64,000 nucleotides of DNA. It comes from Klebsiella phage HMGUkp2. The first letter of the stretch is position 1. The number at the start of each line of letters is the position of its first letter. The position numbers were made by a program, and so were the translations under genes. A model generated the notes under the pieces. The model had not been told where the DNA came from. It saw only the letters and a program-made list of their open reading frames with translations, and searched no databases. The stretch lies in sequence record PV683292.1. One strand, written 5' to 3'. Of the stretch, positions 1-64,000 are shown one piece after another.

Positions 1-20
1 TGGTTCGAAGTTGATATCAC

Positions 21-320
21 ATGAAGATCTGCCGTGTAGTGAATAAATACCACTCCGACTTCGATGTAAACATTCATCGAGGTACTATGTGGGGGAACGA
101 GGTAGGTAAGAATGCTGGCAGTCGTGAGGCTGCCATTCTTGCATTTAAGAAAGAGTTTTATAATAAACTCAGAACCGGAGTAATCAAAAAGGAACATCTT
201 GAGACTTTACGTGGAATGCGTCTAGGATGCACATGTAAACCTAAGCCATGTCATGGTGATATAATTGCTCAGGTGGTTAACAAATTATTCAAAGATGAAT
301 TCACTATAGAGGATCTATGA
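21..320 (+). CDS. small conserved hypothetical protein (Cys/His-containing, DUF4326-like) upstream of nrdA
   Basis: ORF with 4-nt overlap to nrdA start; position corresponds to nrdA-proximal small genes in T4-like phages. Confidence 0.4.
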   Translation: MKICRVVNKYHSDFDVNIHRGTMWGNEVGKNAGSREAAILAFKKEFYNKLRTGVIKKEHLETLRGMRLGCTCKPKPCHGDIIAQVVNKLFKDEFTIEDL

Positions 321-2572
321 ACGTAGTAAAATCCAGCGGCTGCAGCCAAGTTTTCACTCCAAATAAAATTATCCAAGTTCTTACTTGGGCTACAGCTAAT
401 ACCTCAGTAGACCCGTACGAATTGTACGAGCGAATTAAGCCTTATATTGTTGACAACATGAGTACTCGCGATATCCAAATCGCTTGTGTTAAAGTTGCTG
501 CTAACAGTATCTCTATTAATGAACCGGACTATCAATATGTTGCTTCTAATCTGGCTATGTTTGCGCTCCGCAAAGATGTATACGGTCAGTTCGAGCCTCC
601 CGCGTTCATTGATCATATCACTCGTGTTGTTAACGAAGGTCTATATGACACGGAAATCTTGTCTAAGTACTCAGCAGAAGAGATCGGTTATCTTGATACC
701 ATTATCGACCACAACCGAGATTTCGAACTGACTTATGCAGGGACTATGCAGCTTAAAGAGAAATATCTCGTTAAGAACCGTAGTACAGGTGTAATCTATG
801 AAACGCCGCAGTTTGCCTTTATGCTGATCGGTATGTGTCTGCACCAAGATGAACCTACTGATCGTTTGCTGCACGTTGTTCGTTTCTACCATGCAGTAAG
901 TAAACGCCAGATCTCTTTGCCAACTCCGATTATGGCTGGTGTTCGTACTCCGACACGGCAGTTTAGTTCTTGCGTGGTTATTGAAGCAGGCGATTCTTTA
1001 GATAGCATTAATGAAGCCGCTAACTCGATCATCAAGTATATTTCTAAACGTGCCGGTATTGGAATCAATGGTGGCATGATTCGTGCTGAAGGTTCTAAGA
1101 TCGGCGCAGGCGAAGTCAAGCATACTGGTGTTATTCCATTCTGGAAACACTTCCAGACTGCAGTGAAATCCTGTTCTCAGGGTGGCGTTCGTGGTGGCGC
1201 GGCTACTATGTACTATCCGATGTGGCACTTAGAAGTTGAAAACCTACTTGTTCTGAAGAACAATAAAGGTATCGATGAGAACCGCATTCGTCATATGGAC
1301 TACGGCCTTCAGATCGGTGACCTGATGATTGAACGCCTTCTGAATGATGATTACATTACTTTGTTCAGTCCAGATATTGCAAACGGTGAACTGTACACTT
1401 CTTATTTCGGCGACCCAGAAAAATTCAAACACCTGTACGAGTCATTAGAAAAGAACCCAGCGGTTCGTAAGAAACGCATCAAGGCTCTTGAACTGTGGGA
1501 ACTGTTCTTTACAGAACGTGCTGGTACAGCAAGGATCTATCCGTTCTTTAACGATAACGTTAATAAACACGGTCCGTTTATTCCTGAGATTGCTCCTGTT
1601 AAGCAGAGCAACCTTTGTTGTGAAATTGCATTGCCTACTAAGGACGTTGGTGGCGATGATCCGGAAGTAGCTCTCTGTACTCTGGCCGCATTTGTATTAG
1701 ATAACTTTGATTATCAAGACCAAGATGAAGTGAATACTCTAGCTGAAATCATGGTTCGTGCACTTGACAATCTTTTAGATTACCAGAGTTATCCTGTTCA
1801 TCAGGCTCTGAAAGCTAAAAAGCGCCGTGCATTAGGTATTGGTGTAACGAACTATGCCGGGTTCCTTGCTTCTAACTTTGCTACTTATGATGATGCTAAT
1901 GATTTAACTCATGAACTATTTGAACGGCTTCAATTCGGACTTATTACAGCATCAGTTAAACTGGCCAAAGAAAAAGGTCGCTGTGATTATTTCGAAGAAA
2001 CTCGCTGGTCCCGTGGTGAACTGCCGATTGACTGGTACAACAAACGCGTTGACACCGTTGTGGCGCCGAACTATGTTTGTGACTGGGCGTCGTTGCGGGA
2101 AGACTTGGTTAAGTACGGTATTCGTAACAGCACCCTTTCTGCATTAATGCCATGCGAATCATCTAGCCAGGTATCCAACTCTACTAACGGTATTGAGCCT
2201 CCGCGCGGCCCGGTAAGTGTTAAAGAATCTAAAGAAGGTTCATTTAACCAGGTCGTGCCGAATATCGAACACAACATCGATTTGTACGATTATCTGTGGC
2301 GCATGACCAAACGTGGTATGAGAGGTTACTTGACACAAGCGGCTATTATGCAGAAGTTTGTTTGTCAAAGTATTTCTACCAACTTTAGTTACGACCCGGC
2401 GGTGTTCCCTAAAGGCAAGGTTCCTATGTCTGTGATGATCCGTGATATGTTGTATTTTTGGTCTCTTGGCGGTAAGACTGCTTATTACCATAATACTCGT
2501 GATGGGTCCGGTACAGATGATTATGAAATTGAACAGCCTTCAGCAGAAGAATGTTCGTCCTGTAAGTTGTAG
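317..2572 (+). CDS. nrdA: aerobic ribonucleoside-diphosphate reductase large subunit
   Basis: 751 aa; N-terminus and overall size match T4/E. coli NrdA; followed by nrdB as in T4. Confidence 0.95.
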   Translation: MNVVKSSGCSQVFTPNKIIQVLTWATANTSVDPYELYERIKPYIVDNMSTRDIQIACVKVAANSISINEPDYQYVASNLAMFALRKDVYGQFEPPAFIDHITRVVNEGLYDTEILSKYSAEEIGYLDTIIDHNRDFELTYAGTMQLKEKYLVKNRSTGVIYETPQFAFMLIGMCLHQDEPTDRLLHVVRFYHAVSKRQISLPTPIMAGVRTPTRQFSSCVVIEAGDSLDSINEAANSIIKYISKRAGIGINGGMIRAEGSKIGAGEVKHTGVIPFWKHFQTAVKSCSQGGVRGGAATMYYPMWHLEVENLLVLKNNKGIDENRIRHMDYGLQIGDLMIERLLNDDYITLFSPDIANGELYTSYFGDPEKFKHLYESLEKNPAVRKKRIKALELWELFFTERAGTARIYPFFNDNVNKHGPFIPEIAPVKQSNLCCEIALPTKDVGGDDPEVALCTLAAFVLDNFDYQDQDEVNTLAEIMVRALDNLLDYQSYPVHQALKAKKRRALGIGVTNYAGFLASNFATYDDANDLTHELFERLQFGLITASVKLAKEKGRCDYFEETRWSRGELPIDWYNKRVDTVVAPNYVCDWASLREDLVKYGIRNSTLSALMPCESSSQVSNSTNGIEPPRGPVSVKESKEGSFNQVVPNIEHNIDLYDYLWRMTKRGMRGYLTQAAIMQKFVCQSISTNFSYDPAVFPKGKVPMSVMIRDMLYFWSLGGKTAYYHNTRDGSGTDDYEIEQPSAEECSSCKL

Positions 2573-2740
2573 TATAGTACTTGCACGAATTATCAAAAAT
2601 ATATGATAGCTTAGTGGAGGGGCTTTACGCCCCTCCCTTCATCGCCTGCTGAGTATCCACAGTGCTGGCACTGCGGTAAAAATTAACAAAGGTAATGCTC
2701 TTCGTTGGCATTATGATAAATGCAAATTCAAGGATTCTAA

Positions 2741-3883
2741 ATGACAACAGTTTTTAACACCAAGCAAGTAGATATCATGACCGAACCGATGTTCCTTGGT
2801 TCAGGACTAGGTATTGCACGATATGATCAGCAGCGACACAAAGTTTTTGAAGACCTTATTGAAAAGCAGTTATCATTTTTTTGGCGTCCAGAAGAAGTCA
2901 ACCTAATGATGGACCGAGGACAATTTGAAAAGCTGCCGGAACACCAACAGAACCTGTTTACAGATAACCTGAAGTATCAAAGTCTTCTCGATTCAATTCA
3001 AGGCCGGGCACCTTCAGCAGTATTTGCTCCGCTGATTTCTGATCCGAGCCTTGATACTTGGTTCCAGACCTGGACATTCAGTGAAACAATTCACTCTCGT
3101 TCTTATACGCATATTATGCGTAACTTATTCACTGATCCGGCTAAAGTCTTCGACGAAATTGTTCTCGACAAAGCCATCATGAAACGGGCTGAATCAATCG
3201 GTGTTTACTATGATGCTGTTACTGAAGCTCATCGTCGGTATCAGAATGCTCAAGAACGTTGCTTTAATCCAAATAATATTGAGATTAAACAAGCTAAACA
3301 TGATCTGATGAAGGCAATGTACCTTTGCATGCATGTAGTGAACGCTCTTGAAGCTATTCGCTTCTATGTTTCTTTTGCCTGTACATTTAATTTCCATAAG
3401 AACATGGAAATCATGGAAGGCAATGCTAAGATTATGAAGTTCATCGCCCGTGATGAACAGCTTCACCTGAAAGGAACCCAGTACCAGATTCGTCAATGGC
3501 AACTTGGTACTGATGGCGACGAATGGGTCCAAGTAGCAAAAGAATGTGAAGAAGAAGCTGTTCGTATCTTCATGGAAGTTAATCAGCAGGAAAAAGACTG
3601 GGCCATCCATCTTTTCCGTGCTGGAGGTCTTCCAGGGCTTAATGTTGAGATTTTACACAAGTTTATTGATTATCTTACTGTTTCTCGTATGAAGGCTGTC
3701 GGGCTGCCATGCTCTATCGTTCTTGAAAGTACTCACCATCCTATTCCATGGATTCGAGAATACTTAAATAGTGATACAGTACAATCCGCCCCACAAGAAG
3801 TAGAAATCTCTTCTTATCTTGTAGCCCAAATCGATAACGATGTGGATTCTGAAGTACTGGCCAGAATTCGCAAATCTTTATAA
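2741..3883 (+). CDS. nrdB: ribonucleotide reductase small subunit (uninterrupted, no intron)
   Basis: 380 aa continuous ORF; di-iron RNR R2-type protein, T4 synteny nrdA-nrdB-denA. Confidence 0.95.
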   Translation: MTTVFNTKQVDIMTEPMFLGSGLGIARYDQQRHKVFEDLIEKQLSFFWRPEEVNLMMDRGQFEKLPEHQQNLFTDNLKYQSLLDSIQGRAPSAVFAPLISDPSLDTWFQTWTFSETIHSRSYTHIMRNLFTDPAKVFDEIVLDKAIMKRAESIGVYYDAVTEAHRRYQNAQERCFNPNNIEIKQAKHDLMKAMYLCMHVVNALEAIRFYVSFACTFNFHKNMEIMEGNAKIMKFIARDEQLHLKGTQYQIRQWQLGTDGDEWVQVAKECEEEAVRIFMEVNQQEKDWAIHLFRAGGLPGLNVEILHKFIDYLTVSRMKAVGLPCSIVLESTHHPIPWIREYLNSDTVQSAPQEVEISSYLVAQIDNDVDSEVLARIRKSL

Positions 3884-3888
3884 GGATA

Positions 3889-3908
3889 GGGGCTTCGGCC
3901 CCTTTGTT
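3889..3908 (+). terminator. intrinsic terminator GGGGCUUCGGCCCC + UUUGUU after nrdB
   Basis: perfect 5-bp GC stem with UUCG tetraloop and U-rich tail. Confidence 0.7.
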
Positions 3909-3910
3909 AT

Positions 3911-4327
3911 ATGAAAGAAATCGCAGATGAATTTAGCTTCATTAAGTATGTTAGTCTAGAACTGGATGAATCAGACTGTACTATAAAGCAGCTGGAGGTA
4001 CCAAACAAATTTAATGTAGTATACGCCATAGCAGTCGATGATGAACTAGTCTACATAGGTAAAACTAAGAATCTTCGCAAACGTATCAATTACTACCGGA
4101 CATCGATTAACAGACGAGACACTAACTCAGATTCTGTCAAATCTGCTAAAATTTTTGACGCGTTAATATCCGGTAAAAAGGTTGAATTCTATGCACGTCA
4201 GTGTTTCAACCTACTCATTAACAATGAACTTGGTGAGATGTCGATTTCGACTATGGATCTTGAGGAACCTATGTTCATCAAAAAGTTCAATCCACCTTGG
4301 AACACCCAACACAGGATAAAGAAATGA
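3911..4327 (+). CDS. denA: endonuclease II (GIY-YIG-like nicking endonuclease)
   Basis: 138 aa (T4 DenA 136 aa); VYIGKT...R..YY motif; position between nrdB and rnlA as in T4. Confidence 0.8.
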   Translation: MKEIADEFSFIKYVSLELDESDCTIKQLEVPNKFNVVYAIAVDDELVYIGKTKNLRKRINYYRTSINRRDTNSDSVKSAKIFDALISGKKVEFYARQCFNLLINNELGEMSISTMDLEEPMFIKKFNPPWNTQHRIKK

Positions 4328-5481
4328 TCGAATTATACGATAATCTCATGGCGGTCTGCAATAAGACTGAAGCCTCTAAGTTCTTTTATAAAGATGTTAC
4401 AGGACGCTACGGGACTAAGTTCCGTATCTTCAGCTATCACTATGCTTCGTACAGCGATTGGCTCTTAGACGGCGCCCTGGAAGCCCGAGGCATTATGTTT
4501 GAGATGGACGACAACGGTCCTGTTCGCATTGCCTCTCGCCCTATGGAAAAGTTCTTTAATCTGAACGAAAATCCATTGACGATGAACTTAGATCTTTCTA
4601 AAATCCAATACGTTATGGATAAGGCCGACGGTTCTTTGATTTCGACTTATTGCGAAGGCGATAAAGTTCTTGTGAAATCTAAAACTTCTACTACTTCAGA
4701 GCAGGCTTTTGCTGCCGAACGTCTTCTGTACCAAGATAAGTACCTTCCTTTGTATCTTAAGATGGAAGAACTGGTGCCTAAAGGCTATACGTTTAACTTA
4801 GAATACGCGGCCCCAAACAACAGGGTTGTTTTATATTATGAAGAGCCAACTATCTTCCTGCTGAACGTGCGACATAATGATACCGGCGAGTATGTTCCTT
4901 ATGCTGACCTTTATGCCGATGCTGTTCTACGTCAATATCTGATTCCTTCTCATGTAATTGATGACGGTGAAGCCTGGGTCAAAGAAACCCGCAAAGCAGA
5001 AGGTATCGAAGGCTATATTGCTGTTCTTGAAAGCGGCCAACGGTTCAAGCTTAAAACTGATTGGTACTGCCTGCTTCATCATACTAAAGACTCGATTACT
5101 TCTAATGAACGTCTGTATGAAGCAATCGTAGGTGGTGCTGCTGATGATCTTCGTGCTATGTTTGATGGTGATACTTATGCTGTCTCTAAAATTGCGGCAT
5201 TTGAAAGCGAGTATATTCAGTATTTGTCTAGTGCACTGCTAGAAGTCCAAGGTTACTACGACGTCATGCGCGGGCGAGAGCGTAAAGACTATGCCATCAA
5301 AGGCCAGGAAACAGCTACAAAAAATGGTAAGCCTGAACTGTTCAGCCTTATGATGCAGATGTACTCAGGTACTATGAGCTCTGAAGCTATTGTTAAAGGT
5401 ATTGAAAAGGCCTTCTTGAAGGTCTGGCCAAAATACGTGCCTGCCCTTTATAGTAAAGAAATCAAAATGGTTGAAGAGTAG
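4324..5481 (+). CDS. rnlA: RNA ligase 1 / tail fiber attachment catalyst (gp63)
   Basis: Strong similarity to T4 Rnl1 (MIELYDNLM...YRIFSYNYASYSDWLL...RGIMFEMD...RIASRPMEKFFNLNENP). Start set at the ATG in the ATGA overlap with the denA stop (T4 N-terminus MQELFNNLM); ORF-track start 4297 probably too far upstream. Confidence 0.9.
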   Translation: MIELYDNLMAVCNKTEASKFFYKDVTGRYGTKFRIFSYHYASYSDWLLDGALEARGIMFEMDDNGPVRIASRPMEKFFNLNENPLTMNLDLSKIQYVMDKADGSLISTYCEGDKVLVKSKTSTTSEQAFAAERLLYQDKYLPLYLKMEELVPKGYTFNLEYAAPNNRVVLYYEEPTIFLLNVRHNDTGEYVPYADLYADAVLRQYLIPSHVIDDGEAWVKETRKAEGIEGYIAVLESGQRFKLKTDWYCLLHHTKDSITSNERLYEAIVGGAADDLRAMFDGDTYAVSKIAAFESEYIQYLSSALLEVQGYYDVMRGRERKDYAIKGQETATKNGKPELFSLMMQMYSGTMSSEAIVKGIEKAFLKVWPKYVPALYSKEIKMVEE

Positions 5482-5531
5482 TTTACAACCTCGTTTGTTC
5501 GTGTTATGATACCCATATACCAACAAACGAG
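5482..5531 (+). promoter_or_regulatory. T4-type early promoter (GTTTAC-N18-TATGAT) embedded in stem-loop (PeSL-like); 11-bp perfect stem CCTCGTTTGTT/AACAAACGAGG whose 3' arm contains the SD
   Basis: seen in sequence; upstream of alc-like gene. Confidence 0.65.
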
Positions 5532-5539
5532 GAACCAAA

Positions 5540-6049
5540 ATGAACCTACAAACCATTTCTAATGATGATGTTGTTGCCCACTTCGAAGGTACTTCTCATG
5601 ACGGGATCTATGTCTATAAAGGCCAAAAGAAACTTGGATTCATTACGGACCTGCGCGTTACCATGGGTCGAAAACTGGCTACGAAGTTTAAGCAAAAACA
5701 GTATTCAACTAAGCAAGCCGAAGAACGCCGAGAAGCAATGCCGGCCGCAGTAGAAGAAATGCATTCATTTCTTGAAAATCAGTTGACTAAGTACGGAGCT
5801 GAAGTGAAAATCAATATCACCCAGCCTAATGTTCACCTGAATGGTCATAAATGCTATATTATTTGTGATCCTCTTTCTGACAAGTTCAATCGCTTAGGTA
5901 TTAAGCATTTGTATAAAACCAGCGAGGATATGGCCCTTGAACTCGACGGCTATAAAATCCAGGTAGACAAAGCTCCTAAGCATATTCTCGTCAACAACTT
6001 GTCTCGTGATGAGATTGTTGAGGTAATCAAAAAGTTATGTCTAAACTAA
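5540..6049 (+). CDS. alc: Alc-like protein (inhibitor of host transcription on C-containing DNA), by size and synteny
   Basis: 169 aa vs T4 Alc 167 aa; located between rnlA and the spanin genes exactly as T4 alc; preceded by early promoter. Confidence 0.5.
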   Translation: MNLQTISNDDVVAHFEGTSHDGIYVYKGQKKLGFITDLRVTMGRKLATKFKQKQYSTKQAEERREAMPAAVEEMHSFLENQLTKYGAEVKINITQPNVHLNGHKCYIICDPLSDKFNRLGIKHLYKTSEDMALELDGYKIQVDKAPKHILVNNLSRDEIVEVIKKLCLN

Positions 6050-6387
6050 AAATTTACATTATAGTCGGTCTACTAATTGCAGGTCTATTCGGTACTACAA
6101 AGTACCTGAGTTATCGAGTAGATACGCTAAAAGAACAAGTAGCCCAGATTGAAGGTGTAGCAAAAGCTCAGCAGCTGCAGATTGATCTTATTGCTACACA
6201 GCTGCAAGGTATCCAAGCTCTTACAGAAAAGAACAAGGCTGCTATCGATGCTCGTAATGCAAAAGATAAAACCTTGACCGCTAATAAAAAGCGTGAAGCT
6301 GAATTAGTAGACCCTAAAGCAGTAAAAGAAATAATAAACGATCCATTTAATGAGTTCGCTAGAGAGCTCCAGGAAGCGACCAGATGA
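6037..6387 (+). CDS. i-spanin (inner-membrane spanin subunit, PseT.3-like)
   Basis: N-terminal TM helix (KIYIIVGLLIAGLFG) followed by coiled-coil-like periplasmic region; overlaps downstream lipoprotein gene; T4 spanins are PseT.3/PseT.2 at this locus. Confidence 0.6.
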   Translation: MSKLKIYIIVGLLIAGLFGTTKYLSYRVDTLKEQVAQIEGVAKAQQLQIDLIATQLQGIQALTEKNKAAIDARNAKDKTLTANKKREAELVDPKAVKEIINDPFNEFARELQEATR

Positions 6388-6677
6388 AAAGAATGATATC
6401 GGCTGTATGTTTATCTCTTGCTCTGGTAGGATGCTCTCAGGCGATTCCTGAAGTGAAACCTGCGCCGAGAGTTGATGCTACCTGGCCGGATCCGATTAAA
6501 GAATACCAAGCCGAATGGCAGGTACATGAGATTGATGGACAGAAATGGGTCGGCATGCCGTTTACCGAGTTCCAGGATTTTCGTATCTGGACTAACGACA
6601 TCCTTCGGTATGTACAACAATCTAATAACGTGATATGTTATTATCGCGCTCCGTTAAAAGAGCCGAAATGTCAGTGA
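6384..6677 (+). CDS. o-spanin (outer-membrane lipoprotein spanin subunit, PseT.2-like)
   Basis: Signal peptide with lipobox LALVGC; 97 aa; start overlaps i-spanin stop (ATGA). Confidence 0.65.
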   Translation: MKRMISAVCLSLALVGCSQAIPEVKPAPRVDATWPDPIKEYQAEWQVHEIDGQKWVGMPFTEFQDFRIWTNDILRYVQQSNNVICYYRAPLKEPKCQ

Positions 6678-6720
6678 GGCTTCGGCCTCACTCGGATGAT
6701 AAAATTTTGAGGAACTTGTT

Positions 6721-7206
6721 ATGACTCTTCGTTCTAACTCTTTCGTTGCAGAACCATCCTATCTGTCTAACGTAAAAGTCACTTCTCTTCGCAAAATCAT
6801 GATGATTGGTTCTTGCGCTCTTACACCCCTTGAAAAGAAAGCAACCTTCAGTTACGAATGGAAAAATATCGACGGCATTGATTGTGTCACTAAAGTGATG
6901 TATTATGCCCCAGGTCAAGATTACGTGTCTCGTGTATATGATCTGAATCCGCAGACATACATTCGCTTATCCAAGTGGTATGCTATGATGCATCCGGTGT
7001 TTGACTACCCTCAGTTCTATGAAGATGCCGTAGAACGTAAACGTGTCCAAGATGTAGTTAAATGCTTTGAAGAAGCCGCTATTCAGCACGGTCAGCGTAA
7101 AGCAGCAGTGGCGAATGGCTTTATTTCTGATGTAGAATCTTATCTTCGCGGATCCGGTAAAATTTTGAAAGAAGCCCGCGAAGCTCTGTATGAGGAACTC
7201 TTTTAA
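6721..7206 (+). CDS. hypothetical protein (pseT.1-region)
   Basis: 161-aa ORF with good RBS context, T4-like early region. Confidence 0.5.
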   Translation: MTLRSNSFVAEPSYLSNVKVTSLRKIMMIGSCALTPLEKKATFSYEWKNIDGIDCVTKVMYYAPGQDYVSRVYDLNPQTYIRLSKWYAMMHPVFDYPQFYEDAVERKRVQDVVKCFEEAAIQHGQRKAAVANGFISDVESYLRGSGKILKEAREALYEELF

Positions 7207-7411
7207 TGACTAAAGAACAACTTGAAGAACTACGCGGCCTTATTTCCGAAGTTGAAATGAAATGCCTTATTTATGGACGAGCTTGCGAGCGCCATGATTT
7301 GAACGATGAATACTCTCGGTTCCCAGCTTTAAAGAAATATCGAACCGATAAACACCAAGCTTGGACCGAAGCATCTAATAAGTTGCATGTCTTTTTAAAC
7401 GGGTTAGTAAA

Positions 7412-7415
<4 letters not shown>
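7206..7415 (+). CDS. hypothetical small protein
   Basis: 69-aa ORF, start overlaps previous stop. Confidence 0.4.
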
Positions 7416-8779
<1,364 letters not shown>

Positions 8780-8780
<1 letters not shown>

Positions 8781-8818
8781 TTTACAACGGCTGGAAGGCA
8801 TGATATGATGTACTTCCA
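8780..8818 (+). promoter_or_regulatory. T4-type early promoter GTTTAC-N18-TATGAT with -10 in loop of 7-bp stem CTGGAAG/CTTCCAG (PeSL-like)
   Basis: seen in sequence. Confidence 0.6.
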
Positions 8819-8844
8819 GTCTACTTGTACTTGAGGAAAATGAT

Positions 8845-9060
8845 ATGTACAATAAGCATCATGAAGTTGAAGAAGAAGCTTACAAAATGCTTCGGAAATG
8901 TGTTGGAATGAGCATAACCCCAGCTTTGATTAATGAACTGGCGCGTATTCGTACAGACCTGAATACTCGTTACAAAGATGAGTACCACGTTGAGTTTTTG
9001 CCTCTTTCTGATGTTAATACGCATTTCGTTGTTAATGTTAAAGTACACACCGTTCATTAA
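8845..9060 (+). CDS. hypothetical protein
   Basis: 71-aa ORF downstream of early promoter/stem-loop at 8780-8818. Confidence 0.45.
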   Translation: MYNKHHEVEEEAYKMLRKCVGMSITPALINELARIRTDLNTRYKDEYHVEFLPLSDVNTHFVVNVKVHTVH

Positions 9061-9069
9061 GGAAAAGCT

Positions 9070-9348
9070 ATGTTCCCTAAATATTCTGAAGTAGTTAAAG
9101 TTGTTGCCTTGCAGGTTGTTGGTAATTACTGTGCTGATACCCTTGACAACTCCTTGAAAGCTAAAATGCACGCGGATTTCACAAGTGCTATTAATACGCT
9201 TATTCCAAATCATGGTAAAGTATCTCTCGAAGTAAATAGCATTGGCCTTCAGGCAGTTGTCGAAATTGTCTTTGAAGGCGGTGGTGGATTCACTGTTGAA
9301 GTAACAGGCATTTTCGGCACCCAAGAGGTTAATGTTTATGTACAGTGA
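9070..9348 (+). CDS. hypothetical protein
   Basis: 92-aa ORF with SD (aagga) upstream. Confidence 0.45.
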   Translation: MFPKYSEVVKVVALQVVGNYCADTLDNSLKAKMHADFTSAINTLIPNHGKVSLEVNSIGLQAVVEIVFEGGGGFTVEVTGIFGTQEVNVYVQ

Positions 9349-9568
9349 TAAGACCTTCACAGCTTCAGAGTTTGCCGAGCTAATTCCTAAGTTTGCTCAA
9401 TCTTTGATTAATAAGATATCTGAACGTAACCCAAGCGCAAAGCTAAATGTGACGCAGGAAACACCTGCGTCTTATCTATTTACCGTTAAAGGTTTCAAGT
9501 CAGAGTACTACTTGATTGAGTTATTGCCTAATAATCATATTCAATCTACCTCAGTATATGCTTTCTAA
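9332..9568 (+). CDS. hypothetical protein
   Basis: 78-aa ORF followed by GC hairpin 9566-9583. Confidence 0.45.
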   Translation: MFMYSDKTFTASEFAELIPKFAQSLINKISERNPSAKLNVTQETPASYLFTVKGFKSEYYLIELLPNNHIQSTSVYAF

Positions 9569-9611
9569 GGGCTTCGGCCCTTACTGGAGAATAATGTAAA
9601 TAAGGAACAAT

Positions 9612-10604
9612 ATGAGACCTTTAGTCGAAAGAATGATAAGCCCGGCTGAACTTGAGCGTCGTTGTAGGATTTCTCCAGAGCTGCAAAATCAAGTCAGTTT
9701 ACACCGCCAAGAAATCGATAAGATTATGACTGGGCACGATAAACGCCGTCTGGTTGTAGTAGGACCTTGTTCAATCCATGACGTAGTTGCTGCAGTTGAT
9801 TATGGTGAGCGCTTGGCTGAACTCCAAAAAGAACTTCCTAATCTTCTGCTTTGTATGCGTGTTTATTTTGAAAAACCTCGTACAACTGTCGGTTGGAAAG
9901 GTCTTATCAATGACCCATTCTTAGACGGCTCGTTTGAAATTAATGCTGGACTGGGTATTGCTCGCACCTTATGTCGCAAGCTTTTGCGAATGGGCCTACC
10001 GCTGGCAACAGAAGTTCTTGATCCGTTCACAATCAAATATCTGTCCGGTATTTTCTCTTGGGTCGCTATTGGCGCTCGCACTACCGAATCACAGACTCAT
10101 CGCGAAATCGCCTCAGGCCTGCCAATGACTGTCGGTTTTAAGAACGGGACAAATGGCTCTATTAAGGTTGCTACTGACGCTATGCAATCTGCGGCGTTCC
10201 CACACCACTATATGGGAATGGACCAAAACGGTGTGGTAGGCATTGTCTCAGCGCCAGGTAACAAGAGTACTCATATTGTTCTGCGTGGCGGTTCAGAAGG
10301 AACTAACTACGATAAAGAATCGGTTTTTGATGCTATCTCTCAGGCCCAGAAGGCCGGGGTTAACCAATACTTGATGGTTGATTGCTCTCATGCTAACGCC
10401 CAAGGTTCTTTCTTGAACCAGGTTGCAGTTTGTGCTGAAGCAGCAGAACTAGCGAACGTTCGAGGAATTATGTTAGAATCTAACCTTAAACAAGGTAATC
10501 AAAAGATTTCTACAGACCTTGAATATGGTGTATCAATTACTGATGCGTGTATTGGCTGGGAAACCACTGAAATGGTTCTCCGTAATCTGAATAACAAAGG
10601 TTAA
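9612..10604 (+). CDS. 3-deoxy-D-arabino-heptulosonate-7-phosphate (DAHP) synthase, class I (AroG/AroF/AroH type)
   Basis: 330 aa; diagnostic class-I DAHP synthase motifs RVYFEKPRTTVGWKGLINDP, IGARTTESQ.HRE.ASGL, GFKNGT.G, SITDACIGWE; alignable along full length with E. coli AroG. Confidence 0.9.
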   Translation: MRPLVERMISPAELERRCRISPELQNQVSLHRQEIDKIMTGHDKRRLVVVGPCSIHDVVAAVDYGERLAELQKELPNLLLCMRVYFEKPRTTVGWKGLINDPFLDGSFEINAGLGIARTLCRKLLRMGLPLATEVLDPFTIKYLSGIFSWVAIGARTTESQTHREIASGLPMTVGFKNGTNGSIKVATDAMQSAAFPHHYMGMDQNGVVGIVSAPGNKSTHIVLRGGSEGTNYDKESVFDAISQAQKAGVNQYLMVDCSHANAQGSFLNQVAVCAEAAELANVRGIMLESNLKQGNQKISTDLEYGVSITDACIGWETTEMVLRNLNNKG

Positions 10605-10606
10605 AA

Positions 10607-11167
10607 ATGAAAGCATCTACCTATCTTCAAATCGCATACCTGATTTCCCAAGAATCAAAATGCTGCTCTTGGAAAGTAGGTGCGGTTATCGAAAAAGATG
10701 GTCGCATCATTTCTACAGGGTATAACGGTTCTCCGGCCGGCGGAACTAACTGTTGTGACCATGCCGCACAGCAAGGTTGGACCAAGTTTATTCCTAATTC
10801 TGGGTCTGGCCGAATTTCAGGCAAAGGTGGACAAGTTGTTCTGGCTAAAGAACACAGACCCGCACATAGTGAATGGTCTTCTAAAAATGAAATCCACGCC
10901 GAACTGAACGCTATTTTGTTCGCGGCCCGTAAAGGTTCTTCAATTGAAGGCTCCACTCTGTATTGCACTGCATCTCCTTGCCCTGATTGTACTAAAGCTA
11001 TTTCTCAGTCAGGTATTAAAAAGGTTGTTTATGCGGAGCGCTATGATCGCTCTCCTGATGACTGGGCTGATATTCTGGTTGAAGCCGGAATTGAAGTTAT
11101 TGAATATAACCGTAAGAATCTTAACTCTCTGAACTGGGAACAGATTCGTAATTTTTGTGGTGAATAA
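10607..11167 (+). CDS. cd: dCMP deaminase
   Basis: 186 aa; zinc-binding HAE...PCxxC motifs (HAELNAI, SPCPDCTKAI); T4 synteny before 31.2/31.1/31. Confidence 0.9.
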   Translation: MKASTYLQIAYLISQESKCCSWKVGAVIEKDGRIISTGYNGSPAGGTNCCDHAAQQGWTKFIPNSGSGRISGKGGQVVLAKEHRPAHSEWSSKNEIHAELNAILFAARKGSSIEGSTLYCTASPCPDCTKAISQSGIKKVVYAERYDRSPDDWADILVEAGIEVIEYNRKNLNSLNWEQIRNFCGE

Positions 11168-11502
11168 TGAATCTTAACGAATTCGACTCTATCGTAAGCA
11201 TCAACCCGCCTATGCCAGAGCCTGTAGATGCAACTGAAAAATTTGCATTTATGCTCAAAGCTGCCGGTATTAATGTAATTGTTATCGGCGCTCCTTCGTT
11301 TTCTGTACAAACTATAAAACGTGGCGAGCGTTACAAAGTTGATATTGCATCTTTCAAGGCCCAGGATCTGGATCATCTGGTTTCTGAGATCGTGAAATTT
11401 AATCCGGATGTAGTTTATCTGCGTGAAGTAAAAGACTTTACTGAAATTGAAGGTAAACCTGCATACACTGTTCGCTTTAACTTTATTAAGGTAGAAGTAT
11501 GA
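11167..11502 (+). CDS. hypothetical protein (31.2-position)
   Basis: 111-aa ORF, ATGA overlap with cd. Confidence 0.5.
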   Translation: MNLNEFDSIVSINPPMPEPVDATEKFAFMLKAAGINVIVIGAPSFSVQTIKRGERYKVDIASFKAQDLDHLVSEIVKFNPDVVYLREVKDFTEIEGKPAYTVRFNFIKVEV

Positions 11503-11822
11503 AATTAACTACTGACCAAAAAATTGCTCTGCGTGAAGTTCTGAAAGTCAAACTATCCATGGGCGTATCAGATATAGTTTTCGAAAAAGCAGACGGCACT
11601 ATTCGTACTATGAAAGGTACCCGTGATAAAGATGTAGTTTCTTCTCTAGTTGGCGCCGAGATCTATGAAAGTTATGTGAATCCTTCTAAGCCACGTAAAG
11701 AATCCACCGATATGGTTCCTCTGTTTGATACCGAATTAAAACAATGGCGTGGATTCAGCATTGACAAACTGATCTCTGTTAACGGCATGAAAGCAGAACA
11801 TTTACTCCAATTTGTTGGCTAA
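11499..11822 (+). CDS. hypothetical protein (31.1-position)
   Basis: 107-aa ORF overlapping upstream gene. Confidence 0.5.
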   Translation: MKLTTDQKIALREVLKVKLSMGVSDIVFEKADGTIRTMKGTRDKDVVSSLVGAEIYESYVNPSKPRKESTDMVPLFDTELKQWRGFSIDKLISVNGMKAEHLLQFVG

Positions 11823-11828
11823 TCTGTT

Positions 11829-11860
11829 ATATGCTTTAAGAATGTTTTGATATTATTATT
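11829..11860 (+). promoter_or_regulatory. MotA-dependent middle promoter candidate for gene 31 (MotA box TATGCTTTA, 12-nt spacer, -10 TATTAT)
   Basis: seen in sequence; T4 gene 31 is known to have a middle promoter. Confidence 0.5.
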
Positions 11861-11886
11861 CTATCCTAACAACAAAAGAGATAACT

Positions 11887-12216
11887 ATGACTGATTTACC
11901 AATTCGTGCTCTTGGTGAGTATGTTATTTTAGTGTCTGAACCTGCCCAGGCTGGTGAGCCAGAAGTTTCTGCTGGCGGCATTATCATTGAACAACGCCGC
12001 TCTCAAGGCGAAGTTCCTGAACTGTGTGAAATCTATTCTATCGGTGAAGATGTTCCTAAAGGTTTCGTTGAAGTTGGCGATCTGACTCCAACCCCTTTAG
12101 GCAGCATCAAACATGTGACTCATCCTTTGGTTGCGGCTGGTATAGCTAAAGCTAAAGATATTAAGCAGAAATTCGTCACTGTACATTATAAAAATTTGAC
12201 GTGTGTTTACAAGTGA
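11887..12216 (+). CDS. 31: head assembly co-chaperonin (GroES analogue)
   Basis: 109 aa; near-identical core to T4 gp31 ([21 protein letters not shown]...G.II...R.QGEVPELC......G.DVP.GF.EVGDLT). Confidence 0.9.
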
Positions 12217-12221
12217 TATAA
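12214..12221 (+). promoter_or_regulatory. late promoter TATAAATA upstream of rIII
   Basis: exact 8-mer; ~130 nt upstream of rIII start. Confidence 0.35.
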
Positions 12222-12284
12222 ATAAAAGTATGAAGTGATGTGAGAACTACCTCCAAAAAGGGCATGTCACATTAACTTCTATGC

Positions 12285-12332
12285 GGTGGAGATGCGTTAA
12301 GCCGAATGGGTCTTAAGGCTCCACCTTTTATT
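12285..12332 (+). terminator. hairpin (7-bp stem GGTGGAG/CTCCACC, 27-nt loop) followed by UUUUAUU between gene 31 and rIII
   Basis: seen in sequence; atypical long loop. Confidence 0.35.
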
Positions 12333-12353
12333 CACCTCACTTGAGGTTCTATA

Positions 12354-12602
12354 ATGAAAGATACTATCAAATTTGTACTTGACATCCAGCGTCAATCCTG
12401 GAATAACGGCCACGAGAACTACGGCGCCTCCATCGATGTAGAAGCAGCAATGCTTGATCTGCTCGGTTATTTCAAACATCTGAACCCAGCTCAGAAAGCT
12501 CTTGAAGCCGAACTAGCTGCTAAAGATGAACTGAAATATGCTAAGCCGCTGTGTGCTAAGGCTCATAAAGCTGTTCGCCACTTTGTGGTAACGCTGAAGT
12601 AA
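12354..12602 (+). CDS. rIII: lysis-inhibition accessory protein rIII-like (by size/synteny)
   Basis: 82 aa as T4 rIII; immediately downstream of gene 31 as in T4. Confidence 0.5.
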   Translation: MKDTIKFVLDIQRQSWNNGHENYGASIDVEAAMLDLLGYFKHLNPAQKALEAELAAKDELKYAKPLCAKAHKAVRHFVVTLK

Positions 12603-12941
12603 TTTGTACGCCCACCATGTGTACGCATGGGTAACGTATGATGTGGACGTTGTTGGTTATCCCCACGTAAAACATCCGAAACCAACGGTGATTTGCTACC
12701 AAAGTGCAGCTAGAAAATAAACGGCAAGTGCATGCTACCCCGAGGCGATGGCTAATCGGGAGTACGCCTCAAGGCCTATACATCCATCGGTGTATATCTT
12801 ATCCCCGATAAATCGGACCCGGAACCTTTAAGCTAACGGTGTGCAACAGATAAGAGTTTAAACGTACCCCTTTGAGGGCTTGCGGGAGCTACAACCGAAA
12901 GAACTGTCGAAAGAAGTTGAACCTCGGAAGAACGTGCTCCC
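12603..12941 (+). other. 340-bp GC-enriched noncoding region with multiple local hairpins (e.g. CGTTGGTT...AACCAACG, GAGGCG...CGCCTC, CCATG...CATGG); candidate structured RNA / leader
   Basis: no ORF with RBS on either strand; composition and hairpin density differ from surrounding AT-rich DNA. Confidence 0.3.
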
Positions 12942-12971
12942 ATGTATTTCTCCAAAATGGAAGACTTTATA

Positions 12972-13154
12972 ATGGCTAAACAAGCAAAAGCAAAAGCAAA
13001 AACTGCAGTAAAAGAAGTTGTTGGTACCTCTAAACGCGCTGGCTACAAGCGTGCGTCGAACAAGCGTATCAATCAGACGGTTGAGAAAATCATGCGTCGG
13101 GCTCGTGCGGTTCTTCGCGATGATGCTTCTCGTTTTGGTAAGCCGAAGGCATAA
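12972..13154 (+). CDS. very basic small protein (60 aa, K/R-rich), function unknown
   Basis: ATG at 12972 has a GGAAG SD 8 nt upstream; ORF-track start 12942 lacks SD; followed by a strong terminator at 13160-13185. Confidence 0.4.
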   Translation: MAKQAKAKAKTAVKEVVGTSKRAGYKRASNKRINQTVEKIMRRARAVLRDDASRFGKPKA

Positions 13155-13159
13155 GTTTA

Positions 13160-13187
13160 GGGACTCCTACGGGAGTCCCTTTTTTGT
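13160..13187 (+). terminator. intrinsic terminator GGGACUCC-UACG-GGAGUCCC + UUUUUUGUUUU
   Basis: 8-bp stem, tetraloop, 6-U tail. Confidence 0.8.
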
Positions 13188-13200
13188 TTTAGTAGAAGGT

Positions 13201-13245
13201 GTTTACATCAGCTTTAGGTTGTGGTATAGTACTCTTACACCAACA
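13201..13245 (+). promoter_or_regulatory. T4-type early promoter GTTTAC-N18-TATAGT followed by conserved leader CTCTTACACCAACAAACCGGAG
   Basis: seen in sequence; near-identical 27-nt block repeated at 14706-14732. Confidence 0.65.
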
Positions 13246-13259
13246 AACCGGAGAATAAA

Positions 13260-13625
13260 ATGAAAATCAATCTGAATGCTACTGTTAAGTGCAAAGACCA
13301 TGACGGCTATAAAGCCCAAGTAGTTCATGAAGCCCAGTGGATGCTTAGCAAAGAGCAATTCGAACTGGTTTACTGTATGACTCCTGAGGGCCCTTCAGAT
13401 GATTTCTCATGGAAAATTCGTTTGACTAATTTCTTCACCGGTGAAGAGTATGTTTTGAAAACCCTTGTTGTTGGTAAAATCATTTCCGAGACTTACGAAG
13501 ATGAAGACGGTTACTCAGAAGATGTAACGTACTACAAAAACGGCCGTCAAGTGGCTGATGACCTGATTGAAAAAATGAAAGCTAAAGGTCTTATTGATTT
13601 AACTCATTGGACCTTTATCGGTTAA
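13260..13625 (+). CDS. hypothetical early protein
   Basis: 121-aa ORF directly downstream of early promoter 13201 with gagga SD. Confidence 0.5.
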   Translation: MKINLNATVKCKDHDGYKAQVVHEAQWMLSKEQFELVYCMTPEGPSDDFSWKIRLTNFFTGEEYVLKTLVVGKIISETYEDEDGYSEDVTYYKNGRQVADDLIEKMKAKGLIDLTHWTFIG

Positions 13626-13631
13626 TTGACT

Positions 13632-13651
13632 GGGGCTTCGGCCCCTCCTTT
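13632..13651 (+). terminator. terminator GGGGCUUCGGCCCC + UCCUUUU
   Basis: seen in sequence. Confidence 0.6.
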
Positions 13652-13664
13652 TGAGGAAATAGAA

Positions 13665-14195
13665 ATGCGTAATTATGAACTGGATGCAACTTATAAGCTT
13701 TCCGACGAAGCGGTCAAGCGGTTCTCTGAAAGTAGCCATAAAGGATTAAATTACTGCCTGGCTCGTGAAATTGGTACTCGTCTTTGGAAGCCGGTTTCTC
13801 TCGATTCAAGTGGGTGTGTTCAAGCTATTGAAATGGTTGGCACCGGGCGAGTCATTGCACCTAAAGACCTTAACTGCGCTGATATCAAAGGCCGCGAACA
13901 ATCATATGTAATGTTTACCTGTGGTGAGCTTGATGTTGGCACTGTTGAGCGGTACATTGAACGTAATCCGGTTCAGGTAGAAGTCGAGCCTCTGTATCTT
14001 GTTCTAGAACGTTCTAAAAACTTTGAACGGGCTTCTATTGCTTATCGCGGCAATCAGTGTGCTTTCACTCTTGAAGAAGCAAAACAGATGGTTGCAGAAC
14101 TCTGTCTGATTGCTCCTGTTGAAACAACGTACGAGTTGTACAAATTCTACGGCACTGCAAAGCCTGTTGTTACCACCGTAATCGAAGTTAAATAA
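13665..14195 (+). CDS. hypothetical protein, member A of a tandem paralogous trio
   Basis: Start moved to ATG 13665 because ORF-track start 13626 overlaps the terminator hairpin 13632-13645; C-terminal region resembles ORFs 14205-14681 and 15139-15618. Confidence 0.45.
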   Translation: MRNYELDATYKLSDEAVKRFSESSHKGLNYCLAREIGTRLWKPVSLDSSGCVQAIEMVGTGRVIAPKDLNCADIKGREQSYVMFTCGELDVGTVERYIERNPVQVEVEPLYLVLERSKNFERASIAYRGNQCAFTLEEAKQMVAELCLIAPVETTYELYKFYGTAKPVVTTVIEVK

Positions 14196-14204
14196 GGAAC
14201 TAAA

Positions 14205-14681
14205 ATGGAACTCTATAAATTTGCATCAGAAGACGCTCGTCAGAAATTCGAACTCAGTAGCTGGGAAATCGATAATGCACTGGCTAAATTGCTGAAAGGT
14301 AAAATTTTTAGCTTAACTGAAAAGAAGGCTAATGGTACGGTTATAGCCATCGAAGTTGAAGGTGAACACTACAACTCTGATCGCCTTCGTAAAGAATACC
14401 CTGAGTTCGGAATTGATGAATACGCTGAAGCTCTGTTTACTGGCGATGAAATCGGTACATTGGTCGTTAAGGTTCCTGAACCGGTTGAAAAGTTCTGTGT
14501 AATGACTGCTGACGGAAATAGTGGGTTCTTGATTCGTGCTCATGATATGACTCTGGAACGGGCAGAAGAAGTTGCGGCTCTCTACGTACGCGACAACGAA
14601 GACTCACAGGCAATAGTTATCAAAAAGATTTCGTCGTTTACTGCAAAGAAAGAAATCGTGATAGATAAAGTTCAATACTAA
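14205..14681 (+). CDS. hypothetical protein, member B of paralogous trio
   Basis: 158 aa; shared motifs with A and C (G.VIAIEV.G, C-terminal EEA..A..V...VIK). Confidence 0.45.
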   Translation: MELYKFASEDARQKFELSSWEIDNALAKLLKGKIFSLTEKKANGTVIAIEVEGEHYNSDRLRKEYPEFGIDEYAEALFTGDEIGTLVVKVPEPVEKFCVMTADGNSGFLIRAHDMTLERAEEVAALYVRDNEDSQAIVIKKISSFTAKKEIVIDKVQY

Positions 14682-14692
14682 GTGTTTACAAT

Positions 14693-14735
14693 GGTGTAGG
14701 AGTATGGTATAGTACTCTTACACCAACAAATGAGG
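14693..14735 (+). promoter_or_regulatory. T4-type early promoter GTTTAC-N18-TATAGT within 12-bp imperfect stem GGTGTAGGAGTA/TACTCTTACACC (PeSL-like)
   Basis: seen in sequence. Confidence 0.65.
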
Positions 14736-14743
14736 ATAAAATA

Positions 14744-15100
14744 ATGAACTTCACCAACTTCGAACGCAAATATGTTCATGATTTCGATCAATCGCCTATC
14801 TGCCTCTGGAAACATAATAACGGTGTTGTAGCTCAGATCGATATGTACTGGGAAGATAACTATGTTTTCATCAGCTTTGAGAACGGTCCTACTCTAGATA
14901 TTAAACTGGAAGGTTCCATGATTAAAGTTGGTTTTCACGATGATGTTCGTGTTCGCAACTTTGCTACACATCCATCATGGCACGGTGATAATCGCAAAAC
15001 TTTGGTTAAGCTTTATCTGCGCCATGTGCTCGGTTTAAGAACTACTGAAGAACAGCGTGAAGCAATCTGGGATATCGTTTCAAACGAATTCACAATTTAA
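14744..15100 (+). CDS. hypothetical early protein
   Basis: 118-aa ORF downstream of early promoter 14693; followed by terminator 15107-15120. Confidence 0.5.
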   Translation: MNFTNFERKYVHDFDQSPICLWKHNNGVVAQIDMYWEDNYVFISFENGPTLDIKLEGSMIKVGFHDDVRVRNFATHPSWHGDNRKTLVKLYLRHVLGLRTTEEQREAIWDIVSNEFTI

Positions 15101-15106
15101 TCGAAC

Positions 15107-15126
15107 GGGGCTTCGGCCCCATCTTT
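15107..15126 (+). terminator. hairpin GGGGCUUCGGCCCC + AUCUUUG (weak U tail)
   Basis: seen in sequence. Confidence 0.5.
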
Positions 15127-15138
15127 GAGGAAATTACT

Positions 15139-15618
15139 ATGAACGTTACTGGCAAAACATTTAAACTGTCTACAGAGAAGTTCAACGAATACTTAAGTCG
15201 TTATAGTAAAATAGCTGAAGTTTTTGTTGAGTGTAATCCTACCAATTTACCATTCAAGGTTTTGTCTTCTGATGAAGGTGGTAACATTCTAGCTATCGAA
15301 ATCCCTGGCGGCAAAGTCCTTCAAGCCTATGAAGGTGAGCTTTCTGATTACTGGTGTATTTTCTTAGATACTGCGTACAATAAGGCTATTCCGGGTTTCC
15401 ATTTGATTGAGACAGATCCCGTAGTGGCTCCTTCTGAAGAAGAAACCGGTTATTACGTTCTTACCATTAACAAAGACTCCAAAGCTATTTTGGGTCCTTT
15501 GACTTCTAAAGATGCTTATGAGTTCGCTGAGCGTCAAGCTCTTAACGCTGTTCCTGAAGTAGTTGTTCAGGTTCTGAAAATCGAAGCCACTGCATCTGTA
15601 GAGGTAAAATTCAAATGA
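15139..15618 (+). CDS. hypothetical protein, member C of paralogous trio
   Basis: 159 aa; resembles 14205-14681. Confidence 0.45.
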   Translation: MNVTGKTFKLSTEKFNEYLSRYSKIAEVFVECNPTNLPFKVLSSDEGGNILAIEIPGGKVLQAYEGELSDYWCIFLDTAYNKAIPGFHLIETDPVVAPSEEETGYYVLTINKDSKAILGPLTSKDAYEFAERQALNAVPEVVVQVLKIEATASVEVKFK

Positions 15619-15899
15619 TCGTATCAAGCTTCTGGAACGAAAAACGTGGAAGCATCGAAACTATCATCAGCGATACCTTCGATGGCAAAGTACCTACTGT
15701 TGATGCCGTTCGTAAGTACATCGATAAGTACTGCCCTGTAGAGTTTCGTCTTATCAACGGCGCTGACTCTTTGCAAATCAACTATATCAACGCACGTCTG
15801 GAAAAATTAGTTACAGATCGACCTGTAGGTTATTCTGACGACAACGGTGATAACGCCGTTATGCCTAAAGAGCCTAATAAATTCAAAACTAAGTTCTGA
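15615..15899 (+). CDS. hypothetical protein
   Basis: 94-aa ORF, ATGA overlap. Confidence 0.45.
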   Translation: MIVSSFWNEKRGSIETIISDTFDGKVPTVDAVRKYIDKYCPVEFRLINGADSLQINYINARLEKLVTDRPVGYSDDNGDNAVMPKEPNKFKTKF

Positions 15900-15909
15900 G
15901 GAAAATATT

Positions 15910-16074
15910 ATGCGTGTTTCTGTTCCTAAAGCCCAAGCTCCGCGCCTGGCTCGTTGCTTGATGAACAATGAAATGATCGAAGTTATTAGTTGTGAAGTTG
16001 AAAGTAATAAAGTGGTTTATTACGTAGATGCTCCAGAGTTCTTTGAATTTCCTAACTGGGTTACAGTGCAATGA
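15910..16074 (+). CDS. hypothetical small protein (54 aa)
   Basis: ATG at 15910 with gagga SD; ORF-track 15847 start lies inside upstream gene. Confidence 0.35.
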   Translation: MRVSVPKAQAPRLARCLMNNEMIEVISCEVESNKVVYYVDAPEFFEFPNWVTVQ

Positions 16075-16253
16075 TTCAAGTAGCTAATGGTTTTAAACAA
16101 GGCGAAATCCATCTAATCTCGGCTGGGTTGCCTAAATCAGGCTTCTATATGGAAGTCCTGAAGAAACGACTCGAACAAGGAAATTACATAGTTATAACGG
16201 ACTTCGAGTCATCTGTAGACTTTGAAAAATTAAAGGATTTCTATGCGCTTTAG
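16071..16253 (+). CDS. hypothetical small protein
   Basis: 60-aa ORF with ATGA overlap. Confidence 0.35.
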   Translation: MIQVANGFKQGEIHLISAGLPKSGFYMEVLKKRLEQGNYIVITDFESSVDFEKLKDFYAL

Positions 16254-16455
16254 AAGACATGATACAGTCTCATTAGGCCTCTCTGGTATCCCAGGTGTTG
16301 TTATCTATTGTTTAGAAGCAATTCCACAGTACCACATCGAACCGTGGTATAATGTAAACTGGGTTGATGGTAATACTTCACTGCACGCTGAAAGCGAGCT
16401 TTTTAAAATATCTAAACTAAGAGATCTAACTAATGAAGAAGGTTATTCTTACTGA
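16243..16455 (+). CDS. hypothetical small protein
   Basis: 70-aa ORF overlapping neighbours. Confidence 0.35.
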   Translation: MRFRRHDTVSLGLSGIPGVVIYCLEAIPQYHIEPWYNVNWVDGNTSLHAESELFKISKLRDLTNEEGYSY

Positions 16456-17275
16456 TATCGATGGTGTGGTTATCCAGTGGCAATCAGGCCTGGCTTATTT
16501 TGCACACAAATATGGTATCAAAACTGACGTCATTATTGAGATGATTTCAGACGAAAAGTTCCGGTGCGCTTCGGATATTTTCCAAACTGATCTTGCTACC
16601 GGAAAGCAGCTTATGGAAAAGTACAATAACTCCGATTTTATTCGATACCTTGCCGCGTATAAAGATGCCCTGAAGGTTATCAATGACCTAAAGAAAGACT
16701 ACGAATTTGTAGCTATAACTGCGCTAGGCAACAGTATTGATGCCAAGCTGAATAGACAGTTCAATCTGAATTCTTTGTTCCCTGGCGCATTCCAGGAAAT
16801 CCTGATGTGTGGTCATTCAGAGTCTAAGGATGCCCTTCTTTCTCAGGCTAAAGAAAAATATGGATCTCGGATTGTTTGTTATATCGATGATCTGCCTTCT
16901 CACTGTGAAGCTGCCATGAAGGTATTCAAAGGAACGGATGTCGATGTGTTCTTTATGCCTCGCGGCGAAAGAGCCGAGAAAACAGGTGCTTATTTTGTTA
17001 AAGACTGGGCTGAAGTTCAGTATATGATTTCTAAGCGTTCTTCTGATATTGGGAACCTGGCTACTCTTCATAAAATAGCAGGTACTCCTGGGACCCGTAA
17101 AGATCATGAAGATGCCATTTGGGAAGTAATCCGTAAGGCCCAAGAAGCTAATAAAAATAAGCCTTGGGCCCAAACACCTTTACGCCCGGTTGTCCCATTT
17201 ACTCCAGAGCCGTACATCAATTGCAGAGACAAATGGACCATTAAAAGTCCGTCCTCTTTAAGGGCATCCTTCTGA
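16433..17275 (+). CDS. HAD-superfamily hydrolase-like protein (possible nucleotidase/phosphatase)
   Basis: N-terminal motif I VILTDIDGVV typical of haloacid dehalogenase-like phosphatases; 280 aa; in 30.x region. Confidence 0.5.
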   Translation: MKKVILTDIDGVVIQWQSGLAYFAHKYGIKTDVIIEMISDEKFRCASDIFQTDLATGKQLMEKYNNSDFIRYLAAYKDALKVINDLKKDYEFVAITALGNSIDAKLNRQFNLNSLFPGAFQEILMCGHSESKDALLSQAKEKYGSRIVCYIDDLPSHCEAAMKVFKGTDVDVFFMPRGERAEKTGAYFVKDWAEVQYMISKRSSDIGNLATLHKIAGTPGTRKDHEDAIWEVIRKAQEANKNKPWAQTPLRPVVPFTPEPYINCRDKWTIKSPSSLRASF

Positions 17276-17282
17276 GGTAGCT

Positions 17283-17558
17283 ATGTTCGTGGTTCATACT
17301 CTTATAGACGGAAAACATAGTACACGTGACTTCGGTCACGTTAACATGTTCTTCCGTGAAAACCCTTTGTTCAGACAAGCTAAGGATGAAGAAATCTTTA
17401 AACAATGTGTTGAGCAAGGGTTCATTTATATAAGCGAATACCTCTGCGATACCGTTAATGGCCGGAGAGCTATGATTACTTATCATAAGAAGCTAGATCT
17501 GCTTCTGGATGAAGTAGCTTATAATAAGACTACTTATAACGGAAGGCGAATTAAATGA
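17283..17558 (+). CDS. hypothetical protein
   Basis: 91-aa ORF immediately upstream of and overlapping ligase gene. Confidence 0.45.
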   Translation: MFVVHTLIDGKHSTRDFGHVNMFFRENPLFRQAKDEEIFKQCVEQGFIYISEYLCDTVNGRRAMITYHKKLDLLLDEVAYNKTTYNGRRIK

Positions 17559-19033
17559 TTTTAGATATCCTTAACGAACTTGCTGCTACAGATTCAACCA
17601 ACGAAAAGAAAGCGATTATGAATCGCGAAAAGAATAATGAACTTCTGAAGCGTGTATTCAGAATGACATATTCTCGTCGTTTGAACTACGGTATCAAAAA
17701 ATGGCCTCAGGCCGGTGAACCCACACAAGCTGCAGGCCTTTTAACTCTAGAAGATTGCTTAGATTTCGCAGAGTTTACTTTAGCTCCTAGAAAGGTAACA
17801 GGTAATGCGGCCATTGCTGAGTTAGCCTCGTATATCGCAGATGGTTCTCCGGAAATTATAGAAGTTTTACGCCGTGTTCTGATGCGGGATCTTGAATGTG
17901 GCACAGGTACAACGATTGCTAATAAAACCTGGAAAAACCTCATTCCTGAGTACCCACAGATGTTGGCTTCATCTTTTGACGAAGCCAAAATTAAAAAGCA
18001 TATTAAGTTTCCAGCGTATGCCCAGCTAAAGGCTGATGGTGCACGGTGCTTTGCCGAAGTACGTGATGATGGGGTTTTGTTCTTTTCTCGCTCTGGTAAC
18101 AATTATCTAGGTCTTGATAAATTGGCTGAACAGCTAATGGAAATGACTAAAGAAGCCCGCGAGAAACACCCCGGCGGTGTAATGATTGATGGTGAGCTAG
18201 TTTATCATGCTCCAGCCAATTTCAAAGAGAAAGATTCTCTTGACTTCCTGTTCGGCGACGTTGTTGAAGAACAAGAAGAGACTGTTGCTGACCGCAGCAC
18301 TTCAAATGGGTTAGCAAACAAATCTCTGAAGGGCACAATTACCACTGAAGAAGCCGAAGGTATGAAATTCCAGGTCTGGGATTACGTTCCTCTGGATGTA
18401 ATTTATTCTGAAGGTAAACTCAAGAGCTTTAAGTACGATGTACGTTTCCGTGCATTAGAACTTATGGCTGAATCCTTCAGCCAGATTATTCTTATCGAAA
18501 ATCATTTGGTTAATAGCCTTGAAGAAGCTCGGGCTGTTTACCAGAAATACCGTGACCAGGGCTTAGAAGGCATTATTCTTAAGAATATGGATGGTCTGTG
18601 GGAAGATGCTCGCTCTAAGAACCAGTTCAAGTTCAAAGCAGTAATAGATATTGCTTTACGAGTTACTGGGTACTATGCTCACTCTAAAGATCCGAATAAA
18701 ATTGGCGGTGTTAACCTAGCTTCTGAGTGTGGACGTATTACTACTGACTGTGGTTCAGGTTTCACAGATACAACTCATAAGAAAATTGATGGTGAATGGA
18801 TTCTGATTCCTATCGACCAACGCGGCGAACTTGACCGTGAATCTCTGATGCAAGATGCTATTGCTGGTAAGTTAATTGACCGTATTGCCGATTGTGAATG
18901 TAATGGTTGGACGACTTCTAAAGGCCGTAAAGACGGAACTGTAGGCGTGTTTTTACCAATTATTAAAGGCTGGCGATTTGACAAAGAAAAAGCCGATACC
19001 TTTGAAGAGGTGTTTGGTGATTGGCCATTCTAA
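17555..19033 (+). CDS. 30: ATP-dependent DNA ligase
   Basis: 492 aa; strong similarity to T4 DNA ligase incl. adenylation motif KADGAR (KAD..R) and MILDILNE...LLKRV..TYSR N-terminus. Confidence 0.95.
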   Translation: MILDILNELAATDSTNEKKAIMNREKNNELLKRVFRMTYSRRLNYGIKKWPQAGEPTQAAGLLTLEDCLDFAEFTLAPRKVTGNAAIAELASYIADGSPEIIEVLRRVLMRDLECGTGTTIANKTWKNLIPEYPQMLASSFDEAKIKKHIKFPAYAQLKADGARCFAEVRDDGVLFFSRSGNNYLGLDKLAEQLMEMTKEAREKHPGGVMIDGELVYHAPANFKEKDSLDFLFGDVVEEQEETVADRSTSNGLANKSLKGTITTEEAEGMKFQVWDYVPLDVIYSEGKLKSFKYDVRFRALELMAESFSQIILIENHLVNSLEEARAVYQKYRDQGLEGIILKNMDGLWEDARSKNQFKFKAVIDIALRVTGYYAHSKDPNKIGGVNLASECGRITTDCGSGFTDTTHKKIDGEWILIPIDQRGELDRESLMQDAIAGKLIDRIADCECNGWTTSKGRKDGTVGVFLPIIKGWRFDKEKADTFEEVFGDWPF

Positions 19034-19037
19034 TTAA

Positions 19038-19059
19038 GGAGCCTTCGGGCTCCTTTTTG
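19038..19059 (+). terminator. terminator GGAGCCUUCGGGCUCC + UUUUUGG after ligase gene
   Basis: seen in sequence. Confidence 0.75.
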
Positions 19060-19060
19060 G

Positions 19061-19068
19061 CATAAATA
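19061..19068 (+). promoter_or_regulatory. variant late promoter CATAAATA 25 nt upstream of alt
   Basis: 7/8 match, correct spacing to SD aagggga/ATG. Confidence 0.3.
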
Positions 19069-19093
19069 GTAGTATCTTATAAGGGGAATAATT

Positions 19094-21238
19094 ATGTCTG
19101 AACAACTTAACGAAGTTTTCGACTCTGATAGTGATAAGAACTATCCTGTCGTGAACTTGAATTTGAAATCTAAAGTACCGCAGATCTGGGCTATTAAAGT
19201 ACCTGGAAATGAAAACTTAGTAGCTAGAATGGTATCATACCAATCTGAAGGCGATGCTATTAAACAGGTTAAAATGGGTGACAAATATGCCCATTTAATT
19301 TTAATGTCTCTTAGTGCTAAAGGGGCCCCAGCCGAGCTTAAAGGTGGCTTGGGTAGTAATCCAATCGGGGCAATTAATACAATTTTTGATACGGTTTATG
19401 AGCAGGTAAAACAGTTAAGAATGGATGCCGTGATGTTCCGGTTCCCGACTAAAAAGATGAAAGGTCAAGGTCCTGTTCTGCAACGTCTTATTGCCCGTCT
19501 GTGTATGTCCCGCACTGGTGGTAAATTTAAAGTCCTGGATGCTCTCTATAACTTTACCGGTAAACATACATATATTCTTATCTACCGTAAAAATAAACCC
19601 TTAGAGGACATCTCTGGGATTCCTGGCATCAATACTGAGCTATATACTAAAGTTGATTCTGCTGTAGGTGATGTATGGGTATCCAAGAAAGACGGTATTC
19701 AAGTCACTAAAGATGAAGCTATCGCCGGCTCTATTGCCGAGGTAGAGAAAACTCGTACAGATATCGCTGTTATTCGTCGTACTAAAATTTCTCGTCGGCA
19801 AGTTGCAGCTAGCCAGGCTCTTTCTACTGATGTGGTTATGGACCCTTCTAAGTTTGAAGAATATGAAGCTTCTGCTATAGAATTCATTAAGCCTAGTACT
19901 GCCCAGGAAATTCCTGAAGCAGCCCAAATATTAGACTCTGTCAGTTCTAAAGCTTCTAGGGCCCAATCCGCCAAATTAGCGGCATCTGGTGCAGCTTTCC
20001 AATTAAGCTCTTTAATTACTATTAAACTAAGCGAAAGAGATCAGTTTGAAGAGTATTTCTCTAAAGAGCTTATTAAAAGAATAGGCAATGCCCCGTTAAC
20101 TTCTGTTAAGAGCATGCAGGCTTATGCTCAGACTCTTTTAGATGCTTTAGCTGAACGTGAATACGAGGCTATGGAGCACATTATGACTCGTACTCCAGAA
20201 TACCTGGAACAGTCTGAACGCGAAGCTATGGCCAGAAATCTTTGGAACATTGAACGGACCAAACTAATCAAAGCAGCTCTCCAAGGGTATGCCAAAAATG
20301 TTTCTTCAGGAATTGAGTTAATTACAATGACTCGCAGTCCTGCTCAGTATACTCCTGCAGAAAAGCGTGGAATTAGAGAATACGTAGGTTCTGGGTACAC
20401 TGATATCAATAATATGCTTCTTGGAAGATATACAGAAGACAACTATGATACATTAAGCGCTAAAGAAGTTACAACGGCTATTAAAAATCTTGATGATGCA
20501 TTTAAGAAAGGTGACCGTTTACCAGAAGGACTTACTTTATGGCGCTCTCAGACTGTCCGTCAGCCTATTTTTGAATCTCTTGTTAAAAATAGGGTATTTT
20601 ATTTCCGAAACTACGTTTCGACGTCTTTGATGCCTATTATTTTTGGTGGTTGGAAAGGTAATCAATCTGTAGCAATGACTTCAGATAATACTAGGGCTGT
20701 TTTAAACACTCCCGGCAATAGTGCAGAAACAGTTAAACCAGCCAGTTGGCTTAACGCCGAGGTAGATACTAATGGTGAAAGTGAGGTTGTCGATAACCGT
20801 AAGCAGGCCGAACTTAATAAAGTTATGATCGGTTGGGCTATTGAAGGTGGCCATAAAACCAACGTCGTTTATCCAGGCGACTTAAGTAATATGTCCGGTG
20901 AAATGGAAGTTATCTTGCCGCGAGGGACTATGCTTCAAATTAATAAGATTGTAGATGCATCTTATTCTGACGGCATAGTACATGATAACCAAAAATTCAT
21001 TCAGGCCGAGGTTATGACTTCAGACCAAATTGAAGAATCTATGGTTGTTTATGACGGCGATGTTCTGGTAGAATCTGGTGAACTGGTTCCGGTAGGCTCT
21101 GGTACTATCGTTACTGTTGACGGCGAAGATACTGATATCAGTGCTTCTACGTTCTTGACTACTAAACGGGACATCCTTAGCATCTTGGCTTCGTTTATCG
21201 ATATTGAAGATACTCCGGAAAAATTTGTACAAGGCTAG
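19094..21238 (+). CDS. alt: ADP-ribosyltransferase Alt (packaged internal head protein)
   Basis: 714 aa; similarity to T4 Alt (KMGDK..H...., FYFRN.VSTSL.P, ILPRGT motifs); located after gene 30 as in T4. Confidence 0.8.
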   Translation: MSEQLNEVFDSDSDKNYPVVNLNLKSKVPQIWAIKVPGNENLVARMVSYQSEGDAIKQVKMGDKYAHLILMSLSAKGAPAELKGGLGSNPIGAINTIFDTVYEQVKQLRMDAVMFRFPTKKMKGQGPVLQRLIARLCMSRTGGKFKVLDALYNFTGKHTYILIYRKNKPLEDISGIPGINTELYTKVDSAVGDVWVSKKDGIQVTKDEAIAGSIAEVEKTRTDIAVIRRTKISRRQVAASQALSTDVVMDPSKFEEYEASAIEFIKPSTAQEIPEAAQILDSVSSKASRAQSAKLAASGAAFQLSSLITIKLSERDQFEEYFSKELIKRIGNAPLTSVKSMQAYAQTLLDALAEREYEAMEHIMTRTPEYLEQSEREAMARNLWNIERTKLIKAALQGYAKNVSSGIELITMTRSPAQYTPAEKRGIREYVGSGYTDINNMLLGRYTEDNYDTLSAKEVTTAIKNLDDAFKKGDRLPEGLTLWRSQTVRQPIFESLVKNRVFYFRNYVSTSLMPIIFGGWKGNQSVAMTSDNTRAVLNTPGNSAETVKPASWLNAEVDTNGESEVVDNRKQAELNKVMIGWAIEGGHKTNVVYPGDLSNMSGEMEVILPRGTMLQINKIVDASYSDGIVHDNQKFIQAEVMTSDQIEESMVVYDGDVLVESGELVPVGSGTIVTVDGEDTDISASTFLTTKRDILSILASFIDIEDTPEKFVQG

Positions 21239-21285
21239 TTTACAACACCACATGGATGTGGTATAGTCTGTATTACACAAACAAA
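21237..21285 (+). promoter_or_regulatory. T4-type early promoter GTTTAC-N18-TATAGT with inverted repeat CCACAT/ATGTGG and conserved ACAAACAAATGAGGA leader
   Basis: seen in sequence. Confidence 0.6.
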
Positions 21286-21298
21286 TGAGGAAATCAAA

Positions 21299-21586
21299 AT
21301 GCGTTCATTCATCCGTTTAAATGGTATCGAAGCTTCTATCGATGACGTTATCCCTGCTTCAGAGCAGTTCAATGAAGTTGTAGTAAAAGAGTTGCAGAAA
21401 GTCTATGGCGATAAATTCTTTGCTTTCGCCCCGATGCAAAACTTTACCAATCCGGACCAAACAGATACTATCTTTGCTGGTATTATATCTGGTCAGCTTG
21501 AATCTGAAGCTCCGGTTCAGATTCAGGTTGCTGATGAAACTGGCTTAATCGCCACTTCTACCGCGTTTTTTGGTTTCCGTAAATAA
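21299..21586 (+). CDS. hypothetical protein
   Basis: 95-aa ORF downstream of early promoter 21237, followed by bidirectional terminator 21597-21614. Confidence 0.45.
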   Translation: MRSFIRLNGIEASIDDVIPASEQFNEVVVKELQKVYGDKFFAFAPMQNFTNPDQTDTIFAGIISGQLESEAPVQIQVADETGLIATSTAFFGFRK

Positions 21587-21596
21587 ACCCCCTAAG

Positions 21597-21621
21597 GGAG
21601 CCGTGAGGCTCCCTTTTTTAG
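21597..21621. terminator. bidirectional terminator GGGAGCCGUGAGGCUCCC + UUUUUUA between convergent ORF 21299-21586 and gene 54
   Basis: 7-bp GC-rich stem, GUGA loop, U run on + strand and A run on the other side. Confidence 0.75.
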
Positions 21622-22535
21622 GTTAAAATCTTACTAAGTCCATTCCCAACACCTGCAACACGGCTTAATCTACTTGAAATACTACCTAAACCTTGGGCAC
21701 TTAGATTTGGGTTAATAGTATCAATCTTCTGAACAGTCTTATCTTCTAACCAATCCAATGCCGCTTGTTTACCTACAGCACCGATCTGTGCAACTCTGTA
21801 AGCGAAGGTGACTTCGAACGTAGCTATCTGATTATTATCTTCATAGCTAAATTGAGGTGCACTGACGCCCACAGGGATGCATCCTGTGTACATACACACT
21901 GTATGCGGTAGTCCATTTCGGGCATGCAAGTTAACTTGGATATCCGCTTCAACATCAGAAGGCAGGGCTCTTAATCCTGTTACAGGATCTTCAACGGCGT
22001 TTACCCAATCTTGCATAGCACGGAAATTACTGGCCTCTGAATCCATACGGAATGTTATAACTAACGGAGCATATTCCCGACCAGTGATTTTGATGTTAGG
22101 ACTGTTATGGAAGGTGTCCATTTCATGGGCTAATCTATTTTCAGGAATCTGAACAGAATGGATCAATAATCCTGTAGTAGGGAAAGCCATATTAAAGAAG
22201 TCAAGCAGATAGGTCCCTACGGTGAATTCCCCTAATAACGATTGGATGGTGCGTTGAGTCATGGCTCCTATCAAAAATTTACTCACGCCTGATTTTCTAA
22301 CCAAGCGCTGCGTCCCGGCAGTAATAAGAGATGTAACACCTCTCGTAAATTCACCTTGGGTTAATCCGAGCCAGTTATCATTAAGACCCACGTTATTATA
22401 AAGTTCCCCACCAAATTCATTTAGTAGAGTCTGAGTTTTACTCGATGGCGCCGTAGCAAAAATAACAGAGAACATGTTAGTTCTCTGAAAATCACTATTA
22501 GCAGCCTGTGTCACGAATTCATCTAAAGTATACAT
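21618..22535 (-). CDS. 54: baseplate tail tube initiator
   Basis: 305 aa; N-terminus MYTLDEF..QA...DFQR.NMFS..FAT.PS matches T4 gp54. Confidence 0.85.
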   Translation of the reverse strand: MYTLDEFVTQAANSDFQRTNMFSVIFATAPSSKTQTLLNEFGGELYNNVGLNDNWLGLTQGEFTRGVTSLITAGTQRLVRKSGVSKFLIGAMTQRTIQSLLGEFTVGTYLLDFFNMAFPTTGLLIHSVQIPENRLAHEMDTFHNSPNIKITGREYAPLVITFRMDSEASNFRAMQDWVNAVEDPVTGLRALPSDVEADIQVNLHARNGLPHTVCMYTGCIPVGVSAPQFSYEDNNQIATFEVTFAYRVAQIGAVGKQAALDWLEDKTVQKIDTINPNLSAQGLGSISSRLSRVAGVGNGLSKILT

Positions 22536-23590
22536 TACGATTGGAATCCTTTAGAATATAGAGAACTACGGTTCAAAGTCAAGATTTCTCTCATGGTTAA
22601 TTCAAGGGTAAAAGTGCTAGGCAAGTTAGGAGCAATAGCCAGACCATTGAAGTGACCATTAGGAGTTTTATCGAACCTAAGACTTTGAATTTGGCAGGGC
22701 CCGAATATATCTTCTCTCCCGTCATAAGAACTAGTGTATCCGAAGTTACGAACCGTCCAAATAGTTGGGTTGCTTACAACAATTACATTAGTAAGGAAAG
22801 AAGTAATAGACTCAAACATAGTCCCGCTTTTAGAGGACCCTTCCGGAGTGGCGTACTCTAAAGTGCTTTTATACCATTCATCTATTTGTTCTTTAACTTC
22901 TTTAGCAAAGTCTGATGTTCCTGTGGCACCATAAGAATAATAGTTAAAGATCTCATAGATTTTAACAATTTGAATAAGGTCTTGGGGAGTTCTTGGCGTA
23001 AGATCCCAAGTAAAAACCTTAGTTCTATTTTCTGCACCGGCATACATACTGCGGGCAGTATTATAGATCTGTTCCCCTTTATCTGCCATCACTCCATGGG
23101 TTAGAGATTCCAACCCGCCGAATACAGCGGTAGAAGCCACATTACTTAAAACACCGGTAGCAGAGCCGCCGCCTCGTGTGATCAGGGATTCGCCTACATC
23201 ATTAAATTTGTGAGACACAGAATCTACATCAGATTTAGACTTAGGCAACAGGATGTTAGCTACAGGGGCTTTAGAAAGTCTCTGGGAGCCTGTGTTAGTT
23301 TTTTCTGGGGCATCAAAAACAGATGATTTACTAACGGCACTTCGGAAATCTCGTAGGTCCGGAGAAACACGAGATTTAAAATCGTATGCAGTAAACAAAA
23401 GCCCGTTCTGATACAAATCATGAACTCTCATGTCTTGACTTGAATCGTTCCCGGCAGAACGTTCTGCCGGGTATTGAGCTGTCACGGTGCTGGCAGCATT
23501 TTTTAAAGTGTGCTTAGATGTACCTTGAGAAATCTTAGAACCGGATTTCTTAATATTCTCTAGCCCATCTTTTAATTCTTCGAAAAACAT
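22535..23590 (-). CDS. 48: baseplate tail-tube cap/junction protein
   Basis: 351 aa (T4 gp48 364 aa); synteny 29-48-54. Confidence 0.6.
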   Translation of the reverse strand: MFFEELKDGLENIKKSGSKISQGTSKHTLKNAASTVTAQYPAERSAGNDSSQDMRVHDLYQNGLLFTAYDFKSRVSPDLRDFRSAVSKSSVFDAPEKTNTGSQRLSKAPVANILLPKSKSDVDSVSHKFNDVGESLITRGGGSATGVLSNVASTAVFGGLESLTHGVMADKGEQIYNTARSMYAGAENRTKVFTWDLTPRTPQDLIQIVKIYEIFNYYSYGATGTSDFAKEVKEQIDEWYKSTLEYATPEGSSKSGTMFESITSFLTNVIVVSNPTIWTVRNFGYTSSYDGREDIFGPCQIQSLRFDKTPNGHFNGLAIAPNLPSTFTLELTMREILTLNRSSLYSKGFQS

Positions 23591-23599
23591 AAAGAATCC

Positions 23600-25300
23600 T
23601 TAATTAGACTTTGTAAATCCGACCATACCTGGAGCTGGAGAACTAGTAACCGGCTGCATAGGCATAACAGTAGTGTTATTTTTGTTAATGGCTGTGTTAA
23701 CATTCACAGAAGCTTGAGAAGCTAGTTTATCACCAACTTTATGTTGGGCTTCGATTTTCTCAATAACCTTAACTTGCTGGGATTCTTGCTTGTCTTCTGC
23801 CGGTTCTGGACTAACAGCCGGGAATCGTTTTTTGTTCCACTCATCCTGCATAAAGCGATACTGAGGCTCTAGTTCTTTAGCTAGACTAGGATTATTCTTC
23901 TTGAACTCTTCAAAGTTCTTAGAAGCTTTAGCAACAGCGTTAGCGGCAGACTCCATACGCTCGGTATTTTCAGGTCGAGTGTTCTGGGCATATTCAGAAG
24001 TTCTTTTTAATTCAGCCTGCATTTTGCCTTGGGCTTTATACATTTCTAAGCGCTGTTCACGGGTTTTACCTTCAAAGGCCGGGTCTTTAGTATCAGAATC
24101 AGCTAATTTCATACGTTTTTCGTATTCAGCATCATCAATCTTACCAAGTAAATATCTATCGCCCCAAGCAGTAATTTTACGTTCCAACGGAGAATCCTGC
24201 TCTTCTTTCAAGCGCTGATTATCTTTATATTTAGCTACGTAATCTTGGTCTTCTTCAGAAAGTTCGGCCCCGGTACGATACTGGAAACGATCTGCAGCTG
24301 CACCGCGAATATTATCAGCGGCATCGCCCATACCAGGAACTTTACTAAGAACAGCAGCAACCAATTTAGAAAGACCAAACATAATTGTTTCGCCTAAAGT
24401 ATCTAAAACGCCGACAAGACCTTTAACAATAGCTTCAGCTAATCCTAACCAAGAACCTTCATTAAAAGTATCTTGAATGCTTTGAGCCATTTCACTTATA
24501 GCTGTTAACACAGGTGCCCAAGTCCCGGCCAGTTTAGTGAACTCTTCAAAGTTTGATTTGAACAACTCAGTCCAGTATTTGAAATGGATTTTGATAATAT
24601 CAATAGCCATAATCAAAGCTAAAACCATAGCGGCTGTTTTGGCCATATTAGCAACAGCTGTCACAGTATAGCTAAAAAGCATACTGGAAATTCTGTCAGT
24701 TAACGAAATTGATTTCTTAAACCCGGATTTAGTGGTATCTAAAAGGGCTTTAAGAAGGTCTGTATCACCCTTCTTGTTCTTTTCCTCATCTTCCTTTTTT
24801 GGAATTACTTTAGGTTCTTCCTGTGGTAATACATCAGAATCTGGGCGTCTGTTTTCATGCGGTGGAATAAGGTCTTGAAGAAGATCGTCTAACGATGGAA
24901 TCTCCGGAACCGGCTCAGGAATAGAATCCTGTACAACCTCGACAGACGGAACATTTGCTGTCTGCGGAGTTGCTTGTTCGACTTTTACTCCTAGTTTTTC
25001 AGCCAATTTATTGATTCTGTCACTTATTAAAGAGGCTGTGGTATTAAGAGCACTTAATTCATCTAACTGAAGTTCGATGCCAGCATTAGTATCGGATAAA
25101 GAATTTCCTACATTAGCAAGACCATTCTCTGTAGCTTCGGCACCCATTTCAGCAGCAGCTTGGATCCCTTCAAGGGTTCCATTAATAGTGCCTAGCGAAT
25201 TGTTTTGTTCTTCTTGTAGTGCTTCGTTACGTTTTTGTGGGGCTGCGTCGGCGATTACCCGACGCAGAGATTGTGTTTTACTGTTTACTTTTCTAGCCAT
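23600..25300 (-). CDS. 29: baseplate hub subunit / tail length determinator (tape measure)
   Basis: 566 aa (T4 gp29 590 aa); hydrophobic central segment and coiled-coil regions; synteny. Confidence 0.65.
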   Translation of the reverse strand: MARKVNSKTQSLRRVIADAAPQKRNEALQEEQNNSLGTINGTLEGIQAAAEMGAEATENGLANVGNSLSDTNAGIELQLDELSALNTTASLISDRINKLAEKLGVKVEQATPQTANVPSVEVVQDSIPEPVPEIPSLDDLLQDLIPPHENRRPDSDVLPQEEPKVIPKKEDEEKNKKGDTDLLKALLDTTKSGFKKSISLTDRISSMLFSYTVTAVANMAKTAAMVLALIMAIDIIKIHFKYWTELFKSNFEEFTKLAGTWAPVLTAISEMAQSIQDTFNEGSWLGLAEAIVKGLVGVLDTLGETIMFGLSKLVAAVLSKVPGMGDAADNIRGAAADRFQYRTGAELSEEDQDYVAKYKDNQRLKEEQDSPLERKITAWGDRYLLGKIDDAEYEKRMKLADSDTKDPAFEGKTREQRLEMYKAQGKMQAELKRTSEYAQNTRPENTERMESAANAVAKASKNFEEFKKNNPSLAKELEPQYRFMQDEWNKKRFPAVSPEPAEDKQESQQVKVIEKIEAQHKVGDKLASQASVNVNTAINKNNTTVMPMQPVTSSPAPGMVGFTKSN

Positions 25301-25827
25301 TATTCAAAGAGCCTTATTATATTGCCAATTCCTTTTATAGGGCCATTAGGGCCAGGAATAGCTACAGTGTTAACGATACCGTCAACCCATTTAATTACGA
25401 ATGCTGGAAGCTTCATAAAATCAGGCTTCTCTGTTCTGCCGTCTACAGAAGAAAAATACTTGTCAAGAATTGCGTCGGCCGAGCCGAATTTACTAAACCT
25501 TTCGGGGGCATTAAATTTATATTCTTGACCGTTTAAACGGTGTGTTAATATACGGCATCCGTACACATCTGATAAGCGATAAGTGAATCCGTCCTTTTCA
25601 ACTTCTTCTTTAATCTTACCGTTAAAGGCCAAAAGTTGTAATAGAACAATATCGCTTTGTACAGCATCTAGACCTGGTTTAATAGAATCTAAAAGAATTG
25701 CCAGATTTTCGTCCGGCATTTTTACTTCTTTCATTAAGTTGTGGTGCTTAAGTCCAAGCTTAGGTAATGAAATTTCAATACCATCAATTGTAATTTTCTT
25801 AATAGGCAGAATCACGTTTAAGTTCAT
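25300..25827 (-). CDS. 28: baseplate hub distal subunit
   Basis: 175 aa (T4 gp28 177 aa); synteny between 27 and 29. Confidence 0.6.
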
Positions 25828-26941
25828 TTTTTACCTTCGCTATTTGAACTGGTTCAATAGTAGAACCGTTAGTAAACATATAGATGTTGGTGATTGAATG
25901 GTTATTACTGATTTCATGGATAACTTCATCAACATAAAAATCAGTACGGAACTGTTCTTTAGGATCGTAGAAGTTTAACTTCATTCCAGGAGTCACTTCA
26001 AAGTTACCGTATATTTTAGCAGACGCGTAGCCATCGTACTGAGACATAGTAACGATGCGGTTAGCTTCTTCGTAACCATTACGATAAATCATTTCTGAAT
26101 AACCGCCGCTTCTATTAATATAGATACTATTAGAACCTTCACCTACAGTTATTTTTGTGATTTCTTTATCTGTAAAACTTTGGGCATAGAATGTAGCGTC
26201 TTTGAACGGGTTTCTAGTATAAGCGTTAGCTTTTACGAGCCATTCAAAATCCCAAGCTAAAGATACCGGCAACTGGTCTGCGAATTGCCCGATAGTCTGA
26301 GGCGCGCCGACAACAAAAGATGCCGCGTTCTGGGCAATCATCGCATTATAGTCCATCATGTTTATACCGGTTATGTCTTCCCAAGCAAAAACAAACTGGT
26401 CACTTTCTACAGATAGACCTACATCTCGGATATATTGCATGAAGTCCTTTATATTAGAAGTCCAAGGAATCCTAGGAACATATGTGTTTATTCCGTTTAT
26501 AGGCGGAGCCAGCTTAGGATATTTTTGGTAAATCACGCCTATCATTTCAACCAGGGTTTCATAAGCTGAACTGAAGAAGCAACGGCTGAACTTCAAATTC
26601 ATTATATCATGGAGCGTACTAAGCTGGATAGCTATAATATTATCGCCCTTATCATCGACTCGAACTGTGAAATGTTTTATTCCATAGATTCGTGTTTGTG
26701 TTCTCGATGTATTGCTATTAGAAACAGAGATCTGAATAATTTGGTCTCCGTTCATCTTGTTGTGAATATTTTTAGAATCATAGAACTGAAGCATACCTTC
26801 ATTAATACCAGACAAACTATCTCTCATGGTCAAGGTGGTAAATGTGGCGCCGAGTTCAACGAAGCTATTATCAAGCCACTTATCATAGTTTTGATAAAGC
26901 TTAATACTAACATTTGGAAATCCGGGGCGTTGTGAAATCAT
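25799..26941 (-). CDS. 27: baseplate hub subunit
   Basis: 380 aa; N-terminus M.SQRPG.PN.S.KL...[33 protein letters not shown] matches T4 gp27. Confidence 0.9.
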
Positions 26942-27696
26942 TTTTGTGCTAGGTCCTTTTCAATCAGAGATAACGTGATGCTTCGCTCGATAGGAATCAT
27001 ATTCATAACAGAAGAAAGGTCGTAGCCTTGTTTAACTATCAAGTGATTGATTTTATAAAATGTAAATACTTCGTCTGGGTTCAGAAGAAGCTTAAAGATA
27101 TCCATAAAATTAGTGTAATGGATCTCATGAGAATCGCAGCACGAGTATTTTAGTACAAAGTCAAATATGTTCAATTTTTTGATTATAAGTTCTAAGGTTT
27201 CTATATCAATAGCTTCAACAACTTGAACTTTGTTTTCTGTAGACAGCTCAGACCACTGATAGACCCCATTAGAATCTTCTACTGTCAAAATGTTTTCTGT
27301 TACTAGCCCAGCTATGTTTTCTTTATAGTTTTTAGATGGGTGCTTAAATTTAAGTCGAAGCCCGGACACTTCGACTACAGGAAGCTCAACTGCTTCTTGG
27401 TGGAAATTAATCAGCACCATTTTAGCTTTTCCACATTTAGGGCATTCAACCTTAACCGGGATTTTAGTCTTACCTATGCTAGATAAATAGACTTTTAAGA
27501 ACACAAATGCCCTGTATTCTTTAGGGATATCACTGAAGTAGTCGTTTTGGAGTTCTTCAATAAGTTTTTCTTGATCTTCTGGAGACTTAGTGTTCATGTC
27601 GTTCCGTACCAGAAGAAAATCTCTATAATCAGAGACTGTGAACGGAGAGAATCGATGAACACCGTCTGGTAATTCACATCTTACGATATTAGCCAT
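26938..27696 (-). CDS. 51: baseplate hub assembly catalyst
   Basis: Start set at ATG (MANIV...) 27696 with gagga SD, giving 252 aa (T4 gp51 249 aa); ORF-track start 27753 is a TTG; late promoter 27719-27726 upstream. Confidence 0.6.
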
Positions 27697-27718
27697 AAGG
27701 AGTCCTCTTATTTTATTG

Positions 27719-27730
27719 TATTTATAAATA
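27719..27730. promoter_or_regulatory. overlapping divergent late promoters (TATTTATAAATA): TATAAATA on + for gene 26, and on - for gene 51
   Basis: exact motifs, 16 nt and 22 nt from respective start codons. Confidence 0.6.
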
Positions 27731-27746
27731 CGTCTAGAGGTAATAT

Positions 27747-28373
27747 ATGACAACTTATAATTTTGACCTAACTATAAATGGCAAAAATATTTCTTGCCGA
27801 GCGTTTACACTAGAAGAATATTTGAATCTTATAAAAGCTAAAGCTGATAAGGTTCTTGATAAAACGATTAAGCAGCTGATTAAAGATTGTACTAATGCTA
27901 AAGGCTTAAATAAACATGAATCTGAACTTCTTCTAGTTAATCTGTGGGCCCATTCATTAGGTGAAGTTAATCATACAGCCACCTGGGTGTGCGAGTGTGG
28001 CAACGAAATCGACGTGCCAATTAATACTAACCGTATTCAAATCGTGGGCTCTAGCGATCTCTTATATTCCCTAGGCGAACTTCGTATCCAGTTCAAATAC
28101 CCTGAATTATTTGATGATAATGATATCGCTTTAATGATAGCTAAGTCTATCGATTACATTATTGTTAACGGTGAGCAGATCTTTGTTGATGATTTATCTG
28201 ACCAAGAGATAGATGACCTTTATTCTGCTATAACTACCGAAGATGTGCTGAAAATAAAAGATATGCTACTGAAGCCACAGATACAGCTGGCAGTTCCTAT
28301 TTCTTGCAAGTGTGGGAAGAATCATGTACACCAAATTACCGGACTCAAAGAGTTCTTTAAGGTTATCCAATGA
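27747..28373 (+). CDS. 26: baseplate hub subunit
   Basis: 208 aa (T4 gp26 208 aa); divergent from 51 as in T4; late promoter TATAAATA 27723-27730 and AGAGG SD. Confidence 0.7.
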   Translation: MTTYNFDLTINGKNISCRAFTLEEYLNLIKAKADKVLDKTIKQLIKDCTNAKGLNKHESELLLVNLWAHSLGEVNHTATWVCECGNEIDVPINTNRIQIVGSSDLLYSLGELRIQFKYPELFDDNDIALMIAKSIDYIIVNGEQIFVDDLSDQEIDDLYSAITTEDVLKIKDMLLKPQIQLAVPISCKCGKNHVHQITGLKEFFKVIQ

Positions 28374-28762
28374 ATATAGACAACATGTATTCGGACTTAG
28401 ACCCGGACCTTAGAATGGCCTGGGATAAAGACGTTGCAAGAACTGTAGGCGCAAGAGCAGTAAAAAATAGCATCTTAGGGATTATCACTACAAGAAAGGG
28501 CAGTCGCCCTTTCAATCCAGACTTTGGGTGTAGCCTTTCGGATGAGTTGTTCGAAAATATGACTCCGTTAACTGCTGATACTATCCAGCGTAATATTGTA
28601 TCAGCCATTCAAACCTACGAGCCGCGGGTAGAACGTCTACGTGTTGAGGTCTTGGCCTTATACGATGATAACGCTGTAGTCGTTACAGTGATGTTTTCTA
28701 TCGTCGACGACCCGGATGTCTTAGAACGCATCAAGATCAAATTACGTGCTTCTCGTCAATAG
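28370..28762 (+). CDS. 25: baseplate wedge protein gp25 (gpW/lysozyme-like fold)
   Basis: 130 aa; IITTRKGSRPF.P.FGC.LSD.LFENMTPLTADT matches T4 gp25. Confidence 0.9.
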   Translation: MNIDNMYSDLDPDLRMAWDKDVARTVGARAVKNSILGIITTRKGSRPFNPDFGCSLSDELFENMTPLTADTIQRNIVSAIQTYEPRVERLRVEVLALYDDNAVVVTVMFSIVDDPDVLERIKIKLRASRQ

Positions 28763-28772
28763 TGTGTATAAT
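28742..28772 (+). promoter_or_regulatory. middle promoter candidate upstream of uvsY (TGCTTCT box, 13-nt spacer, extended -10 TGTGTATAAT); corresponds to oriF position in T4
   Basis: seen in sequence plus T4 knowledge (oriF lies at uvsY middle promoter). Confidence 0.45.
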
Positions 28773-28806
28773 GGTTTAGGTCCTTTAAATTGAGATTGGT
28801 GATTAA

Positions 28807-29226
28807 ATGAAGTTGGAAGATTTACAAGATGAATTAGACCGGGATTTAGTTATTGACCAGACAAAACTTCAGTATGAAGCTGCCAATAATCCTGTTGTCT
28901 ATGGGCGGTGGGTACGTAAGCACTCTATATGCCGTAAAGAAATGCTCCGTATTGAAGCCATGAAGAAACAAGCTATGAAGAAAAGACTTGATTACTACAC
29001 GGGACGTGTAGAGCCTGGCGAAGAAGTGTGTATGGATTCGTATGAAAAGTCTGAACTAAAAACTGTAATGGCTGCAGATGAAACCATCTTAGGAACTGAA
29101 ACCAAACTTCAGTACTGGGGTATTCTGCTTGAGTTCTGTAGTGATGCTATGGATGCTATTAAAGCTCGCGGATTCGCAATAAAAGCAATTATTGATCTTC
29201 GTAAATTCGAAGCAGGTGAAGCGTAA
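28807..29226 (+). CDS. uvsY: recombination mediator protein UvsY
   Basis: 139 aa; M.LEDLQ.EL......ID.TKLQYEAANN....Y..W..KHS...KEMLRIEA.KK.A.K.RLDYY.GR; ...KSE.KTV..AD...L...T.LQYWGILL.FCS.A.DAIK.RGFAIK matches T4 UvsY. Confidence 0.95.
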   Translation: MKLEDLQDELDRDLVIDQTKLQYEAANNPVVYGRWVRKHSICRKEMLRIEAMKKQAMKKRLDYYTGRVEPGEEVCMDSYEKSELKTVMAADETILGTETKLQYWGILLEFCSDAMDAIKARGFAIKAIIDLRKFEAGEA

Positions 29227-29256
29227 TAAATAAGTTTATTAACAGAGGAGACAACC

Positions 29257-29421
29257 ATGTCGTGTATTTGTGTCGTCTGTAAGACTCCAATCGATGATGT
29301 ATTGGTTGTTCAATCAGACAAAGGTCCGGTTCATCCCGGTCAATGCTATAATCATGCAGTTGAGATGCCAGTTACTGAGAATACAGAACAGCAACTTAAC
29401 GAAGTGCAGCTTTTAATCTAG
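29257..29421 (+). CDS. small Cys-rich protein (54 aa; CxxC...C motif, possible zinc ribbon), uvsY.-1/-2 position
   Basis: ATG 29257 preceded by gagga SD; not in ORF track (<60 aa); ends just before bidirectional terminator 29446-29472. Confidence 0.35.
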   Translation: MSCICVVCKTPIDDVLVVQSDKGPVHPGQCYNHAVEMPVTENTEQQLNEVQLLI

Positions 29422-29445
29422 TGTGTAACCTTATTGGTTATTCTT

Positions 29446-29472
29446 GGCTCTCCGTAAGGAGAGCCTTTTTTG
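29446..29472. terminator. bidirectional terminator GGCUCUCC-GUAA-GGAGAGCC + UUUUUUG between uvsY region and uvsW.1
   Basis: seen in sequence. Confidence 0.75.
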
Positions 29473-29482
29473 TATCTAGAGA

Positions 29483-29710
29483 TTAGAAGTTTTCTTCTTC
29501 CTCGTCAGAATCTATTGATTCCAGTTCTGCGCGTTTACCGGCCAAAGCATCGCGAATAGTGATATCATCAGAATCTTTCAAATCAGCTTCTTTTACACGC
29601 TTTTTGTAATATTTTTCCAGCTCATTAAGGCCATCAAGGGTCTGGCAAGAGTTTACTTTAGACATAAAATCTTCAATGGCGGCTTCGTATAAAAATTGTT
29701 TAAAGTCCAT
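29483..29710 (-). CDS. uvsW.1: UvsW.1 (C-terminal helicase-associated small protein)
   Basis: 75 aa; immediately downstream of uvsW as in T4. Confidence 0.7.
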   Translation of the reverse strand: MDFKQFLYEAAIEDFMSKVNSCQTLDGLNELEKYYKKRVKEADLKDSDDITIRDALAGKRAELESIDSDEEEENF

Positions 29711-29719
29711 AGCGGTTCC

Positions 29720-31219
29720 TTAGAGTTCGACAAGTTTCATGACGTAATCGAATTTCTCATCAGCATAACGCTGGATACGTTCTAAGCCATGTTTGAGCAA
29801 ATAGTTAATGTGAGTGTAAGTCTTTTTGGCATTAGCAGATTTAGGTTTAACACCACAGTCATCGATGATGTCCCAAACAGTTGCTACATCTTTAGAGCCA
29901 TGCTTACGAAGTACTCGACCTATAGTCTGAAGTACAATAATCTTTGATTTAACACCGTGCGCTAAAATAACATGGTGTAGATTCTTAATACTGATTCCGG
30001 TAGAGAATACGCCGTACGATGCGACAACAATAATTCCAGCTTCGTTTTCTGCCATCTTTTTAAGAGCAGTACGAGTATCTGTATCAATTTCACCGGATAC
30101 ATAGAATACTTTGTCGTGACCCAGGTCTTTAATCATCTGGAATAATTCTTTGCCGTGGCTGATGTTCTTGAACATCACGAAGGCGTTTTGGTTTTTATTA
30201 GCTAATTTAACGGCTAGATTTGCAATCCATTTATTACGGCGTTTAACTGAAGTGATATATTTAATCTCTTCTTGGTAAGTTTTACCTTTCAAAGCAACAG
30301 TAACGTTATCTGGATACCGAAGTCTGATAGCGTTAATTTTAAGCTCAGTAACAGCGCCTTCTTCCATCAACTGCGAAGTTGATACTGGTTTAAAGATATC
30401 ACCAAACAGACCTTGATACTGCATCAAATTAGCTTTGCCGTCTTTCAAAGAACCGGAAAGTCCGAATTTGAACATGCAGTTATTTAACCCGGCAATAATG
30501 GTAGAGATAGATTTACCTGTCGCAAGATGACATTCATCGTTCATCATAAGACCGAACTGGCTAAACCATTCTTTAGGCTGTTTAATAGCAGTCTGCCAAG
30601 TACTAACATAAACAACTGCAGAAGAATCTTTCTTAGTACCGCTTCTGATACCAAGCATATTGTCTCTTTTGAACAAACGATAATCACAGAAGTCGTCTAT
30701 CATTTGATCAACAAGGGCGGTAGTAGGAACAATTATCAGAATTTTACCTTCATAGTTCTCTACGTAATAACGACTCAGGAGCGCCTGGATCAATGATTTA
30801 CCTGCCGATGTAGGTAAATTCAGCAGAGCACGTCTTTCTTTAAGACCCTTAAACACGGCTTCTTTCTGGTACCAATGAGGTGTAATCTTAGTCAATCCAG
30901 AATAGATTTCTTTAGAATCGAGCCATTTATCAAAAGATTCTTGAGTGATTTCTTCTTTTTCAAAAATCACAGGGTCTGCATGGATTTTATAACCCATGTT
31001 GTTGGCGAATTTCTGTACCTGGTTCACCAGACCGAATGGAAGTAATCTGTCGTAACCTAATAGACGAATACGCCCGTCCCATTGACCATAACGAAATTTT
31101 GGATTAAACTTATAGCCTTCGGCTTCGAAGGAGAAAAAGTCTCTTAGTTCGTAGAAGATGCCTTCATCGCATTCAACCAGAACGTGACTAAAATCATGAA
31201 ATTTTAATTTGATGTCCAC
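29720..31219 (-). CDS. uvsW: RNA-DNA/DNA-DNA helicase UvsW (SF2)
   Basis: 499 aa; very high similarity to T4 UvsW incl. Walker A LPTSAGKS, DECH box, HGVKSKIIVLQTIGRVLRKHGSK. Confidence 0.95.
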   Translation of the reverse strand: MDIKLKFHDFSHVLVECDEGIFYELRDFFSFEAEGYKFNPKFRYGQWDGRIRLLGYDRLLPFGLVNQVQKFANNMGYKIHADPVIFEKEEITQESFDKWLDSKEIYSGLTKITPHWYQKEAVFKGLKERRALLNLPTSAGKSLIQALLSRYYVENYEGKILIIVPTTALVDQMIDDFCDYRLFKRDNMLGIRSGTKKDSSAVVYVSTWQTAIKQPKEWFSQFGLMMNDECHLATGKSISTIIAGLNNCMFKFGLSGSLKDGKANLMQYQGLFGDIFKPVSTSQLMEEGAVTELKINAIRLRYPDNVTVALKGKTYQEEIKYITSVKRRNKWIANLAVKLANKNQNAFVMFKNISHGKELFQMIKDLGHDKVFYVSGEIDTDTRTALKKMAENEAGIIVVASYGVFSTGISIKNLHHVILAHGVKSKIIVLQTIGRVLRKHGSKDVATVWDIIDDCGVKPKSANAKKTYTHINYLLKHGLERIQRYADEKFDYVMKLVEL

Positions 31220-31235
31220 AGCGTATAGCCTCAGT

Positions 31236-31257
31236 TATAAATACATACATATTTATA
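31236..31257. promoter_or_regulatory. back-to-back late promoters: TATAAATA (+, 31236-31243) for inh/hoc and TATAAATA (-, 31250-31257) for uvsW
   Basis: exact motifs 33 nt and 30 nt upstream of start codons. Confidence 0.6.
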
Positions 31258-31276
31258 CACTAGAAAGAGAGACACT

Positions 31277-31996
31277 ATGGACAAGCAATATATAGATGAC
31301 CTTCGCGGTCTTGAAAATAAAAAAGAAGCTAAAGCCAAACTTATTGAATATGCTGAAGGATTTAATATCCGACTGAAAAAGAGTAAAGGCTTTGAAAACC
31401 TAGTCTTAGACATCGAAGCAGCTTTTAAAAAGATGGCAGAAGAGCCTATGCCGGAAGATAACGAAGGTCTGAGTATTAGCGATCTTATTGCTGCTGATGA
31501 CGAACTTGAAGGCAGGAATGATTTTGTAATCAGTGATGAAGAAGCTAAGCCTGAAGCTAAACTGCTATTTGATTCTCCAGAAATTCCTGTATCTATTCAC
31601 GAAATCAAAGAAACCGTTCAAGATCAATCAGTTATTGAAGAAAAAGCTATTCATATTGAGGCGCCTATAGGTGAATTCTCCGAACCCAAGGCTAAGCTTT
31701 CTGAAAATACCTTTGAAGAAGCTGTATCTAAAATTATCGCTGATGAAACTACTTTTGAACTACCGGAAAACTTTAGCCCTCATTTTATTCTGATGGGACG
31801 TAATCCAGGGTACGTGACATTACCGTGGTGGATTTACAAGTGGATTAAAGATACCCCTGATTGGAAATCTAGACCTACCAGTTTCCCACATCCTAGTGCA
31901 CACCAGACACTGTTTAGTTTAATTTATTACATCAAAAGAAACGGATCTATTATGATTCGTGAAACCCGTAATTCTTCGTTTGTAACTTTAAAATAA
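31277..31996 (+). CDS. Inh-like protein (inhibitor of prohead protease) by position
   Basis: 239 aa (T4 Inh 226 aa); between uvsW and hoc as in T4; late promoter 31236-31243. Confidence 0.4.
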   Translation: MDKQYIDDLRGLENKKEAKAKLIEYAEGFNIRLKKSKGFENLVLDIEAAFKKMAEEPMPEDNEGLSISDLIAADDELEGRNDFVISDEEAKPEAKLLFDSPEIPVSIHEIKETVQDQSVIEEKAIHIEAPIGEFSEPKAKLSENTFEEAVSKIIADETTFELPENFSPHFILMGRNPGYVTLPWWIYKWIKDTPDWKSRPTSFPHPSAHQTLFSLIYYIKRNGSIMIRETRNSSFVTLK

Positions 31997-32005
31997 GGAC
32001 CGACT

Positions 32006-33139
32006 ATGGCTTATAGCGTATCTATTGCTCCTTTGGCTGCCTCAGCAGTCATTGGGGCTACAACTAATTTTACTGCAACCACGTCTGGTGCTGCGGTCGA
32101 AGGCACAGAAACATTTGAGTGGACTGTAAATGGCGTAAAGCAATCTTCTGTTACTGCAGCTATGAATTATGTTGCTGCAGGACCTGCAGGTAGTAAGACT
32201 GTTAAAGTAGTTGCTACCGTCACTCCAGCTGAAGGCGATCCTGAAACGGCCGAAGCAGAAACTACTCTGACGGTTAAGAACAAAACCATGCCTGCTATTA
32301 CTTTAACTTTGAGCCCAACTTCAGTTTCTAAAGAAATTGGCCAATCTCAAGTAGTTACAGCGGATGTTAGCGGGGCACCGGCGGGAGCAAGCATTGCTTA
32401 CGTGTGGAAACGTGGTACTACTGTTATTGCAGGCCAAACAGGTAAAACAATTACCTTAACTGAATCAGCGGAAACTAGCTATACACTTAATTGTGAAGTA
32501 ACGGTTTCTGCGCCAGATTATAATAATGGAACTGCAACTAAAGGTATCACTGTTGCTTTTACTAAAAAGACCATGAGCGGTGTTTCTGTTACTTTGACTC
32601 CTGAGTCTATTACGACCGAACAAGGGTCTGAAGCATCTTTTAAAGCCAATGTTATCGGCGCACCTTCAGGCGCATCTGTAGCTTATTCATGGACTAAAGA
32701 CGGTTCTCCTATTGAAGGATCAACAAGTACTCTAGAAATTGATACATCTACCATAGGGCCACAAGTAATCGGGGTTTCGGCTGTTGTTTCTGCTCCAGAT
32801 TATAAACCAGCTACAGTTACTAAAACCGGTAATGTAACTATTACTAAAAGGGTAGCCCCTACTCCTGACGGAGAACTTCCATACGTTCATCCGCTCCCGT
32901 TCAGAGGTTCAGCTTATATCTGGTGCGGATGGTGGGTAATGGATGAAATCCAACAAATGACTCTTGAAGGCAAAGATTGGAAACTGGATGATCCTGACAG
33001 CGATTATTACTTGCATCGGTATACCCTGGCTAAAATGCTAGAAGAGTACCCTGAAGTCGATGTCCAAGAATCTAGAAATGGCCGTGTTGTTCACCGGTCC
33101 GCTCTTGATGTTGGAATAATCTACGACTATATCTACTAA
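32006..33139 (+). CDS. hoc: highly immunogenic outer capsid protein Hoc (tandem Ig-like domains)
   Basis: 377 aa (T4 Hoc 376 aa); three internal ~95-aa repeats with Ig-like pattern (TLT..S..V....Q....A.V.GAP.GAS.AY.W......I.G.T...); synteny. Confidence 0.8.
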   Translation: MAYSVSIAPLAASAVIGATTNFTATTSGAAVEGTETFEWTVNGVKQSSVTAAMNYVAAGPAGSKTVKVVATVTPAEGDPETAEAETTLTVKNKTMPAITLTLSPTSVSKEIGQSQVVTADVSGAPAGASIAYVWKRGTTVIAGQTGKTITLTESAETSYTLNCEVTVSAPDYNNGTATKGITVAFTKKTMSGVSVTLTPESITTEQGSEASFKANVIGAPSGASVAYSWTKDGSPIEGSTSTLEIDTSTIGPQVIGVSAVVSAPDYKPATVTKTGNVTITKRVAPTPDGELPYVHPLPFRGSAYIWCGWWVMDEIQQMTLEGKDWKLDDPDSDYYLHRYTLAKMLEEYPEVDVQESRNGRVVHRSALDVGIIYDYIY

Positions 33140-33142
33140 TAG

Positions 33143-33200
33143 TGGGGCTTCGGCCCCACACGGGCATCTAAAGGCTCCGGAGTTAGCTTTAAAACTTTTA
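33143..33200 (+). terminator. hairpin GUGGGGCUUCGGCCCCAC followed by second palindrome CTCCGGAG and U-rich run, after hoc
   Basis: seen in sequence. Confidence 0.55.
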
Positions 33201-33226
33201 TGATTTAATAACCCCAACATCACTAA

Positions 33227-33457
33227 GTGGAGCTAACCATGCAAGCATTAAAGATTCATATGATGCATGAAACTGGTACTAGTTTTATTGACATCGCTAA
33301 ACAGTTTGGTATCAGTGCTAAAGAAGCTATGCAGGAATGGATAAAAGTCGAAAAAGCTAGAGAGCGAGCCAAAGCCCGTGAGCGTGTGGTTTATCGTAAA
33401 CGGCTTATTACAGACCATACTAAATTAGTTGAAAAAATGAGGTGTTATAATGCATGA
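33227..33457 (+). CDS. small putative HTH DNA-binding protein
   Basis: 76 aa; segment SFIDIAKQFGISAKEAMQEW resembles a helix-turn-helix. Confidence 0.4.
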   Translation: MELTMQALKIHMMHETGTSFIDIAKQFGISAKEAMQEWIKVEKARERAKARERVVYRKRLITDHTKLVEKMRCYNA

Positions 33458-33812
33458 TTCTGTATTTCAATCAGATGTAAAATCTCGGCGTATTCAAGGA
33501 TGGGACGAATCAGGGCAACCTATTGGCGGCCTGAAGGCACTCGTTAACGAGCCACGTGTTTCTACATTAGTAGAACACTATGGTGCCCTGGCGGACTCTG
33601 TCGCTACGACCGAATTGAAAAAAGCCAAAGACGAAGTTGAACTGGAATTTAAAACTCATGCTCTGAAAGGCAAACGCCAGTTTAATTGGTATCCATCCTC
33701 GTTGGCAAAGAAATATAAAGACCAGCTGATTAAATGGATGCAAGACGACGGCGTGGTAGTTAATTGGAAGCATGATCAACGAGATGGTGACTGGGTAGAA
33801 ATTACATTCTAA
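33450..33812 (+). CDS. hypothetical protein (24.2/24.3-position)
   Basis: 120-aa ORF overlapping upstream gene. Confidence 0.4.
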   Translation: MHDSVFQSDVKSRRIQGWDESGQPIGGLKALVNEPRVSTLVEHYGALADSVATTELKKAKDEVELEFKTHALKGKRQFNWYPSSLAKKYKDQLIKWMQDDGVVVNWKHDQRDGDWVEITF

Positions 33813-33926
33813 TATGCTTTAAAAATTTTTGTGATATATTCGGTATAATGGGTTTAAGCTAAGAGTACTGGCGGTAGAAGTCTTTACTCTTTTAATTATG
33901 TTTGTTCTGATATTTAAAGGTGAAAT

Positions 33927-34925
33927 GTGTTTGAGAAATATTCTAGTCTTGAGAATCACTACAATAATAAATTTATTGAAAAGATTCGACACCACGGTTA
34001 TGATGTAACTGAAGGCTGGTGTGCACGTGAAAAGATTCATGGTACCAACTTTTCTATTATCATTGAACGTGACGCAGTCACATGCGCGAAGCGCACAGGC
34101 CCTATCCTTCCAGCTGAAGATTTCTTTGGGTACACGGTTATTCTGAAGAAATACAATGACTCTATTAAAGCCGTACAAAATACAATTAAAGAAGGCTGCA
34201 GCATGCAGATCTTCGGCGAATTCGCTGGCACTGGTATCCAGAAAGGTGTTGATTACGGCGAGAAAGACTTCTATGTCTTTGATATCTTGGTTAAAACTGA
34301 TAAAGGTACTAACCAGTTCGTAGATGACTTTACGATGGAACAGATGTGTTGCACCTTTGGTTTTAAGGTTGCACCTCTGATGGGCCGTGGTTCATTTGAT
34401 GAACTAATTAAACTGCCTAATGAGTTCCAGATTAACGTTAAACGTTACAACGAAGCCGCGGCTGAAGATCTCAGAAATGCTAATACCCGAGTCTGGTCGG
34501 CCGAAGAAGCCACAGATAACACGGCAGAAGGTTATGTACTGAAACCTAACTATCCACGGTTCCTGGCTAACGGCAGTCGTGTGGCTATCAAGTGTAAGAA
34601 CTCTAAGTTCAGCGAAAAAGCTAAATCTGATAAGCCTATTAAGCCTAAAGCTGTTCTGGGTGAAATTGACAAAGAGGTTCTGCAGAAATTCTCTGAATAC
34701 GTTACTATTCAGCGTGTAAATAACGTTATTAGTAAGATCGGTAAGGTTGGTCCTAAAGACTTTGGAAAGGTTATGGGCTTGACAGTTCAAGATATCCTTA
34801 TTGAAGCTGAACGAGAAGGGCTCGAGGTAATTCAAGCAGAACAACCTGATATCGTGAAGAAAGAAATTACTAAGCTGGTACAAGACGTGCTTCGCCCAGC
34901 TTGGATTGAATTGGTAAGTAATTAA
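33927..34925 (+). CDS. rnlB: RNA ligase 2
   Basis: 332 aa; very high similarity to T4 Rnl2 ([17 protein letters not shown]..., [52 protein letters not shown]); GTG inferred as start (codon after GTG matches T4 MFKKYSS). Confidence 0.9.
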
Positions 34926-35469
34926 TGAGAGTGGCGCTTATTGGTTCTCGAAAGGCGCCCCGCAAAGTTCTTGATTTGATGATATCTATAGGTGAAAACT
35001 TTTCAAATAAAGGGTATTTAGCTTATAGTGGCGGAGCTCCTGGTTCAGATGAAGCCTGGCTGGCAAAATACGATAGGTCTAAATCTTTAAGAATAATACC
35101 TTACAACGGGTTCTGCGGGCACTTTGTAGGCCCAGGGGTTGTAAGTTTTGAAAACTTACCAGCAGACGTTCAAACTGCTAGTTATAGAATAGCTCAATCA
35201 GTTACCTCGTACTGGGAAAACTGTTCAGATATAGTTAGAAAGTTGTTTGCTCGTAACGCGTGTCAAGTTCTTGGATTAACCTGTCAAAACCCTGTGGATT
35301 TAGTTTTATACTGGGCCCGGTTAGAAACGGTAGAGTTAAAGGCGGGACTAGAGTTGCAGTTGATATAGCTAAAAAGTATGGTATCAAATGTATTAATCTG
35401 AACAATTCAGAAGTATTTAAAAAATTCGAAGATAAGTATAGGCCGAAGTTTGATATTTTCAGTTTATAA
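34925..35469 (+). pseudogene. DprA/Smf-like Rossmann-fold (SLOG-type) protein gene split by a -1 frameshift near 35305-35315 (34925-35368 frame 2; 35260-35469 frame 1)
   Basis: Two overlapping ORFs in adjacent frames together reconstruct a DprA-like domain (ALIGSRKAP...YSGGAPGSDEAWL ... FARNACQVLGLT...VDLVLYW | PVRNGRVKGGTRVAVDIAKKYGIKCINL); shift occurs at homopolymeric tgggcccgg. Confidence 0.55.
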
Positions 35470-35490
35470 GGGAGCCATAAGGCCCCATTT

Positions 35491-36759
35491 TTATTTCTCG
35501 AGCGGTGGTAACTTAACGCCGAGGTAAGAACTTAATAGACTCTGACCAGCCATCTTATCCATATCAGAACCATCGATGATTCGAGCTTCTTTTTCATCTT
35601 TAGCAACAGTGTAAGGATTAGCAGACAAAGCATAACGTGCGAGTAAAGAAATAGTAGGCTGTAAAGAATCAGGGTCGACAACTATCTTGAATTCGCCCAT
35701 TTGATCTACATCATCTTCTACATCCATACCTTCAGTATACGGCGCGTAATATAATGATGCCACCGTCTGGCCTTCACCCATATCTGCATTAACACCAACA
35801 ATCACATATTCTGCCGGCGTATTCATATCCGCATAAAGAGGCAGACCATTCTTCAGATAGCCGTAGGCTAACTCATCACCGTCATCTCGTTTTTCAACCC
35901 AGCCAGAAGCAGCTAAAATAGCCGCACAGCGAGAACTAGCCACAGCATATGTCCCGGCGAACGAAGTATTGCGTTGGACGGCAGAATTCATCTCACACAT
36001 ATAGTAATACAACGTACGTGCACGATCCTGGGCATTATCATATTTAGGGTCCGTAAGGTCTAAAACCCCTTTAGACGACACACCGCGAACTTTAAACCTA
36101 CTAGAAACTGTAACCAACGATTGAAGAATGTCTTTGTTTACTTCTTCAGCCATCTGGATACCTAGCATATCGTCTAAGAAATCAGGGGCATCGAATCCAT
36201 TAGCTTCTAGGTCTTGGGCTAATTCAACAGTAACAGAAGTTTTAAGTTTACGGGATTTAACTGTAGTTTGCCATTTATCGACACGGAACCCGGCTTCAGC
36301 TATTTCAGGGTGCCCGGCCTCAAACTGAGCAGTAGGGGCAGCGTCAGAAACCATGCGGATAGTTCCAGCCGCAATAGCTTCAGAAATAAGCTCATCATGG
36401 CTGGTTTCAGTAGATCCAGCAAAAGGATTATCTTCAAGGGCTTTAAAGACAACAGAGTTATGCTTGAACAGGTCACCTTTATTATATGGGGCTTGGCCGA
36501 CGAATTCCGGTGTATTGGCCCTGGATTCAGGACCCATAAGTCCGCCAAATGTAGCGCCGCCTACATAAGTCATATTATCTTCAGGGTTCAGAACTCTGAT
36601 ACCATATAAAGCGGCAACCGGCTGACGAGTGCGCTGTTCTGCCACAAGGGCCTTAAAGATTCTTTTATTAGTTGCTTTGGTGTATGAAAGTAAATCAGGC
36701 CTCCCGGCCTGATTAGAAGAGGTTAAAGTACTTTCTTGGATTAATCGATCTATTTTCAT
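35491..36759 (-). CDS. second, divergent paralog of head vertex protein gp24
   Basis: 422 aa; shares TQPVAALYG, VELAQDLEANGFDA, FKVVVDPDSLQPTISL..RYALSANPYTVAKDEKEAR.ID blocks with gp24 at 36759-38030 but is clearly diverged; start overlaps upstream gp24 stop (TAATG). Confidence 0.8.
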   Translation of the reverse strand: MKIDRLIQESTLTSSNQAGRPDLLSYTKATNKRIFKALVAEQRTRQPVAALYGIRVLNPEDNMTYVGGATFGGLMGPESRANTPEFVGQAPYNKGDLFKHNSVVFKALEDNPFAGSTETSHDELISEAIAAGTIRMVSDAAPTAQFEAGHPEIAEAGFRVDKWQTTVKSRKLKTSVTVELAQDLEANGFDAPDFLDDMLGIQMAEEVNKDILQSLVTVSSRFKVRGVSSKGVLDLTDPKYDNAQDRARTLYYYMCEMNSAVQRNTSFAGTYAVASSRCAAILAASGWVEKRDDGDELAYGYLKNGLPLYADMNTPAEYVIVGVNADMGEGQTVASLYYAPYTEGMDVEDDVDQMGEFKIVVDPDSLQPTISLLARYALSANPYTVAKDEKEARIIDGSDMDKMAGQSLLSSYLGVKLPPLEK

Positions 36760-38030
36760 TATGGCTCACTTAAAATAGCAGGGAGTTTAACACCCAGAAG
36801 GACAGACATGTCGCTTTGACCCGCCATCTTATCCATATTGGTTGCATCAATATCTCGAGCTTCTTTTTCATCTTTAGCAACGGTATATGGGTTAGCAGAC
36901 AACGCGTACCGAACCATCAACGAAATAGTAGGCTGTAAAGAATCCGGGTCGACAACTACCTTAAAGGCGCCGACATGTTCATCATTATCAAGATCAAGGC
37001 CTTCAGTATAAGGTGCATAGAACAAAGATCCGATAACTTCACTGCCGCCGAAGGATTCTTTAACACCTACAGTGACATAATCTAATGGGCTATTAACATC
37101 AACAAATACCGGAAGACCATTAGCCAGGAACCCGTACGCAGATTCTGCAAGGTATTCATCATCTTCAGGGCGGTGTTTCAGCCATCCAGACCCAGCCAGA
37201 ACAGCAGCAGCACGAGCACTAGCAACGACAAAGGTCCCAGAATAAGAAGTTTTACTTTGAATATGGCTGTTCATTTCGCAAACTAATTGGTAAAGTTTAC
37301 GGGCCGCTTCAGGGGCGCTTGAATAAGATAAATCGACAGATCCGTCGTCAGAAACGCCTGCAACTTTATAACGTTTAGAAACTGTAATCAAGGATTGAAG
37401 AACGTCCTTATTGATTTCATCGGCCATTGTTGTTGCAAGAAGATCTTCAAGAAACATATTAGCATCAAAGCCGTTAGCTTCTAGATCCTGGGCCAGTTCA
37501 ACCGTCAGAGAAGTTTTCAGCTTACGGGTTTTAACTCGAGCGTTCCATTTGTTAACAGTGAAATTAGCAGAACTAATTTCTACATTATTAGATTCAAATT
37601 TAGCCGTTTCAGCGGCCTCAGAATAAAAACGAAGCTTTAAAGTGATAAGGGCTTCAGACAGCGCCTCGTCAATCGTAGCGCCGTTTAGAGCACCCGATTC
37701 TAAGGCCTTATAAACCACATTGTTATACTTATAAAGTGTCCCTGCCGTCACAGAGTGTGTTGCAGAAGTAATTTCTTCTATACTATCCCGGTCAGATGCA
37801 GAAGCAGCACCGCCGTAAGTAGCACCTGTTTTAAAAGAGAGTTCATCGTCTGGGGTTTCGTATTTAACACCATACAGAGCAGCAACAGGCTGAGTAGTAC
37901 GTTGTTCGGCGACGATGTCAGTGTAAACCAATTTAGTAGTAGCGCGGGTCAATGCAACGAGATTCGGGCGACCATATTGGATGCTATTCGTTACAGTTGA
38001 TTCGCGCAGAAGTTCGTTAATTTTAGCCAT
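36759..38030 (-). CDS. 24: head vertex protein
   Basis: 423 aa; N-terminus MAKINELLRESTVTNS..GRPNLVALTRATTKL.Y.DIVA.QRT.QPVAA.YG near-identical to T4 gp24; late promoter 38058-38065. Confidence 0.9.
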   Translation of the reverse strand: MAKINELLRESTVTNSIQYGRPNLVALTRATTKLVYTDIVAEQRTTQPVAALYGVKYETPDDELSFKTGATYGGAASASDRDSIEEITSATHSVTAGTLYKYNNVVYKALESGALNGATIDEALSEALITLKLRFYSEAAETAKFESNNVEISSANFTVNKWNARVKTRKLKTSLTVELAQDLEANGFDANMFLEDLLATTMADEINKDVLQSLITVSKRYKVAGVSDDGSVDLSYSSAPEAARKLYQLVCEMNSHIQSKTSYSGTFVVASARAAAVLAGSGWLKHRPEDDEYLAESAYGFLANGLPVFVDVNSPLDYVTVGVKESFGGSEVIGSLFYAPYTEGLDLDNDEHVGAFKVVVDPDSLQPTISLMVRYALSANPYTVAKDEKEARDIDATNMDKMAGQSDMSVLLGVKLPAILSEP

Positions 38031-38057
38031 TGCGCTTTCCTCGGGTTGATATAATTC

Positions 38058-38065
38058 TATTTATA
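38058..38065 (-). promoter_or_regulatory. late promoter TATAAATA for gene 24
   Basis: 27 nt upstream of gp24 ATG; immediately downstream of gp23 terminator. Confidence 0.65.
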
Positions 38066-38078
38066 AAGGTCTACAAAC

Positions 38079-38104
38079 AAAAATGGGAGAGCGAAAGCTC
38101 TCCC
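38079..38104 (-). terminator. terminator after gene 23: GGGAGAGC-UUUC-GCUCUCCC + AUUUUUGUUUGU (read on - strand)
   Basis: 8-bp stem + U-run; immediately followed by gene 24 late promoter. Confidence 0.8.
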
Positions 38105-38120
38105 ATAAAGGTTTTTAAAA

Positions 38121-39686
38121 TTACAGGCCCTTGACCCATACGCGCCGGAAGTAGGCGTTTTTACCAACGGAGTTAACGATGGACGGCATACCAGACTGAA
38201 TACGTGCACCAGGAGCTTGCAGTTTAGAATCAGCGAACGGGTTAATACCAATACCGTAGCGGGTTTTGAAGCCCATGACCGGCTGGAAGTTCTTAGGATC
38301 AGAACCACGCAGCGGGGTCAGCGCGACATACGGAGCATAGTAGATACCGGCATCCATTTCGTTGCTGCCTTTATAACCGATGGTGAAGTAGTCCTGCGGA
38401 GCATACTGGTCAATGTAGACGCGGTATTTGCCGCCAAGAACACCTGCAAACACGGATTTAGTGGTGTCAACGTTATAGCCTTTACCGAGGCCTTGAGCAG
38501 CATAGGTGATACCAGAATCGGTAGCAGCCAGCGCGTTTACAACGTTACGGGAAGCGATAATGAAGTTACCTTCACCGCGACCGGTCTGACGAGCGATTTC
38601 AGCAGATTCTTTGTCGATCTGGAACAGGAGAGCTTTAAAGCTTTCACCGGCCCAACGAGCGCCACGGATATCAATCGGATCCTGGAAGTCGAACACACCT
38701 GCTTTAGAACCAATGGTCTGGGTCATGCCGGTTTTACCAGGCTGAGCAGAGTAGTTGATCCAGTCAACAACTTCACGGTTGATTTCCAGCATAATTTCAG
38801 TAGCCAGAATAGAACTCAGTTCGGCGTCTGCATCCATACCATGAACAGCGCGCAGATCCTGTGCCAGTTCGATGGAGTATTGAGCTTTCAGCTGACGAGA
38901 TTTAGCTTCGATAACTTGCTTATCGATACGGAAGCCCATTTCGTTCCACGGGTTATCTTTCGAACCGTTGAAGCCTTCCTGCAGTTCAGCGATAGAAGTA
39001 GCCATACCTTCGGCCAGTTCAGCCAGTTTACCGGCTTCAACCAGACCCATAACAACTGCATCCAGTGCGGCGGCGTCAGCGGCAGCTCCCGGGGTTACGG
39101 TTTCAACAGCCTGGAAGTAAGCAATACCGGTTTCCTGGAATACATGCTTAACAATATCACCTTCGGTGATTTCAGTGCCTGCTTTAATTTCAGGGAATGC
39201 ACGACCCTGAGCAGTAGCACCCTGGCCTGAATACATTGCATCCGGAGCAAACATCGGATGGAAAGCTTCTTTAGCACCCGGTGCAATCGGATCTTTACCG
39301 TATACTGCACGCAGTGCAAATACCTGACCAGTCGGGCTGGACATCGGCTGAACGCCACAGATATCAAAAGCAATCAGATTAGGAATAGCACGACGAACCA
39401 TACCCATTACGGCCGGGCCGATCTGAGTGATAGCACCAGAGGTCTGGCCTGCTGCGATATTCTGAGCATCGTAACCGTGGTCACCGCCAATTTCTGCTTC
39501 GCTCAGGAAAGAACCAAAAGCTTCAGCAATTTTTTCGTCACGGAAAGCCGGTTCAGTCTGAATAGCTGCTTCCTGGTTTTCCATAATTTTTGCAATCAGT
39601 GCTTTCTTACCGGCGCCAACGATTTCCGGCAGACCTTCACCTTCAAGCAGCGGAGTCCATTTTTCTACGAGTTTGTTAGTTTTCAT
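38121..39686 (-). CDS. 23: major capsid protein
   Basis: 521 aa; extensive identity with T4 gp23 (KW.PLLEGEGLPEI, AQAFGSFL.EAEIGGDHGY.A.NIAAGQTSGA.TQIGPAVMGMVRRAIPNLIAFDICGVQPM.SPTGQVFALRAVYGKDP). Confidence 0.97.
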   Translation of the reverse strand: MKTNKLVEKWTPLLEGEGLPEIVGAGKKALIAKIMENQEAAIQTEPAFRDEKIAEAFGSFLSEAEIGGDHGYDAQNIAAGQTSGAITQIGPAVMGMVRRAIPNLIAFDICGVQPMSSPTGQVFALRAVYGKDPIAPGAKEAFHPMFAPDAMYSGQGATAQGRAFPEIKAGTEITEGDIVKHVFQETGIAYFQAVETVTPGAAADAAALDAVVMGLVEAGKLAELAEGMATSIAELQEGFNGSKDNPWNEMGFRIDKQVIEAKSRQLKAQYSIELAQDLRAVHGMDADAELSSILATEIMLEINREVVDWINYSAQPGKTGMTQTIGSKAGVFDFQDPIDIRGARWAGESFKALLFQIDKESAEIARQTGRGEGNFIIASRNVVNALAATDSGITYAAQGLGKGYNVDTTKSVFAGVLGGKYRVYIDQYAPQDYFTIGYKGSNEMDAGIYYAPYVALTPLRGSDPKNFQPVMGFKTRYGIGINPFADSKLQAPGARIQSGMPSIVNSVGKNAYFRRVWVKGL

Positions 39687-39706
39687 GTGTTAATAACCTT
39701 TTTAAA

Positions 39707-40525
39707 TTAAGAAATACGAGCCGCTGAAGCGACATATGCAGCCATCAGGCCACCGGATTGTTTAGGAGTTTCTTCGGGTTCTACAGCTTCGACAGTGAAG
39801 TTAAGACCCTCAGCATCTTTGTCAATAGTATTTATATCAGCACTTTCGACAATTGCTGAAGCTTCAGCGGAGGACTGTACCATTTCTACGATGGCGGCCA
39901 GTTTAGTACCGAATGCATCAGAATATTCCAAACCTTCAGTCAGAGAAATAACTTTCTCTTTCTGGGATTCAGTTAAGTCGCGGGTAGCTTCGTTCATAGC
40001 AGTTTCGCGTTGAACGTAATTGATATAAGCATCGCGCATGTTTACTTCTTCAAACAGACGCGCAGTTTCAGCTTTCTGTTCAGCGATTTCTTCTTGGAGT
40101 TCTGCAACAACATCTACAGCATCTTCCGGAACCACAACGTTATGTTCGACGAACAGATCTTTCAGACCGACAACCATGGATTCGAATAAGTCAGCTTTAA
40201 TACCACGATCTACAGCCAGTTTGTTTTCGGCAAGCCATTCTTTGGCGACGTGGTCGAGGAACTTAGCGGCAGATTCAGCGATTTTTTTCTCAGCTTTTTC
40301 TTCGGCTTTTTCCTTTTCTTCTTCGACTTTTTCTTCGGCCAGGGTGGCGATTTTTTCGATGTGAGATTCAGCCAGCTTTACAGCGGCGGCTTTTACAGCA
40401 GTTTCGTAAACAGTTTCAAACTTAGCCTTAACATCGGCAGACAGTTCAACTGATTCGAAAATGCTATCTAGTTCGACTTTAGCATCAATAGTCTGAGCTT
40501 CGGTCATCAGAAGTTCTTTAAGCAT
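39707..40525 (-). CDS. 22: prohead core scaffolding protein
   Basis: 272 aa (T4 269), highly acidic/K-E-rich coiled coil, synteny 21-22-23; late promoter 40555-40562. Confidence 0.8.
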   Translation of the reverse strand: MLKELLMTEAQTIDAKVELDSIFESVELSADVKAKFETVYETAVKAAAVKLAESHIEKIATLAEEKVEEEKEKAEEKAEKKIAESAAKFLDHVAKEWLAENKLAVDRGIKADLFESMVVGLKDLFVEHNVVVPEDAVDVVAELQEEIAEQKAETARLFEEVNMRDAYINYVQRETAMNEATRDLTESQKEKVISLTEGLEYSDAFGTKLAAIVEMVQSSAEASAIVESADINTIDKDAEGLNFTVEAVEPEETPKQSGGLMAAYVASAARIS

Positions 40526-40553
40526 TTTGGTGTCCTGTTGTTAAGTTACATTA

Positions 40554-41219
40554 TTATTTATAATGCTTTTCTAGGCTCTCGATTAGAGCGGTAAATGCTT
40601 TATCAGCATTCATCTTGGCAGTTTCTTCTACCTTTTCTGTAGACTCACGAATTTCTCGTGGTGCTACAAACGCATCTGGAGCTGAGGGACCCCAAACTGC
40701 ATCAACACCTACCGTCAGGCGAAAACCTTCTTGTACGATGTTATATCCTTTACCTGAATCTTTTAATGTGCCCAGGCCTCTACTAGACACTCCAGGAATC
40801 CATCCTGCTCGGATGTTAGCAGCCAATTTATCTCCCGGTCCGTGGTCACCTTCGATGACGCGTGCGCGACCATAAACGTTATTACCCTTCCACCACATAT
40901 CCTCAATAATGATAGCAGCTTGCATCGGGTCGACGTTTGCACGAGGAGGATGATTTAGTTCTCCTAATGACTGCTTAGTTTTAACTTGTTCGGTTATATA
41001 CCGGTCAATGGCACGCTCTAGGACAGCTTTCGGGTATAACCGTTTATTACGGTTTACCACTTCGGCTTGAAGGAAAATACCCTCAATATACAGCCCTGGC
41101 TTTAAACCGCTCGACCCGTCTGAAGGCTGTTCAAACGATTCGAGCATAGGTTTTCCATCAATGATTTCACCCGGTATTCCCCAGTTCTCAATTAAGAGTT
41201 GTTCATTGACGTTTGACAT
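40554..41219 (-). CDS. 21: prohead core protein protease
   Basis: 221 aa; matches T4 gp21 (QLLIE.WG.PGEIIDG.PMLES, LNHPPRANVDPMQAAIIIEDMWWKGN.VYGRARVIEGDHGPGDKLAANIRAGWIPGVSSRGLG). Confidence 0.95.
   Translation of the reverse strand: MSNVNEQLLIENWGIPGEIIDGKPMLESFEQPSDGSSGLKPGLYIEGIFLQAEVVNRNKRLYPKAVLERAIDRYITEQVKTKQSLGELNHPPRANVDPMQAAIIIEDMWWKGNNVYGRARVIEGDHGPGDKLAANIRAGWIPGVSSRGLGTLKDSGKGYNIVQEGFRLTVGVDAVWGPSAPDAFVAPREIRESTEKVEETAKMNADKAFTALIESLEKHYK
40555..40562 (-). promoter_or_regulatory. late promoter TATAAATA for gene 22 (overlaps gp21 stop)
   Basis: 29 nt upstream of gp22 ATG. Confidence 0.6.
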
Positions 41220-41644
41220 TAGCTCAGTCCTAGTGCTTGACGGCGTTTAATAGCTTTCTTTTGTTTGCGAATACCACGAGTTATTATGCTCGGGTTCGCC
41301 CGTTTAGATTTGACCGCTTTTCGAGCAATTTGACGACGCTTCGATTTAGAAAGACCTGTAGTTTGGTAAGCATTACGCTCGCGCGTTTTTCGGTCTTTAA
41401 GGCGGGTCACTTCACCGCGGCTATTGACGTGCTTAACGATAAATTCATTAAGTTGTATATCTTCATTGAGAGCACCCATTGCGATGGCCAGTTCGGTTTC
41501 GCTAGCCATCATGTTCTCTACAATTGTATTTATACCGTCTTTATCGAATGCTTTAGACAAATGGTCGATGCGGCCCTGAGCTTCTTGAATTTTGCTTTCA
41601 ACGTTCTCGATAACTAATTCGAAATTTTCAGGGAGTATCAACAT
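41219..41644 (-). CDS. 68: prohead core protein
   Basis: 141 aa (T4 gp68 141 aa); synteny. Confidence 0.7.
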
Positions 41645-41904
41645 TATTCGTCGTCCTCATCATCGTCATCGTCGTCGCCTTCATCGGCGTCGTCATCATT
41701 TTTATTTTCTTTTTTCTCGTCATCGTCATCGGCGTCATCCTCCGAATCTTCTTCAGGTTCTTCGCCTTCGATCATGACTGAGCTTGCAATTTTGACTTTA
41801 AGCTCTTCAATTAAACTAGACGTCCGTTCTTGCAGCAGTGGAGCCACGGCTTTACGTACTGCAACGAGGTCGTTAGCCTTAATTGCTTCCATTAATTCTT
41901 CCAT
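41644..41904 (-). CDS. 67: prohead core protein with poly-acidic C-terminus
   Basis: 86 aa (T4 gp67 80 aa); C-terminal D/E run; synteny. Confidence 0.7.
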
Positions 41905-43472
41905 TAGAAGTCCTCTACATTTTCTGGGTCTTGGAAACGAGCCTCTTTAGACTCTAATTCAATTTGCTTAGCTTCTTGATCAATCTGTTCATCAGACATC
42001 TGCAAGAAAGTTTTCATGGCATACTGGTGAGAAATGTATTTCCCAATAAACGGTTCAGCCATGGTTAGCATATTGATTCTACGTTCCATCACTTCTGCAT
42101 CCTTCATTTCTGTGAAGTATGAGTCTTGGTGGAACACAACTTTAATATTATTTATCTCTTTATTCCACTCATCTTCTGTAATAACTTTCTTCAAAAGAAG
42201 ATTGGTTTTCAGAGGATCAAGCAGAATTTCTTCAAACTTATGTTGAAGATCTCGGATAAATTTACGGAAATCTAATTCTTCGCGAGTGATACCGGTTCCG
42301 GCATCGAACTGCACCCCACCTTGATTGTTAAGGTCCGGCATACGAGATAACGGAACACGAAGAGCCATATAAAGAGCTGCACGGAAATAACGTACATCAT
42401 CCATATCGCTCATATTAGTGGCACCCGGTAGGGTATCAACTTCTGTTACTGCTTTACCATCACGTCGTTGCAACCAATAGTCTTCAGTCATAGACATATT
42501 GTGCTGTTGGTTTTTAATTTTACCGGTAGAAGCGTCATATACAACACGATTTTTCATTGTGTTCATAATATGCTGCATATGTGCTGCCGCCTTACGAGAA
42601 GGCATATTCCCGGTATCAATATAAAAGATACGGCGGTCCGGTGCACGCGTGATACGGTAAATTACTAATGCATCTTCTAAGAGTTTAAGCTGGTTAGCAG
42701 GCTTAACTGCACGATGAAGATAACCGATAATGCTTTTACCACAGCAATCAACTAAACCTGAATGAGCATACGTAATAGCTGACCGCGGAATTTTAATCTT
42801 AGTGTTGGCAGAATAAACTTTGTTATTTACGCAGTAGCTTTCGTTAGCTGTATCGTAGATAAAGTATTCTTTATAGCCTTTAACGACTTTAACACCGGCT
42901 TCTTCTTTTGTGATTAGTTCACGAACATACTGAAGGTTACGTGGATCTAAACGACGAAGCTCTTTAATACCCTCTCTAGGGCGCTTAAGATCGATAATTT
43001 TATGGAAGAAGATGCGCGAGTCTACATACCAACGTCGGAAATGGTCACTACCTTTTCTTTCAAAATCAAGACAGTTCAAAATTTCTTTGAATTCGTCCAT
43101 CATTCGTTCTTTTATATTTGCACTAAAGTTGGTAGAGTCGAGATTTAAAGATACTACATCGTGACCATCTTCATAAACGATGGAATCCGAAATAATATCC
43201 TGGACTGCGTTATCTACTTCATAGTTGTTCATCAAACTACGGTAAGTATCAATAAGCTCACGAGTAGTTTTCATTCCCGGTAACTGCGTACCAAACATCA
43301 TTTGGTTAAACGCGTTATACGGGGCATCTTGCTCATTAGTTTCTACTTCATGAGCTCCATCATCGAATTTGGGTCCGGTAATGGATTCTAAATCGTCTCT
43401 AATTTGTTGTTTATATTCGGACTCATCGTGTTTTTCCCACGGAGCGAATAAACTTAGAATGTTGAAATTCAT
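41904..43472 (-). CDS. 20: portal vertex protein
   Basis: Near-identical to T4 gp20 over most of length; start set at ATG ([13 protein letters not shown]4 MKFNVLSLFAPW) 43472; ORF-track start 43484 is a TTG. Confidence 0.95.
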
Positions 43473-43500
43473 TACTTTCTCCAATAATGATTCTTACTAC

Positions 43501-43508
43501 TATTTATA
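43501..43508 (-). promoter_or_regulatory. late promoter TATAAATA for gene 20
   Basis: 28 nt upstream of corrected gp20 ATG (43472). Confidence 0.6.
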
Positions 43509-43570
43509 TCGCTATTTCGTAGGATCATTCGCTTAAGAAATAGCGATAGGGCCCGAAGACCCTACCAGAA

Positions 43571-44062
43571 TTACAGCCACCAGTCAAGGGCAAAGGTAGC
43601 TTCAAATGTTTCAACTTCGTTATTGCTATCCCAATCGAGGGCAACTTCACCTACGTTGGTCGGCCAAAGGCCTACGATTTCGTGTTCATTAGTGACAGTT
43701 TTACCATCACGGGAGAATTGACGAACTTTAGCAGTTTTCTTATATTCAGCAGGGGTAGAACCTGTAATTTCATTACCCTGGGAATGAGCCATGGCAGCCC
43801 AAGCAATAATAGCTTTACGAACTTCATGAGCGTCATCGTTATAAATTGTGATAGTCCAATCGTCGAATGTACGGTCTCCGGCAATATTAATTTTGCGGTT
43901 CATATATCCAACAGGAACTTTTTCTACAATACCGGCAGGCATAGTAGCAGCTTTACACTGGAAGCTGAAGTTACGGCCAAGGAATGGGATTTCAACTTCA
44001 AACAGGTTAGGACGAGCGAAGTCACCGGATTCGAACGCTTTGGTGATGTCTGTAAGCTCCAT
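43571..44062 (-). CDS. 19: tail tube protein
   Basis: 163 aa (T4 163 aa); AFESGDFARPNLF.VEI..LG.NF.FQCKA...PAGIVEK.PVG.MNRKIN.AGDRTFDDWT matches T4 gp19. Confidence 0.95.
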   Translation of the reverse strand: MELTDITKAFESGDFARPNLFEVEIPFLGRNFSFQCKAATMPAGIVEKVPVGYMNRKINIAGDRTFDDWTITIYNDDAHEVRKAIIAWAAMAHSQGNEITGSTPAEYKKTAKVRQFSRDGKTVTNEHEIVGLWPTNVGEVALDWDSNNEVETFEATFALDWWL

Positions 44063-44065
44063 AAG

Positions 44066-44749
44066 TTATTGTTTCCTATCATATTTTTTGATTAAAAGGT
44101 TAAGTGTTTCTAGGTCAACACTATTTTTAGAATCTTTTTGTCGATTCTGTTCCCAAGGAATCATTTCAAGGTTGCAAATATGCCCAATTATTTCAGGTGG
44201 AATATTATTTTCGAACCCATATTTGATAGATACCTTATGGTCTAATTGGTAAGCTCCTTTAATACCGGACTTACCGGATAATTCAAAATTTGGCAATTCC
44301 TTTATTTGGTGTTTGAAATTCTTAAGGGTAAAAGAACGAACTTTATAGTAGTATTTTCTTTTATTATCCTTATTAGGATTCCACCTACCATTATTCGCGC
44401 CGCAGCATGCTTCAACCCTTACACCTTTCTTAGATTTAGAAATCTTAGGGCCTTTAGACTTTCTTATTTCTAATCCAATATCAGAATTCCAATATTTCTT
44501 TCTTTCTTTAGAATAAACTTCCCAACGGTGTTTCATACAAAATTTTATGTTGGTTTCATTAAGCTTAGCTTTAGTTACAGTATATTCTTCGGCACACTTA
44601 TCGCATTTACACGTCACACGAGTTTTGTCAGGACAATCTTCAAGTTTAATTAAATGCGGATTACCACTTTTGACATCGTATCCTAGCGATTTAAAAGAAG
44701 TAACGTTCCTATTTGTTATCGGAACTATAAAATGTGTACTAGTAATCAT
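44066..44749 (-). CDS. free-standing HNH homing endonuclease (Mob-like)
   Basis: 227 aa; HNH motif AYQLDHKVSIKYGFENNIPPEIIGHICNLEMIPWEQNRQK; Cys cluster (CKCDKC...C); inserted between genes 18 and 19, absent at this position in T4. Confidence 0.7.
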   Translation of the reverse strand: MITSTHFIVPITNRNVTSFKSLGYDVKSGNPHLIKLEDCPDKTRVTCKCDKCAEEYTVTKAKLNETNIKFCMKHRWEVYSKERKKYWNSDIGLEIRKSKGPKISKSKKGVRVEACCGANNGRWNPNKDNKRKYYYKVRSFTLKNFKHQIKELPNFELSGKSGIKGAYQLDHKVSIKYGFENNIPPEIIGHICNLEMIPWEQNRQKDSKNSVDLETLNLLIKKYDRKQ

Positions 44750-44754
44750 AATAC

Positions 44755-44762
44755 TATTTATA
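44755..44762 (-). promoter_or_regulatory. late promoter TATAAATA located 5 nt upstream of HNH ORF start (likely the ancestral gene-19 late promoter, now separated from 19 by the HNH insertion)
   Basis: exact motif; too close to HNH ATG for a normal leader. Confidence 0.45.
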
Positions 44763-44914
44763 GTGGCCCTGGAATCAGCCAGGGATAATTTAAATTGTGG
44801 TTAATATAATTTATTATCCTCTAAAAAGGATTCGCCTGGCGGCGTCCTACGGATTTATTGCTAAACCTGAAGCCATAGTATAATGACTTCAGGTCTTTCC
44901 GGTAGGTGATTATA

Positions 44915-46897
44915 TTATTGTTGAACACCAATCAGTTCATCAAAGTCTGCACCGGTTGCAGTAGCAACAAAGTTCAGAGTAATGAAGTTGATAGAACGAG
45001 CCGGCTTGATGTAGAACGACGCAACGAATTCATTACGATCGATGACCGCAGGGGTGTTGTTGGTAGTATCACAAACGACACGGAAATCATACACACCACC
45101 AAGAGCTTTAATGTTCGCTAAGTATTGACCTGTTTCCATACGGAACGAGGAACGAGTGAAGTTATCGTTCAACTCGAAGATTTGATACTTAGAACTATCA
45201 CCGATATTGGTTTTCAGCATGTTAAACAGACGACGAACGTTAATACGATCGAACGGAGTCGGAACCGTAGTAGCGGTTTTATCACCAAACAAGATGAAAC
45301 CTTCACCTGTACCTTGACCGATAACAGGGTTAATACCTACCTGATACATGCGATCACGCGCTGATTGACGAGGTTCAATAGCCAGTTTAATGCAGTTCAG
45401 GATCTGGCCGCGACGGTATCCAGCCGGAGACATCCAAGGCTGAGAAGTTGTGTCGGTACGAGCACAGAGACCTGCAATATCAGCAGCTAAAGGAACCCAA
45501 CGGTTAACGTCGTTATATTTATCGTATTGATACTTATAGTTACCGTCAATTGCTGCGTATGTGGTATTAATGTTCATGTTCGAATCGGTATAAGAACCAG
45601 TACCTTCACGCCAATCAATCAGATTGTCAACAGCACGCGTTAGCGGAACATTAACAAGAGCAGAACGAGGCGGAGAAATAAGAACTAAACAGTCTTGACG
45701 TTCATCGCCGATAGAAACGACGTGTTTCTGTACGGTAGAAGAAACTTCAGCTTCTTCACCGGCGCATGCACCAGCAATAAGCAGGTTAACACGCAGTGCT
45801 TCACGGTCACCAAACAGATCCCAACCTTTCATCAGATCCGCAGCAGTAACAGATTCATTAGCAGAAACGCCGCCATTTAACTGAATAATACCACTGAAAT
45901 CTTTAGGCCAGCCTTCTGAAGTAGCAAAAATGAACTTAGAAGAACCGTTGGCAAAATAATCATCCATAAAGATGTTATTACCGTACATATCCTTATCACC
46001 ACGTTTAGTGGATAGGATAACATTTTCTACTAAAGTCCCGTCACGGCGAACGATAATAGCATATTGATCTGGTGTTTGAGGGCCGTAGCCGAATACAGAC
46101 TTGGCCGTTGACGCGCGAGTACCACCACCCGGATACATATCTAACAGAGAAACTGCATTAGCATCGTAGGTAGCTTTAGAAACAATTTCTACTTCCAAAG
46201 TAGAACCGATTTCACCAGGATAAACCGCCACAACACCGGGCATACCATACTTAGATAGTGCAGTTTGGAAGGTAGTATTAGTTATTTTTTCATCGGCCGT
46301 TTCTGTATCGGTCAACAGAATACCAGAATCAACGATAATTTTACCTAAGCTAATACCGCCAGAAACGCCCGCAGAAGTTCCTGCGATTTCAACGGTCCAA
46401 GAACTGCCTAAATCTGGATACTGGTTGATGGATTTCGCATAAGCGATAATTTTTGCAGTCGGGATAAAGACCGAAATGATTTTACCGTCGGTGTCTACTT
46501 TAGTGATACGACCTTCTGTCTCAACATCCGTGGTCAGATATTTTACGGTCAGTTTATCACCTACAGAGTAGTTAGTACCTGCGGTATCAATTGTCCATTC
46601 AATGTTACCAGCGATTGGGCTTGCGTTTTTAGCAGCCTCTTCGTTTACAACACGTACGGTACGAAGATCGTTACCATACTGAAGGAAGTTCATACCGGAC
46701 ATAAAATAGTCAGCGGTCTGGTTGTTCGGACCACCAAACAGGTCAACAAGTTCTACTTCGTTAGTAACCTGAGTAACTTGGTATGCCGGGCCCCATTGAA
46801 ACTTACCAACTAATGCAGCACGACCTGTAGCGTTAATGACTACCGTGCTTTGGACGCTCGTTTCTTTGAGCTCAATTCCAGGAGAGATTAAAGCCAT
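44915..46897 (-). CDS. 18: tail sheath protein
   Basis: 660 aa; near-identical to T4 gp18 along full length. Confidence 0.97.
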   Translation of the reverse strand: MALISPGIELKETSVQSTVVINATGRAALVGKFQWGPAYQVTQVTNEVELVDLFGGPNNQTADYFMSGMNFLQYGNDLRTVRVVNEEAAKNASPIAGNIEWTIDTAGTNYSVGDKLTVKYLTTDVETEGRITKVDTDGKIISVFIPTAKIIAYAKSINQYPDLGSSWTVEIAGTSAGVSGGISLGKIIVDSGILLTDTETADEKITNTTFQTALSKYGMPGVVAVYPGEIGSTLEVEIVSKATYDANAVSLLDMYPGGGTRASTAKSVFGYGPQTPDQYAIIVRRDGTLVENVILSTKRGDKDMYGNNIFMDDYFANGSSKFIFATSEGWPKDFSGIIQLNGGVSANESVTAADLMKGWDLFGDREALRVNLLIAGACAGEEAEVSSTVQKHVVSIGDERQDCLVLISPPRSALVNVPLTRAVDNLIDWREGTGSYTDSNMNINTTYAAIDGNYKYQYDKYNDVNRWVPLAADIAGLCARTDTTSQPWMSPAGYRRGQILNCIKLAIEPRQSARDRMYQVGINPVIGQGTGEGFILFGDKTATTVPTPFDRINVRRLFNMLKTNIGDSSKYQIFELNDNFTRSSFRMETGQYLANIKALGGVYDFRVVCDTTNNTPAVIDRNEFVASFYIKPARSINFITLNFVATATGADFDELIGVQQ

Positions 46898-46926
46898 GAT
46901 TATTCCTCAAAGTGATTTGCTTTATC

Positions 46927-49243
<2,317 letters not shown>

Positions 49244-49251
<8 letters not shown>

Positions 49252-50044
49252 TTTGCCTCACTCCAGGAGGAACATCTCCTGACGGAATAGGAATATTTTG
49301 AGAATAACTTTGTTCATATGAACCATCCCATTCAGCAGATTCTATATGCCTAGGGACTACTTCTGTATCAACAGATTCAAAATTATCGTTGTGGGAAAGT
49401 TCTTTACTGTTTGCAAAGAAGTCCAAATAAATCGTTTTGATCTCACCTTCAAGTTCAGCAACAGGTGGATAAAGCCAGCCATTTACTTCAAACATAATAG
49501 ACCACTCAAGGCGACGTCTTGAATTAGCATCACCGTCAACCTGCTCGTCAGGCGCAATACTTTGAAGAACTATTTTGATATCACGCTTGAATTGGATATT
49601 GTTAGGATAAAGCTCGTGAATGGTTGTATTAAAGTGTGGCTGAAAATAAGGTAAAATTTGCTCGACAATCTGATACATATCATCTTGATGACGAGTATAG
49701 ATTCCAAGCTCAAAAATCATCTTAATAGGAGTAGGGTTATATTGTGAGACAGGAGTTTTACCGTCTTGAGTCTGAGATTTAGTCCTATTAAGCTGAGAAG
49801 TTTTAAAAGCTGCATTGTATTGCATATCTACTAAATGAAGATTCATTCTTGGGAGAATAGTTTCTATTTTTGCTTTATCTTCAGTAGATTGAACAGCTGT
49901 CCACTTATTAAGTTGCAACATAAATTTTTCTTTAGATGCATACGAAATAGGGACTTTAATATATTTAAGGCCTTTGTCATTGCGTAGACGTGCTACTTGG
50001 ACATGGGAAAACAAATCACCCATCAACACGATGTATCTACGCAA
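49244..50044 (-). CDS. 15: tail sheath stabilizer / tail completion protein
   Basis: 266 aa (T4 272); synteny 13-14-15-16. Confidence 0.8.
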
Positions 50045-50083
50045 GGACGAATTGTACCAGAAACCAAAAATAAACCACCCCCA

Positions 50084-50671
50084 TTAATCTTCTTTAAATT
50101 TACAGTTATTGTTATGCCATCTGTTAATTAGGTTATAAGGAACCATCTTGTGACAATGAGGACATTCCAGTTTTCTTTTTGGAACACCTTTTTGAGCCTG
50201 GCCAAATGATTTGGCGTGCTCTTTACTAAGCTTTTTACCTTTATGGGTTTCACTAATACGCCTTTTAGCATAATCGCCGTGGTGCTTGCCAAAGAATGAA
50301 TTTAGTTCACCTACCCTAGTTTTACCCCATTCAGATTTAACTCGTTTCATTTCTACACGGGCTTTTTCATATTTAGTTTTTAACTCATCTTCAGATAAAT
50401 CAAGATTTCTTCGCTCTGAGCTACTAAACATAATCCAAAAGGCCATGATCATTTTAGGATTTTTAGTTTTAGCCAATACTTCATGAGCTTCTAAATGGTC
50501 TAAAATGTCTAGAGAAACTATATTTTCTTGGCAAGATTCATATTCCGGAAATAAAGAACGAGGTAGAATATGATGCTTTTCGGTGTGTTTAGTTTTAGGT
50601 GGCCTGGTGACCACCGACAGATATTCATCTGCTAAATCACCAAGCCATAGTCCTACTTTATCCTTTATCAT
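50084..50671 (-). CDS. free-standing HNH-family homing endonuclease with C-terminal zinc ribbon
   Basis: 195 aa; HHILPRSLFPEY...N....D..DHLEAH resembles HNH_3-type nucleases; C-terminal CPHCHK...NNNC; inserted between genes 15 and 14. Confidence 0.6.
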   Translation of the reverse strand: MIKDKVGLWLGDLADEYLSVVTRPPKTKHTEKHHILPRSLFPEYESCQENIVSLDILDHLEAHEVLAKTKNPKMIMAFWIMFSSSERRNLDLSEDELKTKYEKARVEMKRVKSEWGKTRVGELNSFFGKHHGDYAKRRISETHKGKKLSKEHAKSFGQAQKGVPKRKLECPHCHKMVPYNLINRWHNNNCKFKED

Positions 50672-50680
50672 ATAGATTAT

Positions 50681-51484
50681 TTAATCATCTAAGAACCCAT
50701 CGTCAAAAGGAGAAGATTTAGGTGGAGCATAATTTCCTCTTCCGTTATTGACATAGAAAGGTTCTACATATTGGGCCGCTTCAGCATTAATCTCTTCTGT
50801 TTCAGCGTACTGATCATTGTTGATATCAGCTAATCCATCAATATTTTTAATAGGCTGAAGATCGAGTTCACTGAACTCAGGAATATTGATACCTTCATTA
50901 CGCTGTAGTTCAGGCTGCATTTCTTCACCAGAATAGACATATTTCTGAGCAGTTATTTTACGCATGGCATTTTGACCTACTTGATAAAACGGGTCGTAAG
51001 GTTCTACCCAGGTTATTTCAAATAGGCTATTATCCATCGGAAAATAAACCAGGTCGCCTGCGATAGGTTCTTTTCCGCCAGCTTGATGCTTAAACAACCT
51101 TGGATTAATAGTGAATGTAACTTCGTCATTAACGGACATACCGAACTTACTAAAGAACGTATTGTCACCTGAATACCCGTCAAAACTATTTAAATAAGCA
51201 GCAAACATCCAAGCCTTATTAAAGCTTGATTGTGGGTCTTCTCCAAATAGAAGATCTGGATTGTTAAACTGGCGTGGCAGATAATAAAGCTCTATTCCAC
51301 GCATCTGAATACTCTCGGCTACTAGTACATCAGCTAGAGTTTGGGTGTTAGTATACTTGTTGAAGTTAACAAATGGGTTCAAAATCTCAGTTTCATTGGT
51401 CCTAGCATAGCCAGAACGGTCTTCGAGCTTAGCAAATAGATTTGAATTATAAGTGCTCATTATTACCCCAGCAAAATAGGACAT
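50681..51484 (-). CDS. 14: neck protein
   Basis: 267 aa (T4 256); synteny. Confidence 0.8.
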
Positions 51485-52407
51485 CCAGGATCAAGCAGAT
51501 CAAGCTCGGTGCGTAAAGCTTCTTTTTCTATACGAGCTTCTTCGATTAAACGAGTCCCGTCAACAGTTACACCACCCGGAAGCATCATGCCTTGGTGTTT
51601 GGCTAAAATCTGTCCATTAAGTTCTTTAGCTAAACAGTGGGCATAATCTTTTACCCAACGATTATTATAGGCACCTTCACGGTTCTGGTTCTGTTCACCA
51701 GCAAATTGGCCTGTGATTCCTTTATTAGGATTGTCATATACTTCACCAAGGCCCCATTGGTTAGCGTTATTAGAACCAGCGTAACCGTACCCGGCAGTAT
51801 TACCTACAGCCCAATCTACGTTGTTATAAGATTTAGTCCATACCTCACAAACGATTATATCACCCTTCATAAAGTTACCCATTATTTTGAGCAACTCCGT
51901 ATCAGAGTTATACCAGTAGTCCGGAAGTGGAGATAAAAGGTCCTGCATCATCGACCAGTAAGTCATCAGCTGTGTAAAATACCCGAGGTCAGCTCCGAAC
52001 GCATTAGGCCCGTATCCTTTTTGACAAGATGAACCCATACCACCATTGATGCCAGCCATACCCATAAGAAAGTCTGTAAACCAAGGGTAAGTAGTATTTC
52101 CGTCCATTGAAGTAATCGAGCCAACATTAGTACGTACTATCTGAGAAATAGCAAATATATTACGGCCTTGGAGATTAAACACCCCATTCAAGAACTGGGC
52201 GTTATCCGATTCTTCCGTGCCAATGTAGAAAACCTGATATCCTTTGTTCAGACCGTTAAAATGGTATTCACCGTAGAGCTCTAGAGCTCGCTGGATACAA
52301 TCATATATTTGGTCAGTAGTTAATTCAACATTTACGATTGGTGCGCCCATGCGACGCAAGATAAGGTCCTTCAGTTCAGAAGGATTATTAGCAACTTGTC
52401 CGGCCAT
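51463..52407 (-). CDS. 13: neck protein
   Basis: 314 aa (T4 309); late promoter 52431-52438 upstream; synteny. Confidence 0.8.
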
Positions 52408-52430
52408 AAAAAGTCCTCATATAATAACTA

Positions 52431-52438
52431 TATTTATA
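52431..52438 (-). promoter_or_regulatory. late promoter TATAAATA for gene 13
   Basis: 23 nt upstream of gp13 ATG, just downstream of wac terminator. Confidence 0.65.
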
Positions 52439-52439
52439 C

Positions 52440-52463
52440 AAAAATGGGAGACCGAAGTCTCCC
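52440..52463 (-). terminator. terminator after wac: GGGAGAC-UUCG-GUCUCCC + AUUUUUGU
   Basis: seen in sequence; followed by gene 13 late promoter. Confidence 0.75.
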
Positions 52464-52468
52464 TAATT

Positions 52469-54235
52469 TTAGCGCGCTGGAACTACAGTAATATCAACAG
52501 CTTCTACATTTAAAACAACTTGAGAAGCCGGTTCAACAGCTTTAATAGCCATTCGTAAACGATCCGTTTCTTCTAACAGTCCAAGCCAATCAAAGCTAAC
52601 AACTTGGTAACCTGCTACAGTTTTAACACCTACAGAGTTAACATCCACAGAAACGTCATCAACATAAAACACTAAGTCAAGAACTTTATCTGCATGGGCT
52701 TTTTCGATAATAACCGAAGCTGATACACTATAAATTGCAGTGTCGTCGATAACGATTTCGCTATTAATAACGCGAATCTGATTATTAAAATCAGCCGCTA
52801 CAAGACCAGGACCGAACGAATATTCAAAATCATCGCCGGTTAAATCTGCCTGAAGGTCTTTACCTTTAAATGAACCCATCGCCATGGATTTTTTGATCCA
52901 TTGGTCTTTTGTACGGAGATAAGCATTCAGGTCAGTTACATCCTGCACATAATTTGAATTTATCTTTTTAACAGACTCTAAAAGACCACTCTTTTCAATA
53001 GGGTCTGCAGCGCTAGAATTACCGTAAACAGTTTTACGAACTTCATTTAATTGGCCTGTGATACCGTTAGTACCATTACCCAGTTCAGCCTGAATATCTT
53101 GAATAGATGATTGCTGTTGAGACTGGACACCGATAACTTCAGTCAAACGACCTTCAATAGAACTAGGATCAGGAGTTTCGCCAGGGCCAACAATGCCTGT
53201 TTTCTGCTGAATCCAAGCTATCTGCCCGCGCATGCCAGAAGAAGCATCTTCGCCAACAACAGTCTTAATTTCGTCTTGGGTAGTTTGAATCGCATCTAAT
53301 CTACCTAAAATGCTGTACGGTTCTGAAGCTGATCCGATTTTTACTTCAATGGCACCTACTTTATCAACAAGACCGGTTCCAGCTGAATTAACGGTAGCAT
53401 CAATAGATAGAGTACGTGATTCTAAATTAGATACTCTAGAAGAAATTGTTTCAGGACCTGTTAAATTAATGGCGGCAGAAATATTTTCCTGCGTGGTTTT
53501 AAGAAGACCAATATCGTTGTCAGCCTTAATTATTCTGCTGTAAATGGAAGTCCCATTCGCTAAGGTTTTAGGACCTATTTCAGTACGAATTTCATCAATT
53601 CTGCCTGATAAAGCACCTACATCAGAATCGATAAAATTGTCTTCAAGATCTTGGACTCTAGCAGTAACTTTAGAAATGGCGTCACTGTTAGAAATGATAC
53701 GGAGTTTCATGCCGGAACCAGGAGAATTTAAATCAACTTCACCGTTTTTATTCTGTCCGGGATAAGAACCCATTTCATCTTTGATGAATACAATATCTCC
53801 GCGTATAGTACGGTGTTTAGGATCTAAGTTCGGATTATACACTCCGACTTCAGCCGTTAATTTTATCGAAGATTCTTTTAAAGAAGCTATTTCTTGCTCG
53901 TGAAGATCTAGCTCAGAATTAACCAGTACAATGTCATCACGGTTTTTATAAACCTGAGTTACTGCATCAACATCAGTGGTAATTTCTAAAGATTCTTTAA
54001 TAGATTCAATTTCAGAGCTGTTTTTGTTTACTTGCTCTACAGTTCGTTCTACTTCACGGTGAACGAATTCGATGTTCTCTTGGAGTTGAACGCCGACTCG
54101 GTTAAGTTCGCCTTCATGTCCGTAACGAGTAGAAGCCGCATTAAGCGGCTCTCCATTTTTAATCCAGGCAATTCGTTTTTGAGACTCGCCTGGGTCTTTA
54201 GTTACATTGGGTAAAGTTTCAAGCTTGATAATCAT
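52469..54235 (-). CDS. wac: fibritin (neck whiskers), N-terminal domain T4-like, C-terminal domain different from T4 foldon
   Basis: 588 aa; N-terminus (G.SQ.RI.WIKNGE.L.A.T.YG.EG..NR) matches T4 Wac; central coiled-coil heptads; C-terminal ~150 aa without [21 protein letters not shown] foldon motif. Confidence 0.75.
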   Translation of the reverse strand: MIIKLETLPNVTKDPGESQKRIAWIKNGEPLNAASTRYGHEGELNRVGVQLQENIEFVHREVERTVEQVNKNSSEIESIKESLEITTDVDAVTQVYKNRDDIVLVNSELDLHEQEIASLKESSIKLTAEVGVYNPNLDPKHRTIRGDIVFIKDEMGSYPGQNKNGEVDLNSPGSGMKLRIISNSDAISKVTARVQDLEDNFIDSDVGALSGRIDEIRTEIGPKTLANGTSIYSRIIKADNDIGLLKTTQENISAAINLTGPETISSRVSNLESRTLSIDATVNSAGTGLVDKVGAIEVKIGSASEPYSILGRLDAIQTTQDEIKTVVGEDASSGMRGQIAWIQQKTGIVGPGETPDPSSIEGRLTEVIGVQSQQQSSIQDIQAELGNGTNGITGQLNEVRKTVYGNSSAADPIEKSGLLESVKKINSNYVQDVTDLNAYLRTKDQWIKKSMAMGSFKGKDLQADLTGDDFEYSFGPGLVAADFNNQIRVINSEIVIDDTAIYSVSASVIIEKAHADKVLDLVFYVDDVSVDVNSVGVKTVAGYQVVSFDWLGLLEETDRLRMAIKAVEPASQVVLNVEAVDITVVPAR

Positions 54236-54244
54236 TAAGAATCC

Positions 54245-55600
54245 TTAATTTGTGCAGAATGTGGCCAATACGTCTACATGTAAAACTCGGTGCCATTGAA
54301 CAGGTTCAAGGTCAACTCTAGCTCCTGGAGGAATATTGCCGAACCGGAAATTACCCGACGCATACGCCTCGAATCTCCAGGAATGACCATTTCTTCCGCC
54401 TTTAGTATTTTCTATATTTAATGTAAGTATTCCGCCTTGTCTTTGCCCATTAACGCGAACATAGAACTGGAAAATACGGTTATCACCGCCGTCGTTGTTT
54501 CTTTCAAATTTACAAACAACGTTCATACCTACAGTAGAAAAGCCTTCCCACGGACTTTGACAATACCAAGTATCAGGACTACCATTATTTCCTCTGTAGT
54601 TAAGATATGTGGCTCCTTCAATGCGAGTAATATTACCAACCATCCTGTCTTTAGGCATAAAGCGGTTATCAGCTTCACCTTTAGACCAAGCATTTACGTC
54701 CCCGGCACTTAAAGTAATATTTCCGGATAAAGGCTTACCATTTACAGTAGTTGTTTTAAACACGACGGCATCAGCTCTTGCGGCAGTTTGCCCGGACTGA
54801 GGAACACCGGATAGCTGGACTAACCCGTATTGGGATGTAGAACCGCGCAAGGCCATCAATTGCTTAGGAGAAACTGCTACAGAATCTAAAGTCCCGGCGG
54901 CTGTTTCAGATGCAGTAGATAAACGAATAACACCAAATTTAGATTCAGATGCTTTAGCACCAAGCAACCCTTTAGGTGATATAGCGTATCCATCTCCTAA
55001 AGTCCCTTGTTGAATTTGAGCACTAGTAGCTAATTTAACTAATCCTAAATTAGTTTCTGTAGCCATTGTATATGAAGGAGGATTGGCCGAATGGGCCGCA
55101 ATCATTTCTACAACTCGCTTCGGAGTCACCGCTGTAGTATCATCGGTACCAGCTTGTCCCATATCATAAGTGGCCCGCTTAATAGTACCAAATCTAGTTT
55201 CAGTAGCCGTTACATTAGTAAAAACATGGCCTAATGCAGAAGGAACTATAGCGGCATTACCGATAGCGAATCCAGCCGCTTCAGCATTAGTAGCATATCT
55301 GGTTAAGCCTTTTACTGTGGTCGTTGCATCTGGTCTGGTGATAACAGATTTTAATGTGGCCGGGCTAACAAATTTATTTGTTACTGTGCCAGCATCTACT
55401 TCAGTTTGAGTAGCTATAGCCACAATACCTGGAGTTGTAGGAGTTGCTACAGGTAAACCTACGTCAGTACGAGACCAGTCGCCGATCATTGATAATGCTT
55501 TTTGGACATTATCTACAGAAGTCGGCCAATCTGTATTAGCCGGCTTAAAAATTGTGTATTCAGCTAAGTCACTATAGTGCTGAAAGTTATTTTGAGCCAT
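54245..55600 (-). CDS. 12: short tail fiber protein
   Basis: 451 aa; repeated T..GVV.LAT / AI.PATL modules and N-terminus (N..QH.S.....V.F.P.DT) like T4 gp12. Confidence 0.85.
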   Translation of the reverse strand: MAQNNFQHYSDLAEYTIFKPANTDWPTSVDNVQKALSMIGDWSRTDVGLPVATPTTPGIVAIATQTEVDAGTVTNKFVSPATLKSVITRPDATTTVKGLTRYATNAEAAGFAIGNAAIVPSALGHVFTNVTATETRFGTIKRATYDMGQAGTDDTTAVTPKRVVEMIAAHSANPPSYTMATETNLGLVKLATSAQIQQGTLGDGYAISPKGLLGAKASESKFGVIRLSTASETAAGTLDSVAVSPKQLMALRGSTSQYGLVQLSGVPQSGQTAARADAVVFKTTTVNGKPLSGNITLSAGDVNAWSKGEADNRFMPKDRMVGNITRIEGATYLNYRGNNGSPDTWYCQSPWEGFSTVGMNVVCKFERNNDGGDNRIFQFYVRVNGQRQGGILTLNIENTKGGRNGHSWRFEAYASGNFRFGNIPPGARVDLEPVQWHRVLHVDVLATFCTN

Positions 55601-56253
55601 TACGAGATCCTCTGGAAATAATGGAAGCGAACAGTATTACTAGCAAATACTTTATCTTCGCTACCTAAAAAGTTCCAACTTCCGTAACCTTGTTTAGCAG
55701 GAGACAAAACACTAAAGTTAACTGTAATACCGTTCCATTTAAAAGTTTCGAAAGTATGGTTCTGGTAATCCAGGTGAGTAATATCTACGATATTCTGGGT
55801 AGAAGCAGAGCTAAAAACTGCTGCAATAGCAACCTTATCAGCAACCATAGACTCAAGGATGTTGAGCCATTTAGCAGCAGCTATCTCGGCAGTATCACCG
55901 TTTTTAAGTTTAACGGCAACACCTAGAATCTCAACTATTTCTTCAGAGGTTTCGTCTTCTAATTTGACAACGCCTGAAAAAACGGCTCGAGTGATCTGTT
56001 GTGTTTTTCCTGGACTAATACCTGTTACATTAGTAACAACTTCTCCGACATCGCTAGGGATCATCGCACGGACATCATCTATTGCTGCCTGGATATTAGG
56101 ATACCAAACGCCGTGTTGTGTTTGTTTTAGTGTGACCGACCCATAAGGAACTTGATCACCTACAGAAATATCTTCAGGATCTAATTCAAACTGAAGATAG
56201 TTAGCTTCTCTTGAAGGGACCTTAGCCCCTTCACGTGTTTTAGTAAAAATCAT
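55600..56253 (-). CDS. 11: baseplate wedge / short tail fiber attachment protein
   Basis: 217 aa (T4 219); synteny. Confidence 0.8.
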   Translation of the reverse strand: MIFTKTREGAKVPSREANYLQFELDPEDISVGDQVPYGSVTLKQTQHGVWYPNIQAAIDDVRAMIPSDVGEVVTNVTGISPGKTQQITRAVFSGVVKLEDETSEEIVEILGVAVKLKNGDTAEIAAAKWLNILESMVADKVAIAAVFSSASTQNIVDITHLDYQNHTFETFKWNGITVNFSVLSPAKQGYGSWNFLGSEDKVFASNTVRFHYFQRIS

Positions 56254-58064
56254 TATGCCACCCTTATCCAGCGATAGACAGTTATAGAAGGTTGAACGTT
56301 AGAAATAGGTAAGCCACCAGCGCCTTTGTTTACGGTGATAGAACCTTCTCTATATTTGGAATACCCAGGACCAGATGCATCAGGATCTAATTGGCACCCG
56401 CCGATAACTACGGTACCATTATCATCAGCAATAAGAACCGTATCATCAGATTTAAGTTCGGGGATGTTATTTGCTGAAATCTGGAATTCAACTTCGCCGA
56501 CCGTGCCTCCAGCGCTATGAGACGGCCTACCTGAACTGTCTAGGTCATTATTATTTAATGCAAAGTAAGGATTACTTATATCAGAAGCCCACCCTACAGA
56601 TGCATGGCCTTCACCGTACATCTTCCATACACCCATACCCATGTAATCTCGAGGATTAGCCGGGTTATGAGCATTTTCATAAATTGTTCCTATAGGATAA
56701 ATTGAGTCAAAAAATGCTGAGATGTTAGATAACCGAACATCGTACTCATTAGGCACATCAACTTTAGTTTTTTGGCTCGGGTTCTGATAATCAGTGTATT
56801 CGATTCTGTTTTTAAGGTCTACTGTTTCTTCGGCATTCATATAAATCAGATCTGTCTCAGAAACAATATCATCCATGGACATCGTGGTCCCGATGTTGTT
56901 ATTATACCAACGGACAGTAATGATATCCTGGTCTTCAAACGGTTGACCGAATCTAATACCAGAAACTTTAATCCCGTCACTATCAAATATCAAACGATAA
57001 TCGGAGTCCGATTGGACCCAAGTCCCACCATTAGCTATACAATCTTGTAAAGATTCACCAGGGGCACCTTCACAAATAAACTCCGGAAGACCACCTGTCC
57101 CTGCTTCAACCTGGCTTTTACCGTTTATTTCTACCTCGATAGAATTTGGATTCATGTCTATACCAGGAAGAACACCTAAATCTGCGACGCTAAGTTCACG
57201 CAGGGTACTCAAGTCGGCTACAATTTTAGAGCCTTGGACTGTTTTCTCAGAGGTAAGTTTGTTACTGCGAACCATAACAGTAACTTTGTTGTATGAGCTA
57301 CGCCATACACCAATACCATCTAAAAAGGTTTCGAAAATAATTACATCGCCTGCAGAACAAGGCTTAACTAACCGAACATCTTTTTTATTCAAAGCCACAA
57401 TAGTATTGTTTGGGCCAGGAGAACCGTAATCTGCATTAACCGGGTCAAATCCATTCTCACCGTAAAACAGCATATTACCACGGCGATAGACATTCAGAGA
57501 TTCTGGATTATATTCTTCACCATCAAAAATGTCTAAGAAGTCAGTTTGGCCTTCAGTGGCAATAATTGATTTCTTAGAAACTGTAGCTAAATCGCCATTA
57601 GTAAATTTTTCAATGGTTTTACCGTTGATGTATTCCCATCTACCAGGAGAGCAATAAACCAGCTCAAGATCTTGATAGTTAGTATTAAAGGTCTTAGGAG
57701 ATGCAGAGCCTTTAATAGTATCGCCTGAGGCAGGAACCACAGTCACAGGGGACAACCGCCAGGTAGACCATACATCACGTAGACGAATAACGCTGTTGTA
57801 GTCCGAAGGTTTACCTTTAGGAAGATAAACTGTTACACGAGCCGCCTGTGTATTAATCGCGAAACTATCACCCATTTTAGGGTCAAGTCGAATAGAAGTA
57901 GCTGCTGAGTGGGTTTTCCAAGCACCAGCAGCGTGAGGATAAGTACCATCGCCTAATTGATAGTACAGTTCGTCAAAGTTGTTATTAATCTTTTGGCCAC
58001 CAAGGCGGAGATAATCTCCGCTGCCGTCGTCGACTACTTGGCCAATATTTAAATTTTGTTTCAT
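56253..58064 (-). CDS. 10: baseplate wedge protein
   Basis: 603 aa (T4 602); synteny. Confidence 0.8.
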   Translation of the reverse strand: MKQNLNIGQVVDDGSGDYLRLGGQKINNNFDELYYQLGDGTYPHAAGAWKTHSAATSIRLDPKMGDSFAINTQAARVTVYLPKGKPSDYNSVIRLRDVWSTWRLSPVTVVPASGDTIKGSASPKTFNTNYQDLELVYCSPGRWEYINGKTIEKFTNGDLATVSKKSIIATEGQTDFLDIFDGEEYNPESLNVYRRGNMLFYGENGFDPVNADYGSPGPNNTIVALNKKDVRLVKPCSAGDVIIFETFLDGIGVWRSSYNKVTVMVRSNKLTSEKTVQGSKIVADLSTLRELSVADLGVLPGIDMNPNSIEVEINGKSQVEAGTGGLPEFICEGAPGESLQDCIANGGTWVQSDSDYRLIFDSDGIKVSGIRFGQPFEDQDIITVRWYNNNIGTTMSMDDIVSETDLIYMNAEETVDLKNRIEYTDYQNPSQKTKVDVPNEYDVRLSNISAFFDSIYPIGTIYENAHNPANPRDYMGMGVWKMYGEGHASVGWASDISNPYFALNNNDLDSSGRPSHSAGGTVGEVEFQISANNIPELKSDDTVLIADDNGTVVIGGCQLDPDASGPGYSKYREGSITVNKGAGGLPISNVQPSITVYRWIRVA

Positions 58065-58066
58065 TA

Positions 58067-58951
58067 TTAGATTCCTGTACCGACGGTCTGAGTACCGATA
58101 GATTTAATTGCCAGTCTAGCGTTAGAGTAATTTGATTTCACGGTAAGCACTACTTTACCTGCAGAATTTACTGAATAGGTAGCATCGTAAAAGAATTCAT
58201 CTTCACCTTTTTCACCACCAATTCTTATAACAGCATATTCAGTAGAATAAACCTGGTTCATGCTAGAATCAATTAACAAAAGGGTTTCAGAAGACTGTCT
58301 GATATTTTTACCAGGTGGTGTTGCTACATAACTCATTAGAAGCTTAATAGAGTTAAATTCTCTAACCCCAGCAATAACAATGTCAGTTCCTGTTTGGTTA
58401 ATTGTAAACGTTCTTTCTAAAGGAACGTGCTGCTGGCCAAACATACTTGTAATAGAGTAATCCCAAATACAATTACCTGAGGTATCTTTAGAAATACACC
58501 AGACTTCAACCCTAGTATACGGAGAAACTATTTCAATTTTATTACCGCCTGAAGCGAATCCGTCATTAGCACTAGTTGTTATTGTAAGACTGGTTTCTGC
58601 CGAAATAGAACCGTCAGCATTTACAAAGTAAATAGCTTCACCAACGTTGCCTTTAGCTATAGTAACATTGAGCTTTTGGCCGTTGGTAGAAATGTCGTGA
58701 CAAGTTCCTAAAGCTATTTCACTACTGCTATAATCGGCAAATGACAACTTTTGGTAATATCCGGTTGCATGGATTATCTGGGTGTTTTCGCCATCAGCAG
58801 CCGCAAAAAGCCGTTGGTCGCCGAAAGCATTAAAAATATCTGAGAAGTTGTTGTTTATTTTAACGCCGCCATCGTATAAGATATCGCCTGTTGAGGCGTT
58901 ACCAATCTCACCTACGTTTACGACTTCTTTTGGAATTTGTGTGAATGCCAT
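58067..58951 (-). CDS. 9: baseplate wedge protein / long tail fiber socket
   Basis: Start set at ATG 58951 (MAFTQIPKEV..GEIGNASTGDIL.DGG.KIN..F..I.NAFGDQR matches T4 gp9 MFIQEPKKLIDTGEIGNASTGDILFDGGNKIN); ORF-track start 59005 is a GTG inside the upstream terminator hairpin. Confidence 0.9.
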   Translation of the reverse strand: MAFTQIPKEVVNVGEIGNASTGDILYDGGVKINNNFSDIFNAFGDQRLFAAADGENTQIIHATGYYQKLSFADYSSSEIALGTCHDISTNGQKLNVTIAKGNVGEAIYFVNADGSISAETSLTITTSANDGFASGGNKIEIVSPYTRVEVWCISKDTSGNCIWDYSITSMFGQQHVPLERTFTINQTGTDIVIAGVREFNSIKLLMSYVATPPGKNIRQSSETLLLIDSSMNQVYSTEYAVIRIGGEKGEDEFFYDATYSVNSAGKVVLTVKSNYSNARLAIKSIGTQTVGTGI

Positions 58952-58977
58952 AGTGTACCTCAATATGTTTATAGAGA

Positions 58978-58985
58978 TATTTATA
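58978..58985 (-). promoter_or_regulatory. late promoter TATAAATA for gene 9
   Basis: 26 nt upstream of corrected gp9 ATG, just downstream of gp8 terminator. Confidence 0.65.
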
Positions 58986-58988
58986 AAC

Positions 58989-59012
58989 AAAAATGGGAGC
59001 CTCACGGCTCCC
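58989..59012 (-). terminator. terminator after gene 8: GGGAGCC-GUGA-GGCUCCC + AUUUUUGUUU
   Basis: seen in sequence; same hairpin sequence as 21597-21614; followed by gene 9 late promoter. Confidence 0.75.
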
Positions 59013-59015
59013 TAG

Positions 59016-60047
59016 TTAAAATTCAAAGATAATACTAACTTCTTCAGTTTGGTCCATTGATCTAATGATCGGTTGTCTATTTTCCATATAAATGATTTCA
59101 CCGGACTGTCTAAACAAACTTACCGCCGGATAAGATCCTTTAGTAGCCTTAACATTAGGGTCATTAGGATTCTTTTTAGCTTCTAAAGGATTACTAATTA
59201 CAGAAATCTGTCTAAATCCGGTATTACCCGGTAAACTAAACTCCGGGAAATAGACCGAGTCCAGGAAAGCTTTAAACCGCACGCAGTTGGCTTTAAGGCG
59301 GTAAATGATGTCGTAGTCATATTGTTGCCAGCTGATGTTATTATGATAACCCCAACGTTGAGGGTCCGCAGCCACTTCATCCGGCCATGGAACGACAATA
59401 TATTCATTAGTACAGCGGTTAATAGAAACATCTGGCGGGATCTCATAAAGATATTCCCAATAGTACCCATCTCCTGTATCTATGATACCGTTAGTACCAC
59501 CACTAGTATCTGCTCGGCCGCTAGGAACAATAGTAGAAGTTCTTGAAGGAGACCACTTACCGCCTAGCGCAAGGCATTCATCTTTATTAGACAACTGGCC
59601 TATAGAACACATACCTTCTTTTGGAACATCAACACATTTATAAATTAGCCAACCGGCGCCGACTTCTGTTTTATTATACGGGGCGTTATTAGTAACTACA
59701 ATATCACCAATTAAAAATGTTGAGTTATCGTAACGCGAATCACCCCAATCACGCCTTGGAATAACACAGTCTAGCATGCTTGGGTCAACTTTAACAGCGC
59801 CCATCATATTAGTCCAGACATCAACAACCCCGTCAGTACTATCTGAAGGGTATGGAGGGGCAAATCCTGGCTCGTTTTCATTAGCAGACCATGGAGTAGA
59901 TTTGCCAAAGCTTATATACAATGTATTTTGTTCTGGTCCATCTCCTACGGATTTATAGAACGTGTACATTTTTTCAGTACGAAATTTAGAAGTAATAACA
60001 GCGCGATAAATCGCGCTGTTCACTGATGCTAACGCAGATGTAGACAT
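59016..60047 (-). CDS. 8: baseplate wedge protein
   Basis: 343 aa (T4 334); synteny; followed by terminator 58995-59012. Confidence 0.8.
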   Translation of the reverse strand: MSTSALASVNSAIYRAVITSKFRTEKMYTFYKSVGDGPEQNTLYISFGKSTPWSANENEPGFAPPYPSDSTDGVVDVWTNMMGAVKVDPSMLDCVIPRRDWGDSRYDNSTFLIGDIVVTNNAPYNKTEVGAGWLIYKCVDVPKEGMCSIGQLSNKDECLALGGKWSPSRTSTIVPSGRADTSGGTNGIIDTGDGYYWEYLYEIPPDVSINRCTNEYIVVPWPDEVAADPQRWGYHNNISWQQYDYDIIYRLKANCVRFKAFLDSVYFPEFSLPGNTGFRQISVISNPLEAKKNPNDPNVKATKGSYPAVSLFRQSGEIIYMENRQPIIRSMDQTEEVSIIFEF

Positions 60048-63000
60048 TTATTCACCTATATTGACCTGGGTTGGATTCTCAGGATCACGAGGATTTCCTA
60101 CATTATCTTTAAGCCGTTCATCTACCAGCTCTCTATAACAAGAGAATGTTACTGCAGACTGGTCAAATAAAGGACTGTGCCGCTTACGTCTTTCACAAGG
60201 ACCTTGACCTTGGAATTGGCTATTATTATTCTCTGTGATATATTCTTGAGTACATGGGTAAGGAACACCTTTGTTTACATTATCGTAGTAAATAGGGTCA
60301 CCCCATGCGTCTCGTTCTATAGTTCCACTAGGAGAAATTGCGGCATTTCTGTCAGGATAATACGAAGGAATGCCTGAGTCCCACTTATAGTTCTTGAGTT
60401 TATTTATGGTGGTTTCAACGTGTTTCATACTAAGCCCAGCATTAATAAACATCGTGATCAAAGTAATACCGATGAAGCCGAAACCTACCGGATGAACAAA
60501 TCTCAGTACGTCATCTCTGTATCTAGAAGTAGGAAGAGAAGAACGAATTTTCATCACATAATAAGAACGAGAACGGTTAATATATTCTATGGTATTAGAA
60601 ATAAGTTCTTTACCACGAACACCCACAACAATCATACCTTCAAAAGAGGTCTTTTCAGATTTAACTTCTTGACCAGCGACAAATCGACCTATCATATTAT
60701 GAATAGTCATACGCCATAGAAGCTTACCGTCAACATATTCGCGCTCAATATATGTCACATTGCAACGACCTGAAGCTGTGTAAATCGTACGACCCACAAT
60801 ATCGTCATTGATATTATCAGAGTCAACAACTATATCATACTCGGTGCTGTTTTTAGATTCGATGTCAATTTCAACATCCTCATTATATAAAAGCTTGAAC
60901 AGAAACTTGTAGCTTTCTTCAATACCTTTTGTGGCGTAGAAGTCATTTTTACGAGCTTCAAAGAAACGTACTACAGCATCTCTCCGCTCCTTTGACAGGT
61001 AGATATTACGCTTATAAACTTCAGACCATAAGTATTCCCAAGCATGTTCTTCTCTAGGGTACTTATCACGAACAAGGTTCAGAAGCTTATTATAATGCGT
61101 TCCATATCCTTTAGAAATGAATTGTAAATAATAATTACTGAAAGCTTCAAAGTTAGTATCTTGAAGCAAATAACTATCTGGCATCATTTTACGAACTAAA
61201 GGAACTAAATCAGGATCTTGGAGACCAGTATCTTCTGTCGGGGTCCACGGAACTTCATGCTCTTGGTTTTGTAAAAACGCCTTAAACATTACATTTTTAG
61301 GCTTCCAAGTAATCTTAACATAATCTCTGACTCTGTATTCAAATTCATAGAATCCTACCAAAGTACCATCAGGTTCGTGGAACATGATACCAGAGGCATA
61401 TTTTAAGAAGCTATCGAACTCTACGTTAGGACAATAGAATACACCATCGCCTTTATTCCAAACTTCATGCAAAATACGGTTAGGATCTGTTAAAGACAGA
61501 GTATCAACATACTTGGTATAAGTAGTGTTGTTATAAACTACTAAAGCATGGTCCGTAGTAGTAACCCAGTTTCTATTTCCAGAACGGGCCATCCAGTTAA
61601 ACCAAGGCTCGGCATAAAATTTCATACGTCCAGGTTTAAACTCTTCCCAACCGCTATTTTCGTTAGATCGGAAGCTCATCATGTGCCAATGTTTATCATG
61701 ATGGTACTGGTAAGGCGCATAATACGAAATAGCTTCTGTAACCTTGGCAGGGTATTCTAAAGGAAGTTCATTATCAGGAACATATTCGTTATACCGAAAG
61801 TCGCCAGAGCTAAAGAACAGTTCTTGCCCATCAGTAGACATGCTAGACCAACCATGTTCAATTCTTCTACGTTCTTCTGCTGTGGTACCAAAAACTCTTC
61901 TAAAGCTTAAAGTATCTTCGTCAAATACGTAAACGCCTTTAATTGCTTCAGCTTCTTTAGATACACATTCAACATTTTTAGGGTCGGATGCATCAAGCCC
62001 TGCGGATTTTAAACGGCCTGTAATAAGAGCAAAGATTTTGCCGCCGATAGAATCCATTTTATAACAAACAGCTAGGTCATCACCGGTTATTCTGATTATT
62101 TCAGGCTCAAATAACTTTTCACCGAATGTAGGGGATCCGATAACTGTATCAACAGGGGCTTGTTTTAATTTAATTCTGCGAACTGTGTCTCTGGCTACAC
62201 CGTATAAGTGTGTATTGTTAACGGTCATAGCTTCTACTCTAGTATTAAGAATACCAGGCCATGAAGCATATACACCGAAGATTTCTACTTCGAACCCTAA
62301 ATTAAGCTGGTCACCTAACTTAGTAAATGTCACTTCGTTATCACTAAATCGAACTTCATCCGACGACCATCGAACATCGCTAGATTTACGCCCATAGAAC
62401 ACTTTATTATAGCCCAGGACGTATGTAGTAGTATTGGATTGATAAACACAGGTCCTTGAAACAGGATTGCCTACGCGATCACTAAAGAGGCGTACGTAAT
62501 GCCAGTTCTGGCCTTTATCATTAGATACTTTGACCATGTGCTGGAAACGTTCAAACAGATAGAGGTTGCCATCTATTTCAGCAAGCATGGTTCTGTCTTT
62601 ATCTACGCAGACCGCTTCTATAGGCCCTTGAATTTCATGGAATTCATCTTCACCTAAAACATATTGCTTAACTTGTGAAAGATCTTTATATTCAGTAGAG
62701 ATAGGAAAGTTTTCAGCCATCAGTGATGCTTGTAATGCAGCCGTATTGAAGTTAACATAGTTCATACGGTTCTTAATGAACTTTTCTTCAATGAACGGTT
62801 TCATAAGCATGAATTGGCTCATCTGTTCAAATGTGTAGGCGTTAACTTCAAATGTTTCAAAGTCTTCAGTTTCTACCCATTCCGAAGGTTCGAATCCCGC
62901 CGCGGTCGATTGTACACGCATTCTGTACGTGGTCATAGGACGCAAGTTATTTGCGAACCATTCGTTTTCAGTGGTATAACCTAGTGCACGCCAACTTAAA

Positions 63001-63155
63001 GAAGAACGGTCGAGAAGTCGACCGTTTTCATCTTCGATCTCGGCTATTTCTACAAAATAGTAGAAGTTTGCACCAACGTCATCCCAACGAATATTGACCT
63101 GGTTCGCTGATAGCTTGTGAATACGTAAGCTGGTGACGAAAGGTGCAATTGTCAT
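60048..63155 (-). CDS. 7: baseplate wedge initiator protein
   Basis: 1035 aa (T4 gp7 1032 aa); synteny between 6 and 8. Confidence 0.85.
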   Translation of the reverse strand: MTIAPFVTSLRIHKLSANQVNIRWDDVGANFYYFVEIAEIEDENGRLLDRSSLSWRALGYTTENEWFANNLRPMTTYRMRVQSTAAGFEPSEWVETEDFETFEVNAYTFEQMSQFMLMKPFIEEKFIKNRMNYVNFNTAALQASLMAENFPISTEYKDLSQVKQYVLGEDEFHEIQGPIEAVCVDKDRTMLAEIDGNLYLFERFQHMVKVSNDKGQNWHYVRLFSDRVGNPVSRTCVYQSNTTTYVLGYNKVFYGRKSSDVRWSSDEVRFSDNEVTFTKLGDQLNLGFEVEIFGVYASWPGILNTRVEAMTVNNTHLYGVARDTVRRIKLKQAPVDTVIGSPTFGEKLFEPEIIRITGDDLAVCYKMDSIGGKIFALITGRLKSAGLDASDPKNVECVSKEAEAIKGVYVFDEDTLSFRRVFGTTAEERRRIEHGWSSMSTDGQELFFSSGDFRYNEYVPDNELPLEYPAKVTEAISYYAPYQYHHDKHWHMMSFRSNENSGWEEFKPGRMKFYAEPWFNWMARSGNRNWVTTTDHALVVYNNTTYTKYVDTLSLTDPNRILHEVWNKGDGVFYCPNVEFDSFLKYASGIMFHEPDGTLVGFYEFEYRVRDYVKITWKPKNVMFKAFLQNQEHEVPWTPTEDTGLQDPDLVPLVRKMMPDSYLLQDTNFEAFSNYYLQFISKGYGTHYNKLLNLVRDKYPREEHAWEYLWSEVYKRNIYLSKERRDAVVRFFEARKNDFYATKGIEESYKFLFKLLYNEDVEIDIESKNSTEYDIVVDSDNINDDIVGRTIYTASGRCNVTYIEREYVDGKLLWRMTIHNMIGRFVAGQEVKSEKTSFEGMIVVGVRGKELISNTIEYINRSRSYYVMKIRSSLPTSRYRDDVLRFVHPVGFGFIGITLITMFINAGLSMKHVETTINKLKNYKWDSGIPSYYPDRNAAISPSGTIERDAWGDPIYYDNVNKGVPYPCTQEYITENNNSQFQGQGPCERRKRHSPLFDQSAVTFSCYRELVDERLKDNVGNPRDPENPTQVNIGE

Positions 63156-64000
63156 TGAGTAATTGGCTCCAATGTGATAGTTGTGTATTGAGGGCGTAAA
63201 TCGTTCTCAAATACGATAAGTGTTCCATCTCTTGAGAAGATAATATCTTGACCTGGCGTAGAATAAAGCTCGATGCTTTGGTCTTCAAAACGATCTGAAG
63301 TTACACCAAGAGCCCCAAGGTTCCAATAGATGTTATCACCCGGATAAGAGATTTCGCCGACTTTATAAAATTTAGTACGACCTTCTATAATAGGCTTGTT
63401 AAAATCAGATCCTGTGTACGGCTTAATATATGCATTCTCAACAATATCGCCGTCTCGGAAAGGCCCTATAACAATATTCCCTTTTCCTAACTCATCAGGG
63501 TCCGCTCCGTAAATTCTAACAGGATAACTCAACTCGGAATTAGCCACAAAAGAAATGTCGCTTGACTCTAAAGTCCGCTTATTAATTTGATTATAGTATT
63601 TAATACCACTTTCAGGCAGAACAAAATAATTAACAACTTCGCGAACCAATTGAATCGTGGCAGACGAACCTAAAATACTAATATTTGCATCATCTACATA
63701 AGTCAGCATTTTAGACTTACTAAATGAGCTATTGAAGATTTCTACTTCGTCACGATAATAGGTATCGATCTGATCTAAAATTTTATTTTCAAGCCACTGC
63801 TCAGATTCTTGTAACTTGTTCATAGCATAAGAAACTTTAACATTTTGCTTGATGAACAAATAATCCGGAGACATAATAGCAGGAGTAATAGGAGCTAATG
63901 TAAACGGCTCTAAATAAGCTTTAATGTCTTCACGTTGGACCGCTGTCAGTTGTAGACCTGATTTTGGTTTAATTGCAATAAATGCGTACCCTGGTTTATC
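63152..64000 (-). CDS. 6: baseplate wedge protein gp6, C-terminal part (gene continues past window end)
   Basis: In-frame ORF reaching the window edge on the - strand, upstream of and overlapping gene 7 as in T4. Confidence 0.65.
   Translation of the reverse strand, partial: DKPGYAFIAIKPKSGLQLTAVQREDIKAYLEPFTLAPITPAIMSPDYLFIKQNVKVSYAMNKLQESEQWLENKILDQIDTYYRDEVEIFNSSFSKSKMLTYVDDANISILGSSATIQLVREVVNYFVLPESGIKYYNQINKRTLESSDISFVANSELSYPVRIYGADPDELGKGNIVIGPFRDGDIVENAYIKPYTGSDFNKPIIEGRTKFYKVGEISYPGDNIYWNLGALGVTSDRFEDQSIELYSTPGQDIIFSRDGTLIVFENDLRPQYTTITLEPITQ

Follow-up and report, generated by a model that had tools for sequence, protein, structure and literature searches.

Early promoters and overlapping hairpins at gene boundaries of a T4-like Klebsiella phage

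What does a hairpin do when it overlaps an early promoter? The question is raised by the window analysed here, a 64-kb stretch of a T4-like Klebsiella phage whose identity to phage Marfa is about 95%. A sequence-only reading had picked out five early promoters in it, each with its -10 element inside a stem-loop and with a conserved leader, and had proposed that they are mobile, gene-shuffling cassettes. Its observations are partly confirmed and its interpretation is partly supported. The sites are probably early promoters of the ordinary T4 type, served by host sigma70 and combined with a ribosome-binding site (RBS) and a hairpin, the latter distinguishing read-through RNA from the promoter's own.

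The five promoters and their initially transcribed region

All five promoter matches are real. The pattern GTTTACA-N17-TATRRT has five exact matches in the 64-kb window, where shuffles would give 0.01; each match is intergenic and on the + strand, which is the early-gene strand (Table 1). At each of them GTTTAC is followed after 18 nt by the -10 (17 nt with TTTACA taken as the -35), the -10 is TGn-extended, and an SD and start codon lie downstream; each would open an early transcription unit. Four of the positions first given for them were right to within 1 nt, whereas the other, 14693, is the start of a 5' stem arm, GTTTAC lying at 14684.

Table 1. Coordinates of the five promoter sites and of associated features in the window
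Feature	Position	Strand	Remarks
Site 1, rnlA/alc boundary module	5481..5542	+	motif, fold, covariation, RBS opening cost
Site 1 -35 GTTTAC	5481-5486	+	overlapped by rnlA stop TAG 5479-5481
Site 1 5' arm	5489-5499	+	within promoter spacer
Site 1 -10 TATGAT	5505-5510	+	predicted +1 near 5517
Site 1 3' arm	5522-5532	+	contains alc SD GAGGA 5529-5533
alc start codon ATG	5540	+	downstream of site 1 SD
SD/start repeat TTTTGAGGAACTTGTTATGACT	6705..6727	+	left end of ORF 6721-7206 indel; family D4; partner about 7189-7211
Site 2	8780..8847	+	motif, fold, T-A/T.G/C-G series, three locus states in relatives
Site 2 -35	8780-8785	+	overlapped by stop TAG of ORF 8484-8780
Site 2 5' arm	8789-8801	+	hairpin 5' side
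Site 2 -10 TATGAT	8804-8809	+	flanked by hairpin
Site 2 3' arm	8808-8821	+	hairpin 3' side
Site 2 SD; ATG	8833-8837; 8845	+	SD outside hairpin, free
Intrinsic terminator, canonical (AGGGACTCC-TACG-GGAGTCCCT, then T-run)	13159-13190	+	10 nt 5' of site 3 -35
Site 3	13201..13262	+	motif, fold, shared block
Site 3 -35; -10 TATAGT	13201-13206; 13225-13230	+	
Site 3 conserved initially transcribed block	within 13222-13247	+	
Site 3 SD GGAGA; ATG	13250-13254; 13260	+	
UUCG-tetraloop hairpin GGGGCTTCGGCCCC + SD box TTTGAGGAAAT	13629..13667	+	left direct-repeat copy bounding indel 13660-15104; families D3-D5
Site 4	14684..14746	+	motif, fold, pairing test
Site 4 -35	14684-14689	+	
Site 4 5' arm	14692-14705	+	
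Site 4 -10 TATAGT	14708-14713	+	
Site 4 3' arm	14712-14725	+	conserved initially transcribed sequence; includes predicted +1 near 14720
Site 4 SD; ATG	14732-14736; 14744	+	
Hairpin+SD repeat, right copy	15104..15141	+	bounds 3-ORF indel 13660-15104
Site 5	21238..21301	+	motif, fold, decay of palindrome in relatives
Site 5 -35	21238-21243	+	overlapped by alt stop TAG
Site 5 weak spacer palindrome CCACATGGATGTGG	within about 21247-21262	+	
Site 5 -10 TATAGT; SD; ATG	21262-21267; 21287-21291; 21299	+	

The stem-loop around the -10 is a property of three of the sites. Folding of each instance against shuffled sequences yielded stable hairpins at sites 1, 2 and 4 (-20.4, -20.1 and -21.1 kcal/mol; z = -5.5, -3.65 and -4.16), but no significant stem at sites 3 and 5 (z = +0.13 and +0.26). 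At site 1 the 11-bp perfect stem described earlier, with the leader as its 3' arm, was found as stated, and the alc SD is inside that arm; at sites 2 and 4 a tight hairpin flanks the -10 and leaves the SD free. Site 5 is a bare promoter, and its palindrome CCACATGGATGTGG decays in relatives without compensation. The terminator preceding site 3 is kept ahead of the orthologous promoter in other genera.

The leader said to be common to all copies, ACMAACAAAYSRRGA, is exact at sites 1, 4 and 5 (four matches with at most one mismatch, against 0.19 expected) but was not found at site 2. In these promoters it is the initially transcribed region, a conserved stretch that doubles as the 3' arm. Similarly, the near-identical 27-nt block reported for sites 3 and 4 exists, but as 26 nt that are exactly identical (13222-13247 and 14705-14730, not 13234-13260) and that consist of the -10 and the initially transcribed region.

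The whole genome of a close relative, Clarke_MM3, holds 35 such promoters, which form one repeat family, with a stem flanking the -10 in about half and z < -3 in 17. Those with 18-nt spacing keep the 3' arm sequence whether or not a 5' arm is present. The 3' half of the cassette (nCTCYTACACCAAC...) would represent the discriminator and initially transcribed region conserved in the early promoters of this phage group. In about half of the promoters the -35/-10 spacer, otherwise unconstrained, would in addition have acquired a complementary 5' arm. An upstream terminator hairpin accompanies none of 19 stemmed promoters and six of 16 unstemmed ones (Fisher ~0.005, our own post hoc estimate, as this complementarity of stem and terminator was defined after the data were seen).

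Selection on pairing

On plain promoters the stems might be incidental, by-products of the shared consensus or of chance. Sites 3 and 5, with no significant fold, are in keeping with this, the 3' arm is conserved for promoter reasons whatever its pairing, and non-cognate arms already pair at 56%. However, z falls as low as -5.5, and the number of pairs per promoter is bimodal, with at least 10 of 12 pairs in 12 of 29 promoters. The helix of 13 alc cassettes, which come from several genera and include that of T6, has 93.9% of its cells paired, compared with 74.4 +/- 2.0 in shuffles (0/500 as high) and 37-52% in slid registers. Both sides have changed in 11 of its 13 pairs, against 5.1 +/- 1.5 in shuffles, as counted on an alignment that a covariance model had fitted to the structure. 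Cognate arms form duplexes of -17.8 kcal/mol and non-cognate arms of -10.8 kcal/mol (p = 6e-9). For the helix flanking the -10, 62.8% of cells pair across all 29 Clarke_MM3 promoters with 18-nt spacing, against 56.1 +/- 1.4 when shuffled (0/500). Thus, in either test, none of 500 shuffles attains the observed pairing or covariation, and at site 2 one pair runs through a compensatory series in close relatives, from T-A to T.G to C-G. Incidental stems are strongly disfavoured and retain very little probability; the stems are under selection. The sequence-only reading was to fall if the stems proved not to be conserved in structure among relatives; it stands on this point because they are conserved with compensatory changes, the alc helix across T4-like genera.

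Selection on inverted repeats could also operate on DNA, the repeats being palindromic operators for a phage early-shutoff repressor or cruciform sites centred on the -10. One genome does have about 12-15 promoters with the repeat so centred, sharing the consensus GGTGTAGGAGC...GCTCCTACACC, and how T4 early promoters are shut off is reported to be unknown (PMC3014915, PMC2988021). Counts of G.U versus A.C are not decisive, giving no clear separation of RNA-level from DNA-level structure. Yet the arms vary between promoters and genera while remaining complementary (GGCTGGAAGG, AAGGGTC, GTCTGTAGGAC, GCTGATTGAGTGT and others), which fits pairing and not a fixed protein half-site, and in 17 of the 29 promoters only the 3' half is kept. 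The alc class has its 3' arm displaced from the -10 to the SD, with loops of 20-35 nt, an arrangement with the logic of an RBS and none of an operator. A DNA-level role is, in light of these properties, quite improbable.

Read-through RNA and the promoter's own transcript

The predicted start site is in every case downstream of the 5' arm, and the hairpins can therefore form only in read-through RNA. According to the favoured explanation, the hairpin would be absent from the promoter's own transcript and would arise only in RNA presumed to read through from the upstream gene, thereby telling the two isoforms apart. At site 1 the computed cost of opening the alc RBS is 1.9 kcal/mol in the site's own transcript versus 14.6 in read-through RNA, while at sites 2-5 the two differ by just 1-2 kcal/mol. 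The extra cost in read-through RNA exceeds 5 kcal/mol in 16 of 22 distinct alc cassettes (median difference 8.8). Counting against the explanation, SD masking is absent from 6 of the 22, and in F48 the 5' arm of site 1 carries three uncompensated changes (-12.0 versus -20.4 kcal/mol). These energetics suggest that alc would be translationally silent on rnlA read-through RNA and open on the short promoter-proximal mRNA.

The site 1 hairpin may be the early-promoter counterpart of the RBS-sequestering hairpins of T4 e, soc, 49 and I-TevI, which contain an internal promoter (PMC3014915, section 29). In both systems (by prediction at site 1), long transcripts initiated upstream hold the SD within a helix and the promoter inside the hairpin yields a shorter, translatable RNA without the 5' strand; the arrangement is kept in related phages. 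In the T4 examples, however, the internal promoter is late (TATAAATA) and the device delays expression, whereas the site 1 promoter is of the early sigma70 type; the device is thus predicted to confine translation of alc to the immediate-early burst.

Alternatively, alc might be silent on read-through RNA until a ribosome finishing rnlA melts the 5' arm, so that the hairpin ties Alc synthesis to RnlA synthesis and does not block it. The rnlA stop codon is just 8 nt ahead of the 5' arm, and stop codons adjoin the -35 in many members of the family. Given the size of the ribosome footprint, however, a terminating ribosome would probably reach just the first 1-2 bp of a helix of 11-13 bp, and the same architecture is seen with stop codons farther upstream (L025, L026, L031, T6). 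Such translational coupling is highly improbable.

At sites 2 and 4, the most likely job of the hairpin that discriminates read-through RNA is to define where the upstream message ends, through attenuation or 3'-end stabilisation, and at site 3 the canonical terminator may stand in for the embedded stem in the same capacity. For sites 2 and 4 this assignment is the least secure part of the explanation. Promoters orthologous to site 4 in other genera have different stems, some of which mask the SD.

Known relatives and mobility

A promoter joined to a hairpin and an RBS is the arrangement published as PeSL, known from the T4-like phages RB49/phi1, PST/T4 and nt-1/KVP40 (Arbiol et al. 2010, PMC2839356; Comeau et al. 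2014, PMC4122927); reporter evidence in the former paper has one stem-loop lowering downstream expression. In composition the sites are of this known kind: an upstream stop codon adjoining the -35, a sigma70-type early promoter, a stem-loop, then SD and start codon. The match, proposed for all five, extends to sites 1, 2 and 4 and, by way of the upstream terminator, to site 3, but not to site 5, which has no real stem. Also shared are the location of the stem-loop (between -35 and -10, overlapping the -10, or upstream of the -35), the tens of copies per genome, mostly before small genes of unknown function, and, with the PST/T4 pair, the -35 TTTACW. The stems of RB49 are G-run/C-run, whereas those here are the group-specific GGTGTAGGAGC/GCTCCTACACC, and the class with the SD as 3' arm is not among the five positional subclasses in the accessible text of PMC2839356. 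Unlike ORFan-linked insertions, several copies here are ancient, orthologous promoters that serve conserved early genes (alc, regB, motA, asiA, modA-like, srd).

T4 early promoters have additional consensus regions, forming an 'uber' UP/-35/TGn/-10 promoter (Hinton 2010, PMC2988021). The present promoters have the same GTTTACA -35, TGn-extended -10 and TAnnnT, extra conserved positions 3' of the -10, and a location ahead of classic immediate-early genes; they differ in that the consensus 3' of the -10 is genus-specific and that the UP-element region is mostly coding sequence, mildly AT-rich only.

In a model already published, PeSLs are mobile recombination cassettes, wherein promoter/stem-loop repeats serve as homology patches and exchange inserts, deletes or swaps the flanked small ORFs. 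Site 2 is a true hot spot, its locus having three states: R3_1 is empty, the pseT stop overlapping the -35; the window has ORF 8484-8780; and EI has a seg-like homing endonuclease insert, which is bracketed by two promoters because it carries a GTTTAC promoter of its own. The identical block of sites 3 and 4 also speaks for mobility, as do the rank of the cassettes as the region's top direct-repeat family (D1) and a -10 remnant in the variable nrdA/nrdB spacer (repeat family D7). The initially transcribed consensus, uniform within a genome and different between genera, would fit gene-conversion homogenisation.

However, comparison of the window with five Marfa-group genomes places breakpoints at 8 of 38 gene junctions and at one of the five sites (site 2), about 1.05 being expected by chance. 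Association with indels in this window is thus not above chance, contrary to the proposals that the cassettes shuffle genes and that they flank the most variable small-ORF islands. The largest indel, 13660-15104 (three ORFs), removes site 4, but its ends are UUCG-hairpin+SD repeats and not promoters; in Biddle_MM4 and EI a single hairpin+SD copy joins the two flanks. Indel 6726-7191 ends in SD/start-codon repeats, and other breakpoints comprise an intron with a homing endonuclease, free-standing endonuclease insertions and a mosaic within alt. Sites 1, 3 and 4 are old and syntenic, not mobile, since their promoters occupy orthologous positions across several genera. Copies are just 63-75% identical over 60 nt, and compensatory evolution of the arms argues for selection on pairing, which recombination homology does not need. 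Mobility is a rather unlikely account of these sites.

Stable hairpins at gene boundaries are likewise formed by the intrinsic terminators and intercistronic C(UUCG)G hairpins of T-even phages. The terminator at site 3 is a true one, whereas the hairpins embedded at sites 1, 2 and 4 overlap the promoter and have no T-run, and are therefore not canonical intrinsic terminators. UUCG hairpins occur at six or more junctions in the window.

Early promoters and their leader

Window 5000-22000 aligns over its full length with Klebsiella phage Marfa at 95.5% identity, and about 20 further Marfa-group T4-like phages match it at 89-96%. As judged from the Marfa annotation and the list of open reading frames (ORFs), early and middle genes occupy 1-21586 on the + strand, in the order nrdA, nrdB, denA, rnlA (gene 63), alc, spanins, pseT and small ORFs, followed by an aroF-like gene, cd, gene 31, rIII, further small ORFs, DNA ligase, alt and a small alt-downstream ORF. 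Beyond 21586 lie late baseplate genes on the - strand.

The sequence-only reading had proposed five early promoters in this region, each with a conserved leader. All five promoters were recovered, some at corrected coordinates (sites 1-5; see table), and each carries GTTTACA-N17-TATRRT with a TG before the -10. The exact pattern has 5 matches in 64 kb, against 0.01 expected from shuffles, and these are confined to the five intergenic + strand positions. Looser GTTTAC-N-TANNNT matches at 9697, 49122 and 56328 were set aside, being intragenic and without other promoter features. The -35 shares bases with the upstream stop codon TAG at sites 1, 2 and 5, and GAGGA or GGAGA stands 6-8 nt ahead of the ATG at all five. 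The 30 nt 5' of the -35, largely the end of the preceding coding sequence, have an AT fraction of 0.60-0.73, compared with 0.59 for the window.

Sites 1, 4 and 5 carry the proposed leader without mismatch. Written as CAACAAAYGAGGA with up to two mismatches it has 4 matches against 3.4 expected, not above chance; as a tighter degenerate motif it is above chance. The genome of Clarke_MM3, a close relative (95% identical), was assembled in full and scanned. Outside the late region its early strand holds 35 GTTTAC-type promoters, including counterparts of all five sites; most lie ahead of hypothetical proteins, and others precede alc, regB, motA, asiA, srd, cef and genes for an ADP-ribosylase and a denV-like protein. 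The element nCTCYTACACCAAC is kept in almost all of these promoters. Because it is kept even where no complementary 5' hairpin arm exists, the leader is the conserved discriminator and initially transcribed region of a promoter family, and the 5' arm is a feature added to the conserved promoter. Such a leader is consistent with the report of further consensus regions in the early promoters of T4 (PMC2988021). The genus consensus, GTTTACA-N2-GGTGTAGGAGC-N-TGnTAnnnT-nCTCYTACACCAAC, provides a means of mapping early transcription units in Marfa-like therapeutic Klebsiella phages.

The roughly 15 nt past the -10 are uniform among early promoters within a genome and different between genera (Clarke_MM3; comparison loci L054-L087), reading TATAGTACTCTTACACCAAC here, TATAGTATAAACTCAATAAAC in another group and TACTATAGACTTGTACCAC in a third, a pattern of concerted evolution. 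This genus-uniform consensus and a block of 26 identical nt common to sites 3 and 4 are compatible with occasional gene conversion or, equally, with shared selection.

Two other promoter-like sequences lie in the same region. Directly after the nrdA stop, a -10 and initially transcribed remnant, GTAGTATAGTACTTGCA, is 77% identical to site 3, has no recognisable GTTTAC -35, and borders the nrdA/nrdB spacer that is exchanged for a 384-nt ORF in phages F48 and R3_1; it may be a degraded 'half PeSL' (PeSL, promoter-early stem-loop, a published element of T4-type phages). Upstream of gene 31, a middle-promoter-like site has a MotA-box-like ATGCTTTAA and, about 12 nt further on, a TATTAT -10; its leader, CTAACAACAAAAGAGA, is similar to the early-promoter leader.

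Positions of the features in the window (for sites 1-5, of GTTTAC, with the fold from the -35 through the ATG)
Feature	Position	Fold (kcal/mol)	z	Remarks
Site 1, rnlA/alc boundary	5481	-20.4	-5.5	5' arm 5489-5499, between -35 and -10; predicted +1 near 5517; SD nucleotides 5529-5532 inside 11-bp helix
Site 2	8780	-20.1	-3.65	
Site 3	13201	-8.1	+0.13	26-nt block 13222-13247
Site 4	14684	-21.1	-4.16	26-nt block 14705-14730
Site 5, downstream of alt	21238	-8.8	+0.26	
Terminator	13159-13190			10 nt 5' of site 3 -35
Promoter remnant	2564-2585			
Middle-promoter-like site	11828-11886			
Stretch between rIII and next ORF	12603-12941			340 nt
Breakpoint	2579-2740			nrdA/nrdB spacer; ORF in its place in F48, R3_1
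Breakpoint	3378/3381			nrdB intron with homing endonuclease in Biddle_MM4, EI; missing from window
Breakpoint	6726-7191			ORF missing in Biddle_MM4, EI; TGAGGAACT..ATGACT repeats at ends
Breakpoint	8485-8780			ORF deleted in R3_1; in EI, seg-like endonuclease with own GTTTAC promoter; right edge is site 2 -35
Breakpoint	10592-10603			free-standing endonuclease between aroF-like gene and cd in Biddle_MM4, EI; window without
Breakpoint	13660-15104			three ORFs, including site 4, missing in Biddle_MM4, EI; GGGGCTTCGGCCCC+TTTGAGGAAAT repeats at ends
Breakpoint	19816-20831			mosaic inside alt (C-terminal third)
C(UUCG)G hairpins	3886-3906, 6677-6692, 9568-9583, 13629-13667, 15104-15141, 19037-19055			

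Embedded hairpins and selection on their stems

Each cassette was folded from the -35 through the ATG and given a z-score. The structural observation of the sequence-only reading, that the promoters are embedded in stem-loops, largely held: by fold z-score the stems are present at sites 1, 2 and 4 and absent at sites 3 and 5. The hairpins at sites 2 and 4 are tight (13-14 bp, 6-nt loops) and leave the Shine-Dalgarno sequence (SD) untouched. Site 3 has a textbook terminator just upstream, detected by terminator scan and kept in its orthologues; an internal stem considered there was rejected, the homologues pairing spacer with SD only weakly and inconsistently. Site 5 has merely a short spacer palindrome, which decays in relatives without compensation; in IMG/VR its gene was found in three close relatives only. 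None of the embedded stems was flagged by the terminator scan. They lack the T-run that follows the GC-rich stem of an intrinsic terminator, their 3' flank being ACCAACAAA or TCTACTTG, and differ in this from 13159-13190, which matches that class.

Stems are common in the promoter family at large. Of the Clarke_MM3 promoters, 19 have a fold z below -2, and in 17 it is below -3. In the dominant design a 5' arm of consensus GGTGTAGGAGC at positions 10-21, counted from the G of GTTTAC, pairs with a 3' arm, GCTCCTACACC, at positions 30-41, directly past the -10; at five promoters (159859, 150802, 104890, 92172 and 62339, the last equivalent to site 1) the SD is masked instead. The number of pairs per promoter is bimodal, with at least 10 of 12 pairs in 12 of 29 promoters. 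Over all 29, unselected, 62.8% of helix cells pair against 56.1 +/- 1.4%, and covariation is 0.267 against 0.184, a value as high being reached in 0 of 500 shuffles. In a post hoc comparison, a canonical terminator hairpin lies just upstream of 6/16 unstemmed promoters and 0/19 stemmed ones.

The alc stem is under selection. Loci were collected from IMG/VR and from GenBank phages including T6, Roth20, p000v, WSPA and Apostate, and GTTTACA follows the rnlA stop in nearly every one. Typically the 5' arm begins 1-3 nt past the -35, the loop holds the -10, and the alc SD serves as the 3' arm. The arms vary in sequence among lineages yet remain complementary (5'/3' arms: window, CCTCGTTTGTT/AACAAACGAGG; CIP9-like, CCCATTTTGTT/AACAAAATGGG; locus L018, CCTCATTTCGTT/AACGAAATGAGG; Roth20, TCCTCATCAG/CTGATGAGGA; locus L030, TCTCCTCAG/CTGAGGAGA; WSPA, TCCTCGTTTTGAT/ATCAAAACGAGGA). 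Cognate arms form duplexes of -17.8 kcal/mol on average and non-cognate arms duplexes of -10.8 kcal/mol (p = 6e-9). A MAFFT alignment of the cassettes was discarded because paired indels in the arms threw the helix out of register; duplex energies and a covariance-model-fitted alignment were used in its place. In the latter, of 13 cassettes, 93.9% of helix cells pair against 74.4 +/- 2.0% after shuffling, 11/13 pairs have changed on both sides against 5.1 +/- 1.5 in shuffles, and pairing drops to 37-52% in slid registers; fitting to the structure inflates the pairing somewhat, and the shuffle, the slide and the independent duplex test concur. Counts of G.U against A.C, at 4 vs 3 and 11 vs 5, do not discriminate clearly between RNA- and DNA-level pairing.

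Exceptions to the alc arrangement are four cassettes (PEi20-like, fHe-Yen9-01-like, Apostate) with a stem around the -10 that ends before the SD, three Mosigvirus-like cassettes with a spacer hairpin only, and one lineage with a terminator and no GTTTAC promoter. In a 170-kb T4-like lineage (IMGVR_UViG_2706795401; loci L010 and L028), a duplicated N-terminal alc fragment precedes the full gene at about 1465-2245 of L010, with a terminator hairpin ahead of it in place of a GTTTAC promoter.

Evidence also comes from other sites. One stem position at site 2 is T-A in the window, T.G in F48 and C-G in R3_1 (three Marfa-group relatives compared), and orthologues of site 4 in other genera all have a strong stem, differing in sequence and even in architecture; examples surround the -10 (GCTGATTGAGTGT/ACACTCAATCAGC) or mask the SD (CTCCGTTGTAT/ATACAACGGAG or CTCCGAGGTTT/AAACCTCGGAG). 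The sequence-only reading had named a lack of compensatory change among relatives as evidence against the stems; such changes were found, and the structure is supported.

In composition, the elements are PeSLs as described by Arbiol 2010 and Comeau 2014 (PMC2839356, PMC4122927), and they are T4-type early promoters. All five sites have the sigma70-like promoter with boxes about 17 nt apart and a 3' end formed by SD and start codon; the upstream stop lies at the 5' end, overlapping the -35 at sites 1, 2 and 5. A stable stem-loop in or next to the promoter is present at sites 1, 2 and 4, at site 3 by way of its terminator, and not at site 5. The family likewise numbers tens of copies (35 in Clarke_MM3), mostly before small genes of unknown function. 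To our knowledge PeSLs are newly described here for the Marfa group.

Gene-content differences between relatives

PeSLs are also held to lie at indel or replacement boundaries and to mediate exchange, and the sequence-only reading had likewise regarded the cassettes as mobile elements marking variable islands. When the window was compared by BLAST with five Marfa-group genomes and the junctions were read, this was not supported: in one 21.6-kb region, a small sample, breakpoints occur at 8/38 gene junctions and at 1/5 of the named sites, with about 1.05 expected. The one at a breakpoint is site 2, a genuinely plastic spot: outside the Marfa group another gene stands before the site 2 gene, with no promoter. 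At sites 1, 3 and 4 the promoters occupy orthologous positions across genera.

The ends of indels are marked by short punctuation repeats of several kinds, not by promoters specifically. Gene-content differences in the window go mostly with UUCG hairpin+SD boxes, SD/start boxes and homing endonucleases, a caution that not every promoter/stem-loop cassette is a shuffling hot spot. C(UUCG)G-tetraloop hairpins (GGGGCTTCGGCCCC and variants) stand at many gene junctions; two of them, the fourth and fifth in the table, are each followed by an SD box, TTTGAGGAAAT, forming a direct repeat that exactly bounds the 1.45-kb, 3-ORF indel defined relative to phages Biddle_MM4 and EI. Within the alt mosaic, alignment of F48 and R3_1 is limited to a short part, at only about 70%; the rest is unaligned, and the flanks are about 90% identical.

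No convincing ORF is present in the 340 nt that separate rIII from the ORF after it; this stretch appears by eye to be richer in GC than its flanks and folds with a z of only -0.6; in relatives only tiny hypothetical ORFs are annotated there. It has no Rfam match, the best being a snoRNA at E = 0.48. Rfam searches gave nothing credible across about 12200-13300 and nothing at gathering thresholds in the window.

Read-through RNA and predicted masking of the alc SD

By established sigma70 geometry, transcription should start about 7 nt past the -10. All stemmed promoters have their 5' arm before the start predicted in this way, and the hairpin would therefore be present exclusively in RNA reading through from the upstream gene. 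The stem is a selected structure predicted to form only on read-through RNA.

At site 1 such pairing would hinder access to the SD. The opening cost, taken as the constrained-ensemble energy needed to free SD-2 to AUG+5, is a clearer measure than the mean unpaired probability of the SD; for alc the promoter-proximal RNA needs 1.9 kcal/mol and the read-through RNA 14.6, and at sites 2-5 the isoforms are only 1-2 kcal/mol apart. Read-through RNA is more than 5 kcal/mol costlier in 16/22 distinct alc cassettes (median 8.8). For alc this predicts two mRNA isoforms, one translatable and one silent, with a simple switch from one to the other. Alc, the host-transcription terminator, is made in the immediate-early burst (PMC2988021), and it would be translated solely from its own early transcript.

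A precedent exists in T4 e, soc, 49 and I-TevI, in which a promoter within the hairpin yields a short translatable RNA (PMC3014915). As in those genes, the SD of site 1, unlike that of sites 2-5, is paired in the upstream-initiated transcript, and the internal promoter's transcript, from its predicted start, is without the 5' strand of the helix. The internal promoter of that family is T4 late (TATAAATA), whereas that of site 1 is sigma70-type early; site 1 would therefore work like the family while lying outside its described set. Of this T4 e-like masking from an early promoter, alc is the best example, kept as far as T6. No description of the SD-masking alc hairpin was found in the literature searched, the coverage of which was incomplete.

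At sites 2 and 4 the hairpins may attenuate the upstream message, as ascribed to PeSL stems, or protect its 3' end. This role is suggested by the complementary distribution of stems and true terminators and by the reporter result published for one PeSL stem-loop (PMC2839356); it is the least secure step, the hairpins having no T-run.

We see an even chance that the embedded hairpins are primarily RNA isoform filters, not recombination modules, and that the alc SD mask is an unrecognised early-promoter counterpart of the T4 e hairpin. The spacer of the promoter itself supplies the mask, and compensatory changes have preserved it in phages from the Marfa-like ones of Klebsiella to T6. If isoform filtering is their role, a dose-sensitive host-shutoff protein would be confined to the immediate-early burst and alc would be silent on the read-through RNA that comes from rnlA in the middle and late phases. 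This design is found again before other early genes (ADP-ribosylase, denV-like, site 4 orthologues in other genera). For a further branch of T4-like phages, these results give the PeSL concept a regulatory meaning that is concrete and can be tested. F48 offers a natural variant for testing the masking model: its alc 5' arm, CCTTGATTGCT, has three uncompensated substitutions that weaken the fold from -20.4 to -12.0 kcal/mol.

Follow-up and report, generated by a model that had tools for sequence, protein, structure and literature searches.

Why should a T4-like phage carry a gene for DAHP synthase (DAHPS), an enzyme of entry into the shikimate pathway, amid its nucleotide-metabolism genes? The question is raised by Klebsiella phage HMGUkp2 (PV683292.1), of which a stretch of 64,000 nucleotides, here called the window, was analyzed; with 95.7% identity to Klebsiella phage Marfa over 25 kb, the window represents another Marfavirus. 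The gene call itself is routine, and the interest lies in why the gene is there. The initial annotation correctly placed it in the pseT-cd early region and stated that T4 lacks it: the gene separates cd.2 from cd, a position occupied in T4 by cd.1 alone (112 aa), with pseT (7585-8487), a cd.3-like gene (DUF7355) and a cd.2-like gene (DUF7320) upstream and, in this order, cd, 31.2, 31.1 (WYL_2), gp31 and rIII downstream. The immediate locus comprises the following features.

9332..9568, plus strand: cd.2-like small ORF (DUF7320; Pfam PF24005, E=1.9e-25), the conserved upstream neighbor
9602..9606, plus strand: Shine-Dalgarno-like AAGGA, 5 nt 5' of the ATG (from the sequence)
9612..10604, plus strand: coding sequence of a type I-alpha DAHP synthase (ORF; Pfam, NCBIfam and PDB matches; alignments; AF2 model; dN/dS)
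10607..11167, plus strand: dCMP deaminase gene, cd (ORF; Pfam PF00383, E=5.4e-27; Marfa annotation)

In the ORF list of the window, the gene is a 330-aa frame running from ATG to TAA, and its translation contains all four of the DAHPS motifs originally quoted (YFEKPRTTVGWKGLINDP, IGARTTESQ, GFKNGT and DACIGWE). It has a Shine-Dalgarno sequence of its own, as had been proposed, and the annotation of phage Marfa lists a ribosome-binding site at the corresponding place. The cd.2-like upstream neighbor is syntenic in Marfa, JS09, PEi20 and T4. On the downstream side, cd starts (10607) 2 nt past the DAHPS stop codon and has its ribosome-binding site within the 3' end of the DAHPS gene, so that co-transcription of the two genes is likely. 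DAHPS is probably expressed alongside the early nucleotide-metabolism genes (pseT through cd). Two further features are relevant to transcription.

8780..8809, plus strand: candidate T4-early-type promoter, GTTTACA - 17 nt - TATGAT with TG, in the gap before the ORF at 8845
9568..9581, plus strand: hairpin AGGGC-UUCG-GCCCU with a C(UUCG)G tetraloop, in the 43-nt intergenic spacer (sequence and fold)

The promoter candidate, which has 10 of 12 consensus matches plus the TG in a consensus scan of the sequence, would be the nearest plausible start for the transcription unit that holds DAHPS and cd; it is a lead only, because the regional count of promoter-like sequences is no higher than in shuffles. 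Right upstream of the gene (9540-9611, read by eye), no convincing dedicated promoter or MotA box was seen. The hairpin reported next to the gene is present (GGGC-TTCG-GCCC at 9569-9580, directly behind the stop codon of the preceding ORF), but its proposed part in bounding the transcription unit was rejected: no U-tract follows, so it is no intrinsic terminator, the terminator scan did not report it, and its fold in the 71-nt context is unexceptional (z = -0.91). Moreover, it is confined to Marfa-type phages, where it belongs to a 40-nt intergenic insert; in JS09, PEi20 and CHI14, there is no hairpin and the DAHPS gene abuts the upstream ORF. The hairpin may serve as an RNA-stability or processing element.

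Does the gene encode an active enzyme? The protein passes Pfam PF00793 (E=2.4e-76, 256.6 bits; cutoff 25.5), TIGR00034 (429.7 bits; cutoff 173.2) and NF009395 (454.8 bits; cutoff 343) and matches E. coli AroF (PDB 6agm) with E=5e-99, so its best matches fall within the DAHP synthase family, in accord with the initial call of a full-length class I enzyme, here specified as type I-alpha and AroF/G/H-like. The catalytic apparatus is intact. The metal ligands C53, H260, E289 and D311 (Cys61, His268, Glu302 and Asp326 in AroG) are all kept, being invariant in alignments with AroG, AroF, AroH and five phage homologs as well as across 129 sequences; conserved, too, are the PEP residues R83, K88, G154-A155-R156, K177 and R225 and the erythrose-4-phosphate (E4P) motif K88-P-R90-T91 (in AroG numbering, R92, K97-P-R99-T100, G163-A164-R165, K186 and R234). 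The AF2 model (pLDDT 92.9, pTM 0.92) is a (beta/alpha)8 barrel with N-terminal helices and the beta6a/beta6b insertion (strands 198-203 and 209-214); in a Foldseek search, it matched 8e0z, 1gg1, 4hsn and 1hfb, solved structures of AroG, the Neisseria (Nme) DAH7PS and Aro4, with TM 0.94-0.96 and rmsd 1.4-1.7 A. With E. coli AroF, AroG and AroH (6agm, 1kfl/1qr7), the phage protein thus has in common the fold (TM 0.94-0.96), the metal ligands, the KPRT and GARTTESQ motifs and the beta6a/beta6b insertion, whereas it is shorter (330 aa vs 348-356 aa), shows 49-50% identity to AroG and AroF and 45% to AroH, and belongs to a separate, phage-only clade. Judged by sequence and modeled fold, the gene product is very probably a functional, catalytically competent type I-alpha DAHP synthase that converts PEP and erythrose-4-phosphate to DAHP.

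A different specificity deserves consideration given that PF00793 is common to DAHPS and KDO8P synthase and that the phage modification cluster is reminiscent of KdsD, KdsC and KdsB without KdsA. Under this alternative, the enzyme would join PEP to arabinose-5-phosphate, in the manner of KDO8P synthase, or to another sugar phosphate, yielding a sugar acid for DNA glycosylation. Three phage enzymes, a nucleotidyltransferase, a HAD phosphatase and an arabinose-5-phosphate isomerase, would be its partners. Such a scheme is very improbable. KPRT marks a DAHPS where a KDO8P synthase has KANRS, and the phage protein retains the DAHPS-type KPRT along with all E4P and PEP ligands; it scores as aroFGH (429.7 bits), and KDO8P synthase models are absent among its matches. 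Furthermore, RB69 has sugars of the arabinose rather than the octulosonate type, arabinose having been identified in both RB69 and DLP3, and RB69 lacks the DAHPS gene. The DAHPS genes fused to chorismate mutase in other phages point to the shikimate pathway.

The gene is already known, being annotated at the same locus in nearly 200 T4-like phage genomes, and its description as unusual was overstated. It is 94% identical in DNA and 98.5% in protein sequence to the annotated Marfa gene, with protein identity of 58-67% to the homologs in other phage genera; altogether, 212 phage records contain a DAHPS homolog, annotated in most of them. A survey of related T4-like genomes found the same locus in at least five genera (Marfa-, Mosig-, Winkler-, Braga- and Kanagawavirus), with the same gene in Klebsiella phages Marfa, F48 and KLB31, Escherichia phages JS09 and HX01, Serratia phage CHI14, Proteus phage Pm5461 and Edwardsiella phage PEi20, as well as in one metagenomic T4-like contig; T4 and RB69 lack it. 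In the literature, we found no characterized phage DAHPS, the sole mention being that of the Klebsiella phage KLB31 copy, which was called a putative amino-acid auxiliary metabolic gene (AMG) in 2025 (PMC11845039).

The absence from some close relatives, such as RB69, implies that the gene is non-essential and would suit a moron, a passenger gene in decay or devoid of function that contributes nothing to infection. We consider this the least probable of all the readings. The dN/dS ratio is 0.026 in comparison with Marfa and 0.14-0.22 with homologs of other genera, so the phage clade is under purifying selection; the catalytic residues are invariant across genera at synonymous saturation, the locus is conserved, and the GC content is like that of the neighboring genes. 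Recent capture from the host was likewise rejected: the best cellular homologs are non-enterobacterial and only 52-54% identical, AroG, AroF and AroH are 45-50% identical, and the GC content shows no departure from the adjacent genes. In a neighbor-joining tree on Kimura distances, the phage-only clade was monophyletic in 30 of 30 bootstraps. The gene, then, belongs to an old phage-specific clade. It is an AMG in the proper sense, that is, a host-type metabolic enzyme in the genome of a virulent phage that is maintained by selection, and this part of the initial annotation stands; the aromatic amino-acid purpose attached to it is probably incomplete, for reasons set out below.

What distinguishes the phage enzyme from its cellular relatives is the allosteric site. 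Alignment with AroG, AroF and AroH shows the pocket residues replaced throughout the phage clade. The altered positions in the phage protein are P138, I141, K142, P171, Y200 and G202; relative to AroG, P150 is replaced by I141, Q151 by K142, S180 by P171, F209 by Y200 and S211 by G202. Compared with AroG, about 8-10 aa are missing at the N-terminus, and residues 1-8 of AroG have no counterpart in the whole phage clade; the first ~8 residues of AroG are said, after Shumilin et al. 2002, to help form the inhibitor site of the neighboring subunit. The substitution pattern is clade-wide, the outliers being one sequence that keeps P at P150 (P0022) and another that has R at Q151 (P0023). Among the cellular homologs inspected, P150 and S180 are kept in every one, Q151 in all but one (P0047, with E), and the N-terminal segment in all but the N-terminally short P0035. 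G202 is the Tyr-type residue, and the other inhibitor contacts are gone, so the intact inhibitor pocket of the AroG-Phe, AroF-Tyr or AroH-Trp type is not found in the phage protein, which also scores below the cutoffs of the isozyme-specific models for AroG (NF006723; 368.7 bits, cutoff 568) and AroH (NF009396; 378.7 bits, cutoff 463).

Several of these positions are the sites of laboratory mutations. Feedback-resistant AroG results from P150L, S180F and changes at Q151, and the inhibitor contacts include Q151/Q152 and S180/S181 (PMC9529685); in yeast, the Q166K allele of ARO4 confers feedback resistance (PMC5879953), and Q166 appears, by alignment offset, to correspond to AroG Q151. I141, K142 and P171 of the phage protein occupy these very positions, and the phage clade is, like feedback-resistant AroF variants, altered N-terminally, in this case by truncation. 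Single laboratory mutations to feedback resistance often cost activity or stability; the phage changes, in contrast to the laboratory alleles, are natural, fixed, combined and conserved in more than five phage genera, their effect being a prediction. With the N-terminal segment missing and P150, Q151 and S180 replaced by I, K and P, the phage DAHPS is probably feedback-insensitive, and the suggested escape from host feedback inhibition is thereby supported as a residue-level prediction.

The obvious use of such an enzyme would be to provide more Phe, Tyr and Trp for phage protein after host transcription shut-off. This is the textbook role of the enzyme and the reading given for KLB31 (PMC11845039); the intact active site and purifying selection fit it, and any role in raising flux would profit from the loss of the allosteric site. 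Nevertheless, we regard a plain amino-acid AMG, with no particular tie to DNA modification, as possible but rather unlikely. Extra aromatics would bring little gain in the amino-acid-rich gut, and this reading leaves unexplained why T4 and other T4-like phages without a protein of the Peptidase_U32 family (U32) lack DAHPS, whereas 191 of the 212 DAHPS records have U32.

The U32 gene belongs to the 5-hydroxycytosine cluster. In Marfa, the U32 protein (gp040) adjoins a thymidylate-synthase homolog with 79.7% identity to RB69 gp48, a proven 5hodCMP synthase. The cluster is outside the 64-kb window and, for this phage, is expected from the related Marfaviruses; in T4-like genomes, it lies about 60 kb from DAHPS, outside the operon of that gene. 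That distance, together with the absence of DAHPS from RB69, whose DNA is still modified, favors the amino-acid reading. In phage records, searches gave 221 with U32, 212 with DAHPS and, by a fused query, 242 with either, hence 191 with both, counts that are phylogenetically non-independent because the T4-like genera with U32 are related. U32 is present in 24 of 24 DAHPS-positive Klebsiella phage records, and nearly every record with DAHPS but no U32 is either non-T4 or a fragment; conversely, 30 U32-positive records have no DAHPS, including those of six Yersinia phages with U32 and chorismate mutase.

Two further lines of evidence suggest a link between U32 and the shikimate pathway, and neither is explained by amino-acid supply. 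First, a monofunctional CM_2 chorismate mutase lies between U32 and the thymidylate-synthase homolog in 13 of the 15 T4-like IMG/VR loci and in 48 GenBank records, its start and stop codons overlapping with its neighbors in the cluster. The gene is missing from the U32 cluster of Marfa, the closest relative of the window; at its position, Mosigviruses have an unrelated 79-aa ORF, and RB69 likewise has an unrelated ORF. The RB69 ORF (ORF049c) was considered as a divergent chorismate mutase but gained no support, with no Pfam or NCBIfam match and E=6.9 in BLASTP against the phage chorismate mutase. Second, in unrelated phages, independent DAHPS genes occur directly beside the same U32 subfamily, either as bare type I-beta enzymes (L018 and L042) or as DAHPS-CM fusions (4-5 contigs: L051, L052/L053, L054 and L060). 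These non-T4 genes encode type I-beta-like cores, bare (248 aa) or CM_2-fused, comparable to Bacillus/Listeria AroA(G) (NF009239). The CM domain is C-terminal in the phage fusions, whereas in the Bacillus-type DAHPS-CM it is N-terminal and regulatory. The window enzyme, being type I-alpha, unlike the type I-beta enzymes of the non-T4 phages, was independently recruited. In other metagenomic contigs, none of the small ORFs beside U32 matches CM_2. The neighbors of U32 in L060 encode ATP-grasp, OmpA-like and unknown proteins and are uninformative.

The confinement of DAHPS to phages with U32 and the 5-hydroxycytosine cluster, the phage chorismate mutase, and the adjacency of DAHPS or DAHPS-CM to U32 in unrelated phages are the reasons why the amino-acid purpose is probably incomplete. 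The phage U32 proteins form a distinct subfamily, whose only NCBIfam match is a weak one to UbiU, and contain invariant cysteine clusters that are consistent with Fe-S binding. Cellular members of the family, UbiU/V, TrhP and RlhA, have been connected with hydroxylation that depends on prephenate and not on O2, including that yielding 5-hydroxycytidine in rRNA (PMC10990095, PMC6599085, PMC5727448). UbiU/UbiV act in anaerobic ubiquinone synthesis, TrhP in the formation of tRNA ho5U34 and RlhA in that of rRNA ho5C2501, and the RlhA product, 5-hydroxycytidine, embodies the same base chemistry as phage 5-hydroxycytosine. The phage chorismate mutase beside U32 would supply the prephenate that U32 hydroxylation systems require. 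The phage system would differ from the cellular ones in its proposed substrate (dCMP or DNA), in its genome-wide scale, and in that the phage contributes the enzyme of pathway entry and, often, a chorismate mutase as well.

We therefore favor, as the most likely purpose of the phage DAHPS, a role tied to prephenate and U32 in DNA modification, a reading that we would give about an even chance. The dismantled inhibitor pocket would let carbon enter the host shikimate pathway despite plentiful Phe, Tyr and Trp, when the host isozymes are shut; host enzymes would perform the remaining steps to chorismate, and the phage DAHPS would sustain the chorismate-to-prephenate pool. Prephenate would be the oxygen-donor co-substrate of U32-family hydroxylases, here of the phage U32, usually translationally coupled to the phage chorismate mutase, in the cluster for (arabinosylated) 5-hydroxycytosine DNA. 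Deregulated entry would be needed because tens of thousands of cytosines per genome would be hydroxylated by a prephenate-consuming route, and the need would be greatest in the anoxic, amino-acid-rich gut. More broadly, and somewhat more tentatively, we propose that 5-hydroxycytosine T4-like phages and several unrelated phages possess a self-provisioned, O2-independent pathway of pyrimidine hydroxylation, in which DAHPS would open the route, the phage chorismate mutase would make prephenate, and U32, as an Fe-S enzyme, would produce genome-wide 5-hydroxy-dC. In E. coli, O2/flavin and prephenate routes coexist (TrhO and TrhP; UbiIHF and UbiUV); the phage pair may do likewise, the prephenate route complementing the O2/flavin-dependent, thymidylate-synthase-like one.

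Several observations count against a prephenate role. In vitro hydroxylation has so far been demonstrated for no U32 protein, and the thymidylate-synthase homolog together with a dNMP kinase suffices for 5hodC in E. coli plasmid DNA, possibly with flavin; the paper describing 5hodC gives U32, chorismate mutase and DAHPS no role. DAHPS is dispensable for the modification, since RB69, in which cd.2 directly adjoins cd, modifies its DNA without it and 30 U32-positive records lack it.

Chorismate could also be consumed otherwise, for p-aminobenzoate and folate (thymidylate-synthase-family enzymes, baseplate folate), quinones or carboxy-SAM. The gene lies among nucleotide-metabolism genes, next to cd, thymidylate-synthase-type enzymes depend on folate, and a phage DNA modification that consumes prephenate via CmoA and carboxy-SAM does exist (PMC12783734). 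Even so, we find this improbable: folates and quinones are required only catalytically, T4 also needs folate yet lacks the gene, and the co-encoded chorismate mutase diverts chorismate away from p-aminobenzoate and quinones toward prephenate. For the preferred prephenate-U32 role, the same modification, the carboxymethylcytosine of Synechococcus phage S-B43 made by CmoA/CmoX, is a precedent for stoichiometric use of prephenate in phage DNA modification, with different chemistry (carboxy-SAM, carboxymethyl transfer); its authors point to the availability of prephenate as a matter still to be settled, mentioning the shikimate pathway once, with regard to host prephenate availability, and chorismate not at all (PMC12783734). 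Another candidate function, an erythrose-4-phosphate sink that draws pentose phosphates for arabinosylation, was rejected on theoretical grounds, since E4P is already recycled by transaldolase and transketolase and the PEP would be spent to no purpose.

Beyond the earlier reading of the gene, the present analysis adds the loss of the allosteric site in a monophyletic clade and the pairing with U32, which recurs in unrelated phages. If feedback-blind, the phage enzyme would be a natural, ready-made deregulated DAHPS, of interest to those who engineer the shikimate pathway. A tie to U32 and chorismate mutase, if real, would offer a testable answer to the "unexpected chemistry" of C5 hydroxylation and to the unexplained U32 gene of the cluster, extend the use of prephenate as an oxygen donor, so far a matter of RNA and quinones, to viral DNA, and explain how gut phages hypermodify their DNA without oxygen. 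It would also predict host aro, pheA and tyrA genotypes and growth conditions that weaken the anti-restriction armor of therapeutic Klebsiella and E. coli phages. Should the prephenate pathway prove true, the DAHPS in the window would count as a supply gene for DNA modification, not as an AMG for amino acids, and these phages would be the first viruses seen to rewire aromatic biosynthesis to gain an oxygen donor.

The initial annotation had read a full-length class I DAHP synthase (DAHPS) with all its characteristic motifs in this region, and both the ORF and its translation confirm this. Two of the ORFs at this locus are:

9612..10604, + strand: DAHPS ORF, ATG to TAA, 330 aa (ORF and translation)
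8821-9360, - strand: GTG-initiated ORF, 179 aa, antisense to the small genes 8845-9060, 9070-9348 and 9332-9568

The antisense ORF is almost certainly spurious, as the + strand genes it crosses are supported by Pfam matches and annotated in Marfa. The window belongs to a Marfavirus (its first 25 kb are 95.7% identical to Klebsiella phage Marfa), with the gene order pseT, four small ORFs (two of them DUF7355/cd.3-like and DUF7320/cd.2-like), DAHPS, dCMP deaminase (cd), 31.2, 31.1 (WYL_2), gp31 and rIII, which matches T4 here except that in T4 cd.1 occupies the DAHPS slot. The cd.2-like ORF upstream stops at 9568, and a GGGC-UUCG-GCCC hairpin comes next; the DAHPS ATG has an AAGGA Shine-Dalgarno sequence 5 nt before it, and cd begins 2 nt past the DAHPS stop. 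The 31.1 homologue (11499-11822) is a WYL_2/Sm-like SH3 beta-barrel protein (PF10902, E=5.5e-16), and T4 31.1 is annotated alike. No tRNA or tmRNA genes were found by ARAGORN in the entire 64-kb window (1-64000).

Pfam, NCBIfam and solved-structure matches agree on the family: PF00793 (E=2.4e-76), the aroFGH equivalog TIGR00034 (429.7 bits, cutoff 173), NF009395 (454.8 bits, cutoff 343), and, as the closest structures, E. coli AroF, Neisseria DAH7PS, AroG and yeast Aro4 (E=1e-94 to 5e-99). The best matches stay inside the DAHPS family and no catalytic residue is lost: the metal ligands C53, H260, E289 and D311, the PEP ligands R83, K88, G154-A155-R156, K177 and R225, and the E4P motif K88-P-R90-T91 are invariant in alignments with AroG, AroF, AroH and phage homologues. 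An AlphaFold2 model built from 48 input sequences (pLDDT 92.9, pTM 0.92) gives TM-scores of 0.94-0.96 with AroG, NmeDAH7PS and Aro4. Judged by its sequence, the product is a type I-alpha DAHPS.

The gene call itself is ordinary and already known. The earlier view that the gene is unusual does not survive comparison, given that about 190 related genomes already carry the annotation and the auxiliary metabolic gene (AMG) label is in print: the copy in phage KLB31 was named an amino-acid AMG, as a general hypothesis only, in a 2025 Klebsiella phage paper (PMC11845039). A literature search found no experimental work on a phage DAHPS. Megablast matched 23 Klebsiella Marfavirus records (92-95% identity), and tblastn detected homologues in 212 phage records, most of them annotated as phospho-2-dehydro-3-deoxyheptonate aldolase, DAHP synthase or aroF; DAHPS of any kind is present in only 0.4% of phage records. 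The cd.2-to-cd slot holds DAHPS in Marfa, JS09 (Mosigvirus), CHI14 (Winklervirus), Pm5461 (Bragavirus) and PEi20 (Kanagawavirus), as well as in a metagenomic T4-like contig; at this locus, T4 lacks the gene.

The T4-like phage copies form a single clade (30/30 neighbor-joining bootstrap replicates). Among cellular proteins, the closest (Geomonas, Halomonas, MAGs) reach only 52-54% identity and the E. coli isozymes 45-50%, which points to an old phage lineage and rules out recent capture from a host. Comparison with Marfa gives a dN/dS ratio of 0.026, and comparison with other genera, for which synonymous sites are saturated, gives 0.14-0.22; GC content is in line with that of the adjacent genes. 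Two records are labelling or contamination traps when host origin is inferred, namely P0010, a phage DAHPS cluster (164 member sequences, longest contig 170,875 bp) labelled by NCBI as an Escherichia coli protein, and AGRM01000002.1, a 691-kb Salmonella contig inside a 'phages' collection. Distant homologues (31-49% identity) occur in 'Bacteriophage sp.' gut contigs, Acinetobacter phage MD-2021a contigs and Aeromonas phage HJ05; in these records (H79-H83, H256, H257), no Peptidase_U32 (U32) gene was detected, and they may represent separate acquisitions or mis-binned bacterial DNA.

Members of the phage clade have unchanged catalytic residues and a remodelled inhibitor pocket. AroG P150, Q151, S180, F209 and S211 correspond to phage I141, K142, P171, Y200 and G202; among clade members, sequence P0022 retains Pro at the P150 position and P0023 has Arg, not Lys, at the Q151 position. 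In the 129-sequence alignment, every cellular homologue inspected retains P150 and S180, all but one retain Q151 (Glu in P0047), and all but P0035, which has a short N-terminus, retain the N-terminal D/N pair. The phage protein begins at the equivalent of AroG R9, leaving AroG residues 1-8 without a counterpart; we take the pocket to be completed by the extreme N-terminus of the partner subunit (Asp6/Asp7 in AroG, Asn8/Ile11 in AroF). The protein also scores under the cutoffs of the AroG- and AroH-specific NCBIfam models. In AroG, P150L abolishes Phe inhibition and S180F is resistant, and in AroG and AroF the main chain of the bound inhibitor is contacted by Q151/Q152 and S180/S181 (PMC9529685). 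A feedback-resistant allele known from yeast is ARO4 Q166K (PMC5879953); because the alignment offsets agree, we infer that Q166 is the AroG Q151 position, where the phage clade naturally carries Lys. From the remodelled pocket and the N-terminal loss, the enzyme is predicted to be, quite probably, insensitive to Phe, Tyr and Trp, so that the feedback bypass suggested in the initial annotation gains support as a prediction.

The U32 gene came to light when Marfa was checked for further aromatic-pathway genes. Between DNA polymerase and uvsX, a "peptidase", which is a Peptidase_U32 protein, lies beside a "thymidylate synthase" with 79.7% identity to RB69 gp48. RB69 gp48 was recently shown to make 5-hydroxy-dCMP (5hodCMP) for arabinosylated 5-hydroxycytosine DNA, in a hydroxylation termed "unexpected chemistry" with a flavin-like cofactor noted; in aerobic E. 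coli the thymidylate-synthase homologue alone suffices, and the phages listed with the gp48 cluster include Marfa-, Mosig-, Braga- and Kanagawaviruses (bioRxiv 10.1101/2025.06.16.659550 = PMC13326640). U32, prephenate, chorismate mutase (CM) and DAHPS are mentioned nowhere in PMC13326640, and the published 5-hydroxycytosine pathway papers leave the U32 and CM genes of the cluster undiscussed. [quoted passage not shown] In the proposed mechanism, prephenate is spent stoichiometrically, giving phenylpyruvate and CO2; none of the U32 proteins has so far been reconstituted in vitro. The cluster lies outside the 64-kb window, and in T4-like phages DAHPS is ~60 kb away from it.

5-hydroxycytosine/arabinosylation clusters with a Peptidase_U32 gene
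L013:21590-26293, Marfa
L014:1555-8033, KLB31
L015:827-6491, PWKp16
L017:1055-7606, RB69

In most genera, a translationally coupled CM_2 gene, encoding a CM of 79-81 aa (Pfam CM_2, 38-39 bits, cutoff 27), lies directly upstream of the thymidylate-synthase-like 5hodCMP synthase, between it and U32, with overlapping stop and start codons. It is present in the U32 cluster of KLB31, PWKp16, 13 of the 15 T4-like IMG/VR loci and 48 GenBank records. Marfa and RB69 have in its place:

L013:22304-22346, reverse strand: 43-bp spacer replacing the CM gene in Marfa
L017:5158-5397: RB69 ORF049c, 79 aa, in the CM slot between U32 and gp48

In the Marfa spacer, TATAAT follows a terminator-like hairpin, AAAGAGGCTTTGGCCTCTTT; F48-type Marfaviruses have CM in that slot. 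CM has thus been cleanly lost within the genus, and the window's phage may or may not carry it. RB69 and Mosigviruses have an unrelated ORF in the slot; ORF049c shows no detected similarity to chorismate mutase or any Pfam/NCBIfam family, and it represents either replacement of CM by a non-homologous gene or extreme divergence.

The number of phage records with a U32 homologue is 221, and their host breakdown is nearly identical to that of DAHPS. A fused DAHPS+U32 tblastn query matched 242 records at 434 places, the exact sum of the places from the separate searches; thus, 191 records hold both genes, although the T4-like counts are not phylogenetically independent.

Phage records by host genus (hosts taken from phage names; DAHPS, U32 and fused-query tblastn combined)
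Escherichia phages: both 123, DAHPS only 2, U32 only 14
Klebsiella phages: both 24, DAHPS only 0, U32 only 1
Shigella phages: both 12, DAHPS only 0, U32 only 2
Serratia phages: both 6, DAHPS only 0, U32 only 1
Proteus phages: both 7, DAHPS only 0, U32 only 0
Enterobacter phages: both 4, DAHPS only 0, U32 only 0
Yersinia phages: both 0, DAHPS only 0, U32 only 6

Since the other DAHPS-only records comprise unrelated "Bacteriophage sp." or Acinetobacter contigs, one bacterial contig and fragments, DAHPS in T4-like phages is nested inside the U32-bearing set. RB69 has U32 and lacks DAHPS, which is dispensable in RB69 and in Tegunaviruses; no Tequatrovirus is among the U32 matches listed.

The phage U32 subfamily (about 360-390 aa; invariant C158/C192/C203/C209/C233 and a C-terminal CX4CX3CX2C motif) is widespread in non-T4 phage contigs, including contigs of 150-470 kb with DnaE-type polymerases (loci L018-L023 and L040-L071, with U32 at about 10001-11100 in most). 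It is accompanied there by genes for dNMP kinase, dCMP deaminase, dUTPase/DCD, UDG-like and glycosyltransferase proteins; only one of the non-T4 loci has a thymidylate-synthase homologue within 10 kb of U32. Hydroxylation of DNA or nucleotides may be the function of this subfamily itself. DAHPS lies beside U32 in 6 of the 32 non-T4 IMG/VR loci and in L018, on IMG/VR and Logan contigs unrelated to T4. The gene right after U32 is either a bare 248-aa type I-beta DAHPS without a regulatory domain or a DAHPS with a C-terminal CM_2 domain:

L018:9145-9891, bare type I-beta DAHPS
L042:9384-10130, bare type I-beta DAHPS
L051:8411-9433, DAHPS-CM fusion
L053:7302-8357 (=L052), DAHPS-CM fusion
L054:8338-9393, DAHPS-CM fusion
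L060:11076-12194, DAHPS-CM fusion

Together with type I-alpha plus separate CM, three different architectures have thus been recruited beside one U32 subfamily.

The simplest reading covering all observations is a supply chain, in which DAHPS, deregulated by pocket loss or by absence of a regulatory domain, would open the shikimate pathway, host enzymes would carry it on to chorismate, phage or host CM would yield prephenate, and phage U32 would use it up. Going beyond the identity of the enzyme, we infer a role tied to prephenate and U32 with about an even chance of being correct. A plain AMG for aromatic amino acids is a possible but distinctly less probable alternative, and other chorismate products, altered substrate specificity or lack of function carry small weights. 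Supply of prephenate would account for the position of DAHPS beside cd, in a nucleotide-metabolism region. With about 70,000 cytosines in a ~169-kb genome at 41% GC, a burst size of about 100 would imply a demand for some 10^7 prephenate molecules; by a rough estimate from standard E. coli composition, this is a sizeable fraction of the normal Phe plus Tyr flux of the cell. In the amino-acid-rich gut, host DAHPS would be feedback-inhibited and repressed. It is plausible that the thymidylate-synthase-like flavin route works with O2 and the U32/prephenate route without it, on the model of the TrhO/TrhP and UbiIHF/UbiUV pairs. Two points seem worth keeping: the consistent loss of the allosteric site, and the genomic coupling of phage DAHPS and CM to a U32 hydroxylase gene in DNA-hypermodification clusters, which was previously unremarked.

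Follow-up and report, generated by a model that had tools for sequence, protein, structure and literature searches.

A covarying 145-nt RNA fold in a fixed slot between genes rIII and 30.9 of T4-like phages

Introduction

What occupies the interval between gene rIII and the small basic gene that follows it in Klebsiella phage HMGUkp2 (accession no. PV683292.1), of which a stretch of 64,000 nt (the window) was analyzed here? A first-pass annotation, made from the sequence alone, had taken this interval for a single unit, unusually long, rich in GC and dense in hairpins, which ran into a basic ORF and a terminator; it offered as readings a structured non-coding RNA, a leader or translational operator for the basic protein, or the relic of a lost gene, and named an Rfam scan and a covariation analysis in related phages among the means to decide. 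The question is of wider interest: few viruses are as well studied as T4 and its relatives, and a 2010 review still had no characterised riboswitch or trans-acting regulatory RNA to report from this group, suggesting that the genomes of relatives might supply candidates (Uzan & Miller 2010, PMC3014915).

Results

Organization of the rIII-30.9 locus

Gene rIII is the upstream gene of a transcription unit that also contains the homolog of T4 gene 30.9 (Table 1), and the order rIII, gap, 30.9 and terminator is kept in all loci compared. The 60-aa basic ORF of the first-pass annotation is a real and conserved gene, whose product shares with its homologs identities that range from 60% (Cronus) through 86% (T4) to 93% (EcS1), and carries the invariant block G-SKRAGYKR-SN-R of the family, with no match in Pfam or PDB. 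The start codon at 12972 fits the family; as for the in-frame ATG upstream, at 12942, stop codons intervene in PS2, SP1 and L017. No evidence was found that the gp30.9 homolog is an internal protein, as had been suggested, and from its charge alone one might guess that it binds nucleic acids. The strong terminator described after this ORF also held up, as a GC-rich stem-loop plus T-run that is annotated likewise in PhiKpNIH-6, Marfa and fPS-65. The unit has a terminator after 30.9 only, followed at once by an early-type promoter; no sigma-70-like promoter was found inside the gap, and ARAGORN returned no tRNA or tmRNA gene in the window.

Table 1. Features of the rIII-30.9 locus (positions are those of the window).
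Feature	Position	Strand	Description or basis
rIII (lysis-inhibition accessory protein)	12354-12602	+	PHROG 1457, E 8e-40; rIII annotation in all related records
ORF-free gap, rIII to basic ORF	12603-12971		369 nt; ORF listing, both strands
Module A, variable hairpin region	12603-12635	+	CCATG/CATGG, direct repeat TGTACGC; precedes conserved GTATGATG
Module B, conserved hairpin or H-type pseudoknot	12636-12692	+	Alignment A3, model R2
Module F and AU-rich linker	12693-12717	+	TTTGCTACCAAAGTGCAGCTAGAAAA; conserved in CIP9, VR5, RZ, T4
Core RNA domain	12718-12862	+	145 nt; alignment, covariation, model R1
P1	12718-12722/12856-12860	+	Core helix, closes the domain
P2	12723-12725/12774-12776	+	Core helix
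P2a	12734-12742/12757-12767	+	Core helix
Kissing loop	12746-12751/12784-12789	+	6 bp, joins the loops of P2a and P3
P3	12777-12782/12791-12796	+	Core helix (ATACA/TGTAT)
P4	12797-12803/12849-12855	+	Core helix
P5	12805-12808/12813-12816	+	Core helix (CCGAT/ATCGG)
P6	12817-12821/12837-12842	+	Core helix
Module C, small hairpin	12864-12883	+	GTACCCCTTTGAGGGCTTGC; conserved beside hairpin D in most gaps, including T4
Module D, long hairpin	12884-12941	+	GGGAGC...GCTCCC; adjoins the 30.9 ribosome-binding region on its 5' side; in MFE fold
Module E, small hairpin	12951-12964	+	UCCA-AAA-UGGA; hairpin 12951-12961, predicted fold
30.9 (T4 gp30.9 homolog, 60-aa basic protein)	12972-13154	+	PHROG 1427, E 7e-31
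Intrinsic terminator of the rIII-30.9 unit	13159-13190	+	Stem 13159-13180, 9 bp with 6 GC pairs, then TTTTTTGTTTT

The absence of a plausible ORF over some 340 bp after rIII was borne out, since 369 nt up to the ATG at 12972 (339 nt if counted to that at 12942) contain only mechanical ORFs of 25-41 aa, on either strand. Conversely, this length is not unusual, because every T4-like phage examined has a gap of 155-416 nt at the same locus (244 nt in T4). The rise in GC content is present, but modest: 0.47 for the gap vs. about 0.37-0.45 for its flanks, with coding stretches elsewhere in the window reaching 0.50. Nor is the gap denser in hairpins than expected by chance, with MFE z-scores of -0.32 (+ strand) and -1.06 (- strand); the domain that we designate the core, taken alone, has a z-score of -1.58 in single-sequence folding against shuffles. 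These values are not significant and therefore cannot carry the case for structure. Comparison of the homologous loci showed that the gap after rIII is a mosaic of folded RNA modules that are separable rather than the one unit described, of which only the 145 nt of the core form a remarkable domain.

A core domain with a fold maintained by selection

Covariation was analyzed in related phages using 23 core sequences from at least 11 genera, aligned with MAFFT and not fitted to any structure (alignment A1). RNAalifold predicted 44 pairs from this alignment, 20 of them compensatory; inclusion of the kissing loop raises the total to 45, with 98.8% of the cells paired and double (compensatory) changes in 21 of the 45. 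None of 500 shuffles matched the observed values, although shuffle controls overstate significance because the sequences are phylogenetically related; firmer evidence comes from the slid controls, which gave 1-7 pairs, and from the number of distinct pair states. The kissing helix is paired in 100% of the cells, with three covarying pairs, and every one of the highest-ranking mutual-information pairs with 100% canonical pairing is located inside the proposed helices. Likewise, the fold is kept in all 31 distinct core sequences, the most divergent of which, from EcS1, is 71% identical to that of the window. The alignment contains 18 G-U cells and no A-C cell, which favours the + strand, that of the mRNA. 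Together, these results demonstrate that the fold of the core is maintained by selection and that the mRNA strand is its functional strand; the option of a structured non-coding RNA is thus strongly supported by covariation, and not by hairpin density or GC content.

Helices P1, P2, P3 and P4 form a perfect four-way junction closed by P1, and the P5 hairpin usually ends in a GNRA tetraloop. Of the unpaired nucleotides, about 45 are invariant, among them CAAGUGCAUG, CCCGGA and GCUAACGGUG-GCAACAGAU. Extra pseudoknots between the invariant blocks, such as UGCA 12729-12732 with UGCA 12842-12845, were considered and discarded, as these have few variable positions and do not covary. The five inverted repeats that had been listed for the gap fared unequally. 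Two of them correspond to helices P3 and P5, both with covariation. GAGGCG/CGCCTC does occur in the sequence, but as a helix it loses to the covarying P2a plus the kissing loop, whereas the repeat given as 8 bp is actually of 7 bp (GTTGGTT/AACCAAC) and forms stem S2 of module B, its pairing being partly supported; CCATG/CATGG lies inside module A as a putative hairpin.

The same comparisons bear on whether the gap is a decayed gene or codes for small proteins. Some GenBank records do call short CDSs here (38 and 35 aa in Marfa, 34 aa in PhiKpNIH-6), and mechanical ORFs of 27-41 aa exist in the gap. However, none of 40 distinct homologous gaps has a spanning stop-free frame, the longest frames being of 39-77 codons in varying strands and frames; the core carries indels of 1, 2 and 7 nt, and its substitutions compensate pairwise, without codon periodicity. 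The relic of a lost gene is rejected because of this lack of a spanning ORF, together with the frame-breaking indels and the compensatory substitutions, and a coding role of any kind is scarcely credible. Also, a leader peptide starting at the AUGAUG that is conserved where module B begins was ruled out by its variable stops, which leave frames of only 3 to 34 codons, and by its absence from Moon.

Distribution of the core and its behaviour as a cassette

The core is present in roughly 400 sequenced T4-like phages of Klebsiella, Escherichia, Shigella, Yersinia, Enterobacter, Serratia, Citrobacter and Erwinia. In 10 of 11 phages, EcS1 being the exception, 83-99% of the core nucleotides are identical to those of the window, as compared to 57-76% for gp31 and rIII; in Moon, for instance, the core is 95% identical, whereas the genes on either side reach 65 and 63%. 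Recent recombination may account for part of this high identity, as exemplified by KP179, whose core is 99% identical to that of the window, with 94.5% for 30.9 and 71% for rIII. Many of the phages bearing the core are therapy candidates. In their sequence records the domain is either unannotated or wrongly called as small hypothetical proteins.

A covariance search with model R1, which scored the core with 178 bits, found it as a single copy in the window, and there is no second copy of the core or of modules B and C in these 64 kb. No match to Rfam 15 was obtained for the whole window at gathering thresholds, and at E ≤ 10 the region 12100-13400 gave only three matches, all below threshold and attributable to chance (Phe_leader at the terminator, plus two snoRNA models), so the scan foreseen by the first-pass annotation assigned the core to no catalogued family. 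A conserved 20-mer pattern of the core had no match in GTDB genomes, and neither did the core by blastn in E. coli genomes and plasmids, so that no host homolog or mimicry was found there. Metagenome and IMG/VR matches confirmed by R1 were all on T4-like contigs or short fragments: the metagenome scan yielded close relatives only, and a second pattern scan of IMG/VR for distant relatives gave only chance matches beyond the known T4-like contigs. No description of this element turned up in the literature when its sequence strings, a leader RNA of gp30.9 or rIII, or structured RNAs of T4-like phages were searched for.

The core was found at only nine of 31 rIII loci, always 5' of 30.9 and on the same strand, which places it also in the 3' UTR of rIII. 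T4 lacks the core whereas Tequatrovirus fPS-65 contains it, and the gaps of these two phages are nearly identical save for an insertion of 153 nt that corresponds to the domain closed by P1. The natural empty allele of the slot is GAATGT^GAATGATG, and a third allele holds a different hairpin of about 50 nt. Additionally, the order of the core and module B depends on the lineage: P1 is immediately followed by module C in the window and by module B in JS98 and T4-type phages, while KMB17 and EcS1 have a copy of module C upstream of the core. The distance from the core to the 30.9 ATG varies between about 100 and 160 nt, and in Moon P1 begins about 5 nt past the rIII stop codon. Together, these results demonstrate that phages acquire or lose the core as a clean cassette, at one fixed slot of the leader.

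Such a clean polymorphism between near-identical flanks could also be expected from an element acting at the DNA level (a target for recombination or homing, a protein-binding site or a MITE-like sequence), or from recent horizontal spread without any RNA function; the evident mosaic exchange, as in KP179, and the reuse of intergenic hairpin modules elsewhere in these genomes would agree with it, and P1 might pass for a terminal inverted repeat. We nevertheless consider this highly improbable. The sequence of P1 changes while its complementarity stays, which is the opposite of a repeat bound by a transposase, and the T4/fPS-65 junction has no target-site duplication. Moreover, eight internal helices covary, including the long-range loop-loop helix, which only a single-stranded fold explains; the G-U pairs are on the + strand only, and the fold persists in all the distinct cores down to that of EcS1. 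A group I intron or a MITE was specifically rejected, since the domain is too small and matches nothing in Rfam, its terminal repeats vary and a target-site duplication is missing.

Modules flanking the core

Modules B, D and E are always present with 30.9. Module B occurs in 25 of the 31 rIII loci, T4 among them, and follows 30.9 in its presence or absence; model R2 found one copy of it in the window (72 bits). It comprises stems S1 (12643-12646/12663-12666) and S2 (12652-12658/12680-12686), with the invariant loops GGTTATCC and CGT(T/A)AAA. In an alignment of 21 sequences (A3), the outer three pairs of S1 were 100% paired, with states UA/AU/GC and CG/GC/UA, and S2 was 71% paired; S2 is weak in T4-type sequences, which makes the pseudoknot label provisional.

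The site of module D is always a hairpin, but of unrelated sequences (GGGAAC/GTTCCC, GAGAG/CTCTC, GGTGGAG/CTCCACC or GCAGG/CCTGC). Module E is predicted to sequester the Shine-Dalgarno GGAAGA (12959-12964), located 7 nt before the 30.9 ATG, and compensatory variants of it can be recognized by eye in Cronus (CCTC-tatt-GAGG), EcS1 (TCCAA-ga-TTGGA) and T4 (TTTTC...GAGAA). The option of a leader or operator for the basic protein is therefore plausible for the flanks, given that B co-occurs with 30.9 and E would sequester its Shine-Dalgarno. Module A occurs in the gaps of Marfavirus and Jiaodavirus, its position being taken by a perfect 11-bp version of the hairpin in Cronus and by a different hairpin in PS2. 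The location of module F within the gap differs among CIP9, VR5, RZ and T4, and it may represent a small hairpin or a MotA-box-like promoter. Hairpin modules are also reused at other intergenic sites of these genomes.

Discussion

A modular intercistronic RNA

From these results, we consider it probable that the rIII-30.9 gap produces a structured intercistronic RNA of separable modules, centred on an autonomous 145-nt domain outside Rfam. Because its fold is so complex and its invariant unpaired positions so many, the core would bind a specific partner, either a small molecule or a protein, or be catalytic. Since it is closed on itself, occurs on either side of module B and is dispensable in nearly identical leaders, it is most likely independent of the expression signals of 30.9 and, rather than a classical riboswitch, may be a stable or processed RNA that acts in trans, for instance a sponge or decoy. 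We infer both this trans-acting role and the build-up of a discrete core RNA from sequence comparisons. As a counterpoint, the core is always upstream of 30.9 and on the same strand, as the aptamer of a riboswitch would be. Modules B, D and E, in turn, might form the translational leader or operator of 30.9, to which the basic gp30.9 itself could possibly bind, by analogy with the pseudoknot operator of T4 gene 32.

More tentatively, the core could belong to a hitherto undescribed class of ligand-binding or catalytic RNAs, borne on a free-standing, swappable cassette that serves as a sponge or decoy for a host factor or immune signal, or as a self-cleaving ribozyme. If so, it would be the first functional regulatory RNA of complex fold in the T4 superfamily, and the rIII-30.9 leader would be a dedicated slot for exchangeable RNA, which can be empty or be occupied by the 145-nt domain or by the hairpin of about 50 nt. 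With a fold complexity of riboswitch or ribozyme grade and strong covariation, the core is a candidate of the kind anticipated for the relatives of T4. Its function is directly testable, as the natural alleles (empty slot, small hairpin and full domain) exist in near-identical backgrounds.

Comparison with known systems

The core resembles the lysine and purine riboswitches, and the yybP-ykoY Mn2+ and NiCo riboswitches with their four-way junctions, in the junction closed by P1, the covarying stems and the invariant nucleotides in junction and internal loops; as in other multi-helix aptamers, a kissing loop connects neighbouring arms, and the domain lies 5' of an ORF with a sequestered Shine-Dalgarno. 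It could hence be the aptamer of a new riboswitch class, sensing a metabolite or an ion and controlling translation of 30.9 via modules D and E. Its covarying fold and its invariant unpaired nucleotides are characteristic of aptamers, its consistent position in the 5' UTR of 30.9 and the sequestering hairpin downstream also speak for a riboswitch, and module C plus the 5' strand of D resemble by eye the strands of P2a (UACCCC..GAGG and GGGAG.UAC), making an alternative pairing possible. However, among the lineages compared we found no conserved overlap or alternative pairing of P1 or the aptamer with any expression platform: the sequence following P1 changes with the lineage, the spacing to the ATG is variable and the slot can hold a different small hairpin. 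The leaders of T4 and fPS-65 are nearly identical in spite of differing in the core, indicating a platform without co-adaptation. The core thus differs from multi-helix riboswitches in having no Rfam match, no platform coupled to P1 and an optional presence, and we regard a riboswitch as rather unlikely, if a serious contender.

Natural hairpin and twister-sister ribozymes are also built on a four-way junction, two arms of which have conserved internal loops. The core shares the perfect junction and, likewise in two arms, has conserved internal loops that might dock; along with its patchy, cassette-like spread in intergenic RNA and AU-rich flanks suited to RNase E, this would suit a new self-cleaving ribozyme or processing signal, serving to split the rIII message from that of 30.9 or to free a stable RNA. 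Conversely, there is no match to any Rfam ribozyme family even at E ≤ 10, the element occurs at a single locus whereas known small ribozymes are scattered, 145 nt is large for a self-cleaver, and a cleavage site cannot be deduced from the sequence; all this makes a ribozyme or processing signal improbable. By eye, ACAGAUAAGAG in the core is locally similar to ACAGAGAAG of the hairpin ribozyme. This similarity was discarded, since the string is base-paired in the core, within the covarying P4, but belongs to loop A in the ribozyme.

Two RNAs of T4 itself invite comparison. T4 rnaC and rnaD (species 1 and 2) are stable RNAs encoded in the tRNA cluster and tRNA-like at their 3' end. Like them, the core is a structured RNA encoded by a phage and of similar size (about 120-140 nt for the T-even rnaC and rnaD), but it forms part of an mRNA and does not occur in T4. 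Homology was discarded: a search of the T4 tRNA region with R1, filters off, gave best scores below 9 bits, none of them on rnaC or rnaD. For the flanks, the closest parallel is the mRNA of T4 gene 32, which contains an autoregulatory pseudoknot operator (Uzan & Miller 2010, PMC3014915). Module B, provisionally taken as pseudoknot-like, is conserved tens of nucleotides upstream of the start codon for a protein with the look of a nucleic-acid binder in T4-type phages, and always co-occurs with its gene, although it has another sequence, precedes another gene and its S2 is weak in T4-type sequences; the gene 32 leader has no counterpart of the 145-nt core.

Finally, the PeSL cassettes of T4-type phages, composed of a stem-loop and an early promoter, mediate gene shuffling (Arbiol et al. 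2010, PMC2839356; Comeau et al. 2014, PMC4122927). Downstream of 30.9, the terminator and the early promoter together (13159-13230) fit this description, and the modules of the gap are likewise short, conserved intergenic sequences that are reshuffled between T4-like genomes. In contrast to a PeSL, the core is free of promoters, folds into a complex tertiary structure and constitutes the cargo itself; T4-like genomes shuffle intergenic RNA modules too, not genes alone.

Genomic context of the rIII–30.9 interval

The window derives from a T4-like Klebsiella phage whose best matches are Marfavirus genomes (approximately 95–98% identity), and gene order around the gap separating rIII from a small basic ORF was the same in every relative fetched, where this ORF is annotated gp30.9. 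The basic protein is 86% identical to T4 gp30.9 and belongs with PHROG 1427 (function unknown; E = 7e-31); its family contains an invariant G-SKRAGYKR-SN-R block, and searches against Pfam and PDB gave no match. An in-frame ATG 30 nt 5′ of the 30.9 start (window 12942–12971) is the start in some GenBank records (e.g., Marfa, 70 aa). The reading frame from the equivalent ATG ends after only 8 codons in PS2, SP1 and locus L017 (MYFSEMED-stop or similar), and the conserved ATGTATTTCTCC..GGAAGA in this stretch is better explained by a hairpin sequestering the Shine-Dalgarno (SD) sequence.

Features of the region from gp31 to 30.9 (window coordinates)
Feature	Position	Remarks
cd and two small ORFs	upstream of gp31	gene order around the gap
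gp31	11887–12216	
Inverted repeat	12210–12343	19 nt, 84% complementary; brackets most of the gp31–rIII intergenic region
Late-promoter-like site	12222–12229	TATAAATA; inside the inverted repeat
Long hairpin plus T-run	12285–12336	gp31–rIII; GGTGGAGATGCGTTAAGCC...GGCTCCACCTTTTATT
rIII	12354–12602	
Gap	12603–12971	ORF-free
Module B	12636–12692	putative leader RNA
Core	12718–12862	RNA domain
Module C	12864–12883	
Module D	12884–12941	hairpin
Module E	12951–12964	hairpin
60-aa basic ORF (30.9)	12972–13154	between ORF-free stretch and terminator
Terminator and early-type promoter	13159–13230	TTTACA-17-TATAGT with TG

A conserved RNA fold on the mRNA strand

As the first-pass annotation noticed, no plausible ORF directly follows rIII, with only short mechanical ORFs in the 369 nt of the gap. 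Its length, which had appeared unusual, is the rule, spanning 155–416 nt in 40 distinct T4-like loci (244 nt in T4). The GC content (0.47) is indeed raised, modestly, over that of the flanks, but not above that of some coding parts of the window, and the supposed hairpin density disappeared against dinucleotide shuffles, from which folding energies could not be told apart, either for the whole gap (z = -0.32 and -1.06 for the + and - strands) or for the central 145 nt (z = -1.58). With GC and folding energy unremarkable, these cues therefore establish nothing. Of the database checks proposed, the Rfam 15 scan returned no match to the gap RNA, and blastn of the gap matched 415 phage records.

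The gap is 97–99% identical in Jiaodavirus phages, though rIII is there only around 71% identical, and a 135-nt core is approximately 94% identical in T4-like phages of Escherichia, Shigella and Yersinia. In aligned gaps the core is near-invariant across genera and has sharp edges, with the flanks diverging at once. Compared to the window copy, it is 83–99% identical in 10 of 11 phages (71% in the divergent EcS1), and gp31 and rIII are 57–76% identical in the comparison phages; for Moon, these values are 95% for the core and about 64% for both neighboring genes. Part of this high identity is probably due to recombination, because KP179 also shares 94.5% of 30.9.

We aligned 23 non-redundant core copies with MAFFT, without structural fitting, from at least 11 named genera (Marfavirus, Jiaodavirus, Dhakavirus, Gaprivervirus, Mosigvirus, Moonvirus, Kanagawavirus, Karamvirus, Kagamiyamavirus, Roskildevirus, and Muldoonvirus). 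RNAalifold predicted 44 pairs and double changes that compensate each other at 20 of these, and by eye we spotted an additional 6-bp helix between the loops of P2a (CGAUGG) and P3 (CCAUCG), which is 100% paired, covaries at three pairs and appears as CUAUGG/CCAUAG, UGAUGG/CCAUCA, and CAAUGA/UCAUUG in other copies. Including this kissing helix, the model has 45 pairs, with 98.8% of cells paired and compensation in 21 pairs, bearing out the structured RNA that the first-pass annotation had considered. None of 500 shuffles reached the observed pairing and compensation, and sliding the structure by 1–3 columns left only 29–43% pairing and 1–7 compensatory pairs. Likewise, in an independent all-vs-all mutual-information scan of 31 distinct sequences, every fully canonical top pair fell within the core helices. 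The count of 18 G-U cells against zero A-C cells identifies the mRNA strand as the one that folds. The core is thus a complex RNA fold under selection: P1, variable in sequence and always complementary, closes a four-way junction with no unpaired nucleotides; P2 continues through a conserved 8/6-nt internal loop into P2a, which is kissed by P3; and P4 leads to P5 (usually with a GAAA tetraloop) and P6 (with a conserved 15-nt loop), followed by an invariant GCAACA.

The gap had also been viewed as a possible relic of a lost gene; this is contradicted by the lack of a spanning stop-free frame in any of 40 gaps and by core indels of 1, 2, and 7 nt. For the same reasons, the hypothetical proteins of 34–38 aa that public records place over module B and the core (L001, 1971–2075; L002, 1829–2036) are almost certainly spurious.

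The core is gained and lost like a cassette

The distribution of the core is patchy: it occurs in 9 of 30 IMG/VR rIII loci and, within Tequatrovirus, in fPS-65 and SHFML-11, and it is wholly absent from T4. The gaps of T4 and fPS-65 are near-identical save for 153 nt inserted at GAATGT^GAATGATG, and this insertion corresponds exactly to the P1-closed domain; the domain is closed on itself, so its insertion leaves the two flanks spatially adjacent. Module G, a hairpin of about 50 nt from other phages, occupies the same slot as the 145-nt core of fPS-65 and JS98. A T4-type gap occurs in 732 records, and the matches listed among them span approximately 244, 289 or 397 bp, corresponding to three alleles of a single site that carries module G, the core, or neither. 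Module G (tactatcacgcgtcagaaaaaggttatctgtctaagccgtggttggta) is found in T4-type gaps such as L040 (about 1875–1925), L047, L053, L055 and others, and its inner stem has a compensatory variant, CAGA/TCTG versus CAGC/GCTG.

The covariance model of the core detected a single copy in the window, and all the metagenome and IMG/VR matches that it confirmed were on T4-like contigs or short fragments. Nothing was found in GTDB genomes with a conserved 20-mer pattern, in blastn searches of E. coli genomes and plasmids, or in the tRNA/rnaC/rnaD region of T4.

Leader modules and transcription signals

Modules B, D, and E are structured, conserved and tied to 30.9. Module B, in single copy in the window, occurs at 25 of 31 rIII loci (T4 among them), and these are essentially the loci that also contain 30.9; relative to the core, its place is upstream in the window but downstream in JS98, Moon, EcS1 and phages of the T4 type. 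The three outer pairs of its S1 stem are always paired, with three states each, whereas S2, which would turn the module into an H-type pseudoknot, is convincing in many lineages and weak in T4-type sequences. The position of module D is always a hairpin, of wholly different sequence between lineages, and module E is a small hairpin pairing the SD, of which Cronus, EcS1, and T4 have compensated variants. The three modules are best interpreted as a translational leader of 30.9; hypothetically, this leader could include an operator to which the basic gp30.9 binds, as in the gene 32 pseudoknot operator (PMC3014915).

By eye, module C plus the 5′ strand of D (12864–12892; GUACCCC...GGGAGCUAC) resemble the P2a strands (12735–12766; CUACCCC...GGGAGUAC), and in PS2 CCUCU replaces the counterparts of both the C/D and P2a strands; this likeness may mark a segment that was partially duplicated or one that offers an alternative partner for pairing. 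T4-type gaps open with module H, a stem-loop some 95 nt long (AATCGAGGAGCCGTCGAACTGTC...GACAGTTTTACGGTGTACCTCTTGA; T4 locus L010, 3662–3755, minus strand; also JS98, VR5, and RZ) absent from the window, whose apical 8-bp hairpin TAATGATT/AATCATTA changes to ATCGATT/AATCGGT in L057.

No promoter-like site was found within the gap, and the sole terminator follows 30.9, with an early-type promoter directly next, as also annotated in fPS-65; therefore, the whole interval lies within a predicted rIII–30.9 transcript. This terminator and promoter form the composite promoter-terminator "PeSL" arrangement reported for T4-type phages (PMC2839356, PMC4122927).

The long hairpin preceding rIII shares approximately 85% identity with module D of the Serratia phages SP1 and Muldoon, from which it differs by compensatory changes among others; in those phages it is directly 5′ of the ribosome-binding site of 30.9 and not of rIII; the Cronus copy precedes rIII. 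Thus, these genomes reuse intergenic RNA hairpins at more than one position. With the inverted repeat and its late-promoter-like site, early and late rIII transcripts could have different 5′ structures.

Nature of the core RNA

From the modeled fold, with around 45 invariant unpaired nucleotides, we infer that the core would engage in specific binding or catalysis. The domain is self-closed and free in its position with respect to module B, it is dispensable in otherwise near-identical leaders, and its slot is common to an unrelated hairpin; these four features favor an RNA that is autonomous, and probably processed or acting in trans, over a classical riboswitch. We consider a riboswitch the less likely candidate, and a ribozyme less probable still. 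The autonomous RNA appears the preferable reading.

Literature searches with sequence strings, gene names and related topics gave no description of the core RNA. According to Uzan and Miller, no riboswitch or trans-acting regulatory RNA from T4 had been characterized, and the genomes of T4 relatives may offer candidates for such RNAs (PMC3014915). The core represents a new RNA family whose general type, the orphan RNA with a complex fold, is familiar, and its unusual feature is its cassette biology.
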